Shown here: in pieces, positions 1 to 64,000 of the stretch
Layout: each line of letters starts with the position of its first letter
Numbering within the stretch: the first letter of the stretch is position 1
NCBI GenBank assembly: GCA_964016885.1
Contig: OZ024745.1
Coordinates: 98,642,001 to 98,706,000 of the forward strand
Length of the DNA stretch: 64,000 bases
From: Eledone cirrhosa
Lineage: Eukaryota
Direction: 5' to 3'
Position numbers and translations under genes: made by a program
The notes under the pieces: model-generated
The model's input: only the letters and a program-made list of their open reading frames with translations
Told to the model about the DNA's origin: nothing
Database searches by the model: none

Positions 1-1875
1 GTACTTAATCGGAGTCACAGACCTCTCAGACAAGCTATGGACTGCATCTCACTCAACAGAGCGCACTGGGTGCATTTTATTTTGGCACCAGCACTGGGGA
101 GGTTGTCATGTCTTTGACACAACTGAAGAGTTCAGATCCTGCTATGGTCTTATTGAGGGTAAACCTAATCCATCACTTAGTTTATCATCACCACCTGGCA
201 CCATGGGTGCCTTTAGCAGAGCCCAGTCTGAGGCAAGCATTCAGAGGTCTATGGTTTGAGGATACCTTCCTCCCTCACTCCATCCTACCAGTCAAGGGGT
301 TCTAAAATAAAGATAAATGTACAGCCATTTCCTTAAAACCTTTTACCACAAAACAGTCATACAGTCCTATCCTGATGAGATTTGGAATGAGGAAAAAAAA
401 ACATTGCTTTTTAAACAAGAAACTGAGGCTTCTGTAATGTTGGTTTCTGATTTAGGCATAAGACCAACAATTTTTGGGGAGGAGAAAGTCGATTAAATTG
501 ACCCCAGTGCATTACTGGTACTTTATTTTATCAACCCCATCAGGATGAAAGGCAAAGCTAACCTCAATTTGAACTCAGATCACAAAGGGGAAGGGGTGTA
601 ACCCTATGCCATAAAGCATGTCAGATGCTCTACCAATACTGCCAATCAAAAATAGTCTTAGGCTTCTGTAATATTAAATCATTTTTAATTTCCTTGTTTT
701 TGTTTCACAAATGTCTTAAAAAATCATATTTTCTTGACATAAAATAAATCAAGCTGAGAGCCATCAAATTGATGTCTTCCACTCTATATCAGAATTTAGG
801 AAACTAACATGTTCAACTAGAAAGTCATGGTTTAATTCTTATGAAAACTGTTTTTCTTTATCCCATAATCTCTTACAAAAATAACACTAGACAACAGTTT
901 AGAGGAAAATAAGGTCACCAATACACAATCATTATTTTTTAGCATGATTGTTATTGTTGATAATAAAGTAGTTATGACCTGCACCAGCAGTTCAGTATTA
1001 AATAACATTAACAACAACAATTATGATAAAGAAACATTATACCAGACATAAAAATAAACATAAATTTCTAATCTAAAATATAATTATATAACATCCATGT
1101 TGCAACAAAGAAAATTAGAAGAAACTATAGAAAGAGAGAAACATTCATTTATGGTTTTTTTACACTAATTACTAAGCATGTAGCTTAGTGGTTAGTGTAC
1201 TGGCATGATCAGGTGTTCAATTCTCAAATGAAGTGCGATGCTATGTCCTTGAGCAAAGCACTTCATTTCACGCTGTTCCAGAGCACTCAGCTGAAAAAAA
1301 TGAGTATCAGCAACAGCAGTTGGAAGTTAATCTTAAGATGGACTGGTGTCCCATCCCCAAGGGTATCTTGTACTTTCAATTACTTAACACCCAATAGAAA
1401 CCAGGATAAGCTCTGGCCTGATAAGATTTAAAGGTCAAGAAAAACGTTTTTTTTTTAACATTACTCCTAGTCAAGGCTAACACTACCATTAAGGCCAACT
1501 AGGCAGCTTCCTAAGGTGCAGATCTCAGAAAGATGCATCACTGAACCTGAAAGGGTCACAGTTTTATACAAATTTGTATAATTAAATAAAATATATAATA
1601 ATTTCCTATTATCAATTAAAAAGAAAAAAAATCACTAAATATATTTTCCCTGAAGTAAACATTGTGAAAATATCCAAATCAATGGTGATTGTTGTATGGT
1701 ATATGGCATGGTGGGGTGTGGACTATGTAGTAGAAAATATAGGCTTAGTAATTTTCTTAGTGCACATCGTCAGAGCAAGATATATCAAAAACTAGGTTTG
1801 TCAGCTTGCCAAATTGTAAGTTGAAAATATTTTATTTGGAAGAATGAGACAAATAACTGGAAGAAGAGAGTACAC

Positions 1876-2027
1876 ATTATAGAGCTAGCCTAGGGCACTA
1901 AATACCCAAGAGTACTGGCCCAGTACCTGGTGGTACTATCACTGAAGAAATGATTATTATAGAGCTAGCCTAGGGCACTAAATACCCAAGAGTGCTGGCT
2001 CAGACACTATCACTGAAGAAATGATTA
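1876..2027. repeat. 80-bp period tandem duplication
   Basis: 'attatagagctagcctagggcactaaatacccaagagt...actatcactgaagaaatgatta' occurs twice, at 1876 and 1956. Confidence 0.85.
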
Positions 2028-2124
2028 CAAAGAAAGGTAAGATTGATATTGCTTTCAATAATCTGAACCTTTTATAGCAGCAACATTGCATGCTAAAGAC
2101 ATGGGAAGACTGTTTGACCACCAA

Positions 2125-2877
2125 TCATCATCATCATCATCATCACCGTTTTACGTCCGTTCTTCCACGCTAGCATGGGTTAGACGGGTTGTCCTGTTGT
2201 GGGCAGTGTCTGGTCGGCTGACCATGCCTTGCTCATACAGGAACTGATCTGGCTTGATTTCTACAGCTGGATGCCCTTCCTAACACCAACCTCATTTACA
2301 GTGAGTGCTGGGTGCTTTTTCGTGGCGCCTACACGTCCACTTTACAGTGTGGGCTGGGTGCTTTTTTGCCGTGGCACCTCCACGACCACCTTGCGGTGGG
2401 GGGGGGGGGGGGCATATTGTTTATATGCTTCAGCATGTACCCATGGGAGGTCGGGTACCCTGTATTACTGCGTGACGCCAGAAGTCACGGTCGTGTGTCA
2501 TTGACTTTGAGAGGTGTAGTTGGGTAAGGTCGGCTTTTATCACCTCATCCCAAGTCATCTTGGGTCTCCCCACTCCGCGGTTTCCATCAACTTCTAGTGC
2601 TCTGCACCTTTTTATGCAGCTGTCATCCTTCATACGCATCACATGTCCATACCAGCGTAACCGCCTCTCCTGCACGCAGCATTTGATTCCTCTTATGCTC
2701 AGTCTCTCTCTCAATTCATTTATGCTTTGTCGTTCACGTATATTACTGTTACACATCCATCGGAGCATGCAGGCTTCGTTTCTCTCTAATCTACGTAAGT
2801 CTTCCACCTTCAGCGCCCAGGTCTCACTACCATGCAACATCGCTGTTCGGATACACGCATCATACAGTCTGCCTTTC
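2125..2877 (-). mobile_element. 5'-truncated RTE LINE copy (RT C-terminus, 3'UTR, (GAT)n tail), nearly identical to 34628-35388
   Basis: ORF 2430..2840 (MLHGSETWALKVEDLRRLERNE...RLRWYGHVMR) matches the end of the 1036-aa ORF. It has a (CAT)n tail at 2125-2145 and sits in a ~28-bp 'acatgggaagactgtttgaccaccaat' minisatellite. Confidence 0.95.
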
Positions 2878-3342
2878 TATTTGATCACTATTTGATCACT
2901 ACTACATGGGAAGACTGTTTGACCACCAATACATGAGAAGACTGTTTGACCACCAATACATGGGAAAACTATTTGATCACTACTACATGGAAAATCTATG
3001 TTTGATCATTGCTACATGGGAAGAATGTATGTTGCGTATTGAACTTGTATTGAGTGTTATCTAACAAGTGCTGTGTAATTGTTTAATTATTTACTCCCAG
3101 GTCCCAAATAATAGGGAAGGTTAGAATAAGCAGGGGAGTTGGACATTTGCTTAAATTCTTATAAGCGGAGGATTGGAATGAAAGCGGGGGGGGGGGGGGA
3201 AGCAAAAATCAGTAATTGTATAGTGTACGTTCGTAAACATGGGATTTCTTGTAATGTTCTTTTTTTGTCATATATAATGTTTTTTTAATGTAAAATAAAA
3301 TTATTAGATTCTTCAGCAACTTAATCACAATGAATCACTTAC

Positions 3343-3400
3343 AATAAAATTTTGGCAGAGATAGATAAGCAAAATTTAATAAGCAGGGGGTATTCAAGAC
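3343..3400 (-). CDS. Candidate internal coding exon (GLEYPLLIKFCLSISAKIL)
   Basis: Acceptor ttactctcag and donor GTAAGT. Its phase-1 start is compatible with the candidate exon at 4831-5027. No homology confirmed. Confidence 0.35.
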
Positions 3401-3684
3401 CTGAGAGTAATAACAGCCAATCATAATACAATAGTGTGTTTCAAGTGTGCTTGTGTAAGTCATCTTCATGATATTTTTTGTGATGTTAATATCTCTGATA
3501 ATCTTTAATGCTTGTATTCTGACCAATGGCAGCCAAATTCCCCTAGGAAACTGAACTGGCGACAGTATTCATGAGTGTGTGTGTGTGTGGGGGGGGGACA
3601 TAAATTTAGCTAAACTATTACCACTGATGCTGCTTTTCCCCAATTTCATTTCTTTTTATTTCTAATTCCTTAGGGAATTCTTTG

Positions 3685-4510
3685 ACCAACAGTGTACCAA
3701 CAGACCCAGTGTACCAACAGACCCACAGTGTACCAACAGACCCACAGTGTACCAACAGACCAACAGTGTACCGACAGACCAACAGTGTACCGACAGACTC
3801 ACTGTGTACCAACAGACCCACAGTGTACCAACAGACCCACAGTGTACCAACAGACCCACAGTGTACCAACAGACCAACAGTGTACCGACAGACCAACAGT
3901 GTACCGACAGACCAACAGTGTACCAACAGACCAACAGTGTACCAACAGACCAACAGTGTACCAACAGACCAACAGTGTACCAACTGACCCACAGTGTACC
4001 AACAGACCAACAGTGTACCAACAGACCAACAGTGTACCAACTGACCCACAGTGTACCAACAGACCAACAGTGTACCAACAGACCAACAGTGTACCAACAG
4101 ACCAACAGTGTACCAACAGACCAACAGTGTACCGACAGACCAACAGTGTACCAACAGACCAACAGTGTACCGACAGACCGACAGACCAACAGTGTACCAA
4201 CAGTGTACCAACTGACCCACAGTGTACCAACAGACCAACAGTGTACCAACAGACCAACAGTGTACCAACTGACCCACAGTGTACCAACAGTGTACCAACA
4301 GACCCAGTGTACCAACAGACCAACAGTGTACCAACAGTGTACCAACAGACCAACAGTGTACCAACAGACCAACAGTGTACCAACAGACCAACAGTGTACC
4401 AACTGACCCACAGTGTACCAACAGTGTACCAACAGACCCAGTGTACCAACCGACCCACAGTGTGCCAAAAAATCCAGTGTGTCAGATCTACGATGTGTAA
4501 ACAGACCCAC
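3685..4510. repeat. 19-bp minisatellite (agtgtaccaacagaccaac)n, roughly 40 units
   Basis: The tandem unit is directly visible and explains the long low-complexity ORFs on both strands (19-aa periodicity). Confidence 0.97.
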
Positions 4511-4830
4511 AATGCAATATAGTGGATTGATATGTAAGTATTAGCAGTCAAAGCACATGCAATTCAGTTGTATAGCAACCTATTCAGGTCATGTCAATGT
4601 GGGGGGAAATTGACAAAAACACTAGTAATGATAATATTTAACATATACAATGGAAAAATCAACTGCAGGTGCAACAATGAGCATAAGATCACGGAGTGAT
4701 TAGGTGATTAAGCCAGAAGAATCAATAAGATATAGTATCTAGGCAACAATATTAATGTGACAGGCAAATCTAATGAAAGTTGTATACTCTATGGTTCAAA
4801 AGGAGTGGAATAAGTTCAGATAACTCTTAC

Positions 4831-5027
4831 CTCTTTTAGTAATAAAAAGAAGTTTCTTTCTGCACACTAAACTCAAATCTTGACAAGGCGTATGTAAAAG
4901 GTGTGATGTTTGTATGTTTGAACACTGAGGACCTAGAGCAGAAGGAGCTGAATATAATCTGTTGAGTGTACAATATTGATATATGAGAAGTGCTGAATAC
5001 AAGTCAGTTGAGAAAGCATTTGAACAT
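4831..5027 (-). CDS. Candidate internal coding exon (CSNAFSTDLY...VCRKKLLFITKR)
   Basis: Acceptor cctcttcag, donor GTAAGA, 197-nt open frame in non-repeat sequence, and a phase that matches exon 3343-3400. Confidence 0.33.
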
Positions 5028-5059
5028 CTGAAGAGGTTACTGAACTTATTTGGATATAT

Positions 5060-5240
5060 AATTGTTTCTACATTTGGCACAAGGCCAGCAATTTACCCAG
5101 TACATTACTGGTACCTTATTTTATCGACCCCCGTAAGGATGAAAGGCAAAGTTAACCTCGGCGAGATTTGAACTCAGATCATAAAGGGACGCAACTCTAT
5201 GCTTCAAAGCAACCCTCTACCGATACTGCCAATCCACTGC
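5060..5240 (-). mobile_element. tRNA-derived SINE family A. Other copies at approx. 440-650, 6955-7145, 7560-7720, 29290-29540, 45065-45455 (two, +), 52770-52950, 53160-53335, 55270-55410, 59388-59570 and 61855-61955 (+).
   Basis: A box TGGCAGTATCGGT, B box GTTCAAATC, conserved core GCCTTTCATCCTTACGGGGTCGATAAAATAA(A)GTACCAG and an (AAT)n-type tail, repeated many times in the window. Confidence 0.85.
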
Positions 5241-5259
5241 CCTTTGGATATATAATGTA

Positions 5260-5645
5260 CCGTATATACTTGTATATAAGCCAAGAAATAAGTAACAAAA
5301 AGAAAATCAATGATAAGATGGAGGATGGGGTCAATAGTTTGCCAATTTTCTCAATTTTCAAAATTCTACATAAACAAGGTGCTAAAATAGTTTCGTTTTG
5401 GCAGTGAATAATACACTGGTTTCACTTTGGAGGTGATTATTACACCGGTTTCACTTCAGACGGTGAATATTGACCGGTTTCACTTGACGTGAAATTCATA
5501 TTTCCTATTGTTTTTATATGTTTTAAATGAATATGGCCTTGAAAAGGACAGAAATCGGTAAAAAAAATCATTACGTAATGGAGTTGTGAAACAGAAACTA
5601 TACTCTAATCATAAAATAGGTCAGCTTATATTCGAATATATGTGG
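5260..5645. mobile_element. Pogo/Tc2-like MITE
   Basis: Imperfect TIRs CCGTATATACTTGTATATAAGC / GCTTATATTCGAATATATGTGG flanked by TA, with internal 'ac(c/t)ggtttcactt' three times. Confidence 0.6.
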
Positions 5646-5659
5646 TAAATAGTGTTCAC

Positions 5660-6080
5660 ATACAGGTAACTAAGAGCAAATCATATGATGCTTGTGTTTG
5701 ATCTGCAATGCTGCTTGGCAGTAAGACATAGGCCTTGAGTAAAGAAGATTTGTGGCAGCTAAAAAGAAAGCATACATGTTTCGCAGGATGTGTAATGTTA
5801 GTGCACATGAACAAAACAGTACAAGAGCTGAGTATAAAAAGAATTGAATATAGCATGCATATAGAAACTTGCACTGGTATGGTTATATGATGTGTAAAGA
5901 AAGCAAGAGTTGTATAAAAAAAAAAGTGCCAAGTGCTGGAACCTATAGAAGAGCATGACCAAGGAAGAGATGGGACGAAGTTGTGAAGAATGAACTCAAG
6001 AAACTGAACTTCATAAAAGAGATGACAAAGACCAACAGGACCAAGCTAACTGGCAATATGCCATAAAGACCTGCTCCCAC
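5660..6080 (+). mobile_element. Degenerate RTE 3' fragment
   Basis: Decayed translation YDACV*SAMLLGSKT*AL...RPRKRWDEVVK resembles the RTE C-terminus. Confidence 0.7.
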
Positions 6081-6313
6081 TGTGATACTTTGAAATGTAT
6101 AATATATCATTCTTTTAGAGTTTCAACTTTTCTTCGCCCACTGGCCTTTGGACTACAAACTATTCAGTATCTGTTTAATAAGTACCAAATTGATTTCAAC
6201 TTGGTGAGTAATTAGAGTGCTAACAGTTTTGTCTTGCAATTAAATGATTAAAAAACTTCAGTTCAGTGTTTTGCATAAGTTATTACATAGACACAGCATG
6301 ACAAAAGAATTAA

Positions 6314-6534
6314 CCCTTTAGCATTGACATTACTCTATATATACTATTGTATTTTCACAGTAAAGGCTTTACCTCACATAATTATCTCACATAATATTGA
6401 ATCTATGAGATTTTGATATTATTTATTTTGAGAACAATACCTTAACATCAGTATGAGTGGCCAGTTACAGTCAGTTTGAACAGAAAGAGGCAAGAGAGTT
6501 CTGGCCAGATACGACCAGTTTAAATTCTAAAGGG
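6314..6534. mobile_element. piggyBac-like MITE. Other copies at approx. 14670-14866, 15053-15273, 45587-45783, 46245-46455, 46625-46830 and 56577-56775.
   Basis: TTAA|CCCTTTAG...CTAAAGGG|TTAA termini, a ~200-220 bp conserved body and several copies in the window. Confidence 0.85.
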
Positions 6535-8459
6535 TTAAAAAGTTTACTTTGCAATCATAAGGTCCAGGGTTTGATCCCACAGTATAGCATCTTCAGCTTT
6601 ACCATAGCTTCCGGTCAATCCAAGCCTTGTGAGGGAATCTGGGTAGACAGAAGCTCATCAAATGAATTCTATCTGTAATTCAAAGGGCCAGTCATATTAC
6701 ACACTGTGTCACACTGAATCTTCCTGAGAAGTACATTAAGGGTACACATGTTTGTGAAATGATCAGCTACATGGGACCAATATCATATAACAGAACATAT
6801 TACATTATATTCAGCTGTAGAAAACTTGCCAAACAGAGTCAGGAAGACCCTACAGATGTGACATAGACATGACAACCTCCCTAGTGTTGATGCCACAATA
6901 AAGTGCACACAGTCTGTAATAATGGACATTAAAGATTGATGGAGGTGATATAATAATTGTTTCTACTTTTGGCACAAGGCCAGTAATTATCCCAGTGTAT
7001 TACTGGTGCTTTATTTTATCGACCCCATAAGGATGAAAGGCAAAGTTAACCTCAGCAGCATTTGAACTCAGACCATAAAGGGCCGTAACTCTTTGTTGCA
7101 AAGCATGGCGCCAGACCCTCTACCGATACTACCAATCCACCACCCTATGGTGATATAATAATATTCTCAACAGGTATGGATTATTTTGTTAATCTAATTA
7201 ACAATGAAGTGGATATAATGACATTATCAAATTAAATGAAATAGTTTCAAGTGGAAATTAAAAATAAAAATCAAGGCCACACTACAGCACTTTTCACACG
7301 ATGGAGCCAATTCAAACATTTTTTTGTGATTCAATTAAATGGGAAATGTCTGTGGAATTAATGGAATGAGATATGTTTATTGTATAGGCTTTGTCAACTG
7401 AAAACTAATGACTCCACATGGGTGGTTGCTGTACTTGGTAGGGTGTGGCTTTGTGTTTATAATAATTTGTATTTATAATTTGTTTTCACTTCAGAGCAAA
7501 GTCAATTTCTTCCAGAGAAAAAGAGATAGAGGGAAGAAAGTAAAAAAGATATATAGAGGAAGAATTGACCCCAGTACTAAACTGGTACTTATTTTTATCC
7601 ACCTCAAAAGGATAAAAGGCAAAGTTGACCTTGGTGGGATTTGAACTCAGAGATACAGAGAGCCAAAACAAATACCGCAAAGTATTTCATTTGACATTTT
7701 AATGACTCCACCAATTCACCACACTTTATAATAATGTATTAAGTAGTTCAGAGATATCTTGTAATCATCATCATCATCATCATCATCATTGTTTAACGTC
7801 CATTTTCCATGCTAGCATGGGTTAGATGGGTTGTCCCATTTGAGGCAAGTTGGATCAGGTGACCGCATCTTGCTCATATAAGACGGTTTCTGGCTAGATT
7901 TCTACAGCTGGATGCCCTTCCTAATGCCAACCAAATTTACATTGTGTGCTGGGGGCTTTTTGTTGTGACACCTACATGACCACTTTACAGTGTGGGCTGG
8001 ATGTTTTTGAAATATTGCACAGAAACATTAAACTAATAGTTGGTTCTGTCCACAAGAGAATTTGAACCCAACACTAAAAGTATTAAAAGTGATATATGTT
8101 AATTCCATATTGTTGTCACTGGTTACACCGTGAATCATCATCACCATCATCATCAATTACCATCTGTTTTCTCAGCTAACAAAGATTGAACAGGTCATTA
8201 CAGACCAAGTCAGTACATAATTGGAGCCACTGATCTCTTAGAAGAGCTAGCACCCCAACATTCTACAGTGCACCAGATACATTTTATTGTGGCGCCAACA
8301 CTAAGGAGCTTGTCATGTCATTAACACAACTGAAGAGTCCTCTTGACCCTTTGTTTGGCAAATTTTCTCTGGCTGGGTGCCCTTCCTATCACCAACCATT
8401 TTACAGAGTTTACTAGGTGTGTTTTATCATGTTACCAACACTAAAAATATCAAGATCAT

Positions 8460-8800
8460 CTGGCTAACAATATCAGATCATCTGGAAGTGTTTGTGTCAT
8501 AGCTACTCTGTAGTATCAGTAGCTAAGAAGATCAGGTCATCTAAGAGTGTTTGTGTTAAGGCTACAATGCTGTAATAGTGGCTATCAAGTTTAAGCCATC
8601 AAGAAGTATGTCATAGCTACACTGCAACATCAATGGTTAACATGAGCAAGTCATCTAGAAGTGATTGTGTCATAGCTCCTCTGTAGTATCAGGCCATCTA
8701 GGAGTGTTTGTGTCATGGCTTCACTGCAGTATCAATAGTTATCAAGATCAAGACATCTAGAAGTGATTGCGTCATGGCTACACTGCTGTAGTAGTGGTTG
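8460..8800. repeat. Diverged ~55-60-bp tandem repeat
   Basis: Recurrent 'catctagaagtg(a/t)ttgtgtcatagctac...gtatca' units. Confidence 0.75.
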
Positions 8801-8851
8801 GTGGGAATCATTGAGTGATTTACTGGCAAGTCAACTCTGAATTAATAATAA

Positions 8852-9466
8852 CTAGCAGAATGGCCCGGCGTTGCTCGGGATTTACTCTAGGGTTCTTATA
8901 TATTTGATATATATTTATCTTTATCGAGCTTTGTGAAATAAATACGTTTGTTTATATTTTGTTATTGTGTATGCAAAAATATCTGTACAAGAATATATAT
9001 ATATTAAAATAATAGATTAAAGTTTAAGCAAAGAATCGCTGCTTTCACCCTTAACGGGATCTTCTGAAACTAAAAAAATCAATCTGTGAACACAGAAGTA
9101 AATATTTCGTAAAACGTTACACACTATATATATATATACACTATATATACATATATACACACATACACACATATAGCGTCATAATGTCGTAATGCAGACA
9201 GTCAGACATACAGACATATTATTATAAGGGCGCAACATTATATCTATGTATCTATCTAAAAAGAAAGACTAAAAATTATAGAGAGAGATCGCTAAATCGC
9301 CTAATACGGTCCCTAGGGCATTGAAAATTTGAAATATTTTGGGCTCAAAACACTCACAGGACCATAAGTATTACATGTGTAATGTTTGAAAACAATCGGT
9401 TGGGTGGTTCTCGAGTTTTAGGGAGTCAGACAGACAGACAGACATTCTCTGTTTTAGATATATAGA
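8852..9466 (-). mobile_element. Non-autonomous Helitron
   Basis: On the minus strand it starts with TC and ends with a CCCG-agcaacgc-CGGG hairpin followed by CTAG. It is inserted between A and T with no TSD, and has a (TGTC)n microsatellite near the 5' end. Confidence 0.8.
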
Positions 9467-10029
9467 TGGTGCAATAATTATCAGACTAACTGCATGAAAT
9501 AGGAAATGTTCTCAAGCAGATGATATTTCAACAAAACTAGTACAATATTTCTTACATTGTTCACATTATACTCATGTTAACAATGGCAGATTATCAAGGT
9601 CACACACATACATGATTTTACATATGTGTGAGTGCATATGAAGCTTCAGAATCATAAAGAGTTGGAAGTGGAAAGTTGTAATAATTTAGTAAAAGAAACA
9701 GAGATTCCAGCTAGGAATCAAATGTATGTTTATGAAAGGCCACTGTATTAAGCATGTATTTTATATATTAGAGGATGAGCAGTTGTACATCTGCCAAACT
9801 GATGACAACTGGAGATGAATTTCTGCAGATTTAAGATTGGGAAAATGTTAAGTGCAGTAGTTGAGTGAGGAAACACAATAGGGTAGAAGAGAAGTTCATT
9901 CATGTCATCTTCCACCATACTCAGTGTCACTCTTAGAACCTCCATCACTGTTGCCTCTTTGAACCTCCACACCTTTAGTCTTAGTTGATATTTTCACTGC
10001 TGAGCTCTCCTCCAGTCTTTCACACTAAA

Positions 10030-10295
10030 CAATGCTGTGTAACAGCCTGTCTCTTACTCAACCATGTACCATCAGTTAGTCAACAGTTGATGATGACCCT
10101 TCTAATGTGTGCATAATGAGTTTATTGTATTCTTTCTGGAATTGGGTGTTACAGATTGATATATCAGCTCCATCAGCAAACTCTAAAATCTGTTCACCAA
10201 CTTCATTCCTCACAACACACCCGTAGCCCTCATCGATTCTATCAAAACCATTCATACTCCTTCCCACATGTCCATTTAAATCCGCTCGTATCACA
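10030..10295 (-). mobile_element. Degenerate RTE AP-endonuclease fragment
   Basis: ORF 10076..10294 carries the ADLNGHVG...NEVGEQILEFA...CNTQFQK motifs. Confidence 0.8.
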
Positions 10296-11295
10296 ATGAA
10301 AAAGATGAAGAGTGGAAGGCAATAGAGCCAACATGAGTCGTGAGTGATATGTTAAAAGCAATGGGAAGGTGGGGTATGAAAAGGATGACTGTAGGTTGGT
10401 GGTGAAACAATACTGCATTCCAGTGGATTGAGGGTTGAGTACTCTCATCCCTCTGTACAAGAGGAAAGGCAATCCTCTAGACTGGTTTGTATAGAATAAT
10501 TAAGCTATAGAATTAAAATATTGGAAAGAGTGTTGGAGAAGAGGATAAGGAAAAAAATTAAAATTGATGAACTACAGTTTGAATTTGTGCCAAAAAGGAA
10601 CAACTGATGCAATTTTTATTGTGAAGTAGTTACAGAAGTACAGGGATAGATGGAAGAATTTGTTTTGGGGGATTGTTGATTTGGAGAAAGCTTTTGATAG
10701 AGTTCCACATAATGTAGTGACATGGGAATTGAGAGAGTTGGGAATGGAAGAATGGTTGGTTACAGTAGTAATAACAATGTATGAAAAACCATGTATAGTT
10801 GTAAAGATGAAGAACAGGAAGTGACAAGCTTGATGTGAAGGCTGTAGTGCATTAAGGATCAGTATTAAGCCCACTACTGTATGTAGTTGTGATGGAAGTA
10901 GTGATTCAAATTGTAAAGGAGGGTTTACTATAATAGTTGTTGTATACAGATGACTTGGTGTTAATAGCAGATGGTATGGTTGGACTGAGGGAGACGATGA
11001 ATAGATAGGAGTTTATGGAGACAAAAGTAATAAAGATAAATATTGGAAAGACATAGGTGGTGGCAAATGGTAAAGCATTTGGCGAGATGGAAAGTGGCAG
11101 TGTGCAAGAAGCGTGTTGGAGTGAATTGCATTAAATGTACCATGTGCACTGGAAGGGTACATCAAAACTGTCGTGCTTTGAAGGAAATATTAAATATTGC
11201 AGCTACATTTAAGTGTGAAATGTGTATGGCAGTGATGTTGATCTGGGTCTTGAGAATGGTGTGAAATGTTTTATTACCTTAGAGACATGTTAAAT

Positions 11296-13747
11296 CAGGG
11301 TTTCCCCAACCTGGGCGATATCGCCCACCGGTGGGCGATTTCAACTATCGGGTGTGCGATGAAGGAATTTTTAGGAAATGGTGGGCGACAAAGGATTTTT
11401 GGTAATTAAGTATGTTATTGATCATATAATGGCCGGTATGTTGTAATCACAGAGCTCAGATTCGCTCTTCCCTAGTCTAGACTAAGGAAGTAGTATCCAG
11501 CTGTATGACTGTAATTCATCTGTTTTCAACTGATTCCTGTCTAGCAGTTTACGGCTGCCGAACAGTTCACATTGGACGCGTACACATCTGCATAAGCTAA
11601 AACAGGTGATGACGCAAGACCAACGGCAAAACGTGTTAACACTGCTGTTGTCGCACATCGTGAATTTCTGCCTTCGACGATTCCGCCTCTATGAATTCTT
11701 TTTTCGAATTTTAACTTCCCTGATGCCTCTGGTAAAGAAAACTTGTCGCCAGTACAGCATTGATTATTTATCATATGGATTTATTGCTTCTCCTCAGAAC
11801 TGACAATTACCCATGTGTCTTCTATGCCAGCAAACTTTGAGCAATGAAGCCATGAAATATCATTTTGATTCCAAGCATTCTGACAAAAAAGACAAACCGT
11901 TGGCATATTTTTTGCAACTTAAGGCCTCTTTTGAAAAGCAGAAAACACTGAACACGAAGTTTAAGGAAGCAACTGTACAGGAAAATGACGGTATGATTGC
12001 GTCGTACAATATTGCATTACTGGTCGCAAAGACCGGGAAGTTCCACACTATAGGAGAAACATTGCTTCGACCTGTCATTGAAGAAGTTCTGTCGACACAA
12101 TTATCAAGAAAATTCCACTTAGTAACAATACAATTTCTCGACGAATAGATGAAATGGCCACTGATGTGAAACACAACTCATTCAAATTCTCCAGTGTTCT
12201 GAATTTTCAATACAAGTGGATGAGTCAACCGTTATAGGTAACCAATGTTTGATGATGGTTTATGTTCGATATTTCAATGAATACCTTCAACCTTGTGAGG
12301 AAATGCTGTTCACAGAGAACTTGCTGCTTGATTCAAAAGGTACATCTATTTTCGATATGCTTAAGCGTTTCCTTTCTGAACATCATATCCCACTGACCAA
12401 TATTATTGCCTGTGCGTCTGATGGAGCCCCTCCCATGGGTGGAAGATACAGAGGTTTTTCATCTCTCCTAAAGCGTGAAATTTCTCAACAGATTTTAACA
12501 GTTCATTGTGTGATACACCGACAACATTTAGTAGCAAAAAATATCAATGGTCGGTTGAATGATCCGCTGCAGTTGGTTATCAAGACTGTGAATAAACTGA
12601 AATCAAATTCCTTGTCTGATCGAATTTTCCGTCAACTGTGTCTCGATAATGATGGTGACTTTGTTGGGCTTTTGTACCATACCGAAGTACGATGGCTGTC
12701 AAAGGGCAACTGTGTTGTTCGCTTTGTTGAACTGTTTCATGTGATCATATGTTTCTTTGAAAGTACTCCTCTGTCGGCTTCATTGATTGCTGCAAAGCGC
12801 GATATTTTTTTTCTGAGCAATATATTCACTAAACTTAATGATTTGATTAAGTTGTTGCAAGGAAAGCAAAAAACTCTTGTCGACTGTAAATCATTTATCA
12901 CCGCCTTCATTTGAAATTGGTCTTGTATAAAATAAACATTTCCAAACGTCAATTGCATCAATTTCCACAACTGGATTCTTTGAAAGATGAATTGGTTGAC
13001 GAGGATATCATTACCTATCGTGACTATCTACAATCATTGCATGATGACATGGTGGAGCGATTTCAAGATGTTATTACATTGAATATTCCAAATTGGTATA
13101 GTAATCCATTTGAAGTCCAAGCAGTCTATTGCGAGGACGACGTTTAGGAGGAGCTAATTGAATTGCAAAATGATAATGAGGGCACAATGCGATATCGGCT
13201 TCATGGCAAAAAAGGCTTGTGGTATCATCAAAGTATATTGAATTCTTACCCCAACCTATGGAAGCATTTGAAATTAATTTTGCTTGCCTTCCCAACGTCG
13301 TATTTGGTCGAATCTGGTTTCAGTCACGTTGGTACTTTACTTTCTAAAAGCAGAAGTGGACTGGATGTAGCCAAACGAGGAGACTTGCGATTAAAATGGA
13401 CAAGTTTGCAACCAAATGTGTCTGCACTAGCTGCGTCACATCAGCCTCAAGGATCACACTGAAAACTAAACATGATGAGTTTGTTGAACATTTAATACAT
13501 GTATCCTTTTTCAATTTTGTTTCATTGAGAAACATTTAGCAATCAAAGACTTCATTCTTCTGAATAACGTTTCAACTCCGAATGCCCATTTTGCAATATT
13601 TCATCTCAATAAATATTTCATTTTTTAAGGATCCGTTCTGAATAATGCTTTATTTTTGCGTCCTTAAAATTACTGCACAGGTGGGCGATGGAAATTTTTG
13701 TGTGTGGAAAAGTGGGCGATAACGACAAAAAAGGTTGGGAACCCCTG
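11296..13747 (+). mobile_element. Full-length hAT transposon, Buster/Charlie family, with a disrupted transposase
   Basis: TIRs CAGGGTTTCCCCAACCT / AGGTTGGGAACCCCTG and a perfect 8-bp TSD TGTTAAAT (nnnTAnnn). GGGCGAT subterminal repeats are present. Transposase pieces include RQYSIDYLSYGF, CLLC, DEST, SDGA, HCVIHRQHL, TEVRWLSKG and FPTSYLVESGFS. Confidence 0.96.
11723..13462 (+). pseudogene. Buster-type (ZBED5/SCAND3-like) transposase with stops and frameshifts
   Basis: ORFs 11606..11803, 11813..12148, 12216..12914, 12911..13147 and 13163..13462 are consecutive pieces of one transposase. Confidence 0.92.
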
Positions 13748-14199
13748 TGTTAAATGGAGAGAATGGATCAGACTCCATGACAGTATCTAGAGTGAGATAT
13801 TCATGGAAGTTCTAAAAGGAGGAGGAGAGTGCCCTTGAAACTGAAGGGAAAGGTATATGCTGCATATATGAGAAGTGCCACTTTTTTTAGAGTGAGACAT
13901 GGCTGATGAACATGGAGCAGTAGAGAAGGCTGGAAAGAAAACAATTGAGAATGGTCTGACAGATGAGTGGAGATTCATTCTGTCTGATGAGTCAGCAGTT
14001 TATATATTATCACTGGTGTTGTATCCACAGCCTGGACACTAGCTGTAATCAACTACTGCTTAATATAAGTAAATCACATTGGTGTAAGCAGTGGAAAGAC
14101 TATATAATTAACAAGCCTTTTGTGAGCTGGTCTTCCTTGGAGTTGACACTGAATAGCAACCCAAGGTATTCTTCCAGTGTAATGTTGAAATCACTCAAA

Positions 14200-14640
14200 T
14201 AAACAACATAAATACTAGCATCAATAAGATAAACTCTGAGATCAACAAGATAAACTCTGAGATCAACAAGATAAACTCTGAGATCAACAAGATAAACACT
14301 GGGATCAACAAGATAGATAAACATTGAGCTCAATAACACTAGGATCAACAAGATAAATAAACATTGAGAGCAATAACACTGGGATCAACAGCACTAGGAT
14401 CAACAAGATAAATACTAGCATCCACAAGATAAACACTGGGATCAACAACACTGGAATCAACAACACTAGGATCAACAATACTAGGGTCAACAATACTAGG
14501 GTCAACAACACTAGGATCAACAACACTAGGATCAACAACACTAAGATCAACAACACTAAGATCAACAACACTAAGATCAACAACACTAAGACCAACAATA
14601 CTAGTATTAACAGGATAAATAAATATTGGGCTCAACAAAA
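14200..14640. repeat. Compound minisatellite of 21-bp 'agatcaacaagataaactctg' and 15-bp 'ggatcaacaacacta' units
   Basis: Directly visible tandem units that explain the VDPSV/LILVL ORFs. Confidence 0.92.
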
Positions 14641-16129
14641 TAAATAAACACAAGCCATAGTATAAAGTGATAAACTAGCCATATTCGGCCAGAATTCTCT
14701 CACCTTTTTCTTTTCAAACTGGCTGTAACTAGCAGCTCATAATGATCTTAAGGAATTGTTCTCAAAATAAATAACATCAAAATCTCATAGATTCGATATT
14801 ATGTGAGATAAAGCTTTTACTGTGAAAATATAATAATATATATAGAGTAATGTAAATGCTAAAGGGTTAAACTGGTGTCAGAAGCAGTCATGTATGTACA
14901 CTCGGTTCAATTGACCACGTAACTTTGTTTATGAGATTGCAAACAACTCTACATCAAGTGTGTGTGTATATATATATATGAGAGAGAGAAAGTATGCAGA
15001 GTAGAAAGAAATGAGTTATAATGGAATTATAGTTGACAGAATTGGACATGAACCCTTTAGCATTTACATTACTCTATATTTACTATTGTATTTTCATGAT
15101 AAAGGCTTTATCTGACATAATTATCTCACATAATATCGAATCTATGAGATTTTGATGTTATTTATTTTAAGAACAATACCGTAACGTTGGTATGAGCAGC
15201 CGGTTATGGCCAGTTTGAACAGAAAGAGGTGAAAGATTTCTGGCTAGATACGGCCGGTTTAAATGCTAAAGGGTTAAGACAGGTAATATGGAAGAGAGAG
15301 GGTCAATATATTGGTCCTGTGGTGAGACTTGACAAAAAGACTAGGTTACTGATTACACTAGAATACCTGCTATTCTAGCCCATTAAATTAGTTACTATAA
15401 TTTGTTTCTGACATTTTAACTGTACTATTTAATGTCCACAAGATAATTTGTTAGTCACTTAGTATTAGTGGAACAAACTATTTTGCTAATAACCAGCATT
15501 ACAAGTTGTCCCACCTTGATTCAATGTTTACAATGAGAAATAGCTGCTAAGATTTTACTGCAAATCAAGTGAAACATTATAAACACCAATTGGGGAAACA
15601 AGCTGAGGCTTAACTCCCATCAGTAAATGTTTTTCTCAAATTTGTGAAGATAATTTACATTAAAATGAGTCTAAATTTGCCAACCAAGACCTCGTCCAGG
15701 ACCCCACATTTAAACCAGCCGGCTTTGACCGTTACAGAAAGCAATGGGTGTCCCTTAATTGGATCTGCACAACACATGCCAGGACAGCCCATCACCTCCA
15801 TTGATGGAAAATGAAAGACAGCTCAGCATGTGACTGTGGGGTCCCTGACCAGACAGTACTGCATGTTGTTCAGGATTGCCCACTCAGATGTTTTTCTGGC
15901 AGCCTGGAGGCTATCCATAATGCTGCAAAAGACACCTTGGTCTTTTCCAAGCTTGCATAGGTTAGGTGGGTCTTTTTCAGCCCAGTATCCCTCCATTTAT
16001 CAGAGTCCTTCATCTCTATTGTGAGCTTGAGCAATTTGAGATAAGCTCTCACAATTTCTGCCCGGGTCTTTAATGGTTTCCTTCTGCTGCAGCTTCCTTC
16101 CAGGCTCAGGATTTTTCAACTTGCTCAAC

Positions 16130-16583
16130 AAGCCGTTTTGTGTGGATCAGACTGTTACCTTTTGTTTTTGGCAGACATGAATTGGCCTTTCCACATCACA
16201 TATGACTTGTATCGAAGATCCTCATACACAATTCTTCCAATAGTGTACTTTGAAACCTTGATCTCCTTAACAATGGCACTAACTGGGGTTCCTATAGATA
16301 ATCTTCTGTACCTTTCATACAAATTCAGGTGTTCTGATGGTATTAGGACCCTTAGCAGACCCATCAGTGGCTCTTTGTGAACTTTGTCAAAAAATGACCA
16401 TGCAACTTTCAGAAAACAAGCAATCTCTAAATCACCTATAAGGCAAAGATTACAGTGTGCTGCCTTTTCATTTTCTGAGTTAGCTTGATGCCTGTCATCA
16501 TTTATCTGAAATGTTAATCAGAACAATTTTAAAAAAAGTTTGAGCTATTAAAAGCAGAGTCCTCAAAGAACTGAGCAACCCTG
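16130..16583 (-). mobile_element. Tc1/mariner-superfamily transposon 5' fragment
   Basis: Minus-strand terminus TA|CAGGGTTGCTCAG and an HTH-region-like translation IVKEIKVSKYTIGRIVYEDLRYKSYVM. Confidence 0.6.
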
Positions 16584-16936
16584 TATGTATGTATGTATGT
16601 ATATAAGACATCTCTGTAGGTCACTCAGATATAAAACCTGCGACCTCATTTGCATCCAATGATGTAGACCAGTTCTTTTTGGGTAAATGCATTTGATGTT
16701 CAGGGACTGGGATTGGCTCTATGCAAAGCCTTTCCTCACTTAAAAAAGCTTCAAGCACTGGCATCGCTTGATATGTGACATTTTTTGTGATGCATGGCAT
16801 TGTGGCCATAGGCAGGTTCCTAGCAGGACAAAGAAGCACATCCATGATGCTCATGCTTAAGTATCAAGCAATGGTATTACTCGAAATCAAGTTGCAACCA
16901 TCATCATCATATATGTATGCGTATATATATATATAT

Positions 16937-16994
16937 GGAAATTCCTGATGATTTCAAATGAATGAAACAGTTCTAGTCCTGTAGAAGTCATTTC
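16937..16994 (+). ncRNA. Type I hammerhead ribozyme
   Basis: TTC-CTGATGA(16945)-tTTC aaat GAAt-GAAA-CAG ttctagtc CTG-TA-GAA. The GUA triplet is at 16981-16983, helix I is TTC/GAA extended by GAAAT/ATTTC, and a truncated paralog lies at 29629-29675. Confidence 0.7.
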
Positions 16995-18979
16995 TTTATT
17001 AAATGGAAAAGCATCGAGCAAATTATGAATTTTGAATGTAAGTGAACTTCAAATTAACGGCTTCAATTCATATAAACCCCTAAAGACAAAAAAGTGTACA
17101 AATAGTTCACTTTTTTCTGTATTTGGGGGACTTATATACCCAACTTGTTTGACTGTTGTTCAGTCAAAAACATTTATATATATATCATCATCATCATTTC
17201 ACGTCTGATTTCCCTGCTAGCAAGGGTTGGACGGGTCTACAAATACCAAGTCAGTAAGAAATGGGGCTACTGACCTCCCAGATTGGCCGAGGGGTCTGTA
17301 TCCCGCTTACATCATATCAAGTGCAAAAGAGTTGTCAGGTCTTTTGACACAAACTGAAGAGTCCTCTTAACTCCTTGTTTGGCAAGCAGTCTATGGCTGA
17401 ATGCCCTTCCTAATTCCAACAGCGTGTACTGGGTGCTTTTATTGTGTATATCACTAGTACTAAGGAGATTGCTGTGTCTTTGACACAACTAATGGGTCCT
17501 CTCAACCCTTTTAGGCATGATTTCTACAGCAGGGTGCCCTTCCTGTTGCCAACCATCCTTACTGAGTGTACTGTGTGCATTTTCGTAGCAGCATCACTAG
17601 AGAGGTTGTTAATCATGGACCCAACTCTAGGGCCCGCTCAGCTCTGGGGAGGGAGGTAGGTATGAAGTGGGGTTTTGGCAGGGAATGAGTAAATTATATT
17701 ATATAGGGTAACAAGTTTACAGCATATATATCATTATCAACATTTAATCAACATTAAATGATGATTTATACTGAATTTCAATGCTGAAAAACGCTGTAAA
17801 CCTGTTGCCTTCATTTATAATGCAGTGGTATACTTTACAAGACTGAATAGGTCAGTTTTAAATAGGAACGTTTACAATCTCACGTTAAGCTTGCTACAGG
17901 CTAGTTTTGAAATATTGATTACTAAAAGTTCAATATAGATATACAGAAAAACTACAGAAGTCCAAAAAGATGATCATTATTGATGACATATTTCTAATCA
18001 AATGCTGAATAAAACCTTAATCAGTGTTTCTGTGTGTTATTAAGTAAATATTTTTATACCCTGTAAAGTGTTAGTATTGGTGCCATGATAAAATACACCC
18101 AGTATACTCTGTAATGTGTTATTGGTGCAATAAAATACACCCTGTTCACTCTGTAAAGTGCTAGTGTTGATTCCATGATAAAACAAACCCAATACATTCA
18201 GCAGTGTTAGTATCTTGATAAAATGCACCAAGTCCACTCTGAAAAATGGTAGTGCTGGTGCTACGAAAAATACATCCAGTACATTCTGTTAGGTGGTTGG
18301 TGTTAGGAAAGGTATCTAGTCACAGAAACCAAGCCAAATATGGAACATAACAAGCAAAATGAAGTTGCTCCAACCCATCAGACCTCAAGTTATGACAATT
18401 CACCCAACCCATGCCAGCATGGAAAGCAGACAAAAAATGATATATTACTAAGATTTTATTAACATTATGTATAATGCAAATTTCAAACCAACTTCAATCA
18501 TTAATTCTAAAATGAAATGTGGCAGATCCAGTGCTGAGCTTAGAATTGACAATGAGAAAAGGCTCCAGTTCAACTCCCCCACGACTTGAGTTTATAATCG
18601 TTTCAGTAAGGTTTGTTGTTATCTGAACCTTGGTTTTGATTAAGGCTGCACATGACAGCTTATGTACAACAGTCTATCCTACAGGAAATAAGTCATGTAC
18701 CGAGATATCCACCAATACATGGCTATCTAACATAACAATGAAGAGTGTCCACCATGAAAGAAATTATATTATACACACCTGGGTGAGGAAAGAGAGAAGC
18801 ACTAAGCCAAACCTTCCAAGCTACATAGTTATTTGAAATAACACAGAAAAAAATGTCGATCAACCCAGGGCAATGTTTCACCAAACACTGTCCCCTACGT
18901 CTCCTCAATATAAATCCAACAGACTGTACAATATTCATGGCAATAAGGAAACAAAAAAAAAAGAATTACGCAACGAAAT

Positions 18980-19380
18980 CAAGAGAAAGGGGGAGGGAGC
19001 GACAGCCTCTACACTCAAGTCTGTGTTTCAGCTGCGTCCCATGGACAAAACGGCAAAGGTATTGCCGCGGAGAATGGCCAGCGATACCCACTGCAATAGC
19101 TACCTCACCTCACGAGGCTCCTTCCTCGGGTAGGCTGCTGTCTTTCCGATTTTACGAAGGACATCAACAGTGCGGAGACCGAGGACATCTGAGGTCTCGA
19201 CGGCGACTGGTACGAAAAGGAAGTGATCGAGCAAGCTCGGGTTTTTATTTATCTTCCTCTCCTCTGCCTGGCGGTCGGCGGTGTCCCGATTTGGGACCGA
19301 AATAACAAAGTTGAGGGCAGAGAACGAGTCACAACACGCTGACTCCGCCAGATTAGGAATTTACCTTCCCCGAATGGAAA
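18980..19380. promoter_or_regulatory. CpG-rich unique segment, probable promoter or non-coding first exon
   Basis: Locally high GC and CpG content in an AT-rich background. Minus-strand donor-like sites are GAG|GTGAGG (19108) and AAG|GTAAAT (19364). Confidence 0.4.
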
Positions 19381-20990
19381 GAAGGTTATTCCGTCAACAG
19401 ACTAAAACAAATTTACTACTACTACTACTACTAATGTTGCTAAGATAGCCCTCACCACTTTATGATAAAATAGGTGTGTCTACTACGGGGAAGGGGGTGA
19501 TGTTGGGTGTGTATGAGTGAGGGAGAAAGAGAATACACACAAACAGACACATGCACTAAAATAAAATCCTGAAATTATAGAGGGGGAAATGTGAAGTAGT
19601 GATATTTATATCTTCTAAAATAATAAACGTACGAGACTGAAAAGAAAAGGTTACTGAGTGGTTTCAGAGTTAATTTGGGTATTTTTGTATTGACAGATTT
19701 ACAAAATATTAATATCTGACTGGGCACAAGACAGATTTATAGGTACAGTCAACTGTAAATTAATAGGAAGGCTCCGTCTCATACTGGTGGGGAGAAATGA
19801 GAGGCAGCCTCAACAACAGATTATTTTGTTCTGTTTAAAGCTTTTGATATCGTTAATACAGTAAAATAGACAAGTCCTCAGATTACTGGAGCAGCCAGCG
19901 TGGAGTCTTGCTCGAGGGCACAACGTGCCGCTTCTGCGGGCAGGAATTGAATTCACAAATCCAACAACATAACTACTAAACTACAACGAACACAAAATTT
20001 CAGCAGTACTTATTTTACAGATGCCCCCATGGAAGGATTGAAATTGAAATCAACCCAAGCGGGATTTGAAACGGAGAAGAACGAAATTATATACTTCAAA
20101 GTCTTTAATCCGACGCTCTACTGTATCAGTAATTTCGACCGACCTAATATTTGTAACTAAGGTAAAACGGCCTCAAATGTGGGAGGGTGGAGCAATCAAT
20201 TAAATTGAACATTCACTACTTGACTAGTATTTATTCTATCAGCCGTGAAAGGAAGAAAAACAAATTCAATCGGGACAGGATTTGAACTCTGAACATAAAA
20301 GCACGTCACTAAATCCAACCAGACATTTTCTCTGACCCTCTACCGATTTTACAATCCACCTCAGTCGTTGTTGCACTTTGGTTTCACAATATGCCAGTAC
20401 AGCTTGGCTCTTGTTGCGTGTTAGATTTGTTTTTTCCACACATAAAAAAAAAAAGTAGAAGTAAATTAAGATATGGTGGATAAAGAGGTCTAAGGATTAC
20501 AACCTGGATATTTCTCCCATTAGAGATATCGGTATACGTGTCTACAAGAAAAATCATCATTTTATTAAATACATAATATCAATACACACCCTCATTTTGT
20601 ATTTACTTACAGTATAAGATATTGTATTGTAACATTAATTTTACACTTGTGGTAAACAAGAAAATCATTGTGTTTATTTCTACAGGAAGGAAAAGAAGTT
20701 AGAAGTGAAAGTGGTTTTCTTTACAACAGGTATCATATCGTGTAAATTGTGTACGTAGTAGATACACGCATTAGATATATTTATTTACGTGTCAAAAATT
20801 GCCAACAAATTACTGGTTAAAAAGCATCACATTGTCCCAGGTCTATAATATTAGTCGCTATTTGGCTCCCTAAACAACCAAAATGAAATGAATGCAATAA
20901 CAGTTATAGTATAACTAAAATGACAACAACGTTGACGTAAAACTAAATGAATATTGGAGTAGAAGAGAAAAAAATCAACTTTCAACTCAC

Positions 20991-21188
20991 CTTTATAATA
21001 TATGGTTGTTTGTTATTATCATCCGAAGGTTTGTCATTACTGCCTTCAATAGTAGTAGTAGTTTCCTGTGGATCTTGGGTCGGCTCTTGTGATATTTGTC
21101 CAGTTAAAGAGTCCGATTCCGAGGAGTTAGGTTGATCAATGTGACGGCTGCTCTCAACTTCTTTCCCTTCAGCAACATTGGCCGCCAT
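20991..21188 (-). CDS. First coding exon of an unidentified host gene (MAANVAEGKEVESSRH...QPYIIK)
   Basis: Strong start context AAGATGGCGGCC, 66 codons of acidic disordered N-terminus, and a canonical donor AAG|GTGAGT at 20990 (phase 0). Confidence 0.75.
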
Positions 21189-21229
21189 CTTAAAACACTG
21201 CTGCCCCCTACTTTACACGCTGGCAAACC

Positions 21230-21950
21230 TCTCTCTCACTCTCTTTCGTTTTCTCTCTAATGCTCACCTTGTCTCTTTCGCCTTCTCTCTAAAGCTTACT
21301 CCCTCTCTCACACTCTTTTGCTTTCTATCTAATGATCACCTCTCTCTCTCTCTCTTTTTCACTCTTTGGCTTTTTCTCTAATGCTTACTCACTCTTTTGC
21401 TTTCTCTCTAATGTTTACCCTCTCTCTCTTACACTCTTTTTCTTTCTCTCTAATGTTCACTCTCTCAGTCTATCCTTTCTCTCTAATGCTCACCTTCTCA
21501 GTCTATCGCTTTCTCTCTAATGCTCACCCACTCAGTCTCTCGCTTTCTCTCTAATGTTCACCCTCCCACTCTGTCTTCACTTGACCTCCTTCTTCTCTCT
21601 CTCTCTATCTATCTATCTATTTAACTCTCTTATCACCAATGAAATAGATTTCCCTTCTCTTTCTCCACCTGCTGTGCTTTCTTTCTCTCTTTCTCTTTTT
21701 TTTTCACGCTTACCCTCTCTTTTCTTTTGACTTCCTCCTTCTCGTTCTCTCACTCTCTATTGCTTTAACTCTTTTACTTCTTTATCACCAATGAAATAGA
21801 TTCCCTCTCTTTCTCCAGCTTTCTCTCTACCTTCTTTATTCTTACATTTCGCCTATTAGTTGTATCTTTTCTCTCTCACTCTCTCTGTTATGTCTTTCTT
21901 TTTCTTTCTCTTTCTTTCCAATGTTTTATTGCTTTTAACACTCCTCCTCT
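21230..21950. repeat. Polypyrimidine/polypurine tract with ~30-bp 'tttctctctaatgctcacc' repeats upstream of the gene start
   Basis: A directly visible (TC)-rich tandem repeat starting ~40 bp from the ATG at 21188. Confidence 0.8.
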
Positions 21951-22644
21951 CTCTATATATTTATTTGCCTCTATCTTTAACTCTGTAACTAGTCCGACGC
22001 AGTAGCTCTCTAAACGTGTCTCTCTCTTTCCGAATCTTGTCAATTTATTTATCTTATTTTCTTCTTTCTATTTACTTTATCAGCCTATCTCTATTTACTT
22101 GTCCCTCGCCTCTACATCTCTCTATGTACGTAAATAACTGCCTGCTTCTCATCTCTCCTCTCTCTTACTCTTTCCCTCTGTATATTTGTTTATACACACA
22201 TATATATATTTATATATATCTATATACACACACGTGTGTATATATATATCTCGCCGAAGTCTCTATTTTTCTTGGTGCAATACTTATATTATATTTATAT
22301 ATATATATATATATAAAACTTCATTGTTGAGTGCTTTTAATCTATTGTAAAACTATATTCATTGAATAATCAGTGAACCTTGTTTAACATTTGGTTATAT
22401 ATATATATAGAGAGAGAGAGACAGAGAGAGATGTATATAGACATATTTATATATATATATATTGTCAAAGCTCTTTCGTCTCACATTCTGTGACTTCCTC
22501 AGTGATTGGGTTTTCATTTTGTGTCTCTTCTTTGTTCTGCCCTACACTATCTTGTTTTTGTGTATATGTATATATCGTTATTTTGTTGTATGTATAGTTT
22601 GTACCTTCGGTCGGTGTTATCTTGGTGTCACATTTTATAACTAT

Positions 22645-22684
<40 letters not shown>

Positions 22685-22821
22685 CTTTCGTCAAATCGAA
22701 CCGAGGAAACAATGTTTCCGTTATTCTTTCCAATTGTTAATACTCTCCAAATGTTGCAACTCCGGGTAGAAGAAGCAACGTGAAATAAGTGTCTTGCTCA
22801 AGGACATAACGCATTGCCCAG

Positions 22822-23670
22822 TCCGAATGGGATGGAAAAAGTTAAGAGAGCTAATACCGCTGTTGGCCACAAAAAGTTTCTCTCTAAAAATGAAAAGCAG
22901 ATTGTATATGGACAGCAATGTTACATGGCAGTAAGACATGGGCATTATGTGCAGAGGACCTGTGCAGATTGGAAAGGAACAAAGCATGCATACTCCGTTG
23001 GATGTGTAATAGTAATATACGCAAACGGCAAAACATAAACGAATGAAATGAGAAATTAGGAATAAGTAGGATCGGATGCAGTTTACTTGAGAGGAGGTTA
23101 CGTTGGTATGGTCAAAATTGTTGGAAGCTACGGAGTAGGTAGACCCAGAAAAACCTGGTACGACATGATAAAATCTGACCTTGTACACTTACACCTCTCT
23201 AAGACAATGTCACTGTTTCGAGACCTTTGGCGCTATGCAGAAGACCTGCCTTCCCTTACGTATGAAGTTAAACGTACAGTTGGTAGGCACCTCTTAACCA
23301 AATATACACCCCAACCTTCTACCTCTACTCCATCCTACCACTTCCACTCACACCACTGTTTCTCTGTAAAGTTATGTTGGTACCACAGAACATCCAGTCC
23401 ACACTATAGTGGTCGTGTAGGTGTTACGACAAAAAGCACCCAGTCCACACAGTAAAGTGGTCGTCTAGGAGACACAGTAAAAAGGCTCCCGGTCCACACT
23501 GTAAATGTGATTGACGCTAGGAAGGGCATCCAGCCGTAGAAAACCTGCCAGATACAGTCCTATAGGAGCGAGACACGGTCACCCGACCAACTTTGCCTCA
23601 AGTGGGACAATCTCCGTCTAACCCATGCTAGCGTGGAAGATGGACGTTAAACGATGATGACGATGATGAT
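22822..23670 (+). mobile_element. Decayed RTE 3' fragment with 3'UTR and (GAT)n tail
   Basis: GVGRPRKTWYDMIKSDL motif and the RTE-family 3'UTR. It lies tail-to-tail with the copy at 23688-25313. Confidence 0.9.
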
Positions 23671-23687
23671 ATATGTATATATATATA

Positions 23688-25313
23688 TCATCATCATCAT
23701 CATCTTCGTTTAACATCCATCTTCCACGCTAGCATGGGTTAGACGGAGATTGTCCCACTTGAGGCAAAGTTGGTCGGGTGACCGTGTCTCGCTCATATAG
23801 GACTATCTGGCAGGTTTTCTACGGCTGGATGCCCTTCCTAGTGTCAATCACATTTACAGTGTGGAACTGGGAACTTTTTACTGTGTTACACGGCCACATT
23901 ACAGCGTAGACTGTGTGTTTTTTTGTTGTGACACCTACACGATCTCAATCTCATTATCTCATTTATTTGGACTGGGTGTTGTGGTACCAACTTTACAGAG
24001 AGAGGGTGGTGTTGGTGGGAGTGGGAGGATAGGGTAGGGGTAGTGGATTGGGGTGCCTACTGACTAGGTTTCGCTTTGTACATAAGCAAGGCGGGTCTTC
24101 TGTATTACTGCGTAGCACCAAAGATCACGGTCCAGTGACATTGTCTTAAAGAGGTGCAAGTGTGTAAGGTTGGAATTTATCAAATCATCCCAGGTTTTTC
24201 TGGGTCTACCTACTCCTTAACTACCATCAATTTTGATCGCCCTGCACTTTTTTATATAGCTGTCGTCTTTCATGCGCATCACGCGGCCATACCAACGTAG
24301 TCTTCTCTCAAGTAAACAGCATCTGATCCCTCTTTTTCCTAATTTCTCACTTAGTTCATTTATGCTTTGGCGTTCGCGTATATTACTATTACACATCCAA
24401 CGGAGCATGCATGCTTCGTTCCTTTCCAGTCTGCGCAGGTCCTCTGCACGCAATGCCTATGTCTCACTGCCATGTAGCATTGCTCTTCGTATAGAGGCAT
24501 CATACAATCTGCCTTTCATTTTTAGAGAGAAACCTTTTGTGGCCAACAATGGTATAAGCTCTCTGAACTTTTTCCATCCCGTTCTGACTCTGGCTACTGT
24601 ACTTTCAGAGCACCCGCCAACACTGCTGATTTCATTACCCAGGTAACGGAAGGTGTCCACTAATTCTATAGAACCATCTAGGCAATAGAAGGAGCTAGTA
24701 TCCTGTGGACACTTGCTACTTATTGCATCTGAGCATCGGCCACATATAAAGTCTACGTTCTTAGATAGTTTACCTGTAATCCCACTACATCTTTTATGTA
24801 CCCATAGTTTGCATTTGGGACATAAAATGGAATTTCTGCCTACTCCTTTCCTACACACTGAGCATGGCCATTTCCAAGAGGGCACCTGTGCCCTATTTTC
24901 CTTTCTACAAACTAGAACTTTAGTCTTAGACAAGTTAACTTTAAGGCCTTTTGATTCTAGGCCTGCTTCCATGTTTGGAATTTCTTCTCTAGTTCAGCCA
25001 TAGATTCAGCTATGAGAGTTAGATCATCTGTGTATAGGAGTTCCCATGGGCAGCCGGTCTTGAACTCCTCTGTTATAGCTTGAAGGGCAATAATAAATAG
25101 GAGGAGCCTAAGGACAGAGCCTTGATGAACACCAACTTTTACACTAAATTCTTCACAATATTCATTGTTAATTCTAACCTTACTGACTGTTTCTTTATAC
25201 ATAGCTTGTATAGCTCTCACAAGCCATTCATCTACACCTAGTTTTCCGAGAGCCCACCTGATAATGGAGCGGGGGACTCTGTCAAAGGCTTTCTCCAGGT
25301 CTACAAAAGCTAA
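23688..25313 (-). mobile_element. 5'-truncated RTE LINE (RT, PHD-like finger, 3'UTR)
   Basis: ORFs 24957..25220, 24457..24972 and 24217..24453 are RT pieces (GVHQGSVL, LYTDD, RLRWYG). The copy is bounded by (TA)n. Confidence 0.95.
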
Positions 25314-25596
25314 GTATATATATATATATATATGTATGCATGCATAACGAACATAAAGTCTTGCTACAGGTGTTTGAAGCAGCGATCATGTCACAGCTAC
25401 CTCAGTACCCCGCATGAGAATGCTAGACACTAGTTATTTCAGGATATACATCTTTATTGTTAGGATATACTGAAGCAAGAATAAGTAGCAGCTTACACAG
25501 ATTTTGCCTGTGGTACATCTGCTGGCAATGGTCATTTGCATATAATGGGAACTTGACACAGTATAATTCATAATAGAGATGTATAATCTCTAAAGA

Positions 25597-25816
25597 TGTG
25601 TCATCACCTTTGGCAGGTGCAATTGTGCAAGGTCAGCTTTTATCACCTCATCCAAAGTCTCCCTAGGCCTGCCCACTCTCTCTCTATATATATTTATAGT
25701 AAGGGGTTAACCGAACACAGATGTGTGGTCCACATAATGGTCTGTCGGTTGTGAAATATATATAATGGATTTTAATAAACCTAAACCAAATGAATAATGC
25801 CTCGGATTTTTTATTG

Positions 25817-25847
<31 letters not shown>

Positions 25848-26430
25848 TTTAAAAGAATAGAGGTGTAACACACAAGTTATTATATATTGGTAAATGGAAT
25901 AGAAAATGCTGACAAATTGTTCACAGTGAAAAATAGTTTAATTAGGAATAAGTGAGAATTAGTAATTGTATTGGTTAGTATTCAGTTTTGGTTTTAAGTT
26001 TTACCGGTTGCGCAACCAGTAAAACTTAAAACCAAAACTGAATACTAACCAATACAATTACTAATTCTCACTTATTCCTAATTAAACTATTTTTCACTGT
26101 GAACAATTTGTCAGCATTTTCTATTCCATTTACCAATATATAATAACTTGTGTGTTACACCTCTATTCTTTTAAATATATATATATATATATATACATAT
26201 GTATATATCAATAAAAAATCCGAGGCATTATTCATTTGGTTTAGGTTTATTAAAATCCATTATATATATTTCACAACCGACAGACCATTATGTGGACCAC
26301 ACATCTGTGTTCGGTTAACCCCTTACTATAAATATATATATAGAGAGAGAGTGGGCAGGCCTAGGGAGACTTTGGATGAGGTGATAAAAGCTGACCTTGC
26401 ACAATTGCACCTGCCAAAGGTGATGACACA
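25597..26430. repeat. Spacerless palindrome with ~415-bp arms centred at 26011/26012
   Basis: The centre is GGTTGC|GCAACC. The arms are reverse complements apart from a few substitutions and (TA)n length differences. Confidence 0.95.
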
Positions 26431-26970
26431 GGACTGGGATCTCTGACATTATGCAGTAATCCAGATGACTCACCTTCCCGTATGCAGGAGCTGAGACATA
26501 CGTCTGGTATACACCACCTTCACTCCCATGTTGTAATCACTCCACCCCTATATCTACCTCCCCAACTCACCATAGAGCAGTCATCCTGGAGCTACACCAA
26601 TAAGCGCCCAGTCCACTATAAAATGGTTGCGTAGGTGTCACAACAAAAAGCACCCAGCCTACACTGTAAAGTGGTCATGTTGGTGTCATAACAAACAGTG
26701 CCCCGCCCACACTGTAAAGTGGTTGTGTATGAGTCATGACAAAAAGCACCCAGTCCACACTGTGAAGTGGTCATGTAGGTATCACAACAAAATGCACCCA
26801 ACACACACTGTAAATGTGTTTGGCATTAGGAAGGGCATCCAGCCGTAGAAACCAAGCCAAAATCAGTTCTGTGGGAGTAAAACACGGTCCTCCATCTTGG
26901 CAGTCTCATAACAGAACAGCACGTCTAACCCATGTTCACATGGAAAATGGACGTTAAATGATGATGATGA
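26350..26970 (+). mobile_element. RTE 3' end fragment
   Basis: VGRPRETLDEVIKADL followed by the repetitive 3'UTR and a (GAT)n tail. Confidence 0.88.
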
Positions 26971-26984
26971 TATATATACATATT

Positions 26985-27975
26985 GTCATATTTGACTGCA
27001 TTAGACTACATTTCTAGTTTTGCAGTTTATCTGTGGGATTTTCATACAGACTATACAGTTTCTATCAGTACAGGGGTTTTTCTTAAAGGGGTATGTCCTT
27101 CTGATCCAGGATTTTATGGTAGCTCCTGATTTTTCTACTACTTTAATCTTAAAGTTCAATTTATCTAAAGCTCTTCTAAAATGATATGTTAGTTTGCCTC
27201 TAAAGGTAGCATCAACGAACATGACACTGGCTGTTGTACCAAGAGTTGGTCTTCCCTATCTTTTTCCTAGTCCTTTCTGTGCTATTCCATGTTTTGCTTT
27301 TGTATAATGGGCAAATCCCCTTTGTATCATTCTCTATAATGATTTGGAATTTAACCATGGCTCCTTTGTGTACCTTGATCTTTTCTCTTTGGTTATAACC
27401 AGAGAACTGCATACAATGGATGAAGTGTTGTATGTGTCTTTTTAATTCTGTTGGGTCACATTTCTCATCACTCTTACCAGGTCTGCTATCAAGATATTTA
27501 ACTTAGCACTATCTGACATAGCTGAATTCCAATGGGCCAAGTACTTAGTGGCCATGGGTTTGCTATAATGTGAATGAAGGATTTGGGTTTTACCGTTCTT
27601 AGTTTCCATCCAGAGTTTGGTGTCTATCACAGGTAATCTATGGTTGGGGTGCTTAGTGAGGAGGTCTACTGTTACTTTAATGCTCTGGTGGATGTAGTTA
27701 GCTATTTGCTGGAGGCTCTCCATGGTGCTAGCTTCTAGTTCTGGTTCATTGGTACTCTGCTGTGGGGTAGTTTTAACCACTATATTGATATCATCAACAT
27801 AGCAAGGGTACCTGGGTATGACTATGGAGTTTTCAATTAAGCATTTCTTGAATCTCCTATCCCTCCATACCATGAATAGATTGACCACATCACCAGCGAA
27901 GCTGATGCCGATGGCTACTCCCTCTTCTTGGGCATATGTTTTATTATTGAATTTAAACACATTTGTTTGCAGTTC
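26985..27975 (-). mobile_element. Penelope-like element (PLE) remnant: RT, thumb and Cys-rich linker up to the start of the GIY-YIG domain
   Basis: FKFNNKTYAQEEGVAIG, YVDDI, LPVIDTKLW and HYSKPMA, followed by IKVVEKSG and CTDRNCIVC...CKTRNVV. The Cys-rich linker resembles Neptune-type PLEs. The ORF is fragmented. Confidence 0.88.
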
Positions 27976-29769
27976 TGGGCTAACAGACCAGTCCACCTAC
28001 CTGTCAATAGATCCATAACTGAGAGCACTGTAAAATTAAGTAATGTTTCATTAGTTTGCAGTGCAAAGTTCTTTTTCTCCTACATATAGAGTCTAAAGTG
28101 GAGTTTTGTTCCTCTATCCCATTTATTTGCTTAAATGTACAGCAATACAAAGTTCATAGTATACGAAGCACACTCAAGAGGTTTTGTGTTGATCAGAGTT
28201 AAATAAATGACTCTCTGATAAAAGTCTCAACACCTCTTGAATGTACCTCATATGTGAGTAGAAGAATTTTCAGTTATTTGTTTTTTTTTCTCTTGTTCGA
28301 GGAAGACCACAAAAATCATGGGCGGAGGTGGTGAGAGCTGATCTCAGATCGCTGAAGCTTACGGAGGAGATGACGAAGGACTGTGACAAATGGAGAGATG
28401 CTGTGTTGAATAGGACCCGTCCCACCCTTGCAAGCAGGGAAAAGCGGACGTAAAATGATGATGATGATGATGTTCCTTGAGTCTAGTTTGACAAAAAAGT
28501 ACCAAAAAATGAAAATAAAAAAGTTATTGATAAAACATGAAGACCAACAATAATCTTTCTCTCAGCTAATTTATAACAAAAGCAAATTTGTGGCTGATTA
28601 CAGTATTAGAATTAATTGAAAGAAAGCCATGGCAGGAACATTTCTAACATGACAGATATCCATTGGAATAACTTCAACTTAAAACTGTAAGGGAACGAAA
28701 CACTTGTTAGTTCTACACTGCTTTCCCTTCTGTTAAGAACTGTACTCAAACAGGGGCGCAGATATATAACTTGATGAGATGACAGATAACAGCACTAGCT
28801 ATTGTATAGTAACCATGTATACAATGAATTGCTAATGAAGCAATTCAAACCATTATCCTTTCAACAAATAGTTTGATACTCTAATCCTGGTTGGTGGTAA
28901 TAGAATTGTTTGAAAAGAGGTCATGGAGTGTGTGGAACCATTTAAACTTAGTATTACAAAATAATGAAATATGTATTAATAAAACATCACCTCTACTAAC
29001 CACTTGCAGTGGATTGCTATAGAAATGGCAGCTATCTAATAGTCAATGAACATAAAGAACACTTACAACAGCTTTTAGAATAATTGTGACTTTTATTACA
29101 TCTAATGTTCAATAATGAAAAAAGAGATAATAAAGCGAGAGTAAAGTGAAAATGAAAATGATTTAATCTGTTGTAGGTAACAGGAAATAGAAATGTTAAT
29201 TTACCTTCAAAATTATTGATTTTACTGACACAAGAGAAATATGTCACCATTTACATCTTGTTTTTATAATATGTTTATAATAATAATAATAATTGTTTCT
29301 ACTTTTGGCACAAGGCCAGCACTTCACCAGTGCGTGACTGGTACTTTAAATAATAATAATAATTGTTTCTACTTTTGGCACAAGGCCAGCAATTATCTCA
29401 GTGTATTACTGGTACTTTATTTTATCGACCCCGTAAGGGTGAAAGGCAAAGTTAACCTCAGCGGGATTTGAACTCAGACCATAAAGGGACGTAACTATGC
29501 TCGAAAGCATGGCGTCCGACCCTCTACCGATACTGCCAATAATAATAATAATAATGATGATTTCTTTATTAACCACCTGTTTATCTCTAAATCTCTTATC
29601 TTCCTTCATATATATATATATATATATAATGATTTCTCTCGAATGAAACAGTTCTAGTCCTGTAGAAGCCATTTCTATATTAAATATTTATACTCTGCTA
29701 TGTATTGAGTACCTTACTTACTGTGGTTACCCCCGATTGAACCCGGGATAAACTTTTATATATATATAT

Positions 29770-31970
29770 TGCCGAGATGCTGAAGGCATCTGGTACGGTG
29801 GGACACACCATGGTCACCCGGATAGTTAACCAAGTCGTACAGAATGGGGTTGTTCCGAAGGACTGGCGTAGCAGCATCATCGTTAACTGTTATAAGGGTA
29901 AAGGAGATGCCCTAGATAGGAGTAACTATAGAGGCATTAAATTAATCGACCAGGTCATGAAGGTCACGGAAAAAGTAATAGCGCAACTAATCAAAGAGAG
30001 AATTGATCTAGATGAAATGCAGTTCGGGTTTGTGTCAGGCAAAAGTACCACAGACGCTCTTTTCATTGTACGACAACTACAGGAGAAGTACCTAGCTAAA
30101 AGTAAACCCCTATACTTAGCTTTTGTCGACTTGGAGAAAGCCTTCGACAGAGTCCCCCGTTCCATTATCTGGTGGGCTCTTAGAAAACTAGGTGTTGACG
30201 AATGGCTTGTGAGAGCTATACAAGCCATGTATAAAGAAACAGTCAGCAAGGTTAGAATTAACAACGAATATAGTGAAGAGTTTAGCGTAAAAGTTGGCGT
30301 CCATCAGGGCTCTGTTCTCAGCCCCCTACTATTTATTATTGCCCTTCAGGCTATAACAGAGGAGTTCAAGACCGGTTGCCCATGGGAACTCCTATACGCA
30401 GATGACCTAACACTCATAGCTGAATCAATGGCCAAGCTAGAGAAGAAATTCCAAACATGGAAGCACGGCCTAGAATCAAAAGGCCTTAAAATTAACCTGG
30501 CTAAGACTAAAGTTCTAGTTTGTAAGAAAGAAAATAAGGCGGCGGTCCCTTCCGGGAAGTGGCCATGCTCAGTGTGTAGGAAAGGCGTAGGTAGAAACTC
30601 CATTTTGTGTCCCAAATGCAAAGTATGGGTGCATAAAAGATGTAGTGGGATCACAGGTAAGCTAACTAAGAACATAGATTTTACATGTGGCCGGTGCTCT
30701 GGTGCAATAAGTAGCAGCAAGTGCCCACAAAATACTAGCTCTTTCAACTGCGCAGAGGGTTCTATAGAAATAGTGGACAGCTTCCGTTACCTGGGTGACA
30801 AAATCAGCAGTGGGGGAGGGTGCTCTGAAAGTACAGTAGCTGGAGTCAGAACTGGATGGAAAAAGTTCAGAGAGCTTATACCACTATTAGCCGCTAAAGG
30901 GTTCTCCCTAAAAAAGAAAGGCAGGTTGTATGATGCCTGCATACGAACACCAATGTTGCATGGCAGTGAGACCTGAGCATTGTGTGCAGAGGATATACGC
31001 AGACTAGAGAGAAACGAAGCTTGCATGCTCCGCTGGATGTGTAATAGTAATATACGTGAACGGCAAAGCATAAACGAACTAAGGAAAAAATTAGAAATAA
31101 GAGGGATCAGATGTTGTTTACTCGAGAGAAGGCTACGTTGGTATGGTCACGTGATGCGCATGAAGGACGATAGCTGTATAACAAAGTGCAGGGCAATAAA
31201 GATAGACGGTAGCCACGGAATAGGCAGACCCAGAAAAACCTGGGACGAGCTGATAAATTCCGACCTCACACACTTACACCTCACCAAGACAATGTCACTG
31301 GACCGAGACCTTTGGCGGTACTCAGTAATAGAGAAGACCCGCCTTACCTAAATACAAAGTAAAACCTACTACAGTCAGTAGGCATCTCTAACAAAACACA
31401 CCCCCGTCCCACCACCCCCACCCCATCCACACCGCCTCTTTCAATGTAAAGTTATGTTGGTGCCACAACATCCAGGCCGAAACAAATGAGATCGTGTAGG
31501 TGTCACGTAAAAAAACACACAGTTCACGCTGTAATGTGGCCGTGTAGGCAACACAGTAAAAACCTCCCAGCCCCACACTGTAAATGTGGTTGGTGTTAGG
31601 AAGGGCATCCAGCTGTAGAAAACCCGCCAGACAGTCCACGCTGTAATGTGGCCGTGTAGGCAACACGGTAAAAACCTCCCAGCCCCACACTGTAAATGTG
31701 GTTGGTGTTAGGAAGGGCATCCAGCTGTAGAAAACCCGCCAGACAGTCCACGCTGTAATGTGGCCGTGTAGGCAACACGGTAAAAACCTCCCAGCCCCAC
31801 ACTGTAAATGTGGTTGGTGTTAGGAAGGGCATCCAGCTGTAGAAAACCCGCCAGATAGTCCTATGCGAGCAAGATAATCACTCTTGCCTCAAGTGGGAAA
31901 ACCCCCGTCCAAACCCATGCAAGCGTGGAACACGGACGTTAAACGTTGATGATGATGATGATGATGATGA
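29770..31970 (+). mobile_element. 5'-truncated RTE LINE with one in-frame stop and a 3'UTR containing three 112-bp tandem repeats
   Basis: ORFs 29777..30976 and 30980..31351 encode the RT. It has a (GAT)n tail and starts in (TA)n. Confidence 0.96.
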
Positions 31971-31973
31971 TAT

Positions 31974-34900
31974 ATGTATATATATATATATACAACCCAG
32001 AGACCCTCCCCTACGAGTGTCGACAAATGCCCAAAACTCCGAGTTGGTACCATCAATGTAGGCTCAATGAAAGGAAGAGCAGGAGAAATCGTAGAAATGC
32101 TAGAGCGAAAGGAAGTTGATGTATGCTGTGTGCAAGAGACTAGATGGAGAGGAGGGTCTGCTAGAGTCCTTGTAGGAAAAAGCCAGTGCTACAAATTTTT
32201 CTGGGTGGGAAATGACGATGGGATGGGTGGTGTAGGTATACTATTAGCTGACAAGTGGGTAGATAAAGTAATCTCAGTGTACAGGGTAAATGCAAGAATC
32301 ATTAAACTCAGACTAGTCCTGAATAAGACAATTACCACAATAATATCAGCTTACGCACCCCAATCGGGGCTGCCAGACGAACTTAAGGATAGGTTTTACG
32401 AGTCCCTAATACACACTACTGCTCTAACAGACGACAAGGACTTCCTAATCATTGCAGGAGATTTTAACGGACACGTAGGTAAACACTGCGACGGCTTCAA
32501 TAGAGTACATGGAGGCCATGGAGTTGGCACAAGGAATGAGGAAGGATTCAGACTTCTAGAATTCTGCGACGCCAATGACATGTCGATATGTAACACAAAC
32601 TTTAAAAAACCCGACAACCACCTGATCACCTATAGATCAGGGGAGCACTCTAGTCAGTTAGATTTTATTCTCATCAGAGGACGTGACAGATGGACGGTCG
32701 TAAACACAAAAGCCTTCCCTAGTGAGGAATGTACATCCCAACATAGCTTAGTTGTCAGCGACCTCACGGTCAGAACTAGACGAGCCCTGAAACAGAGGCC
32801 AACCTGGAGAAGAAAGATCTGGAAGCTGAAAGTCCCCTCAACCAGTAACAGATTTAAAGATATTTTACTCAACGCCTACGACAGTAAAGAAGAACAGATA
32901 GAGACATTTAACGTAGAAGAGAACTGGGAGTTCCTAAAAAATAACTTACTAGAGGCGACGGATGAGGTTTGTGGCTGGAGTAAGACCTCAAGCAGGAGGA
33001 GAGTGACTTGGTGGTGGAACAATAAGGTAGATGAAGCAGTCAAGGCCAAGAGACAGGCATGGAAAGAATGGAAGAACGGGGGGAGCAGGGTACATTACAT
33101 AGAGACCAAGAGGGAAGCTAGGCGACAAGTATACTTAGCTAGGAGGGAAGCAGAGGATAGAAAATTCAAGCATGTTTTACAACGTGAGGACCAGAAACAG
33201 GAGGTATTCAAGATTGCGAGGCAGTGTGTCAGAGATAGTTGTGATGTCATTGGAGAGAAGTGTATCCGGAATGATAAAGGTGAGCTTGCCCTCACAAGTG
33301 CTGAGAAGAAAGATGCATGGAAGAGTCATTATGATAGATTACTAAATGAGGAGAATGCATGGGAAGAAGAGACCCTACCCCACGTAGACCCTATAGAGGG
33401 ACCAGCAGTACAAGTCAGCGGCAGCGTAGTAAGTAAGGCAATCAGAGATATGAAGATAGGGAAGGCAACCGGTCCATCGGGTATAGCTGCCGAGATGCTG
33501 AAGGCATCTGGGTCTGTAGGTCACACTATAACCACACGTATCGTTAACCAGGTAATACTAGAGGGGGCCATACCAAAAGATTGGTGCAGTAGCATCATTG
33601 TCAACTGCTACAAAGGTAAAGGCGATGCACTAGATAGAGGAAACTATAGAGGTATAAAGTTGATGGACCAGGTCATGAAAGTAACAGAAAGAGTTATAGC
33701 ACAGCTGATTAGGGACCGGGTGAATATAGACGAGATGCAATTTGGGTTTGTTCCAGGGAAAGGCACCACTGATGCGCTCTTCCTTGTGAGGCAATTACAG
33801 GAAAAGTACCTAGCTAAAAGTAAGCCACTCTACTTGGCATTTGTCGACCTTGAGAAAGCCTTTGACAGAGTTCCACGTGCAGTAATCTGGTGGGCTCTTA
33901 GAAAACTAGGAGTAGATGAATGGCTTGTGAAAGCGGTACAAGCCATGTATAGGGGAGCAGTCAGCAAAGTTAGGATTGGCAATGAGTATAGCGAGGAATT
34001 TAGCGTACAGGTTGGGGTCCACCAGGGCTCTGTTCTTAGCCCTCTCCTGTTCATCATAGTCCTGCAGGCAATAACGGAGGAGTTTAAGACCGGATGCCCA
34101 TGGGAACTCCTGTATGCTGATGACCTCGCACTCATAGCTGAATCTATGGTAGAACTAGAGAATAAATTCCAAACCTGGAAGCAGGGACTAGAGAGAAAGG
34201 GCCTCAAAGTCAACATGACAAAGACTAAGGTCCTTATAAGTAGACGAGAAAACAGAACCCAGATCCCCTCAGGGAAATGGCCTTGCTCAGTATGTAGGAA
34301 AGGTGTAGGTAGGAATTCCATTCTTTGCCCCAAATGCAAACAATGGGTACACAAGAGATGTAGCGGGATCTCAGGAAGCTTAATTAAGAATGTAGGATTC
34401 ACATGCAGCAGCTGTGCTGAAACAGCAAGCAAACAGCCACAGGAAACAAGTACCACCAATCTCTGGGAGGGCCCTGTAGAAACAGTAGACAGCTTCTGCT
34501 ACCTAGGTGACCGAATTAGCAACGGAGGTGGGTGCTCAGAAAGTACAATAACTAGGGTAAGAACGGGATGGAAGAAGTTTAGGGAACTACTACCACTGCT
34601 AGCTGCAAAAGGCTTCTCCCTCAGAATGAAAGGCAGACTGTATGATGCGTGTATCCGAACAGCGATGTTGCATGGTAGTGAGACCTGGGCGCTGAAGGTG
34701 GAAGACTTACGTAGATTAGAGAGAAACGAAGCCTGCATGCTCCGATGGATGTGTAACAGTAATATACGTGAACGACAAAGCATAAATGAATTGAGAGAGA
34801 GACTGAGCATAAGAGGAATCAAATGCTGCGTGCAGGAGAGGCGGTTACGCTGGTATGGACATGTGATGCGTATGAAGGATGACAGCTGCATAAAAAGGTG

Positions 34901-35084
34901 CAGAGCACTAGAAGTTGATGGAAACCGCGGAGTGGGGAGACCCAAGATGACTTGGGATGAGGTGATAAAAGCCGACCTTACCCAACTACACCTCTCAAAG
35001 TCAATGACACACGACCGTGACTTCTGGCGTCACGCAGTAATACAGAGTACCCGACCTCCCATGGGTACATGCTGTAGCATATAA
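31974..35084 (+). CDS. RTE ORF: AP endonuclease, reverse transcriptase and PHD-like C4HC3 finger. The N-terminal MYIYIY is microsatellite-derived, so the true start is uncertain.
   Basis: Uninterrupted 1036 aa with VQETRW, AYAPQ, GDFNGHVG, LDFIL, YRGIKL, FVDLEKAFDRVP, GVHQGSVLSP, LYADD, CSVC...CPKC..WVHKRC...CSSC and RLRWYGHVMR. Confidence 0.95.
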   Translation: MYIYIYTTQRPSPTSVDKCPKLRVGTINVGSMKGRAGEIVEMLERKEVDVCCVQETRWRGGSARVLVGKSQCYKFFWVGNDDGMGGVGILLADKWVDKVISVYRVNARIIKLRLVLNKTITTIISAYAPQSGLPDELKDRFYESLIHTTALTDDKDFLIIAGDFNGHVGKHCDGFNRVHGGHGVGTRNEEGFRLLEFCDANDMSICNTNFKKPDNHLITYRSGEHSSQLDFILIRGRDRWTVVNTKAFPSEECTSQHSLVVSDLTVRTRRALKQRPTWRRKIWKLKVPSTSNRFKDILLNAYDSKEEQIETFNVEENWEFLKNNLLEATDEVCGWSKTSSRRRVTWWWNNKVDEAVKAKRQAWKEWKNGGSRVHYIETKREARRQVYLARREAEDRKFKHVLQREDQKQEVFKIARQCVRDSCDVIGEKCIRNDKGELALTSAEKKDAWKSHYDRLLNEENAWEEETLPHVDPIEGPAVQVSGSVVSKAIRDMKIGKATGPSGIAAEMLKASGSVGHTITTRIVNQVILEGAIPKDWCSSIIVNCYKGKGDALDRGNYRGIKLMDQVMKVTERVIAQLIRDRVNIDEMQFGFVPGKGTTDALFLVRQLQEKYLAKSKPLYLAFVDLEKAFDRVPRAVIWWALRKLGVDEWLVKAVQAMYRGAVSKVRIGNEYSEEFSVQVGVHQGSVLSPLLFIIVLQAITEEFKTGCPWELLYADDLALIAESMVELENKFQTWKQGLERKGLKVNMTKTKVLISRRENRTQIPSGKWPCSVCRKGVGRNSILCPKCKQWVHKRCSGISGSLIKNVGFTCSSCAETASKQPQETSTTNLWEGPVETVDSFCYLGDRISNGGGCSESTITRVRTGWKKFRELLPLLAAKGFSLRMKGRLYDACIRTAMLHGSETWALKVEDLRRLERNEACMLRWMCNSNIRERQSINELRERLSIRGIKCCVQERRLRWYGHVMRMKDDSCIKRCRALEVDGNRGVGRPKMTWDEVIKADLTQLHLSKSMTHDRDFWRHAVIQSTRPPMGTCCSI

Positions 35085-35388
35085 ACAATATGCCCCCCCC
35101 CCCCCCCCCCCCCCCCACCGCAAGGTGGTCGTGGAGGTGCCACGGCAAAAAAGCACCCAGCCCACACTGTAAAGTGGACGTGTAGGCGCCACGAAAAAGC
35201 ACCCAGCACTCACTGTAAATGAGGTTGGTGTTAGGAAGGGCATCCAGCTGTAGAAATCAAGCCAGATCAGTTCCTGTATGAGCAAGGCATGGTCAGCCGA
35301 CCAGACACTGCCCACAACAGGACAACCCGTCTAACCCATGCTAGCGTGGAAGAACGGACGTAAAACGGTGATGATGATGATGATGATG
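31992..35388 (+). mobile_element. Near full-length RTE-clade LINE
   Basis: Single long ORF, short 3'UTR and (GAT)n tail, flanked by (TA)n on both sides. Confidence 0.97.
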
Positions 35389-35426
35389 ATATATATATAT
35401 ATATATATAGATATATATATATATAT

Positions 35427-36727
35427 CGGAACTAGAGAAGAAATTCCAAGCATGGAAGCATGGCCTAGAATCAAAAGGCCTTAAAGTTAACTTGTTAAAG
35501 ACTAAAGTTCTAGTTTGTAGGAAGGAAAATAGGGCACCGGTCCCATCTGGGGAATGGCCATGCTCAGTGTGTAGGAAAGGAGTAGGCAGAAACTCCATTT
35601 TATGTCCCAAATGCAAAGTATGGGTGCATAAAAGATGTAGTGGGATCACAGGTAAGCTAACTAAGAATATAGATTTTATATGTGGCCGGTGCTCTGGTGC
35701 AATTAGTAGCAGCAAGTGCCCACAGAATACTAGCTCATTTCATTGCACAGATGGTTCTATAGAAAGAGTGGATACCTTCTGTTACCTGGGTGACAAAATC
35801 AGCAGTGGGGGAGGGTGCTCTGAAAGTACAGTAGCTAGAGTCAGAACGGGATGGAAAAAGTTCAGAGAGCTTATACCACTATTGGCCGCTAAAGGGTTCT
35901 CTCTAAAAATAAAAGGCAGGCTGTATGATGCCTGCATACGAACAGCAATGTTACATGGCAGTGAGACCTGGGCATTGTGTGCAGAGGATATACGCAGACT
36001 GGAGAGAAACGAAGCTTGCATGCTCCGCTGGATGTGTAATAGTAATATACGTGAACGGCAAAGCATAAACGAACTAAGGGAGAAATTAGGAATAAGAGGG
36101 ATCAGGTGTTGTTTACTCGAGAGAAGACTTTGTTGGTACAGTCACGTGATGCGCATGAAAGACGACAGCTGTATAAAAAAGTGCAGGGCGATAAAAATAG
36201 ACGGTAGCCACGGAGTAGGTATACCCAGAAAAACCTGGGACGACTTGATAAATTCTGACCTCACACACTTACACCTCTCCAAGACAATGTCACTGGACTG
36301 AGATCTTTGGCGCTACACAGTTATACAGAAGACCCGCCTTGCCTAAGTACAAAGCGAAACCTACAGTCAGTAGGCACCTCTAACAAAATACACCCCCGTC
36401 CCACTACCCCCACCCCATCTACACCACCCCCTTAAATGTGAAGTTATGTTGGTACCACAACATCCAGTCCGAAACAAATGAGGTCGTGTAGGTGTCACGA
36501 CAAAAAAACACACAGTCCACGCTGTAATGTGGCCGTGTAGGTAACACGGTAAAAACCTCCCAGTCCACACTGTAAACGTGGTTGGTGTTAGGAAGGCATC
36601 CAGCCGTAGAAAACCCGCCAGACAGTCCTGAGCAAGACAACCAATCTTGCCTCAAGTGGGATAATTCCCGTCCAGACCCATGCTAGCGTTGAAAATGGAT
36701 GTTAAACGATGGTGATGATGATGATGA

Positions 36728-36730
<3 letters not shown>
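35427..36730 (+). mobile_element. 5'-truncated RTE LINE, third copy in the head-to-tail array
   Basis: ORF 35492..36301 is the RT C-terminus plus the PHD-like finger, followed by the 3'UTR and a (GAT)n tail. Confidence 0.95.
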
Positions 36731-36767
<37 letters not shown>

Positions 36768-36769
<2 letters not shown>

Positions 36770-37107
36770 AAGCACATGGCTCAGTGGTTAGAACATTGGC
36801 CTTGCAATCGAAAGGTTGTGAGTTCAATTCTCAGACCGGGTGATGTGTTGTTTCCTTGAGCAAGACACTTCATTTCACATTGCTCCAGTTTACTCAGCTG
36901 TAGAAATGAGATGATAGGGACTGGAGTCCATATCATTCCACTGCAAAGTGGTCGTGGAGGTGCCACGGCAAAAAAGCACCCAGCACTCACTGTAAATGAG
37001 GTTGGTGTTAGGAAGGGCATCCAGCTGTAGAAATCAAGCCAGAATCAGTTCCCGTCCCACCCTTGCAAGCAGGGAAAAGCGGACGTAAAATGAAATGATG
37101 ATGATGA

Positions 37108-37110
<3 letters not shown>
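36768..37110 (+). mobile_element. tRNA-derived CORE-like SINE with an RTE-derived 3' tail. A near-identical copy is at 41472-41820, with relatives at ~1175-1430 and ~55730-55990.
   Basis: A box TGGCTCAGTGG, B box GTTCAATTC, core CCTTGAGCAAGACACTT...CTCAGCTGTAGAAATGAG, and a 3' part matching the RTE 3'UTR near 35120-35270. Confidence 0.85.
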
Positions 37111-37146
<36 letters not shown>

Positions 37147-37357
37147 GTTGAAAAGGTAACACACTAGAGAGAAAAAGTGTGCCATCAATAAAACAGGGAA
37201 AAACCACCAGTGTATGGAATCTATACTCTATGGAAGGTAGCAGCTCATCCCTCAGACACCACTGGTTCACTGCCCTAAACACGCTGTGACATCTCTCTGC
37301 CACGTGTAGCTGGACAGTCGCTTTAGATTCTCTTAGAGTTGTCTGGAATGTATATTC

Positions 37358-37443
37358 TTACACGAGCTGATGAGCCATAGGCTATTCCATTTCAGTCAAC
37401 AACTTCCTGGTGAAACAGATCTCTTTGGATTTGTACGCGTGTG
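37358..37443 (+). ncRNA. Type I hammerhead ribozyme inside inverted repeat 37142-37240/37508-37605
   Basis: ACACGAG-CTGATGA(37367)-GCCA...TGGT-GAAA-CAGATCT cttt GGATTTG-TA-CGCGTGT. All three helices pair, with one mismatch in helix I, and the GUA triplet is at 37433-37435. Confidence 0.8.
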
Positions 37444-38402
37444 TTATATAGTTATAGAGGTGCGTATATACATTTTAATTTATATTTTTAATTATTGTGT
37501 GTCTACCCTGCCTTCCATAGAATATAGATTCCATACACTGGTGGTTTTCCTGTTTTATTGATAGCACACTTTCTCTCTCTAGTTTGTTACCTTTTCAAAC
37601 ATATTGTATTTTAAAGAGCTCAGGATTCCTATTCCTTTGAGCACATTATTGACAGGGAATAACGAGAGTCTATGGCTCCATTAATTTGTCATAATATGTA
37701 TATATATAAGGAAAAAAAACAAATCGAAAATGCAACTGGAGTCGTTTTAAGAATATTTATTTGGTTCCTTTACTGGTTTCGTGTTCGGATGTTACTTCTG
37801 TTTTATATGGAAAAAAGTGGCTCGAAATGGTAGGTTTTTAGAAAAGTGATTTGATTTGTTACCGCCTTTTCAGTTTGTATGGCGTTTATAACATATGTTT
37901 ATAGCTCTGGTTTTTTAAACTATGGAGCGCTTGCCAGCATGCCTCTGAATTTGCGTTACGTTTCGCTTTTTCTATCCGCCGAAATGCGATTCTTGCTGAA
38001 TTTATATTTGTATTAATCTCCCGAGTCTTACAATTAATCTGTTAATAATTCTATTGACAGATTAATTGCATAAGTTTATTTTAAAAACTACCCGATTGAG
38101 TGCTTATTCGATTTGTGCTATTTATGCAATTTTTTGCATGATTTACATATACTGAATTCATTTGCCAAAATCTGGGGTTTTTCCCCTTGTGAGTCACACA
38201 TGTGCTTTTACAAAACACTACATCATTCACAACACTGGCGCAGAACAAAATACCTGTTGATAATGTGATATTCCTTGTTCGATCATTATACCAAAAGCTT
38301 ATGGTTTTAAGCAGACAGTATTATTGATTTAGGTCTCATAGAAACCCTGTATTTGGATTTTACCACCAATTCCAATGGGTCCAGGTTTGTTGTATATATG
38401 TG

Positions 38403-38461
<59 letters not shown>

Positions 38462-38675
38462 GTTAAAGTGTACATCTACATATGTATACGGAAGTACTAG
38501 TATGCATATAAATACACACATGTATACATATGTACATGTACCGAGTTTTTCACTAGACACTTTACAGTGAGTGTCCAGCTAGTCTGTATGTAAACAAACA
38601 GACGAACCGGGTTTTAAAGTCATACGAGTTTTCAAGGAAACACACTTCCTCTATTCTCCAGAGAGCCAGACAGGA

Positions 38676-38718
38676 ATATTGGACTAGTTTCGATGTTATT
38701 ACATCTCATCAGCAATAT
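38676..38718 (-). ncRNA. Minimal type I hammerhead ribozyme (intact consensus)
   Basis: ATATTG-CTGATGA-GATGT aata ACATC-GAAA-CTAG-TC-CAATAT, with perfect helices I and II, a palindromic ACTAGT helix III and a GUC triplet. Confidence 0.92.
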
Positions 38719-39372
38719 ATACCTATCTTCCGGCTTCTCTGGAGAATTGTAAAAGCACATATCGTTATATGCTTTTTCTATGAAAATCAGTAGTGGGCAG
38801 ACTAATTTGCATAGAACGTGAGTCATTGTATGCGCCGGTTCAGCGGAAACGATAAAAACAAATAACGAAACGAAATTAAATTTCGTTTCGCTTCTAACTC
38901 ACTTTTGTATGACTGACGCTTAAACAATTAAGTTAAAGTGTACATCTACATATGTATACGGAAGTACTAGTATGCATATAAATACACACATGTATACATA
39001 TGTACATGTACCGAGTTTTTCACTAGACACTTTACAGTGAGTGTCCAGCTAGTCTGTATGTAAACAAACAGACGAACCGGGTTTTAAAGTCATACGAGTT
39101 TTCAAGGAAACACACTTCCTCTATTCTCCAGAGAGCCAGACAGGAATATTGGACTAGTTTTAATTGTTTAAGCGTCAGTCATACAAAAGTGAGTTAGAAG
39201 CGAAACGAAATTTAATTTCGTTTCGTTATTTGTTTTTATCGTTTCCGCTGAACCGGCGCGTACAATGACTCACGTTCTATGCAAATTAGTCTGCCCACTA
39301 CTGATTTTCATAGAAAAAGCATATAACGATATGTGCTTTTACAATTCTCCAGAGAAGCCGGAAGATAGGTAT

Positions 39373-39415
39373 ATATTGCTGATGAGATGTAATAACATCG
39401 AAACTAATCCAATAT
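39373..39415 (+). ncRNA. Minimal hammerhead ribozyme, second copy, with a G>A change in helix III
   Basis: ATATTG-CTGATGA-GATGTAATAACATC-GAAA-CTAATC-CAATAT. Confidence 0.8.
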
Positions 39416-40019
39416 TCCTGTCTGGCTCTCTGGAGAATAGAGGAAGTGTGTTTCCTTGAAAACTCGTATGACTTTAAAACCCGGTTCGTCTGTTTGTTTA
39501 CATACAGACTAGCTGGACACTCACTGTAAAGTGTCTAGTGAAAAACTCGGTACATGTACATATGTATACATGTGTGTATTTATATGCATACTAGTACTTC
39601 CGTATACATATGTAGATGTACACTTTAACTTAATTGTTTAAGCGTCAGTCATACAAAAGTGAGTTAGAAGCGAAACGAAATTTAATTTCGTTTCGTTATT
39701 TGTTTTTATATATATATATATATATATATATGATTTTATCATTTATTTTGTCTGACTTGTTTAGCTTGACTTGTTTTTTGGCTTAGGTGGTTAATGCCTT
39801 CTTGACTGCCTTTTCAGTTGTATGGCGTTTATAACATATGTTTATAGATCTGGTGTTTTAAACTATGGTGCACTCTGAATTTGCATTACGTTTCGCTTTT
39901 TCTACCCACCGAAATGCGATTCTCGCTGAATTTATATTTGTATACCGCCTTTATATATATATATCCAGAATTAGCCGTCGAAACGGCTTGAGCTCAGCCG
40001 TCGAGGTCTTACTGGTTCC

Positions 40020-40052
<33 letters not shown>

Positions 40053-40838
40053 GTGAGGTTTTTTTACAAAATGAAAAAAAAACGAGGTGTCCTACACGAG
40101 TGAAAGTATAAGGAAAAAAGATGAAATCGAAAATGCAACTGGAGTCTTTTTTTTTTAAATATATTTATTTGGTTCCTTTACCGGTTTCGCAGTTCTGGTG
40201 CTTTTCAAAAGTAGAATTGAGATGGAGGATTTGTGGTTTTTCTCATATCTGGTTGGTGTTCGAATGTTTCTTCTGTTTTATATGGAAAAAAGTGGCTCGA
40301 AGTGCTAGGTTTTTAGAAAAGTAATTTGGTTGATGACTGTCATGTGAATAATTATAATAAATTTTGCGCCAGTTTGCGTTACAAAGTTCTTATTATATTT
40401 GCCTTCAAAACAAGGGGTCTCAGATTGTTTTTTCATATATGAGTGAAATTTGGTTGGTTGATGCAGTCACGTGAATAAGCACATCAGCTTTCGCACCAGT
40501 TTGTGTTTGAAATAAAGAAAGTAGAGATATGTATGTTTATTTGTGCGCTGGTGTGTGTGTGCGTGTGTGTGCCTGTGGAAGATGATTCTATTAGTAGAAA
40601 TGGGGGAGGGAGTTGTGTGTGTGTGTATGGGTGTTATATGTGTGTGTGGGAGTATGGTTAGCATGTTAAGATGGAGAGAATATATATGTTTTTGTGTGTG
40701 TGTGTGTAGGAAAGTGATTCCGCTAATAGAAATGGGGGAGGGAGTTATGTGTGTGTGTGTGGAGGGGTATGGTTAGCATGTTAAGGTGTTAGAGTATTAA
40801 TGTATATAGGTGTTATGTGTGTGTATATATATATATAT

Positions 40839-41168
40839 ACCAATCCTAATACCTATTTTTTGCTGGACCGGCAATCGCTCTGTATAATCAGCTCCTGATT
40901 ATTACTAGAATTCTATAAGAATCCAGCTTCTATAATTTTCGGCGGAAGCAGGGAGTGCGTAGCTCTGATGATCGCCAACCAGCGTGAAACAGACTGTTGG
41001 CTTCTCTCCCTTCTTTCGCCGAAAAGAAGTAAGTGACATAGTCACTACTTTAAAACTGATAGTGTAAGGTCTTCTAAATGTTTTAAATTAAACATACGGT
41101 ATATTGCCAAATATACTATACATACAGTCATGTATACATCGCTATTTCAGGGCACCAATCCTAATACC
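40839..41168 (+). mobile_element. 315-bp retrozyme-like monomer with a 15-bp terminal redundancy, inserted in (TA)n
   Basis: ACCAATCCTAATACC occurs at 40839 and 41154, there is an internal hammerhead, and (TA)n lies outside both ends. Confidence 0.75.
40936..41025 (+). ncRNA. Type I hammerhead ribozyme with a long extended helix I
   Basis: AGCT-CTGATGA(40965)-tCGC caacca GCGt-GAAA-CAG a CTG-TT-GGCT. Helix I is extended by TTTTCGGCGGAAG.AGGGAG / CTCCCT.CTTTCGCCGAAAA. The triplet is GUU. Confidence 0.82.
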
Positions 41169-41419
41169 ATATATATATATAGGAGACATGGTAAAAGGGC
41201 TCCCAATCCACACTGTAAATGTGGTTGGTGTTAGGAAGGGAATCCAGCTGTAGAAAACCTGCCAGAAACAGTTCTGTACGAGAGAGACACGGTCTTCCAA
41301 CCAATCTTGCCTCAAGTGGGACAAAACCGTCCAACCCATGCTAGCGTGGAAGATGGATATTAAACGATGATGATGATATATATCTATATACATATATATA
41401 TGTGTGTGTGGGTGTGTGA

Positions 41420-41473
<54 letters not shown>

Positions 41474-41960
41474 AGGCACATGGCTTAGTGGTTAGAGCAT
41501 TGGCCTTGCAATCGAAAGGTTGTGAGTTCAATTCTCAGACCGGGTGATGTGTTGTTTCCTTGAGCAAGACACTTTATTTCACATTGCTCCAGTTTACTCA
41601 GCTGTAGAAATGAGATGATAGGGACTGGGGTCCATATCATTCCACTGCAAAGTGGTCATGGAGGTGCCACGGCAAAAAAGCACCCAGCACTCACTGTAAA
41701 TGAGGTTGGTGTTAGGAAGGGCATCCAGCTGTAGAAATCAAGCCAGAATCAATTCCCGTCCCACCCTTGCAAGCAGGGAAAAAGCGGACGTAAAATGAAA
41801 TGAATGAATGAAATGAATGAATATATATATATGTAGGAGGTGAGTTTTATTGTAGTACAATAAAGCAATGCAGATATCGGATAAGAAGCACTCTACAGTT
41901 TGTAGGACTGGAGTATACATAATATATAAGATCAAAAGATGGTTAAAGGAGTTCCATGTA

Positions 41961-42027
41961 TTTTATTATGCGCATTTCAAAAACAAACATCATCATGCAA
42001 TAATATTTGTGTTTTCATCAGATAAAA
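41961..42027 (-). ncRNA. Type I hammerhead ribozyme (left-arm copy)
   Basis: Reverse complement of 42854-42920. Confidence 0.85.
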
Positions 42028-42853
42028 CAGGAGAACATGATATGAAGGCTAAAAAATACTTGTGGATAGTGCAGTTTTAAATCAACATATGAAAAGTAGT
42101 TTTAGATTGATGTGTGATATTGGGAAAAATATTTTATTTAGAGAGGGAGGGGGGGGGGGGGGAAAGGATGAAAAAAGGGGAGGAGATGAGAGTGAAGGTG
42201 GAGAGGGAGAGATGGGTGATAGAGAGAAAGAGATAGTTTTTATAACTGAGAAAAGATATATTGTTTTACATAGAGAGGTTGAAAACCGTTGGAAGATAAT
42301 GTATAAATTAAAAGAATTTGAAAATTAACGAAGGGAAAAATATGTACATTAATTTATACATTATCTTCCAATGGTTCTCAACCTCTCTATGTAAAACAAT
42401 ATATCTTTTCTCAGTTATAAAAACTATCTCTTTCTCTCTATCACCCATCTCTCCCTCTCCACCTTCACTCTCATCTCCTCCCCTTTTTTCATCCTTTCCA
42501 CCCCCACCCCCCCTCTCTAAATAAAATATTTTTTCCTCGTACATATTTTTCCCTTCGTTAATTTTCAAATTCTTTTAATTTATACATTATCTTCCAACGG
42601 TTTTCAACCTCTCTATGTAAAACAATATATCTTCTCTCAGTTATAAAAACTATCTCTTTCTCTCTATCACCCATCTCTCCCTCTCCACTTTCACTCTCAT
42701 CTCATCCCCTTTTTTCATCCTTTCCACCCCACCCCCTCTCTAAATAAAATATTTTTCCCAATATCACACATCAATCTAAAACTACTTTTCATATGTTGAT
42801 TTAAAACTGCACTATCCACAAGTGTTTTTTAGCCTTCATATCATGTTCTCCTG

Positions 42854-42920
42854 TTTTATCTGATGAAAACACAAATATTATTGCATGATGATGTTTGTTT
42901 TTGAAATGCGCATAATAAAA
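42854..42920 (+). ncRNA. Type I hammerhead ribozyme
   Basis: TTTTAT-CTGATGA-AAAcACAAATATTATT gcat GATGATGTTTGTtTTT-GAAA-TGCGCA-TA-ATAAAA, with a long helix II, a palindromic ATGCGCAT helix III and an AUA triplet at 42912-42914. Confidence 0.88.
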
Positions 42921-42952
42921 TACATGGAACTCCTTTAACCATCTTTTGATCT

Positions 42953-42983
<31 letters not shown>

Positions 42984-43373
42984 CATGTACCACAACATCC
43001 AGTCCAAACAAATGAGGTTGTGTAGGTGTCACGACAAAAAAAACACACAGTCCATGCTGTAATGTGGTCGTGTAGGTAACACGATAAAAAGCTCCCAGTG
43101 CATACTGTAAATGTGGTTGCTGTTAGGAAGGGCATCCAGCCGTAGAAAACCTGCCAGATAGTTCTATACAAGCCAACATGGTCACCCGACTAATCTTGCC
43201 TCAAGTGGGACAACTCCCGTCTAACCCATGCTAGCGTGGAAGATAGACATTAAACGTTGATGATGATGATATATGTACATGTATTTAGTTTTTATTGCGT
43301 ATCGACCTGTTACACATGTTTCACAGAGGAATGGCTCACTGAATAACATACACTATATATACATATAAATATA

Positions 43374-43610
43374 TATATTATTTATTTATGTTCATACATG
43401 AAACAAAGTCGTTACCTAAGGTTTCAAGGCTCAATATTGACAATATCTCCAGATTATAAGAGGGATCAAAATTGTGACCTAATCTTCAGGTTCTTATACA
43501 ATTAGGTCACAGTTTTGATGCCTCTTACAATCTGGAGATATTGTCAATATTGGACCTTGAAACCTTGAGTAGCGCTTTTGTTCCATATATGAACATAAAT
43601 AAATAATATA
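43374..43610. repeat. Hairpin (fold-back) element, with a related copy at 60091-60256
   Basis: Imperfect ~110-bp inverted arms. Both copies share 'ttggaccttgaaaccttg(a/g)gtagcgcttttgttcc(a/g)tatatgaacat'. Confidence 0.85.
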
Positions 43611-43909
43611 TCACCTCTCATACCTAATTGACCACTGTTTTCCTTTTTTCACACCTACAGTCATGAGTGTATGGAACCGTTAGAATTTAAACTTAGGGGT
43701 CAAAAAGCACCCCAGTATGTGCTGTAAATGTGGTTGGCATTAGGAAGGGCATCCAGTTATAGAACCCAAGCTCAAATCAATTCTATATGAGCAAGACAAA
43801 GTCATCCGACCATTCTTGTCTCACTATGGGATAGCTCGTCTAACCTAGGCTAGCATGGCGAATGGACGTTAAATGGTGATGATGATATATATATATGTAT
43901 ATTTCTATA

Positions 43910-44490
43910 TATCATCATCATCGTTTTTTACGTCTGTTTTACCATGCTTAGATTGGATGGATCCTTCTCAGCACAACACCTCTCTACTCGTCCTTTCTTT
44001 GTCATCTCCTCTGTGAGTCTCTTGAGATCAGCTTTTGCTACCTCTGCCCAAGTCTTTCTTGGTCTACCTTTACTGCAACTTCCTTTCACTCACATTTCAT
44101 GTCTCTTCTTCACCCACGTTCTTCACATGTTTGTACCAACTCAGTCTGTACACCACCTTGAATTCTTAAACCCAGTTTCTCCCTCAGTTCAGCCAAGCTC
44201 TGCCTTTCCCTTACATTTACATTGCACATCCAATGAAGCATGGCTGCTTCATTTCTTTTCAGTCTATGCATGTCTTCTGCAGTCACTGCCTTTGGTTCAC
44301 AACCATGCAGCATCACACTTTGCACACAGACGTTCTTTTGTACGTAGGAGGAAACTTTTTGTTGTCAACAGTGGGAATAGCTTTCTAAACTTCTGCCATC
44401 CTATCCTTATTCTCACTATTATGCTCTCAGAGCACTCTCCTCCGCTGCTAATTAAGTCACCTAGATAGTAGAAGCTAACAACCACTTCTA
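43910..44490 (-). mobile_element. RTE 3' fragment of a different subfamily
   Basis: YYLGDLISSGGECSESIIVRIRIGWQKFR and MLHGCE...RNEAAMLHWMCNV, with a (CAT)n tail. Confidence 0.88.
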
Positions 44491-47039
44491 TGTTTTTGTT
44501 TTTCTATTTCCCTCCTTCCTATATTTTTTCTTCTTTGGCTAAACCCTAATACACCATCCTCTTCCTTCTTTGTTAGTTGATGCACTTGGGATACTTTTTC
44601 ACCTTTATTTGTGTAATTTGCCAAAAGGCATAACTTGTCTTTTATTTGTCATATCCCAATGTGCACTGGAATGAAGAGTGCCAACCTTAATAATACTGAA
44701 ACTGTAGTGATTTCTAGATGTTAACTGAAAAGATGGGACAGTCTGTTTTTCCACTGTCTTTGTCCTGTACCTCCTGTTTTGAATATATATATGTGCCAAG
44801 AGTTCCAAGATTATTCTTCACATTTTGCCAGAGCCATAGTCTTCCTATTAACTGGCTATACATATTTGTGTGTGTGTTGATGACACAATTACTTTCTAGT
44901 TTCAATTTCTTTATTAGAATATTCTCACATTTTCTAAATCTATAATTTATTTGCATCAACAAAGTTCCTAGATTCATACATTGGCAATGTTTCCAGACCC
45001 TCACAGTCTCCTCTTCAGGAGTACAGTTGGTATAGTCTTACTGCCTCTTATTTAGTCGATAAGGCTGGTGGATTGGCAGTATCGGTAGAGTCAAACACCA
45101 TGCTTAACAGCAAAGAGTTACGGCCCTTTATGATCTGAGTTCAAATTGCGTCGAGGTTAACTTTGCCTTTTGTCCTTACAGGGTCGATAAAATAAAGTAC
45201 CAGTAATGTACTGGGATAATTGCTTGCCTTGTGCCAAAAGTAGAAACAATCATTTAGTCTATAACGATGGTGGATTGGCAGTATCAGTAGAGCATCAGAC
45301 ACTGTGCTTTGCAGCATAAAGTTATGGCCCTTTATGTTCTGAGTTCAAATCCTGCAGAGGTTAACTTTGCCTTTCATCCTTCAAGGGTTGATAACATAAA
45401 GTACTAGTAATGTACTGGGGTAATTGCTGGCCTTGTGCCAAAAAGTAGAAACATTTATAGTCTATAATAAAATTTCCTTAACTCTTCTTTTGATGAAGGG
45501 ATTTTATTCCAAAATATTAAGGATGTATTAAAATACTTCCATGGCAACATTCCAACAACTCTTTTATTGTTAGTTTTAACATTTAACCCTTTAGCATTTA
45601 CTTTACTCTATATTTACTATTGCATTTCCACAGTAAAGACATTACCTCACGTAATATCGAATATACGAGATTTTGATATTTATTTTGAGAACAATATCAG
45701 TATTAGCAGCTGGTTATGGCTGGTTTGAACAGAAAGAGGTGAGAGAATTCTGGCTGGATACAGCCATTTTAAATGCTAAAGGGTTAAAAAGTGGCAAGAT
45801 GTAGTGAAACAGCAGCTGTGTTGCCAACAGTCCAAGTAGTAGTATCTGACCCAACTTGCCTCTAATGGGACAGCCTGTCTAACCCATGCTAGCATGGAAA
45901 ATGGACATTAAACGACAATGATGATGATATATATACATACACACGTACATATATATATATACACATACATATATATATATATATACACATATATATATAT
46001 ACACAAACACACACATATATATACACACACATATATATATACACACACACATATATATACACACACACATATATATATATACACACAAACACGTGTGTTT
46101 ATGATGTCTACATATACAAATACATTGCATGTTATTCAATTGATTTTGTAAAAATATTCTGAATATTGGAGATTATGTGACCGACTTTTCATTTCTTTAA
46201 TAATTGCATTGTTGACATCCATACCTTCCAACACATTAAGACTTAATCCATTACTCTATATTTACTATTGTATTTTTGTGGTAAAGGCTTTACCTAACCT
46301 AATTATCTCACATAATATCGAATCTATGAGATTTTGATATTATTCATTTTGAGAACAATACCTTAACATCAGTATGAGTGGCCAGTCACAGCCGGTTTGA
46401 ACAGAAAGGAGTGAGAGAATTCTGGTTGGATATGGCTGGTTTAAATGCCAAGGGGTTAAGACAACCAAATGTGGTTTCTATAAGAATTGCTACAAAATAT
46501 ATATTTCACATAGGCACTTCTTTATCAGAGCAGCACAGTCAAGTACTGGGGTTGATATAATCAACTTTGCTTATCACCCAAATTTGTTGGCCTTGTGCCT
46601 AAATCAAATTGAACATTATATTAACCTTTTAGCATTTAAACTGGCCGTATCTGGCCAGAATTCTCTCATCTCTTTCTGTTCAAACTGACTATATCTTCTT
46701 GCCACTCATACTGACGCTAAGGTATTGTTATCAAAATAAATAATATCGAAATCTCATAGATTCAATAATACATGAGATAAAGCCTTTACTGCAAAAATAC
46801 AATCGTAAATATAGACTAATGTAAATTCTAATACGTATTCCTATATAATAGCATTGTAAAATATCTATTTGCAAGTTTTATTCTTTAACAGTCTTCAGGG
46901 TCCTGTTTTTCAGTTCAAATCTTTTTTTTACAGACTCTGGAATAACCTAGAAGACCACCTGAATGAAAATTTGTAGAGCAAAACAATAAGATATTATAAA
47001 TGTGGGAAACCTAAAATGGTGTTTTATTTTTGGGGGCAA

Positions 47040-48900
47040 GTACTCTCGGGTCTTGAGTAATTGTTGTACAAATACTCTGTCTCCTTTTGTCCTCCACCTT
47101 GTCAGGAACAGACAAATCCAACTCTCTCTCCACCATAGAAGAGCTTCATCCATCTTCCTGTTGGAATTAGTCCATGTTGCTCACCAGAATGGAGAAAAGG
47201 AAGCAAGGGAGAGAGAGAGATGAGCATTTATGTAGACCAAAACCTCCAAATTGCTTGGGTAATGCAGCCTGACCATGGGAGACTGACATTGACCAAGGAC
47301 TTGAATCTCTCAAATATTAGATCATCAAAGTGTTTGAGACATGACAGAAATCTGTGAGATGGGCAAACCCTGAGCATATATAGAAACTTAGGAATCGATA
47401 GGTAATTCCTGAGTATAAAAAAAACCTTGATGGGGTTCGATTGCTTCCATGTTTTTCATTAATTACTCAAAAGCTAGGTCTGTAATTGAGGCTCTCAAAG
47501 AGCACCATGTCGGTGGGGGAGGGATTGCAATGGATGGGAAGAACTCTGCAAACAGGTCTATTGTCTGCTGATGTTGAGAAGCTGGGCGGTTGAGAATCCA
47601 GAGCTCACATTTGGAGCTATTGACCTGGAGACCCCAATGACCAAGCTCTTTAATCATTTTATTTGCAGTTATAAGAACCCTATCTGGAGGTTCCCCCAGA
47701 CAAGCGTCATCAATATACCAAATGTTTAAATCCAGCTCAACCTCCATCTTGGTGATGTCATCAAGCCCAGTGCAAACAGAGAAGGTCACCCTGTTGACTA
47801 CTGAAGCAGAAATGATGATTTGGTCACCAAAAGAGAGGTAGGAGGGCTCCCAATAAGCCTGCCAACCAAAGTGGTAGAGTTGTGGGACCCTCTCCCTTAC
47901 TGAGCTGGAGACGACATCATGGCTGACGGAATTGAAGGCATTCTTGAGGTCAAGTTTCAGGATGACCCTGAGGGACTTGGAGGGCAAGTTGGTGAAGGCT
48001 CTGGTAGCGTGGGCCTCACATCCCAGATTGGTACCCACTCCTATCTGGATAGGGGAAAATTCCACCAATAGTGAATCAGAGACCGATAGCAAACGCACCT
48101 TCGCAATAAGGCAACAAAGGGTACAGTTCTCCGTTGGGCTTAGTGAGTCCGAATAGTTTCACACTAAAGAACAATGGACGGCTATAGGGGAGAAAGTTCT
48201 CTGAAGAGAACTGATTCACCAACTGAGTCACTGGCCAATAAAGAGATACCATCCTTGAGGTGCTGAGTTTGTGGACCTTCAATCCCCGCACCAGAACCAG
48301 CGGGGAAGGATCAAATTGCCTTTCTGATGTTATCAGTGGTGTGGACAGGTCTTGAGTATTCTGGTGGTTCGAGCCAGTTTAACTGGTCATCAGGAGGGGG
48401 GCTTTTCTTTCAGTCGCTGGAGAGAATCTGAGTTACATGGTGCAAGGGAGGACAAAGAAGAGAGGAGATGGATAACGCCTTTAATGTCAAATTTGCTGAA
48501 TTGGGCTTTAACAGCATGTTCTAGGTTTATTGGTTGCCTGTTAATAGACACCGAGCTTTATTCCAAGCTGAGGCGAGAAATGGTTGGGGTGGACTCAAAC
48601 AGCTGGAACTCTTGCCTGAGAGATGTGAGGGAGCCAAATTTCACATTGTGCACGTGGAGAGACGAGAGGGAACAGCATTGTCTCTAACGGTGGGATATGA
48701 ATGGAGGTTAGGTGAGCAAGGTTAATTCCGTTCGAATCTAACGGCGGAGAGGAGGGGGGCATAGGGGAGACAAGTTATCACCTCTCGTGCGTGCCAAAGT
48801 TGTTGGAGAATGAGGTCGCAGACTGACCAGAATATCGGCCAGCTAACGCGGCGAGTGAAGACAATTTCGACCTCGTACACGGTCCACCTAAGAGTATGTC
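47040..48900 (-). mobile_element. Decayed CRE-clade non-LTR retrotransposon (RT region)
   Basis: QIGVG, ILKLDLKNAFNSVS, WYIDDACL and GLQVNSSKCEL in ORF 47463..48098, and GLTKPNGELYP upstream. Confidence 0.82.
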
Positions 48901-51635
48901 GATGAAAAGCGAAAAGGGGGAAAAAAGGAGGAATTGTGTGTGTCCTTGTGAAAGGCAGGCAAATACAATGGAAAAAAAAGAACAATGAGCATGCAAAGAA
49001 ATAGATAAAACATTAAACGCTAGGGAACCGGGAGTTAATTTCCCCATCCCCCTATTTTTAAAGAAAGGAGAAAGAAGACAAATGTATGTGTTTGTGTATG
49101 TTTTTATATAGGGAAATCCGCAGTAAATTCAATAACTGTAAAGACTGCAAAAATAGAGTGGTGATATTAAAACATTGAAGAGAACAAGTTGAAACTGAAA
49201 AAAAGAATTTCGAGATGTACCAAATACGAGGAAATGTGTGCGAGGTGTTGAGAAGGATGTTGTGAGTAAACATTTAAAATAGTAAATTCTATAAAAGTGC
49301 AAGAATAGATCAGTGAGATATTAAAACATTGGTTGGAATTGAGGAAAGAATTTTGAAATGTACGAAAAACAGTGGAGGAAGTTTTGGGTTTTTTCTTTTA
49401 ACAAAAAAAAAAAAGAAAAAAAAAAAACGACGAGAAAACAAAAACCTGTTAATTAATTAATTGACCGTATAGTTTATAGATCGTAGACAAAATTATGTTC
49501 GTTTTCTTCTATTGTATGTTTTCTTTCTTCCTGTGTTACCATGATGTTTGGAAGTTACTGTATGTATTGCGTTGTCTGGTCACCAGCAGCAAAACCAGAG
49601 AAGATTACATTAAGAAATTTTGTGCTCGATCACGTCGTAGTCAGCATTTTAGCAGGGATTTTGGTTGGGTGGTGTGTTGGTTACAAGCTGTTGGTCGATG
49701 CGTTGAACAAGTGGTGTCATTGAAAAACGATCAGGACTACGTTTGTGATACTTCTATGGTTCCAAAAATTAAACACAGGTAACTATCATGACCAACTAAA
49801 CTAGAAAAAAAATCCATTCAATCTCTACGGGTCTGTTCCTTTGTCTTAATTATATTCATTTACACGGGTTTTAATCATTGCGCGAACCTTGAGCTTCGAT
49901 AACCAACTTATTACATTAACAAATACTTGTTGAGAATCTTCACCGAAAAAATTTAGAAGAAACAAGGCGATAGATCTTTTTTATACATTATTTTATTCGT
50001 GTTTACTTTTTTTTTCGTTCTCTTGCTTGTAAATGCGTTAACACAACTTTCGCGTTGTAAGAATGATTTGAGTTACTGTAGCGGTAATGCTTCAGTGTGT
50101 GGAAGCCAGGTTAACAGAGCAAAAATTATATCTTGTTGAGAGATGTACTGGCACCAACCGCATAATTATGGAAATAACCGTGAAGATGCATAATAACTAT
50201 GGGGAATTTCCTGGCTTTCATCCGGAAAAAAGGTGTTTCATTGACTGAAAGTCATTGCCATCAATGTTGAAAATATAAGGTGTGTGAGACATCAAAGAAA
50301 GACGAAACTTACTATTATAGCAGGTATAACAGCATTATGTAGGAAGATCTTAGGTTAGTTTAATTTTTTTTCCCTAAGTAGGCTTTTTGCTGTTACCTTA
50401 CGTTTATAAGGGTTATTTATGTAAATATTTCAATTATTGATTCCTTGTAAGTGGTCGCATGCGGTTGTATGTATTGCTGCTGAGTTAAGCGGAGCCCTAA
50501 AAAACACGCCCAGGAGGGCGAGAGATACAGCTTTTCGGAACCGAATGAAATAAAATTCTGAAATACCAAGATCTATCGGTTAACTACCTTTTCCAGCCTG
50601 TGGTCTTTGAGGGAGTTGGACCGCTGACTGCGATGTTCTTGTCATCACTGGCAACTCGTCTAACCGAGGAAACTGGTGATGTTCGTGAAGGCGCTTGGCT
50701 GTTCCAGCGCATCAGCCTCGCCATTACCCGAAGTAACGCCGCGAGTGTACTGGCTTGCCTCAAAAATTATTAGAAGTTTTCTAATGCTCCTCGCGATATA
50801 GTTATCTTTTGTTCTGGTAACGGTTCATTTGTCCATCCCTTTCGCTTGCCCTTTGTTGTATGTGGTCTTAGATACGTGTATTACCTGCTTGTGTGTTTTT
50901 TCTTTTTACGTTTTCTATTTGTAATATTATTTATACAATTGTGAATAAAACAGTGGTATTAGTTTTATTTTTTTTTGTTTTATACATTAAAAACATAAAT
51001 GATAAAAAAAAAGTACATTACTTAAAATACAATGAGTTATAAAATAAATAGGATGGGTTGGGACTTCAGTATGAAAACAAGACATTATGTTGAAAAAAAA
51101 AAATAAAAAAAAAATAAAAAATCCAGTCAACCTAAAAAAAATTAGACCAGAAAGTACTGTAAATTCCCGCATATTACATGAAAGTTGAGAAGAGTAGTAT
51201 GTAGGTATGTATGCATATAAAAATAGAAAGCAAGAGTTATTTCCCTTTAACATTTCTCTGAAGTTTGATATTTTGCGGGTGCGTGGGTGGGTCTTTGTTA
51301 ATATCTATTGTTGAAATATGGATGCAGTTGATTTTGCCTTATAGAATCAATTTATTATTTCAGAAGTTCTGAACAGGAAAGTTTATTTTACACAAACATA
51401 ACAATTAATGAGGCGTGGGGAATTATTACATTGATGTGATTTACCTCGACAAGCGAAACATTCAACATTTTTGTCACTTGTCCTTCTTTAGAGAGGAATG
51501 TAGAGATTGATACCAGTGATGACTGTGGGTATAGCTACAAGCAGCTAGAGGCGTCGTCCCCACAATGGGAACGTTGAGTCGTCAGGTTGGACAAGGAAAG
51601 TCCATAAAGTGATAGAAGTTATTTTTCAGTAAACG

Positions 51636-52208
51636 TAGAACACCCCTCTCGATTTCAGTGGGAAATAATTATTTTTCCTGTTTGCTATCAACTAATCTGA
51701 CCTCCGAACATGCTGCAGAGGATTTGTTCCCCTGGGAAACGGAGAGAGAACCCTCGGATTTCCCCAGCTCAAAGTTTTCTTTACCATTTATTTTTTCCTG
51801 TTCTCAACGAATCTGACCTCCAAACCAATCGGAAATGACTAGCTTTGTAGAAAAGGAAGGAGAAATGGTGAAATACCTTCAGAGTTTCTCAGACCGGTAC
51901 CTCTCGCGTTTAATGGCAAATATATTTTTTTCGCGAGTTATTGATGAATCTAACCTACAAGTACGCTATTCCTAAACCTTTCGACATTTGTCGTGAGGTA
52001 CAGTTAACTAAAAAAAAAAAAAAAAAAAAAAAAAAGAAAACTATAACAGGAACAAAAACATGATTAAAAAAAAAAAAAATTTCTGAGCCCCTCTTTTCCG
52101 GGTGGGGGGAGGAGAGTCCTCTGCAGTTTGTTCGGAGAACAGATTAATTGATAGCACACACGCGAGGAAAAATAACTATTTTCCACTGAAATCGAAAGGG
52201 CTGTTCTA
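51636..52208. mobile_element. MITE/fold-back element with ~85-bp imperfect TIRs and internal diverged repeats
   Basis: TAGAACAcCCCTCTCGATTTCAGTGGGAAATAATTATTTTTCC... is mirrored at 52117-52208, and internal 'aatct(g/a)acct' occurs three times. Confidence 0.7.
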
Positions 52209-53589
52209 TAATTTATTTTATTTTAAATATATTAAATGGCGAAATTATCTGAATAGGCTTAAACTGATATACAAGATATTCACCACATTGTTTTCCTTCA
52301 GGTATAACTACATTTTTCAGCTTGTGGCGTTCGAGACATTTGGGGGAGTCGGGCTACCGACTGCGAGATTCTTATCTTCACTGGCGGCTCACCTAATAGA
52401 GGTAACTGGTGAAGTTCGTGAGGGCACTAGGTTGTTCCAGCGCCATCACCCGAGGTAACACCGCGAGCGTGCTGGCTGGCCTCAAAAATTCTTAGGTTTC
52501 CCAATGCTCCTCGCAATACTGTTATCTTTTACTCTGGTAGCGGCTCGGTTGTCCGCTCCTTTCGGTATAAAAAGCAACGAATACCAAAAGGCAAAATCTA
52601 GACGAATGGATCAAGAGAGAAAAAAAGAAAAGAAAAGTAAAAAAACTATTGTAAATGATTTTTACATCCGATTGTTTTATTGCACATCAATAATTTCATA
52701 ATTAAAAATAAAATATAAAGAAAAAAAAATATTGCATTCAAAACAGAATAGAAATATTTTGTAAATAAATAATTGTTTCTACTTTTGGCACAAGGCCAGC
52801 AATGACCCAGTGCATTACTGGTACTTTATTTTATCGACCCCGTAAGGATGAAAGGCAAAGTTAACCTCGACGGATTTGAACTCAGAATGGCAAGGGCCGT
52901 AACTATGCGCCAAAGCATGGCGTCCGCCCCTCTACCGATACTGCCAATCCACATGGCTGTAATATTTTTTTCTTTACACTTGAAGTTTGTGATTTTTTGA
53001 GGAAAGGAAATACAAATAACATTCATGGCTTTCCAAAGTTCATTAATAGTGTCTAAAAATAAAAGGTGAAATTATCCCAACTGAGATTCGAACTGTTTCT
53101 AGACAAAATGTTAAAAATTTACCACTGCTCTACAACAGGAAAAAATAATTTGAATAATAAAAATGTTTCTACTTTTGGCACAAAGCCAGCAATTACCCCC
53201 GTGCTTTATTTATCGACCCCGTAAGGATGAAAGGCAAAGTTAATCTCGGCGGGATTTGAACTGACCGTAAAGGGCCGTAACTATGCTCAAAAGCATGGCA
53301 TCCGACCATCTATCGATACTGCCAATCCACCGCCCTTATATATATATATAAAAAAAATATAAAGGAATTCCAGTCAATCATTGCAATTGGTACAGAAAAA
53401 AATATTTTAAAATGATTTCTAGCACAAAGCCACAAATTTTGATGGTGGGGGAACAGTTAATGAAATTTATTTATATCTAGTTGACTCGTACTTTATTTAG
53501 CAGCCCAGGAAAGGCTGAAAGATTAAGTGGACCCCCACCCCAACATCGTTTGAATCAAGACTAAAGAAATATTACCAAACACCAAGTAT

Positions 53590-54200
53590 TTTGCCTAATA
53601 CTCTTAACAAGTTTAGAACCATCTGGATTGTCCAGAAGTGATGGCAAAAGACCCGATGGCCTTACCCTGTGTCCCTGGTCGAGAAGCAGGTGCCTTGTCT
53701 GGGACGTCACTGTTAGTGACTCTTTTACTCTTTCCCCACATTCTGGATACTGCGGTTAGGAAGAGAGCCACAGCTTCTGCAGCCGAGTGGAGTAAGACCC
53801 TCAAATACTTTGATCTGTTGGCCAGCTACATTTTTCAGCCTGTGGTTTCGAGACGTTTGGGGGAGTCAGGCCGTTGACTGCGAGGTTCCCGTCTTCACTG
53901 GCAGCTTGCCTAATAGAGGTAACTGGCGAATCTCGCGAGGGCGCTTGGTTGTTCCAGTGCATTAGCCTCGCCATCATCCGAGGCAAGGCTGCGAGTGTGG
54001 TGGCTTGCCTCAAAAATCAGTAGAGAGGTTGCCTGGTACTCCTCGCGATGTTGCTGTCTTGCTCTGGCGTTCACCCCTTCCTTTAATATTGTTGTAACAT
54101 TAAAAGAATATATCTTTCTGAAAGAATCGTGAGCAATTTATAACCTAAGCATTTGTAATGTTATTTATGTATATATTTAAAACATTTATATACTCTGCAA
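53590..54200 (+). mobile_element. CRE-clade 3' end (restriction-like endonuclease and 3'UTR). Shorter copies at ~50570-50960 (+), ~52300-52560 (+) and ~63450-63800 (-).
   Basis: [22 protein letters not shown]...VWDVTV and YIFQPV.FETFGGVGPLTARFLSSLAA.L.EVTGE.REGAWLFQ.ISLAI.RG.AASV. Confidence 0.85.
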
Positions 54201-54329
54201 TTCTTTCAGAATGAAAATATAAACAAACGATTTGTAATGTTATTTATACAACTGAATAAAATTTTCTAGAGTATAAACTATTTCTAACACAGGAACAAGT
54301 CTTTAAATTTGGGGAGGAAGTTATAGTAA

Positions 54330-54600
54330 TTATAGTAACCCCACACCTGGGCATAATAATTTGTAGGTGGGAGAGTGTAGCTAATTAATTAGTCAACCAC
54401 CTCCCCACAGTGTGGTAATTTGTGGGAGGAGAGTATAGCTAATTATTCACCCCCCCAGGGTGTGGTAATTTGTGTGTGTGTGGGGGGGGAGGGAGTATTG
54501 CTAATTAGTTACCCCACAGGGTGTGATTTGTGGAAGGAGGGTATAGCTAATTAGCCCCCTCCCCCAGGGTGGTGATTTGTCAGGAGAGTATAGCTAATTA
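54330..54600. repeat. Diverged ~50-60-bp tandem repeat
   Basis: Recurrent 'gtgtggtaatttgtgggaggagagtatagctaatta...cccc(c/a)cagg'. Confidence 0.75.
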
Positions 54601-54996
54601 TTTGGCAAGTTTTCTACTACTGGATTACATTCCTATACAAAAATGCTAAAATAGTATTCAAATCTAATCTTAAATTGCTGAAGAAAAGAATTGATTACTC
54701 AACAGAACAGAATATTAGTTTCACTTAGTTAAGCACAATGAATATCTGGGAAAAGTAAATGGAAAGGTGTATTACACTGGCAGTTCCCATAGGAAATTGT
54801 TACACAAATGATGTGAATTGGCTTAAAGAATCAAAACTAGATCACAGTCTTGGTTCACCGGTAGCTTCATAATGCACACAAACTGTAAAATACTTCAGAG
54901 TAAAAATTGTGAGATTTTTTTGTTGTTAAAATGGCAAAATATATTACAAATATATTCAAAAGTCACTGTATTATACAAACAAAATACATGTTGAAG

Positions 54997-55029
<33 letters not shown>

Positions 55030-57583
55030 GGGAATGTTATTTAGGCAACAAAATAGGTAAATTTACAAAATATATACAGTTTTTCTTTAAGAAAGTAATC
55101 AATTTTCAATATCTCAAAAAGAAAGAAAAAAAATTTTAATGGAAAAATAAATTACATGGGAATTTATACAAAATGAGAGTTCAAAATAATTCTTTGGTCA
55201 CTGTCAAAAACTACAGAAAGTATTTAATATTTTGGAGGCGATTAGTAAAGGGAAAAAAATAAAGATCTCTAATTTTTACACAAGGCCAGCAATTTTAAGG
55301 GGAGGAAAAAGTTGATTCTAATAATGATCCCAGTACTTGACTGGTACTTTATTTGGTCCCAAAAGACTGAAAGGCAACATTCACCTTGGTGGGATTTGAA
55401 CTTAGAGTGCAGTGTACCAAAGAAAAAAAAATAGTAAAGAGAGCATGGCAGGAACAATACTTTAACCTTCAGGACACTGAATTATTTTTTCCCTTGACAC
55501 TGCATTATGTATTAAGGGGAGATTATGTTATTGTTGCCAACTGCATTAAAGGTTAAAAATGACTGAAGATGAATTATTTCTGAAAGGCCTGGGAGAAATA
55601 TTTACAGGTAGCAATTATTTATTTTAAACAAGATAAAATATGTATCACAGAAGATGGTACTTTATAAATGGAATGGAGCCCCCCCCATTGATTTTGACAA
55701 TGAGTTTCTGTTGATTGATCAATGGGATAGCCCACTCATGAGATTAATGAACAAGTGAACAAGCATTCCACAGACACGTGTACCCATAATGTAATTCTCA
55801 GAGATTCAGCATGATAATGTGTGTGGCCATGCTGGACCATTGAATTACAGGTACAACTCATTTTTTCCCCCAAATGAATGGACTAGAGCAAAGTGAAAAA
55901 GTATCAAGTATCTTGCTCAAGGACAATTCTCTATCTGGTCAGGGTATCTAACATGACCATGAGCTGAACAGTAACCACTAAGCCATATGTCTTCATACTT
56001 TATAAATGGATATCAAAATAAAACAATTATTGCATTTAGAAATTAGGAGGGGAAAAAAATGACCATCAACTGTGATGAAGAATCAAACAAATTTTTTTTT
56101 TTTTTTGTGGGAGGAGGGACTGAAAAGCATAACTGGTGTTTAGTAGTAGGTACACAAGGTGGAGGAATGTGTTTAGCAGCAGGTAGATGGTGGGCCACAT
56201 GTGTTTAGAAGTAAAGGTGGAGGAATGTATGTTTAGTAGTAGATACACAAGGAGGAGGACCACATGTTTAGAAGATTGTATCACTGTATGAATCTACAGT
56301 CTCTCAAATATGCAACATGCCATTTGAAAGATGGTGTCACTGTGTGAGACTAATGTCCCTCAAACATGCAACATACCATTTGTTTCACGTCAACACTGGT
56401 TAACACACTGTAGAATGGTAGGTTTCTTTCCGTGTTAAAAGAATAAGAAATCAGGCAAATTTAGCATCTTGAAAATTAAAAGACTTCAAAAATGAATTGC
56501 ATAAATTAGTCATTACTTTCGAGAACATAAGTAATATCGTTGTTTTACTTGGAAGAAGTAATGGTTTATATATTAACCCTTTAGCATTTATACTGGCCAT
56601 ATCTGGCCAGAATTCTCTCACCTATTTCTGCTCAAACCGACCATAGCTACTCGCTCATACTCAAAGGTATTGTTCTCAAATAACATCAAAATCTCAGATT
56701 TGATATTATGCAAGATAAAGCCTTTACCACAAAAATACAATAGTATATATATAGAGTAATGTAAATGCTAAAGGGTTAAAATATTTTTACCATTAATAAT
56801 TCTATCAATTTATAAGTTAAAAAGAGAAATGAATTAGATGCATCCTCTACCATTGCCCACTTATTCCTGAGAGGTTTGTTGGGGTAGAGTCCTCAAATAC
56901 TCCTTCCAGCAGGTCTAGTCAGAAGCAACCATCTCCAACTGATCCAGCTTGATCCCGAAGCGAGACACCAGTCAAGCTCATGGATGTTATCCAACCATCT
57001 TGCTCGGGGGGTCCCTCCCTGGATCTCCTGCCAGTTGGTTTTGCCCATAAAATCTGATTATATATCTATATAGTTATAGTGTGTGTACAGCATGGAAGAA
57101 GAAAAGGGGGACAAAGCATAAAGCATCTAAGTTAAAAAAGTAAACAAAAAGTGAAAAGCCAATTGTGAAAAGACATAGTTGACAAAATACTTTCACAAAA
57201 ATAATGTAGACCAGTTCTTTTTGGGCAAATGCATTCAATGTTCAAAAAGTGGGATTAGCCCCATGAAAAGTCTGTCATCACTTAAAAAAAGCTTCAAGCA
57301 GAGGCATCGCTGGCCACAGGCAAGCCCCTAGCAAGACTAAAAAGCTACGCCCATGTTAAAGTATCAAACAATGGCATTACTTGAAATCGAGCTGCAGCCA
57401 TCTCATATACACACACACAATATTGACAGATGTGAGAATAAGTACTCTACCAAAATAGAGTTAAGTTCTTTATTATGACTAAATGGTAAGTCTGGCTACT
57501 CTGGAGTTTCACCTGTGCAACTCACATCAGACAAGACTGACTTCAGCTATAATAGAGAGAAAGTGAGTGAGTGAGTGAGCAAG

Positions 57584-57619
<36 letters not shown>

Positions 57620-58166
57620 CAATTACAGACATTTGATCAATCAGTATCTAATGGTTACAGTGTGTATGATTTTTGTTTGGTACAAACAATTGAAATTGTT
57701 AGAATGCATAAATTCAATGGAACTAAAATTCCAATTCTAGAAATTTTAGTTGTTCCAAGAAGAATTATGCTAATGTACTTTAGAATTCTCACAGAACACT
57801 GACAGACCATCTTTACTTGTTCACAACATTGCATCTAGATCATAAGTATTTCACAAGAGATAAAATATTGGCACAGATGAATGGAGCTCTTTCAAAAGTT
57901 GTTGGGAGTTACCAGATACCAATATATTAGTGATAGATTCATGAACAAAATTAAAGGTTAGTGAACATAACTGTCTTGATCACACTGATCAAAAAGAAAC
58001 TGCAAAGGTCATTAGAACACCCCAATGATGAGATAACCCCTCCCCCTAAAAAAAAAAACAAAAAACAAAAAAAACACACAAACAATTGAATTATGAAGGA
58101 TTAGATCAGGGTCATCAAACTTTACTTGCAGCAAGCACAATTAAGAGAAATCTAAAATATTTTACC

Positions 58167-58198
<32 letters not shown>

Positions 58199-58433
58199 TC
58201 TAGGGGTAGTTTTGAAGGTCATATTCGTTCAAAACAAAAAGATCAGGAAAACGATAAATTCTAACCAAACCTATTGTCATATATATGACCAAAGATTAAT
58301 ATGGTTCATTGATTACTCAATGAATCCAGTTTCACAATAGATTAAAAGCACTCAACAAAAAAGTTTTCCTGGAGTTTTTAATATTATTCAAAATATTAAC
58401 AAATTAAGATATTCACATAATCAAAATATATGC

Positions 58434-58497
58434 TTTATTATATATATATATTTCGAAGGGACTGTGTTGTTTTTTCAGTACGTCCTCGTCAGATAAA
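58434..58497 (-). ncRNA. Type I hammerhead ribozyme (left-arm copy)
   Basis: TTTAT-CTGACGA-GGACGTACTG aaaaaacaaca CAGTCCCTTC-GAAA-TATATATATA-TA-ATAAA, with a palindromic (TA)n helix III and an AUA triplet. Confidence 0.8.
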
Positions 58498-58607
58498 ATA
58501 TATGATTTGATATATGACATACCTCTACGGTCTTGGTAGTTCAATTCCTGTATTGGCAGGAATTGAACTATCAAGACCGTAGAGGTATGTCATATATCAA
58601 ATCATAT

Positions 58608-58669
58608 TTTATCTGACGAGGACGTACTGAAAAAACAACACAGTACCTTCGAAACATATATATAATAAA
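58608..58669 (+). ncRNA. Type I hammerhead ribozyme (right-arm copy)
   Basis: TTTAT-CTGACGA(58613)-GGAcGTACTG...CAGTACcTTC-GAAA-CATATATA-TA-ATAAA. Confidence 0.78.
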
Positions 58670-58712
58670 GCATATATTTTGATTATGTGAATATCTTCAT
58701 TTGTTAATATTT

Positions 58713-58745
<33 letters not shown>

Positions 58746-60969
58746 ATAGAACCAATTTAAAACTAGTTAGATCATCACTCAGAGTACTCGATACTTGGCG
58801 TAGTAGAGTATTGCTATATTATAAAGAGTCGGGACCCAACGCATTAGCTCTTTCTGTTTCAACAGCTAGAGTTCCGGAACTAACTGTTGAAATGGCAAGA
58901 GCTCAGCAAAGCTTACTTCTTGAGTAAAAATAAAATGAAGTAGAGTTATCAAGAGTTTTTATTTAGAATTTCAGTTTGTATTTTTCATTCAAAAATAAAA
59001 TATATATATTACATTAGAAAAAAAAAGACGATTATGAAGAAATAAAATGACAGCAGACTGTTTAGAGAGCTACTAAACTAGATGAATCCCTTTTACTGCC
59101 TAATACTAGGATAGTTCTTGTAATGCGTGGAAAGCTTTTTCATGAAATTGCTTATTTATTCCTCACTTATATGTAGACCTGTCTCCACAAAACTAATTTT
59201 CAGTGAGCTGTTTTCTAGTCTACAAATTACAATCTTAAAATCATCCATCAAAAATCCTTCAATTCTTGAAATATTCTAACAAGAGGTTAATCAGACTTGC
59301 CAACCTCTAAAAGCCCAAACGGGGAGTACCATGAAAAAAAGTGCCCCCAAACGGAGAGAAATAAGGCAAAATACTGAGACTTTAGATAATTGTTTCTACT
59401 TTTGGCACAAGGCCAGGAATTACCCAGTGTATTACTGGTACATTATTTTATCGACCCCGTAAGGATGAAAGACAAAGCTAATCTCGGCGGGATTTGAACT
59501 CAGAATGGCAAGGACGGGTAACTATGCGTCAAAGCATGGCGTCCGACCCTCTACCGATACTGCCAATCCAGATAATGGGAGCTACACATTTTCGCACCCA
59601 CCCCAAAGGCTATTGCAAATGTCCGTCAGACGGGGCGAATTGACAGTTCTGGGTTAATTGACTAAATTCTTTAATGAAGACAATACCAAGTCACCCCAAA
59701 ACACAGATTTATAAGGAAAATGTTATACCAAATTATTCAAACACATTGAAATCTTTAAAAGGTGTCTTCAATGGATGAAGATCAATAAAGATTTAAATGT
59801 TGCCCATACTTTTGCCTTACCAATGCAAATGGCTTATTTCTAATCTAGGAAGTACAATGAAAAGATAGCCAACAGAAAAACACTGTCAAATTAGTTTTAA
59901 ATAAAATTCATGTTTGACTATTATTTTTAAAATAAATGGCAGGAAGAGAGTTAAACAACTGGATTGCCAAAATTTCTATAAATTTTGACCAGAAGTTATT
60001 TAAAAAACGAAGGGTGTGATTTTTTTTTAATTTTTTTTTTTTTAATGTAGTAAAAAAAGGAAACCTGCTGAATTTGGTATGAGAGATATTTATTTATGTT
60101 CATATACTGAACAAAAGCGGTACCTAAGGTTCCAAGGTTCAATTATAACAGTCTCCCCAGGTTACAAATTTGATAGCTCATACAATTGGGGGAGATGGCC
60201 ATAATTGGACCTTGAAACCTTGGGTAGCGCTTTTGTTCCGTATATGAACATTAATACACACACATATATATAATTGATTAACTTAAACACTTAATCCAAA
60301 TCAGTTTGGTGCATTTTGAAATGAATAAATAATATAAGACCAGACAAATAATAACTGTCGGTAAACCGACATATAAATTAGGTGCTTTTGTATATATCAT
60401 TTGTTTTCTTAAAACTAGAATGTTAGATATATGTTTAATATATCGTCGAGTGTGAGCAAAAAGACAGAACACTGCAGTTACAATTCTTTGAGGAGAGAAA
60501 AAAAAAAAGAAAATCATAGTTGTCGAGTGAAGTGATTAAGTAAAGCTGTAAAATGAAAAACAACCTTCACCCATGTTAAAGAAACACCATGTCCATTTGC
60601 ATCATTTCGATGTCGAATCGTTCAGACTTACTTTCCATCTTTGCAAGTAAAATTTAAAAGACTAAAATACTATACACACCCTATCAATTGGTACACCAAT
60701 AAGAAAGATATCTTCCAATATAATAATATAAATAAGGAATACGAAAAAAAAAAAAAAAATTTGGATAGTAAAACAATTTTCGATGAAATTTTGTTTTTCT
60801 TCCTATGTCTGATTTAAATAAAAAAAGCTTCACGTAGTTTTATGAAAAATGATTTGAATGTATGGAAATTAGATTAAAAAAATTAAAATCCAAACATTTA
60901 AAATGAGCAGTGCACGTGGGTTTAAATATGTGAATATTTCGAGTACATGTATTATTATACACAATGGTA

Positions 60970-61659
60970 TTATAAATAATATATACATTCGTAAGTCCAT
61001 ACAGAAATTAAACCACCGATGTATGGATAAGACTTAGCAGCAACACATCTGAAACCTGTGTGTCTGTAGAGTTGTCTAGCGTGTTCGTTTACTTCAGTTG
61101 TAATAAGTTCGATGGCATCGTAACCTTGTCTGCGACAAAACTCAATCGACGAATTCAAAAGATCTCTTGCAATGCCGCGCCTCCGGTAATTTGGGTGTAC
61201 AAACATTCGCCGCAACCAGGCAGCCTTTTTCACATTTTTATCAAAATTAGCTTTGTCCTTTTTCACAATAGCAATGGTACCGACCACTTTGTCTTTACAT
61301 ACTGCCACCCAGAAATTGTTATCTGGGTCAGATAGATAGACGCCGGTGACATCGGACATATCGCGAAAAGGTGGTCCGTAAAGATAATAAAGGAATCCCA
61401 ACAGAGTCAAGAAATAAATACATGCACAGTAGCAAAGAATTCCTCCGAAAACCTTAGCCAATGTGATATTACTTTCGGTTTTCATTAAAACATATGTCAT
61501 AACGAACGAAAATAAGAGTGCAGAACTCCGTCGGAAAAGGAGAGCCTTAAACAACAGGTTAATGTAATTTTTACTACCTAGTTTCACTACAGTCCATGTT
61601 TCTTGGCTGTCAGCTACAGTCCATTGGCGTATTGTGTGTCTTGTAGGCGATTCTGTCAT
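60970..61659 (-). CDS. GNAT-family N-acetyltransferase, camello/NAT8-like, single coding exon, 229 aa
   Basis: N-terminal IRQW..AD, a hydrophobic membrane segment, DMSDV...Y....NNFWVAV...VVGTIAI, LRRMFVHPNYRRRGIA (acetyl-CoA motif A) and ELITTEVNEHARQLYRHTGF (motif B). Confidence 0.93.
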   Translation of the reverse strand: MTESPTRHTIRQWTVADSQETWTVVKLGSKNYINLLFKALLFRRSSALLFSFVMTYVLMKTESNITLAKVFGGILCYCACIYFLTLLGFLYYLYGPPFRDMSDVTGVYLSDPDNNFWVAVCKDKVVGTIAIVKKDKANFDKNVKKAAWLRRMFVHPNYRRRGIARDLLNSSIEFCRRQGYDAIELITTEVNEHARQLYRHTGFRCVAAKSYPYIGGLISVWTYECIYYL

Positions 61660-62439
61660 AATGGTGGTTTTATTTACTTGTTTCCCAGTTAAAGTGCTGC
61701 TCTTTGAACCTCATACTCGACTAAAACATCTTATATAGCAATAATGACAGGTAGGCTTTAGCTTCAGTAACGCTAGAAGTAATCAGAGTTACTTCCCTTT
61801 ACTGGAAGTATTATGTCAACATTGACTCAAATTTACATACGGCGACGAATTGGACGTATCTATCGCTAGAACGTCCGATAGAATGCTTTGCTGTTTTTGT
61901 TCCGGCTCTCTAAGTTCAAATCCCACCGAGATCAACTTTGTCTTTTATCCTTTCGTGTGGGAAAGTGATGGTATCGTAGATAGCTTAGGTTGTCAGGGTT
62001 CAAGTCCGGCCAAGATAGACAGAGAGGCATGTACGAAGAAAAAAAGTACCAATCCAGTTCTTCCTCTATACCACACTCTCTTCTCTCCTTCGCTGAAAGA
62101 AATTGGCTGTGTTCAGACATGAAGAAGGGATGGGTTCCGGCAGGTTTAAAACGCTATATATCACTACGGTGTCTCTACGACCCCACACAAAATAAACTCA
62201 TACACCTCAAAATAGAGTCGTGTTCTGTAAGAAGCGGTGAATTCTAACATTTCTTCTCCTACGAAAGTATCCTGTCTAAACAGTTAAACTTTACTATTTT
62301 TCTTGTAGTATACAAATTAGTTCAATTTTGTGAACTTGATTAGCTGATGTTATTTACTTATTTTCCCGTTTCGATCGGCAGCCTACAAAATAGGAAATCC
62401 AGCAGTAAAGTAGTTAGTTGATAGTCGCCAAAGATACTT

Positions 62440-63130
62440 ATTTCAAATTTTCATAACTGGGTGGCACCATGAAACACTCAAGAGAGGCGACAGTATATAC
62501 CCTCGACGGTGTCTGATATCCTCATTGAAAGGTTTCAACTTAGCACCATTAATTCGAACTCAAATACTAGGGTATTGGTATAGAAACACCAAGGCAACAA
62601 CAAGCTAACCATCGATCTCATACTCTCAGAACCTTCTACAACAGGTTCCGTGAAACGCGGTTGTATACCATTTAAAAGTCTACACCTTTTGGCAATACTC
62701 CCACGATTTCTTGAAGACCTTGCCGTAGAGTGAATATTTGATCGCCAGTATTGCGTTCGGGTGTGCGGGGAAGGGGTATCACACTTCGTCAGCTAGTTTA
62801 TACTCGACGATATCCTTACATCTCTTTGCATAGAATTTTGAAAATTGGGAATATCACTCCCGATTGCCATTGCTTCGGTGCCTTTCCAGGCAACCAGGCT
62901 TTTAACAGCTTGGACAGAATTTCATCCTCCCCGAGGCCTTGCCACATTTGAGTTCTTTAATTGCTCTTGTGACCTCAGTCTCCGAGAGGTTAATCATCGC
63001 TCCCAGATGCACCTCATGTATACCATAAGATGCTGTTGAGACCGGGTTTAGGAGGTTAGCAAAGTATTCTCTCCACCTTGCGAGGATGTTCCCCAAATGC
63101 GTTTCTGATAGCAGCCGAGAAGGGGAACTT
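62440..63130 (-). mobile_element. Degenerate RTE-like RT fragment
   Basis: LARWREYFANLLNP, EVTRAIKELKCGKASG and DQIFTLRQ motifs in broken frames. Confidence 0.8.
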
Positions 63131-64000
63131 CTTATTATGAAGTTCGCTTTCTTTTGCATTTAAATTGTAATTATATTTCCAAACTTTATGAATTGAAACT
63201 AAAACAACAGCATTTAACATTTTCACACTGTTTTCAAAAGTAAACGACATAATTATCTATTTAAAAAAGTACCGCAGCTGTAAATTCCCTGATTCTAATC
63301 AATTTCTAATTAAAAAAAAAATCTTTCCATTTTAGTTTATTACAGCAGTTTCTGAATCTCTGGTGTTCAAAATAGAAACTTTAAGGTTGTTTAAAAATAA
63401 AGTGTAATATTAATATAACAAATATGTTTTAAATATATACATAAATAACATTAGAAATGCTTAGATAACATTATAAATTGCTCGCGATTCTTTCAGAAAG
63501 ATATATTCTTTTAATGTTACAATATTAAAGAAAATGTAAAGGAAGGGGTGAATAACCGAACCAACATCAAAGCAAAAGACAGCAACGTCGCGAGAAGTAG
63601 TGAGCAACCTCTGTAATAACAGCCTTGTCTCGGGTGATGGCACTGGAACAACCAAGCGCCCTCGCGAGATTCGCCAGTTACCTCTATTAGGTGAGCCGCC
63701 AGTGAAGAGAATAACCTCGAAGTCAGCGGCCCGACTCCCTCAAACATCTCGAAAGTCACAGGCTGAAAAATGTAGCTGGCCGACAGATCACAGTGTTTGA
63801 GGGGTAATATATATATATATATATATATGTATGTATACGTACATACATATATGTGTACAGACGCACAGTAGTATGTATATATATACATACATGCACACAT
63901 ATATATATGTACGTATTTTACCGAACATTTATTATAATGTTCGCTTTGTTTGTAAACAAACAGCCCGAATTACGCCGTACAGTGCTCGGAAACCATCGTC

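What the first reader, a model, noticed from the sequence alone, without database searches (positions are those of the whole stretch)
16937..58714. Dispersed system of hammerhead-ribozyme (retrozyme-like) non-coding inserts associated with (TA)n
Seen: six largely unrelated non-coding inserts (16937, 37142, 38456, 40839, 41919, 58389) contain a foldable type I hammerhead, CUGANGA...GAAA...NUH with helices I-III, nine copies in total. The helix sequences differ while pairing and core are conserved. Most abut (TA)n and show tandem, terminally redundant or inverted architecture. Established: minimal type I hammerheads with a palindromic helix III occur in Penelope-like elements and in metazoan non-LTR retrozymes that make small circular RNAs and cleave as dimers. 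Inference: this genome hosts a diverse ribozyme-based circRNA/retroelement system, probably mobilised by PLE RT/GIY-YIG. I cannot tell from here whether these families have been described.
Basis: partly seen in the sequence, partly recalled or inferred. Interest (0 to 1): 0.92.

Follow-up and report, generated by a model that had tools for sequence, protein, structure and literature searches.

The report
Penelope ends and hammerhead retrozyme families
Six inserts in this window carry hammerhead ribozyme motifs and mostly sit in TA repeats: two are broken-off ends of Penelope-like retrotransposons, and three are protein-free repeat units that are likely copied by the same enzyme, probably from small RNA circles, a known kind of mobile element.

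Summary
The nine type I hammerhead motifs are real (7 pass a strict descriptor against 0.04 per shuffle; the other 2 each carry one helix III change). They are not one system. Inserts E and F are 5'-truncated, inverted 3' ends of protein-coding Hydra-clade Penelope-like elements (PLEs); E has intact ~800-aa copies elsewhere in the genome. B, C and D are ORF-less, circularly permuted units of ~540, 470 and 315 nt: non-LTR retrozyme type. A is an old ~165-nt fold-back element of unresolved origin. B-F share PLE insertion marks: (TA)n targets, two 3' ends 30-100 nt apart, inverted truncated arms. Units within one insertion share the source haplotype yet have decayed as much as separate insertions, so arrays were mostly made at insertion, not by later satellite growth. 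Most C arms read through the cleavage site: the template was a circle or an uncut multimer. Cleavage, expression and circles are untested. No window insert has two complete same-strand ribozymes. Both kinds are published; retrozymes from a cephalopod-like host were not found in seven searches. The scan noted similar elements on other DNA.

The parts
16937..17005 (+). Family A: short old element beginning at helix I of a type I hammerhead (C3 16945, predicted cut after 16983, U-U at base of helix II); 3' part missing here
   Evidence: 1333 first-look candidates
29629..29760 (+). Second family A fragment between (TA)n runs; lacks the CUGANGA strand
37143..37698 (+). Family B insertion: inverted truncated arm 37143-37237 plus direct arm; part of a ~540-nt circularly permuted unit; hammerhead C3 37367, predicted cut after 37435
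   Evidence: 2656 candidates
38457..39159 (-). Family C inverted arm, 1.5 units of 470 nt; full hammerhead C3 38712 (predicted cut after 38682) and the 3' half of a second one at the junction
39160..39709 (+). Family C direct arm, 1.17 units; hammerhead C3 39379 with a G>A change in palindromic helix III; ends at the long 3' site, joined to (TA)n
   Evidence: 868 and 1506 candidates, 98-100% identical copies
40841..41170 (+). Family D insertion, 1.05 units of a 315-nt circularly permuted unit (the 14-nt terminal redundancy is unit overlap, not a target duplication); hammerhead C3 40965, predicted cut after 40998
   Evidence: 2968 candidates
41832..42959 (.). Family E: two back-to-back 3' ends of a Hydra-clade PLE (3.9-kb unit, ~800-aa ORF in full copies); left arm carries the ~85-nt tail; hammerheads C3 -42021 and +42860
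58281..58714 (.). Family F: two back-to-back 3' ends of a second, older Hydra-type PLE; left arm carries the ~100-nt tail; hammerheads C3 -58492 and +58613 (helix III change)

Best explanation
E and F are truncated, inverted 3' ends of Hydra-clade Penelope-like retrotransposons, and B, C and D are protein-free circularly permuted repeat units (non-LTR retrozymes) that are likely copied in trans by the Hydra-type enzyme, probably from ribozyme-made RNA circles. Steps: (1, inferred) a source array with two or more same-strand units is transcribed; (2, predicted from the motif, untested) the hammerheads cut out a monomer, which is ligated to a circle; (3, target shown, enzyme inferred) the PLE endonuclease nicks (TA)n; (4, shown as fixed 3' ends) reverse transcription starts at one of two internal sites 140-300 nt past the cut site; (5, shown) synthesis runs through the cut site and can pass round the unit up to 7 times before stopping at variable points; (6, shown) the other side of the target often receives an inverted arm of the same haplotype with its own 3' end. 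Most insertions hold one ribozyme per strand and are likely dead ends. A is likely another PLE-dependent element of which only the ribozyme-to-tail part is copied. The classification (PLE ends plus retrozyme-type units) I hold at about 0.95; the score below is for the whole mechanism with Hydra enzyme and circular template.
For: E continues upstream into an RT-endonuclease ORF; about 48 of 150 listed RT hits lie in one 821-codon frame (hand count); a natural 2.3-unit array has units 99.9% alike but 96-97% to another insertion. F continues into broken ORF pieces 37-67% identical to E in 3 of 30 loci. B, C, D wrap from unit end to unit start in dispersed loci and none of their 30 loci each extends into a shared ORF. 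3' ends abut (TA)4+ in B 33 of 40, D 33 of 45, E 31 of 32, F 31 of 38 ends and C 23 of 25 arms (hand count), against 10.7% of random 26-mers in the loci and 2.8% in the window. Each of B-F has two 3'-end clusters, the PLE 'tail' shown in vitro to mark two internal RT starts (PMC11167929). At source-level polymorphic columns, tandem units / inverted arms of one insertion differ 5 of 52 / 25 of 151 (D), 6 of 26 / 13 of 70 (B), 2 of 29 / 1 of 16 (C), against 37%, 34%, 39% between insertions; at other columns within equals between (D 5.1-5.8 vs 5.1%, B 4.9-5.4 vs 4.0%, C 0.9-1.2 vs 0.9%). 23 of 25 C arms extend more than 2 nt upstream of the cut site. Common variants fall in loops, the helix II base and H17 (C or U), not in the core. 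C and D units fold as circles far better than shuffles (z -10.3, -5.1).
Against: No sequence link between A-D and any of four Hydra families examined, so the partner is assigned by target and architecture only; a Neptune-like PLE fragment also lies in the window and that clade is also reported on microsatellites. Reading through the cut site fits an uncut linear multimer equally well, and in the one PLE studied in vitro the ribozyme was not needed and uncut RNA was the main template (PMC11167929). Only 1 of 9 retrozyme dimers cleaved in the Xenopus preprint. One C array repeats a two-unit block with the same deletion, so some local duplication occurs. B folds no better than shuffles (z -1.2, one aged copy). 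The column pairs are not independent and include CpG-type sites. Loci were the 30 best matches per search, biased to near-full copies.
Confidence: 0.55

Rival explanations
1. Same PLE enzyme, but the template is an uncut linear multimer transcribed from a tandem source (or the RT jumps between RNAs); B, C, D are simply mini-PLEs and any circles are by-products.
For: Uncut RNA is the dominant template and ribozyme mutants still insert for the anole Poseidon element (PMC11167929). The 3.9-kb autonomous E element forms the same homogeneous tandems. All my genomic patterns fit this too.
Against: Core and pairing are spared by source-level variants, which points to selection on the ribozyme fold. 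Without re-expansion, 5' truncation would shrink arrays, yet C arrays reach 7.4 units. Circles were shown for coral, mussel and axolotl retrozymes (PMC7229834).
Confidence: 0.25
2. B, C, D (and A) are mobilised by another reverse transcriptase, a Neptune-type PLE or a Hydra family not sampled, less likely the RTE LINE that is intact in this window.
For: No homology to the E, F, G, H untranslated regions; the genome has 52,000-59,000 first-look Hydra-like candidates of which four families were seen; Neptune-like RT pieces are present.
Against: Target, double 3' ends and inverted arms match E and F closely; D and A share the U-U helix II base, and D the GUU triplet, with the ribozyme of Hydra family H; E is as young as C.
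Confidence: 0.13
3. Monomers insert once and tandem arrays grow later as satellites by unequal crossover, as the 2026 preprint proposes for vertebrate retrozymes.
For: One C array shows a repeated two-unit block.
Against: Units within an array are as decayed as separate insertions; arrays have fixed 3' ends, variable 5' ends and multi-unit inverted arms.
Confidence: 0.04
4. The motifs are chance matches in AT-rich repeats with no ribozyme meaning.
For: Seven of nine are missed by Rfam; several MFE z-scores are weak.
Against: 7 against 0.04 in shuffles; core kept in 203 of 234 family copies; every Hydra family examined has its own motif at the same place.
Confidence: 0.01

Closest known systems
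Metazoan non-LTR retrozymes (Cervera and de la Pena 2020, PMC7229834; parts 2-4 of 6 read)
   Same: Short non-coding tandem units with a type I hammerhead, GC below 50%, coexisting with PLEs; weak or palindromic helix III; U-U at the helix II base as in axolotl HHR_Amex2.
   Different: Here mostly dispersed insertions of 1-3 units in (TA)n with inverted arms and two internal 3' ends; no target duplication can be read; units up to ~540 nt; three unrelated families in one genome; circles and cleavage not shown.
Hydra-clade Penelope-like elements (Craig et al. 2021, PMC8557442; section 11, passages and supplement passages read), including Hydra-1_Obim of Octopus bimaculoides
   Same: Single ORF with RT and C-terminal endonuclease, DKT, CxCx5C linker, CxxC and CxH motifs, no CCHH, (TA)n target, 3' hammerhead, tandem and inverted truncated copies with a tail.
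   Different: E has RWT where the clade motif is RWK, a 3.9-kb unit (most described ones are under 3 kb), clear tandem pLTRs, 80-100-nt tails, and many intact copies; its ribozyme sequence differs from that listed for Hydra-1_Obim.
Vertebrate retrozymes as non-autonomous PLE derivatives (Li, Clavereau and Pollet 2026, bioRxiv 10.64898/2026.07.22.740005; parts 1-3 of 5 read, supplements not seen)
   Same: Co-occurrence with PLEs; PLE-dependent mobilisation proposed.
   Different: There the link is pLTR homology and arrays are ascribed to local satellite growth; here there is no homology to the sampled PLEs, the link is insertion anatomy, and arrays appear to be made at insertion.
Poseidon element of Anolis in vitro (Frangieh et al. 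2024, PMC11167929; parts 1-3 of 4 read)
   Same: AT-rich target, two internal RT starts that give the tail, copying across the ribozyme site.
   Different: Different clade; that work did not test circles or non-autonomous templates.

Membership tests
Type I hammerhead ribozyme | CUGANGA and GAAA core, helices I-III, NUH triplet | tested here: met
   7 of 9 pass the strict descriptor, 2 fail by one helix III change
Type I hammerhead ribozyme | Rfam gathering score | tested here: not met
   Best 34.2 bits to HH9 against 52; 7 of 9 no match
Type I hammerhead ribozyme | Self-cleavage | not testable with these tools
   needs a bench assay
Non-LTR retrozyme (B, C, D) | Head-to-tail units of a few hundred bases, one type I hammerhead each | tested here: met
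   units ~540, 470, 315 nt
Non-LTR retrozyme (B, C, D) | No protein coded | tested here: met
   no linked PLE ORF in 30 loci per family; no ORF of 120 aa inside the window inserts
Non-LTR retrozyme (B, C, D) | GC under 50% and highly self-paired predicted circle | tested here: inconclusive
   GC 36-41%; circular fold z -10.3 (C), -5.1 (D), -1.2 (B)
Non-LTR retrozyme (B, C, D) | Source copies with two consecutive complete ribozymes | tested here: met
   elsewhere in the genome: C arrays, D in L037, L056, L058, B in L125; not in the window copies
Non-LTR retrozyme (B, C, D) | Target-site duplication when present | tested here: inconclusive
   ends lie in (TA)n, where a duplication cannot be read
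Non-LTR retrozyme (B, C, D) | Expressed as circular RNA | not testable with these tools
   no read data could be examined
Non-LTR retrozyme (A) | Head-to-tail units | tested here: not met
   no tandem among 30 loci and the chance copies; copies start at the ribozyme and often fold back
Hydra-clade PLE (E) | Single ORF, RT plus C-terminal GIY-YIG-type endonuclease | tested here: met
   821-codon frame; homologs carry PF26215 in 13 of 21 hits; the local Pfam copy gave no significant match
Hydra-clade PLE (E) | DKT motif, CxCx5C linker, CxxC and CxH, no CCHH | tested here: met
   read in the protein and compared by eye with Hydra alignments in the paper's supplement; no tree built
Hydra-clade PLE (E) | RWK motif | tested here: inconclusive
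   E has RWT, family G has RWR
Hydra-clade PLE (E, F) | (TA)n target, 3' hammerhead, inverted truncated copy, tail | tested here: met
Hydra-clade PLE (F) | Full ORF with clade motifs | tested here: inconclusive
   only broken pieces, 37-67% identical to E, in 3 loci

The most novel reading that the evidence does not exclude
A Hydra-clade PLE protein performs rolling-circle, target-primed reverse transcription of ribozyme-made RNA circles, both its own 3.9-kb RNA and unrelated small hitch-hiker circles that it recognises by shape rather than sequence, writing whole tandem arrays into (TA)n in one event. The intact E protein and the young C unit would be a ready pair for the first reconstitution of retrozyme mobilisation.
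Probability: 0.35. Interest if true: 0.72.

Novelty: new member of a known kind. Interest (0 to 1): 0.4.

Why it matters
Who copies animal retrozymes, and whether their arrays arise during reverse transcription or later as satellites, are open in the two main papers. This genome gives anatomical evidence on both (PLE-type ends; arrays born at insertion from one haplotype) and offers a testable pair: a young, many-copy intact Hydra PLE ORF and a 98-100% identical 470-nt unit. It also shows that hammerhead hits in such genomes mix PLE stumps with true retrozymes, which matters for annotation. The elements themselves are of published kinds.

Tried and rejected
Looking for an autonomous partner of A-D by DNA similarity to Hydra families E, F, G, H: nothing above low-complexity noise. 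Hydra endonuclease pieces next to B and D copies (L149, L044/L192) are separate insertions sharing the TA target, not partners. A genome search with the second A fragment returned nothing, not even itself, and shows nothing. The C row (49 of 83) counts internal unit ends and was replaced by the hand count. The first pairwise variant tally was too noisy and was replaced. A pile-up of C 5' ends at the cut site was looked for: 2 of 25 arms start within 2 nt, too few to call. Terminal redundancy of D as a target duplication: rejected, it is unit overlap. Terminal inverted repeats of B, E, F as DNA-transposon ends: rejected, arm lengths vary between copies and both ends are element 3' ends. Rfam microRNA hits are simple-repeat or palindrome artefacts below gathering. 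Pfam did not recognise the Hydra proteins. No tree of RT sequences and no covariance model were built. The host was not identified by a test.
Full report
OBSERVATION. The window lies on contig C5 of a 3.0-Gb genome. It holds 37 CTGANGA sites. A type I descriptor with paired helices I-III and an NUH triplet, written after viewing the candidates, passes 7 of them; 300 dinucleotide shuffles in 1-kb blocks give a mean of 0.04 and at most 1. Rfam matches only the two C copies, to HH9, below gathering. MFE folding of the nine gives z from -2.9 to +0.05. The six inserts are unrelated in DNA apart from two low-complexity hits.

ALL SIX ARE MANY-COPY FAMILIES. First-look candidates, which are not copy numbers: A 1333, B 2656, C 868 (1506 with a shorter query), D 2968, E 2020, F 1639. 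Thirty best-matching loci per search were read. The core CTGANGA...GAAA is intact in A 28 of 44, B 31 of 33, C 51 of 54, D 28 of 37, E 25 of 25 and F 40 of 41 copies; columns that vary in many copies lie in loops, at the helix II base, at H17 (C or U in D) or keep a pair through G-U.

E AND F ARE PLE ENDS. E copies share more than 1.5 kb upstream, leading into an ORF with RT and a C-terminal endonuclease. About 48 of 150 listed hits lie in an 821-codon frame (hand count). Locus L303 is a natural array of 2.3 units of 3896 nt with a ribozyme before each ORF and the tail leading towards the ORF start; its units are 99.9% alike and 96-97% to another insertion. The protein has DKT, CxCx5C, CxxC and CxH and no CCHH, the Hydra-clade marks of PMC8557442 section 11, and lines up by eye with Hydra-1_Obim in that paper's supplement, which lists an octopus Hydra element with (TA)n target and hammerhead. 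RWK reads RWT. Its database homologs are unnamed, 13 of 21 with PF26215. F continues into broken ORF pieces related to E in 3 of 30 loci. Two more Hydra families (G, H; 59,424 and 52,088 candidates; G 43% identical to E over the RT) each carry their own hammerhead in the 3' region. The window's E and F inserts are two 3' ends back to back, the usual PLE stump.

B, C, D ARE RETROZYME-TYPE UNITS. C is a 470-nt unit, 98-100% identical among copies, in dispersed insertions of 1 to 7.4 units. D is 315 nt, B about 540 nt. Each wraps from unit end to unit start, and none of the 30 loci per family extends into a shared ORF. GC is 36-41%; as circles C and D fold far better than 40 shuffles (z -10.3, -5.1), B does not (z -1.2). 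A is about 165 nt, older, starts at helix I in the 30 loci and in copies met by chance, often as a fold-back, and was not seen in tandem; its origin is open.

SHARED INSERTION ANATOMY. 3' ends abut (TA)4+ in B 33 of 40, D 33 of 45, E 31 of 32, F 31 of 38 ends and C 23 of 25 arms (hand count after merging rows of one arm, for one arm), against 10.7% of random 26-mers in the loci and 2.8% in the window. Each of B-F has two 3'-end clusters about 88, 74, 30, 80 and 100 nt apart, none at the cut site. PMC11167929 shows in vitro that such a tail marks two internal RT starts. In C, 23 of 25 arms run more than 2 nt upstream of the cut site (the query required arms to reach the site), so the template was uncut or re-ligated.

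ARRAYS ARE BORN AT INSERTION. At columns polymorphic among sources, tandem units / inverted arms of one insertion differ in 5 of 52 / 25 of 151 comparisons (D), 6 of 26 / 13 of 70 (B), 2 of 29 / 1 of 16 (C), against 36.9%, 33.9% and 39.2% between insertions. At all other columns within-insertion divergence equals between-insertion divergence. Eight of 30 C loci were dropped first (six repeats of one insertion, one segmental duplicate, one double array) and 1 of 30 F loci. Pairs are not independent. One C array repeats a two-unit block with the same deletion, an exception. This fits multimeric cDNA from one source and argues against the satellite model of the 2026 preprint for these families. 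It does not separate a circle from an uncut multimer.

AGAINST AND OPEN. No DNA link from A-D to the four Hydra families; a Neptune-like RT fragment (label recalled from motifs) is also in the window. No window insert has two complete same-strand ribozymes. Cleavage, expression and circles were not examined. In the anole PLE the ribozyme was dispensable, and 8 of 9 Xenopus dimers did not cleave.

WHAT IS KNOWN. Non-LTR retrozymes: PMC7229834 (parts 2-4 of 6; supplement not read). PLE origin: bioRxiv 2026.07.22.740005 (parts 1-3 of 5; supplements not seen, and its species list has no mollusc in the text read). PLE anatomy and Hydra clade: PMC8557442 (passages, outline, section 11, supplement passages). 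Octopus repeat annotation PMC13282606: passages only, no mention of ribozyme, retrozyme or Hydra in the main text. Seven searches (listings and abstract starts) showed no report of retrozymes in cephalopods; the library lacks most subscription papers, and I did not read the 2014 paper on PLE hammerheads. The scan's earlier notes list a sea-squirt retrozyme and a tRNA-bearing PLE-type repeat in TA microsatellites on other DNA and nothing in this genome.

VERDICT. Observation confirmed, interpretation partly supported: two PLE stumps, three retrozyme-type families, one unresolved short element. New members of known kinds, with useful anatomical evidence on an open mechanism. Interest 0.4.

Noticed in passing
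window 26990-27996 (-): Broken PLE-type RT and linker fragment, Neptune-like by recalled motifs; related pieces in L006, L010, L080.
   Followed up: partly
window 31971-35084 (+): Open 1037-codon LINE ORF with endonuclease, RT and PHD finger; RTE-like by recall; several truncated relatives and SINE-like tails in the window.
   Followed up: no
window 25597-26430: Near-perfect palindrome of about 830 nt (98.6%) with a 164-bp inner hairpin between (TA)n runs; no hammerhead core found.
   Followed up: partly
window 39965-40020 and 58743-58910; L147, L236, L246, L247: Another repeated TA-flanked family, often as a fold-back pair; no complete hammerhead seen; may be a further PLE-dependent element.
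   Followed up: no
window 37710-38390 and 39731-40480: Two related non-coding stretches between TA runs that share segments; unclassified repeat.
   Followed up: no
window 60973-61710 (-): Intact-looking 246-aa GNAT acetyltransferase frame, likely a host gene.
   Followed up: no
window 12165-12914 (+) and 47463-48158 (-): A transposase-like fragment (hAT/Buster-like by recall, no Pfam hit) and a further RT fragment (RVT_1, E 1.6e-7).
   Followed up: no
L303 1072-9060; genome pairs: The autonomous 3.9-kb E element forms head-to-tail arrays of nearly identical units and head-to-head pairs; young and probably recently active.
   Followed up: partly
L228-L256, about 280 nt after the endonuclease: Hydra family H ribozyme has a U-U helix II base, palindromic helix III and GUU triplet, resembling family D in layout though not in alignable sequence.
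   Followed up: partly
window 36660-43200: Four of the six inserts, two SINE copies and other repeats are stacked in 6.5 kb, each joined through (TA)n: a likely insertion hot spot fed by the shared target.
   Followed up: no

Follow-up and report, generated by a model that had tools for sequence, protein, structure and literature searches.

Organisation of the locus

The window, that is the whole stretch of 64,000 nt analysed here (Eledone cirrhosa, assembly GCA_964016885.1, contig OZ024745.1, positions 98,642,001 to 98,706,000 of the forward strand), carries at 38393-39731 a 470-nt unit in two opposed arms, flanked on either side by a (TA)n tract. The locus has the following features, in window coordinates:

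38393..38455, no strand: left (TA)n target tract
38456..39160, minus strand: inverted, tail-less arm of 705 nt (1.50 monomers), its outer end being fixed site B
38676..38718, minus strand: intact type I hammerhead core with helix I, a 5-bp helix II and a palindromic ACUAGU helix III
38682..39151, minus strand: full 470-nt monomer from cut site to cut site (predicted circle)
38805..38825, minus strand: octamer ATGCAAAT and TGACTCA motif, the octamer being common to the sister families L141, L152 and L153
39146..39160, minus strand: 3' half of a hammerhead (AAACUAGUC/CAAUAU) at the truncated 5' end of the minus arm
39160, no strand: head-to-head arm junction with 1-nt microhomology
39161..39709, plus strand: direct, tailed arm of 549 nt (1.17 monomers), its outer end being fixed site A
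39266..39286, plus strand: TGACTCA and octamer, second copy
39373..39415, plus strand: hammerhead whose helix III palindrome is broken by a private G>A at 39407
39636..39709, plus strand: 'tail' between sites B and A, about 70-74 nt, including a 25-nt hairpin at 39671-39695
39710..39731, no strand: right (TA)n target tract

With m1 placed at 39161, the minus arm comprises m241-470, m1-470 and m1-5, and the plus arm m1-470 and m1-79. The period of 470 and the lengths of both arms agree with the original prediction of near-identical 470-nt units in 1.5 minus and 1.17 plus copies. The plus arm (TAATT) also begins, as had been noted, at the register where the minus arm ends, and the two share 1 nt at 39160. 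The inversion break indeed falls inside the GAAA of the ribozyme (m241), but the meaning attached to this position does not hold: 3 of 165 arm 5' ends in the family lie in m236-249, and the placement is largely chance. The arms differ at two monomer positions, each a G>A change in a single unit, and no variant is both private to the locus and fixed in it. Over 39020-39540, reads and contigs from four runs, DNA or unlabelled, confirm the repeat family and its site-A end; none spans the head-to-head junction of this locus.

Elsewhere in the window, tandem LINE pieces with AP endonuclease, RT and PHD finger occupy 29741-36301 (plus strand; longest frame 1,037 aa, 31971-35084), and a 246-aa open frame with a GNAT acetyltransferase domain is found at 60970-61710 (minus strand). 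A 300-nt duplicate with 98% identity (36730-37029 and 41434-41733) begins in (TA)n, has a weak tRNA-like match at 41481-41538 and is probably a SINE. The locus is flanked by older 3' UTR remnants at 40020-40760 (minus strand) and 37789-37860, 82-88% identical to the Penelope-like element (PLE) family L142/L143, in which an RT+GIY-YIG frame of 938 aa is open in the copy L142. A head-to-head remnant of the end of another PLE family (25817-26208, L148-like, about 92%) explains a perfect palindrome that matches mir-3910 at 25971-26052.

The hammerhead and the monomer

The core in the minus arm consists of a 6-bp helix I plus a long helix, CUGAUGA, a 5-bp helix II, GAAA, and ACUAGU before C, with the predicted cut between 38682 and 38681. 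Rfam HH9 matches at 38660-38730 (minus strand, 34.2 bits, E 8e-5) and at 39361-39431 (plus strand, 29.4 bits, E 0.0027), both under the gathering score of 52. In an alignment of just six related rows, one of them partial, both sides are changed in 7 of 19 pairs, a result reached in 0 of 500 shuffles and read as supportive rather than as a probability. The hammerhead had been described as minimal; with a helix II of 5 bp and a long helix I, its only weak helix is helix III. In the monomer, closing a helix III of 1 bp has a predicted cost of about 6 kcal/mol.

Every unit of the family has a type I hammerhead, and at this locus one of the two full sites is mutated. In the plus arm helix III reads ACUAAUC, and the A at 39407 occurs in 1 of 411 family units, while run X22 has G at this position in all 405 of its minus-direction reads, as does every contig of run X1. 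The predicted energy of a double hammerhead is -14.6 kcal/mol when intact and -8.4 kcal/mol with the plus-arm mutation, and the plus-arm ribozyme is likely impaired. Of the GUC/ACUAGU hammerheads predicted for each arm, the minus-arm copy stands as intact, the plus-arm copy is mutated and the third site is present as a 3' half only. Since only one core is intact, the others being a mutated site and a half site, and since its arms would pair in a read-through transcript, this locus is likely an ordinary copy and a dead end. On its own it would likely be a poor source of the 470-nt monomer that its tandem units had been expected to release.

The monomer has no stop-free frame longer than 88 codons and a G+C content of 171/470, below 50%. 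Units abut units without an LTR layout. The monomer is stably self-paired: the circular MFE is -160.5 kcal/mol with 67% of positions paired, and the 470-nt linear fold of 38691-39160 has a z of -12.8. A plant LTR retrozyme was considered and rejected, as it needs a type III hammerhead in LTRs, whereas the hammerhead of this unit is type I with an open helix I. The octamer and TGACTCA sit about 100-110 nt upstream of the ribozyme core and are a possible internal promoter; newt satellite 2 has an snRNA-type promoter of which this arrangement is reminiscent.

A young repeat family

By its sequence characters, the repeat is a young non-coding family that we assign to the metazoan non-LTR retrozymes. 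The exact 34-nt pattern of the plus-arm end (site A) has 1,879 matches in the 3.0-Gb genome (G000), the GUC-type core 3,244, and the site-B pattern, which covers some subfamilies, 755 on the forward strand, its reverse-strand count being inflated by overlapping matches. The family thereby occupies roughly two thousand places. Divergence between subfamilies is 3-11%, and the units of an insertion depart by about 0.27% from the state of their locus, which indicates a young family. In about 40% of units GUU replaces GUC. The nearest neighbour of a unit lies in its own locus for 88 of 101 units (9 ties), and one 9.3-kb insertion holds 18 identical full units over both arms. Differences between units could be masked by assembly polishing; yet many arrays show private differences.

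The longest uninterrupted array of the same monomer noted here exceeds 29 kb (L170-L172, G000:C1:95640000-95669700). Units of this array are more diverged (mean 12.6 differences in L095), and it is possibly a source or a secondary satellite. Long arrays have period-2 to period-6 patterns, that is higher-order repeats, which points to DNA-level duplication after insertion, so that rolling does not account for the whole tandem length. In L163, a 26-nt deletion is found in two alternating units. The core, the octamer and the ACUAGU palindrome are conserved in sister families with 61-64% identity, whose cut triplet is GUA:

L141:5566-6650: sister retrozyme, two-armed, with homologous ends
L152:7080-9001: sister retrozyme
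L153:2390-2959: sister retrozyme

Two-armed insertions with fixed ends

The opposed arms are the rule in this family. Of 97 site-A loci taken in list order, 94 were counted, after removal of L058 (duplicate layout) and L095/L096 (inside a long array), and at least 73 of these have an adjacent inverted arm, very short arms being missed by this count. The outer end of the inverted arm lies at m2-11 (site B) in 61 of 69 visible ends, mostly at m5, m7 or m10. Conversely, 18 of 20 loci picked by site B, chosen as having no listed site-A match, end at site A on the opposite side, including three very short A arms recognised by eye. Both arms of L007 have site-B ends. The site-A-to-(TA)n ends are also present in an independent run, in 12 contigs of X1.

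The two fixed outer sites, A (m79) and B (m5-10), are about 70 nt apart, while the inner arm ends are scattered across the monomer. As to circular permutation, for which a genome-wide check was suggested with the original prediction, the sampled loci have variable inner ends, but their outer ends are fixed at two sites and there is no random permutation. The junctions between arms overlap by 0-4 nt in 42 of 59 cases. The direct arm starts within 10 nt of the outer register of the inverted arm in only 4 of 59 insertions with arms >150 nt (p=0.27), so that the register continuity seen at this locus is not a general rule and is largely chance, and the proposal of one concatemer of about 1.25 kb with a flipped 5' part finds no support in that form. 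A looser excess exists: 18 of 59 direct arms end within 50 nt of site B (p 0.07 under a uniform null, 0.004-0.01 under a length-decay null), a pattern that would be compatible with an encounter of two RTs on the same molecule. A better reading of the arms is that of two cDNAs, each primed independently at its own fixed RNA site.

In L1 twin priming, the second DNA end primes an inverted cDNA and the junction has short microhomology. The present insertions share the second, inverted cDNA primed from the second end and the short microhomology at the junction; they differ in that the second site is fixed, the arms can exceed one unit and the register is usually discontinuous.

Shared variants point to a single template

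In 74 of 75 two-armed loci both arms belong to the same subfamily, where chance would give 19%; in the remaining locus the arms are identical. In a few loci the arms are as unlike as separate loci (L110, 11 differences). Variants were polarised in 138 loci against their nearest sampled neighbours (5 of 143 loci had no usable arms and were dropped), and a variant is called private if absent from the 12 nearest sampled loci. Duplicate stretches of L083 and L091 (in place of L082 and L092) were excluded from the spectrum counts.

On the ribozyme strand, the 71 locus-private variants that are fixed in all units include 29 A>G and 8 T>C (p=2e-4), or 24 and 8 when counted as unique sites (p=0.002); a first pass over 100 loci had given 18 and 8 (p=0.076). 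The 5' neighbours of the fixed A>G changes are U (18), A (7), C (4) and G (0), in agreement with the ADAR motif given in PMC8096273. The fixed A>G variants are likely scars of ADAR-like RNA editing. Variants of single units (n=496) are symmetric, with 49 A>G and 52 T>C. Fixation over both arms is seen for 37 locus-private variants, which are spread over 28 of 80 loci, against 7 that are fixed in one arm only; the both-arm variants alone retain a modest bias (15 A>G, 6 T>C, p=0.047). The sample covers about 140 of some 2,000 loci (about 7%), so private edits may descend from unsampled parents or an earlier cycle.

Edits are thus copied into every unit, and this calls for one monomer as the template. 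This monomer could have been a circle or a linear, ribozyme-cut molecule, on which tandems would arise by RT jumping from the 5' end to the 3' end. The linear monomer predicts the same shared edits and the same-subfamily arms, and a weak excess of arm 5' ends just 3' of the cut site (m246-280, 18 of 165, p=0.067) hints that some templates are linear. Template jumps usually add or lose bases, however, and the cut/ligation junction is free of indels in 409 of 411 units; a ligated circle explains this better than a cut monomer on which the RT jumps repeatedly. The length of 56 of 75 direct arms and of 39 of 55 inverted arms suffices to read across this junction. Moreover, most arm ends lie away from the cut site, and circles dominate among the coral, mussel and axolotl retrozymes treated in PMC7229834. 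We regard the linear monomer as unlikely.

Less probable still is a template in the form of an uncut transcript of a tandem array, a linear multimer, inserted by PLE or L1-type twin priming, that is, a flipped concatemer. Tandem arrays do exist (up to >29 kb), the excess of direct-arm stops near site B over the length-decay null would be expected, and the anole PLE uses mainly an uncut RNA substrate in vitro, as reported in PMC11167929. On a multimer, on the other hand, units would be edited independently, and instead of about 86 extra single-unit A>G changes expected from independent per-unit editing at the observed rate, -1 is observed. Private variants are fixed over all units and both arms, variants within a locus are mostly missing from other loci, and exact register continuity is as rare as described above. 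The original prediction of recent reverse transcription of a circular or multimeric RNA with a twin-priming-like inversion is accordingly upheld for recent reverse transcription, most likely of a circle, primed from both DNA ends, and its multimeric version loses ground on the missing single-unit A>G changes.

Penelope-like elements and the search for a partner

The family shows the layout of PLE-mobilised insertions: a fixed 3' end, 5' truncation, an inverted adjacent copy, a tail at one end and a (TA)n target. The genome also contains RT+GIY-YIG elements that show tailed and tail-less opposed arms in (TA)n in the same way (L151, L155), with a tail of about 64 nt, measured by eye, in L151. 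A PLE terminal repeat homologous to the monomer was searched for in 80 PLE loci (50 GIY-YIG loci and 30 of a further PLE family, with >10,000 GIY-YIG candidates in the genome), and none was found. A 30-nt likeness of the tail to L145/L149/L154 lies antisense inside their coding region and was set aside as chance, and a 63% match in L135 is a sister retrozyme adjoining a PLE and not the pLTR of that PLE.

PLE-like coding DNA is present in the examined stretch of 16 of 139 retrozyme loci, but a PLE ORF (RT and GIY-YIG) in sense continuity upstream of an arm is found in none of the 139, which argues that the unit is not the pLTR of a coding element. The earlier reading as a retrozyme rather than a coding-PLE terminus is thus sustained, though the ends are fixed. 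In L048, L032 and L027 the abutting coding pieces are head-to-head and belong to three different families; the older, degraded pieces at L048 and L032 more likely reflect target deletions than shared events. The L027/L218 composite (G000:C3 near 345.447-345.450 Mb; L218:316-3140) joins a site-B retrozyme arm head-to-head with a 5'-truncated copy of a very young, GC-rich PLE, with (TA)n at both outer ends, and could have arisen in a single event that involved two RNAs or in two events and a deletion. Copies of this PLE are 99-100% identical (2,060 candidates), and its family has short partial tandems, internal deletions and a hammerhead-like core near its end. It shows only one terminus type, and is therefore a lead rather than an identified partner.

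That the unit is a pLTR, a DNA-level satellite or an assembly artefact is very improbable: its pLTR-like fixed ends, the 16 of 139 loci with PLE-like coding DNA, the higher-order repeats of long arrays and the lack of a record over 39020-39540 that spans the junction speak for it, but the missing sense-continuous ORF, the head-to-head pieces of three families and units that abut units stand against a pLTR, and dispersed loci, varied junctions, fixed ends, a strand-asymmetric spectrum and the 12 X1 contigs exclude a general artefact.

Proposed mechanism

The locus is probably a young (TA)n insertion of a non-coding 470-nt retrozyme, in which a PLE RT/endonuclease would have primed both break ends on one, presumably circular, RNA. 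As the structure and covariation suggest, tandem copies would be transcribed and cut to monomers by dimeric hammerheads. The monomers would be ligated into circles which, judging from the variant spectrum, would undergo ADAR editing and would be left uncut by a dimer-dependent ribozyme. A PLE endonuclease would then cut both strands of (TA)n, and each 3' end would start synthesis at one of the two fixed internal positions, A (m79) and B (m5-10); the fixed ends are observed directly, the enzyme is taken to be that of a PLE. Each RT would travel around the circle, not always equally far, and the truncated cDNAs would then be joined to each other, mostly with the 0-4 nt overlap seen at the junctions. 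Some long arrays would expand later at the DNA level, as their higher-order repeats attest. We lean, if only slightly, towards the wider view that in every insertion a single circular RNA molecule, read by two Penelope RTs at once, has been captured as DNA, with ADAR editing of that circle as the largest single source of heritable change in the family; A>G makes up 29 of the 71 template-level changes, with an excess of about 0.2 A>G per monomer.

Relation to known systems

The features of metazoan non-LTR retrozymes that can be tested from sequence (PMC7229834; PMC7761336; 10.64898/2026.07.22.740005) are found in this family. As in the retrozymes of coral, mussel and axolotl/newt (satellite 2), the unit is a non-coding, AT-rich, self-paired tandem repeat with one type I hammerhead, is present in thousands of copies and co-occurs with PLEs (PMC7229834; 10.64898/2026.07.22.740005). 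The weak palindromic helix III is shared with axolotl HHR_Amex1 (PMC7229834; 10.64898/2026.07.22.740005). The unit of 465-470 nt compares with 170-400 nt in the 2020 paper (PMC7229834) and 51-972 nt in the preprint (10.64898/2026.07.22.740005). In the passages of both sources consulted, reverse transcription of retrozyme circles by PLEs is proposed, not demonstrated, and Li et al. 2026 suggest that tandems come from local amplification (10.64898/2026.07.22.740005). The two-armed insertions with two fixed ends and the editing scars described here are absent from the passages of PMC7229834 and 10.64898/2026.07.22.740005 consulted, and our literature search, of incomplete coverage, returned no publication with the two-armed retrozyme layout or the shared-edit test.

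For EN+ PLEs, Craig et al. 2021 describe partial tandems, an inverted 5'-truncated copy, a tail and (TA)n targets, and call the origin of the tandem/inverted structure undefined (PMC8557442). For the anole PLE, Frangieh et al. 2024 report that the two strands of the DNA are both primed, at two internal sites of the RNA which delimit the tail (PMC11167929). The present family agrees with these elements in its fixed 3' end, variable 5' truncation, inverted copy, one-end tail, microsatellite target and two start sites, and differs in that the unit has no ORF and a tail of about 70-74 nt rather than 30-40 nt (PMC8557442; PMC11167929). Its hammerhead is also full-sized and not of the minimal pLTR type, and the 80 PLE loci yielded no homologous pLTR.

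The class and the PLE insertion footprint are thus known, and the value of the family lies in strong though indirect evidence, all of it from DNA, for a single circle and in a ready test system. As a substrate it is short and non-coding, its two start sites and its target are mapped, and young insertions number in the thousands. The comparison of shared and private editing separates circular from multimeric templates from genome sequence alone. If the wider view set out above is true, these insertions would prove at the genomic level that animal retrozymes use the rolling-circle route long proposed for them, and the enzyme acting in trans would be named by composites such as L027/L218.
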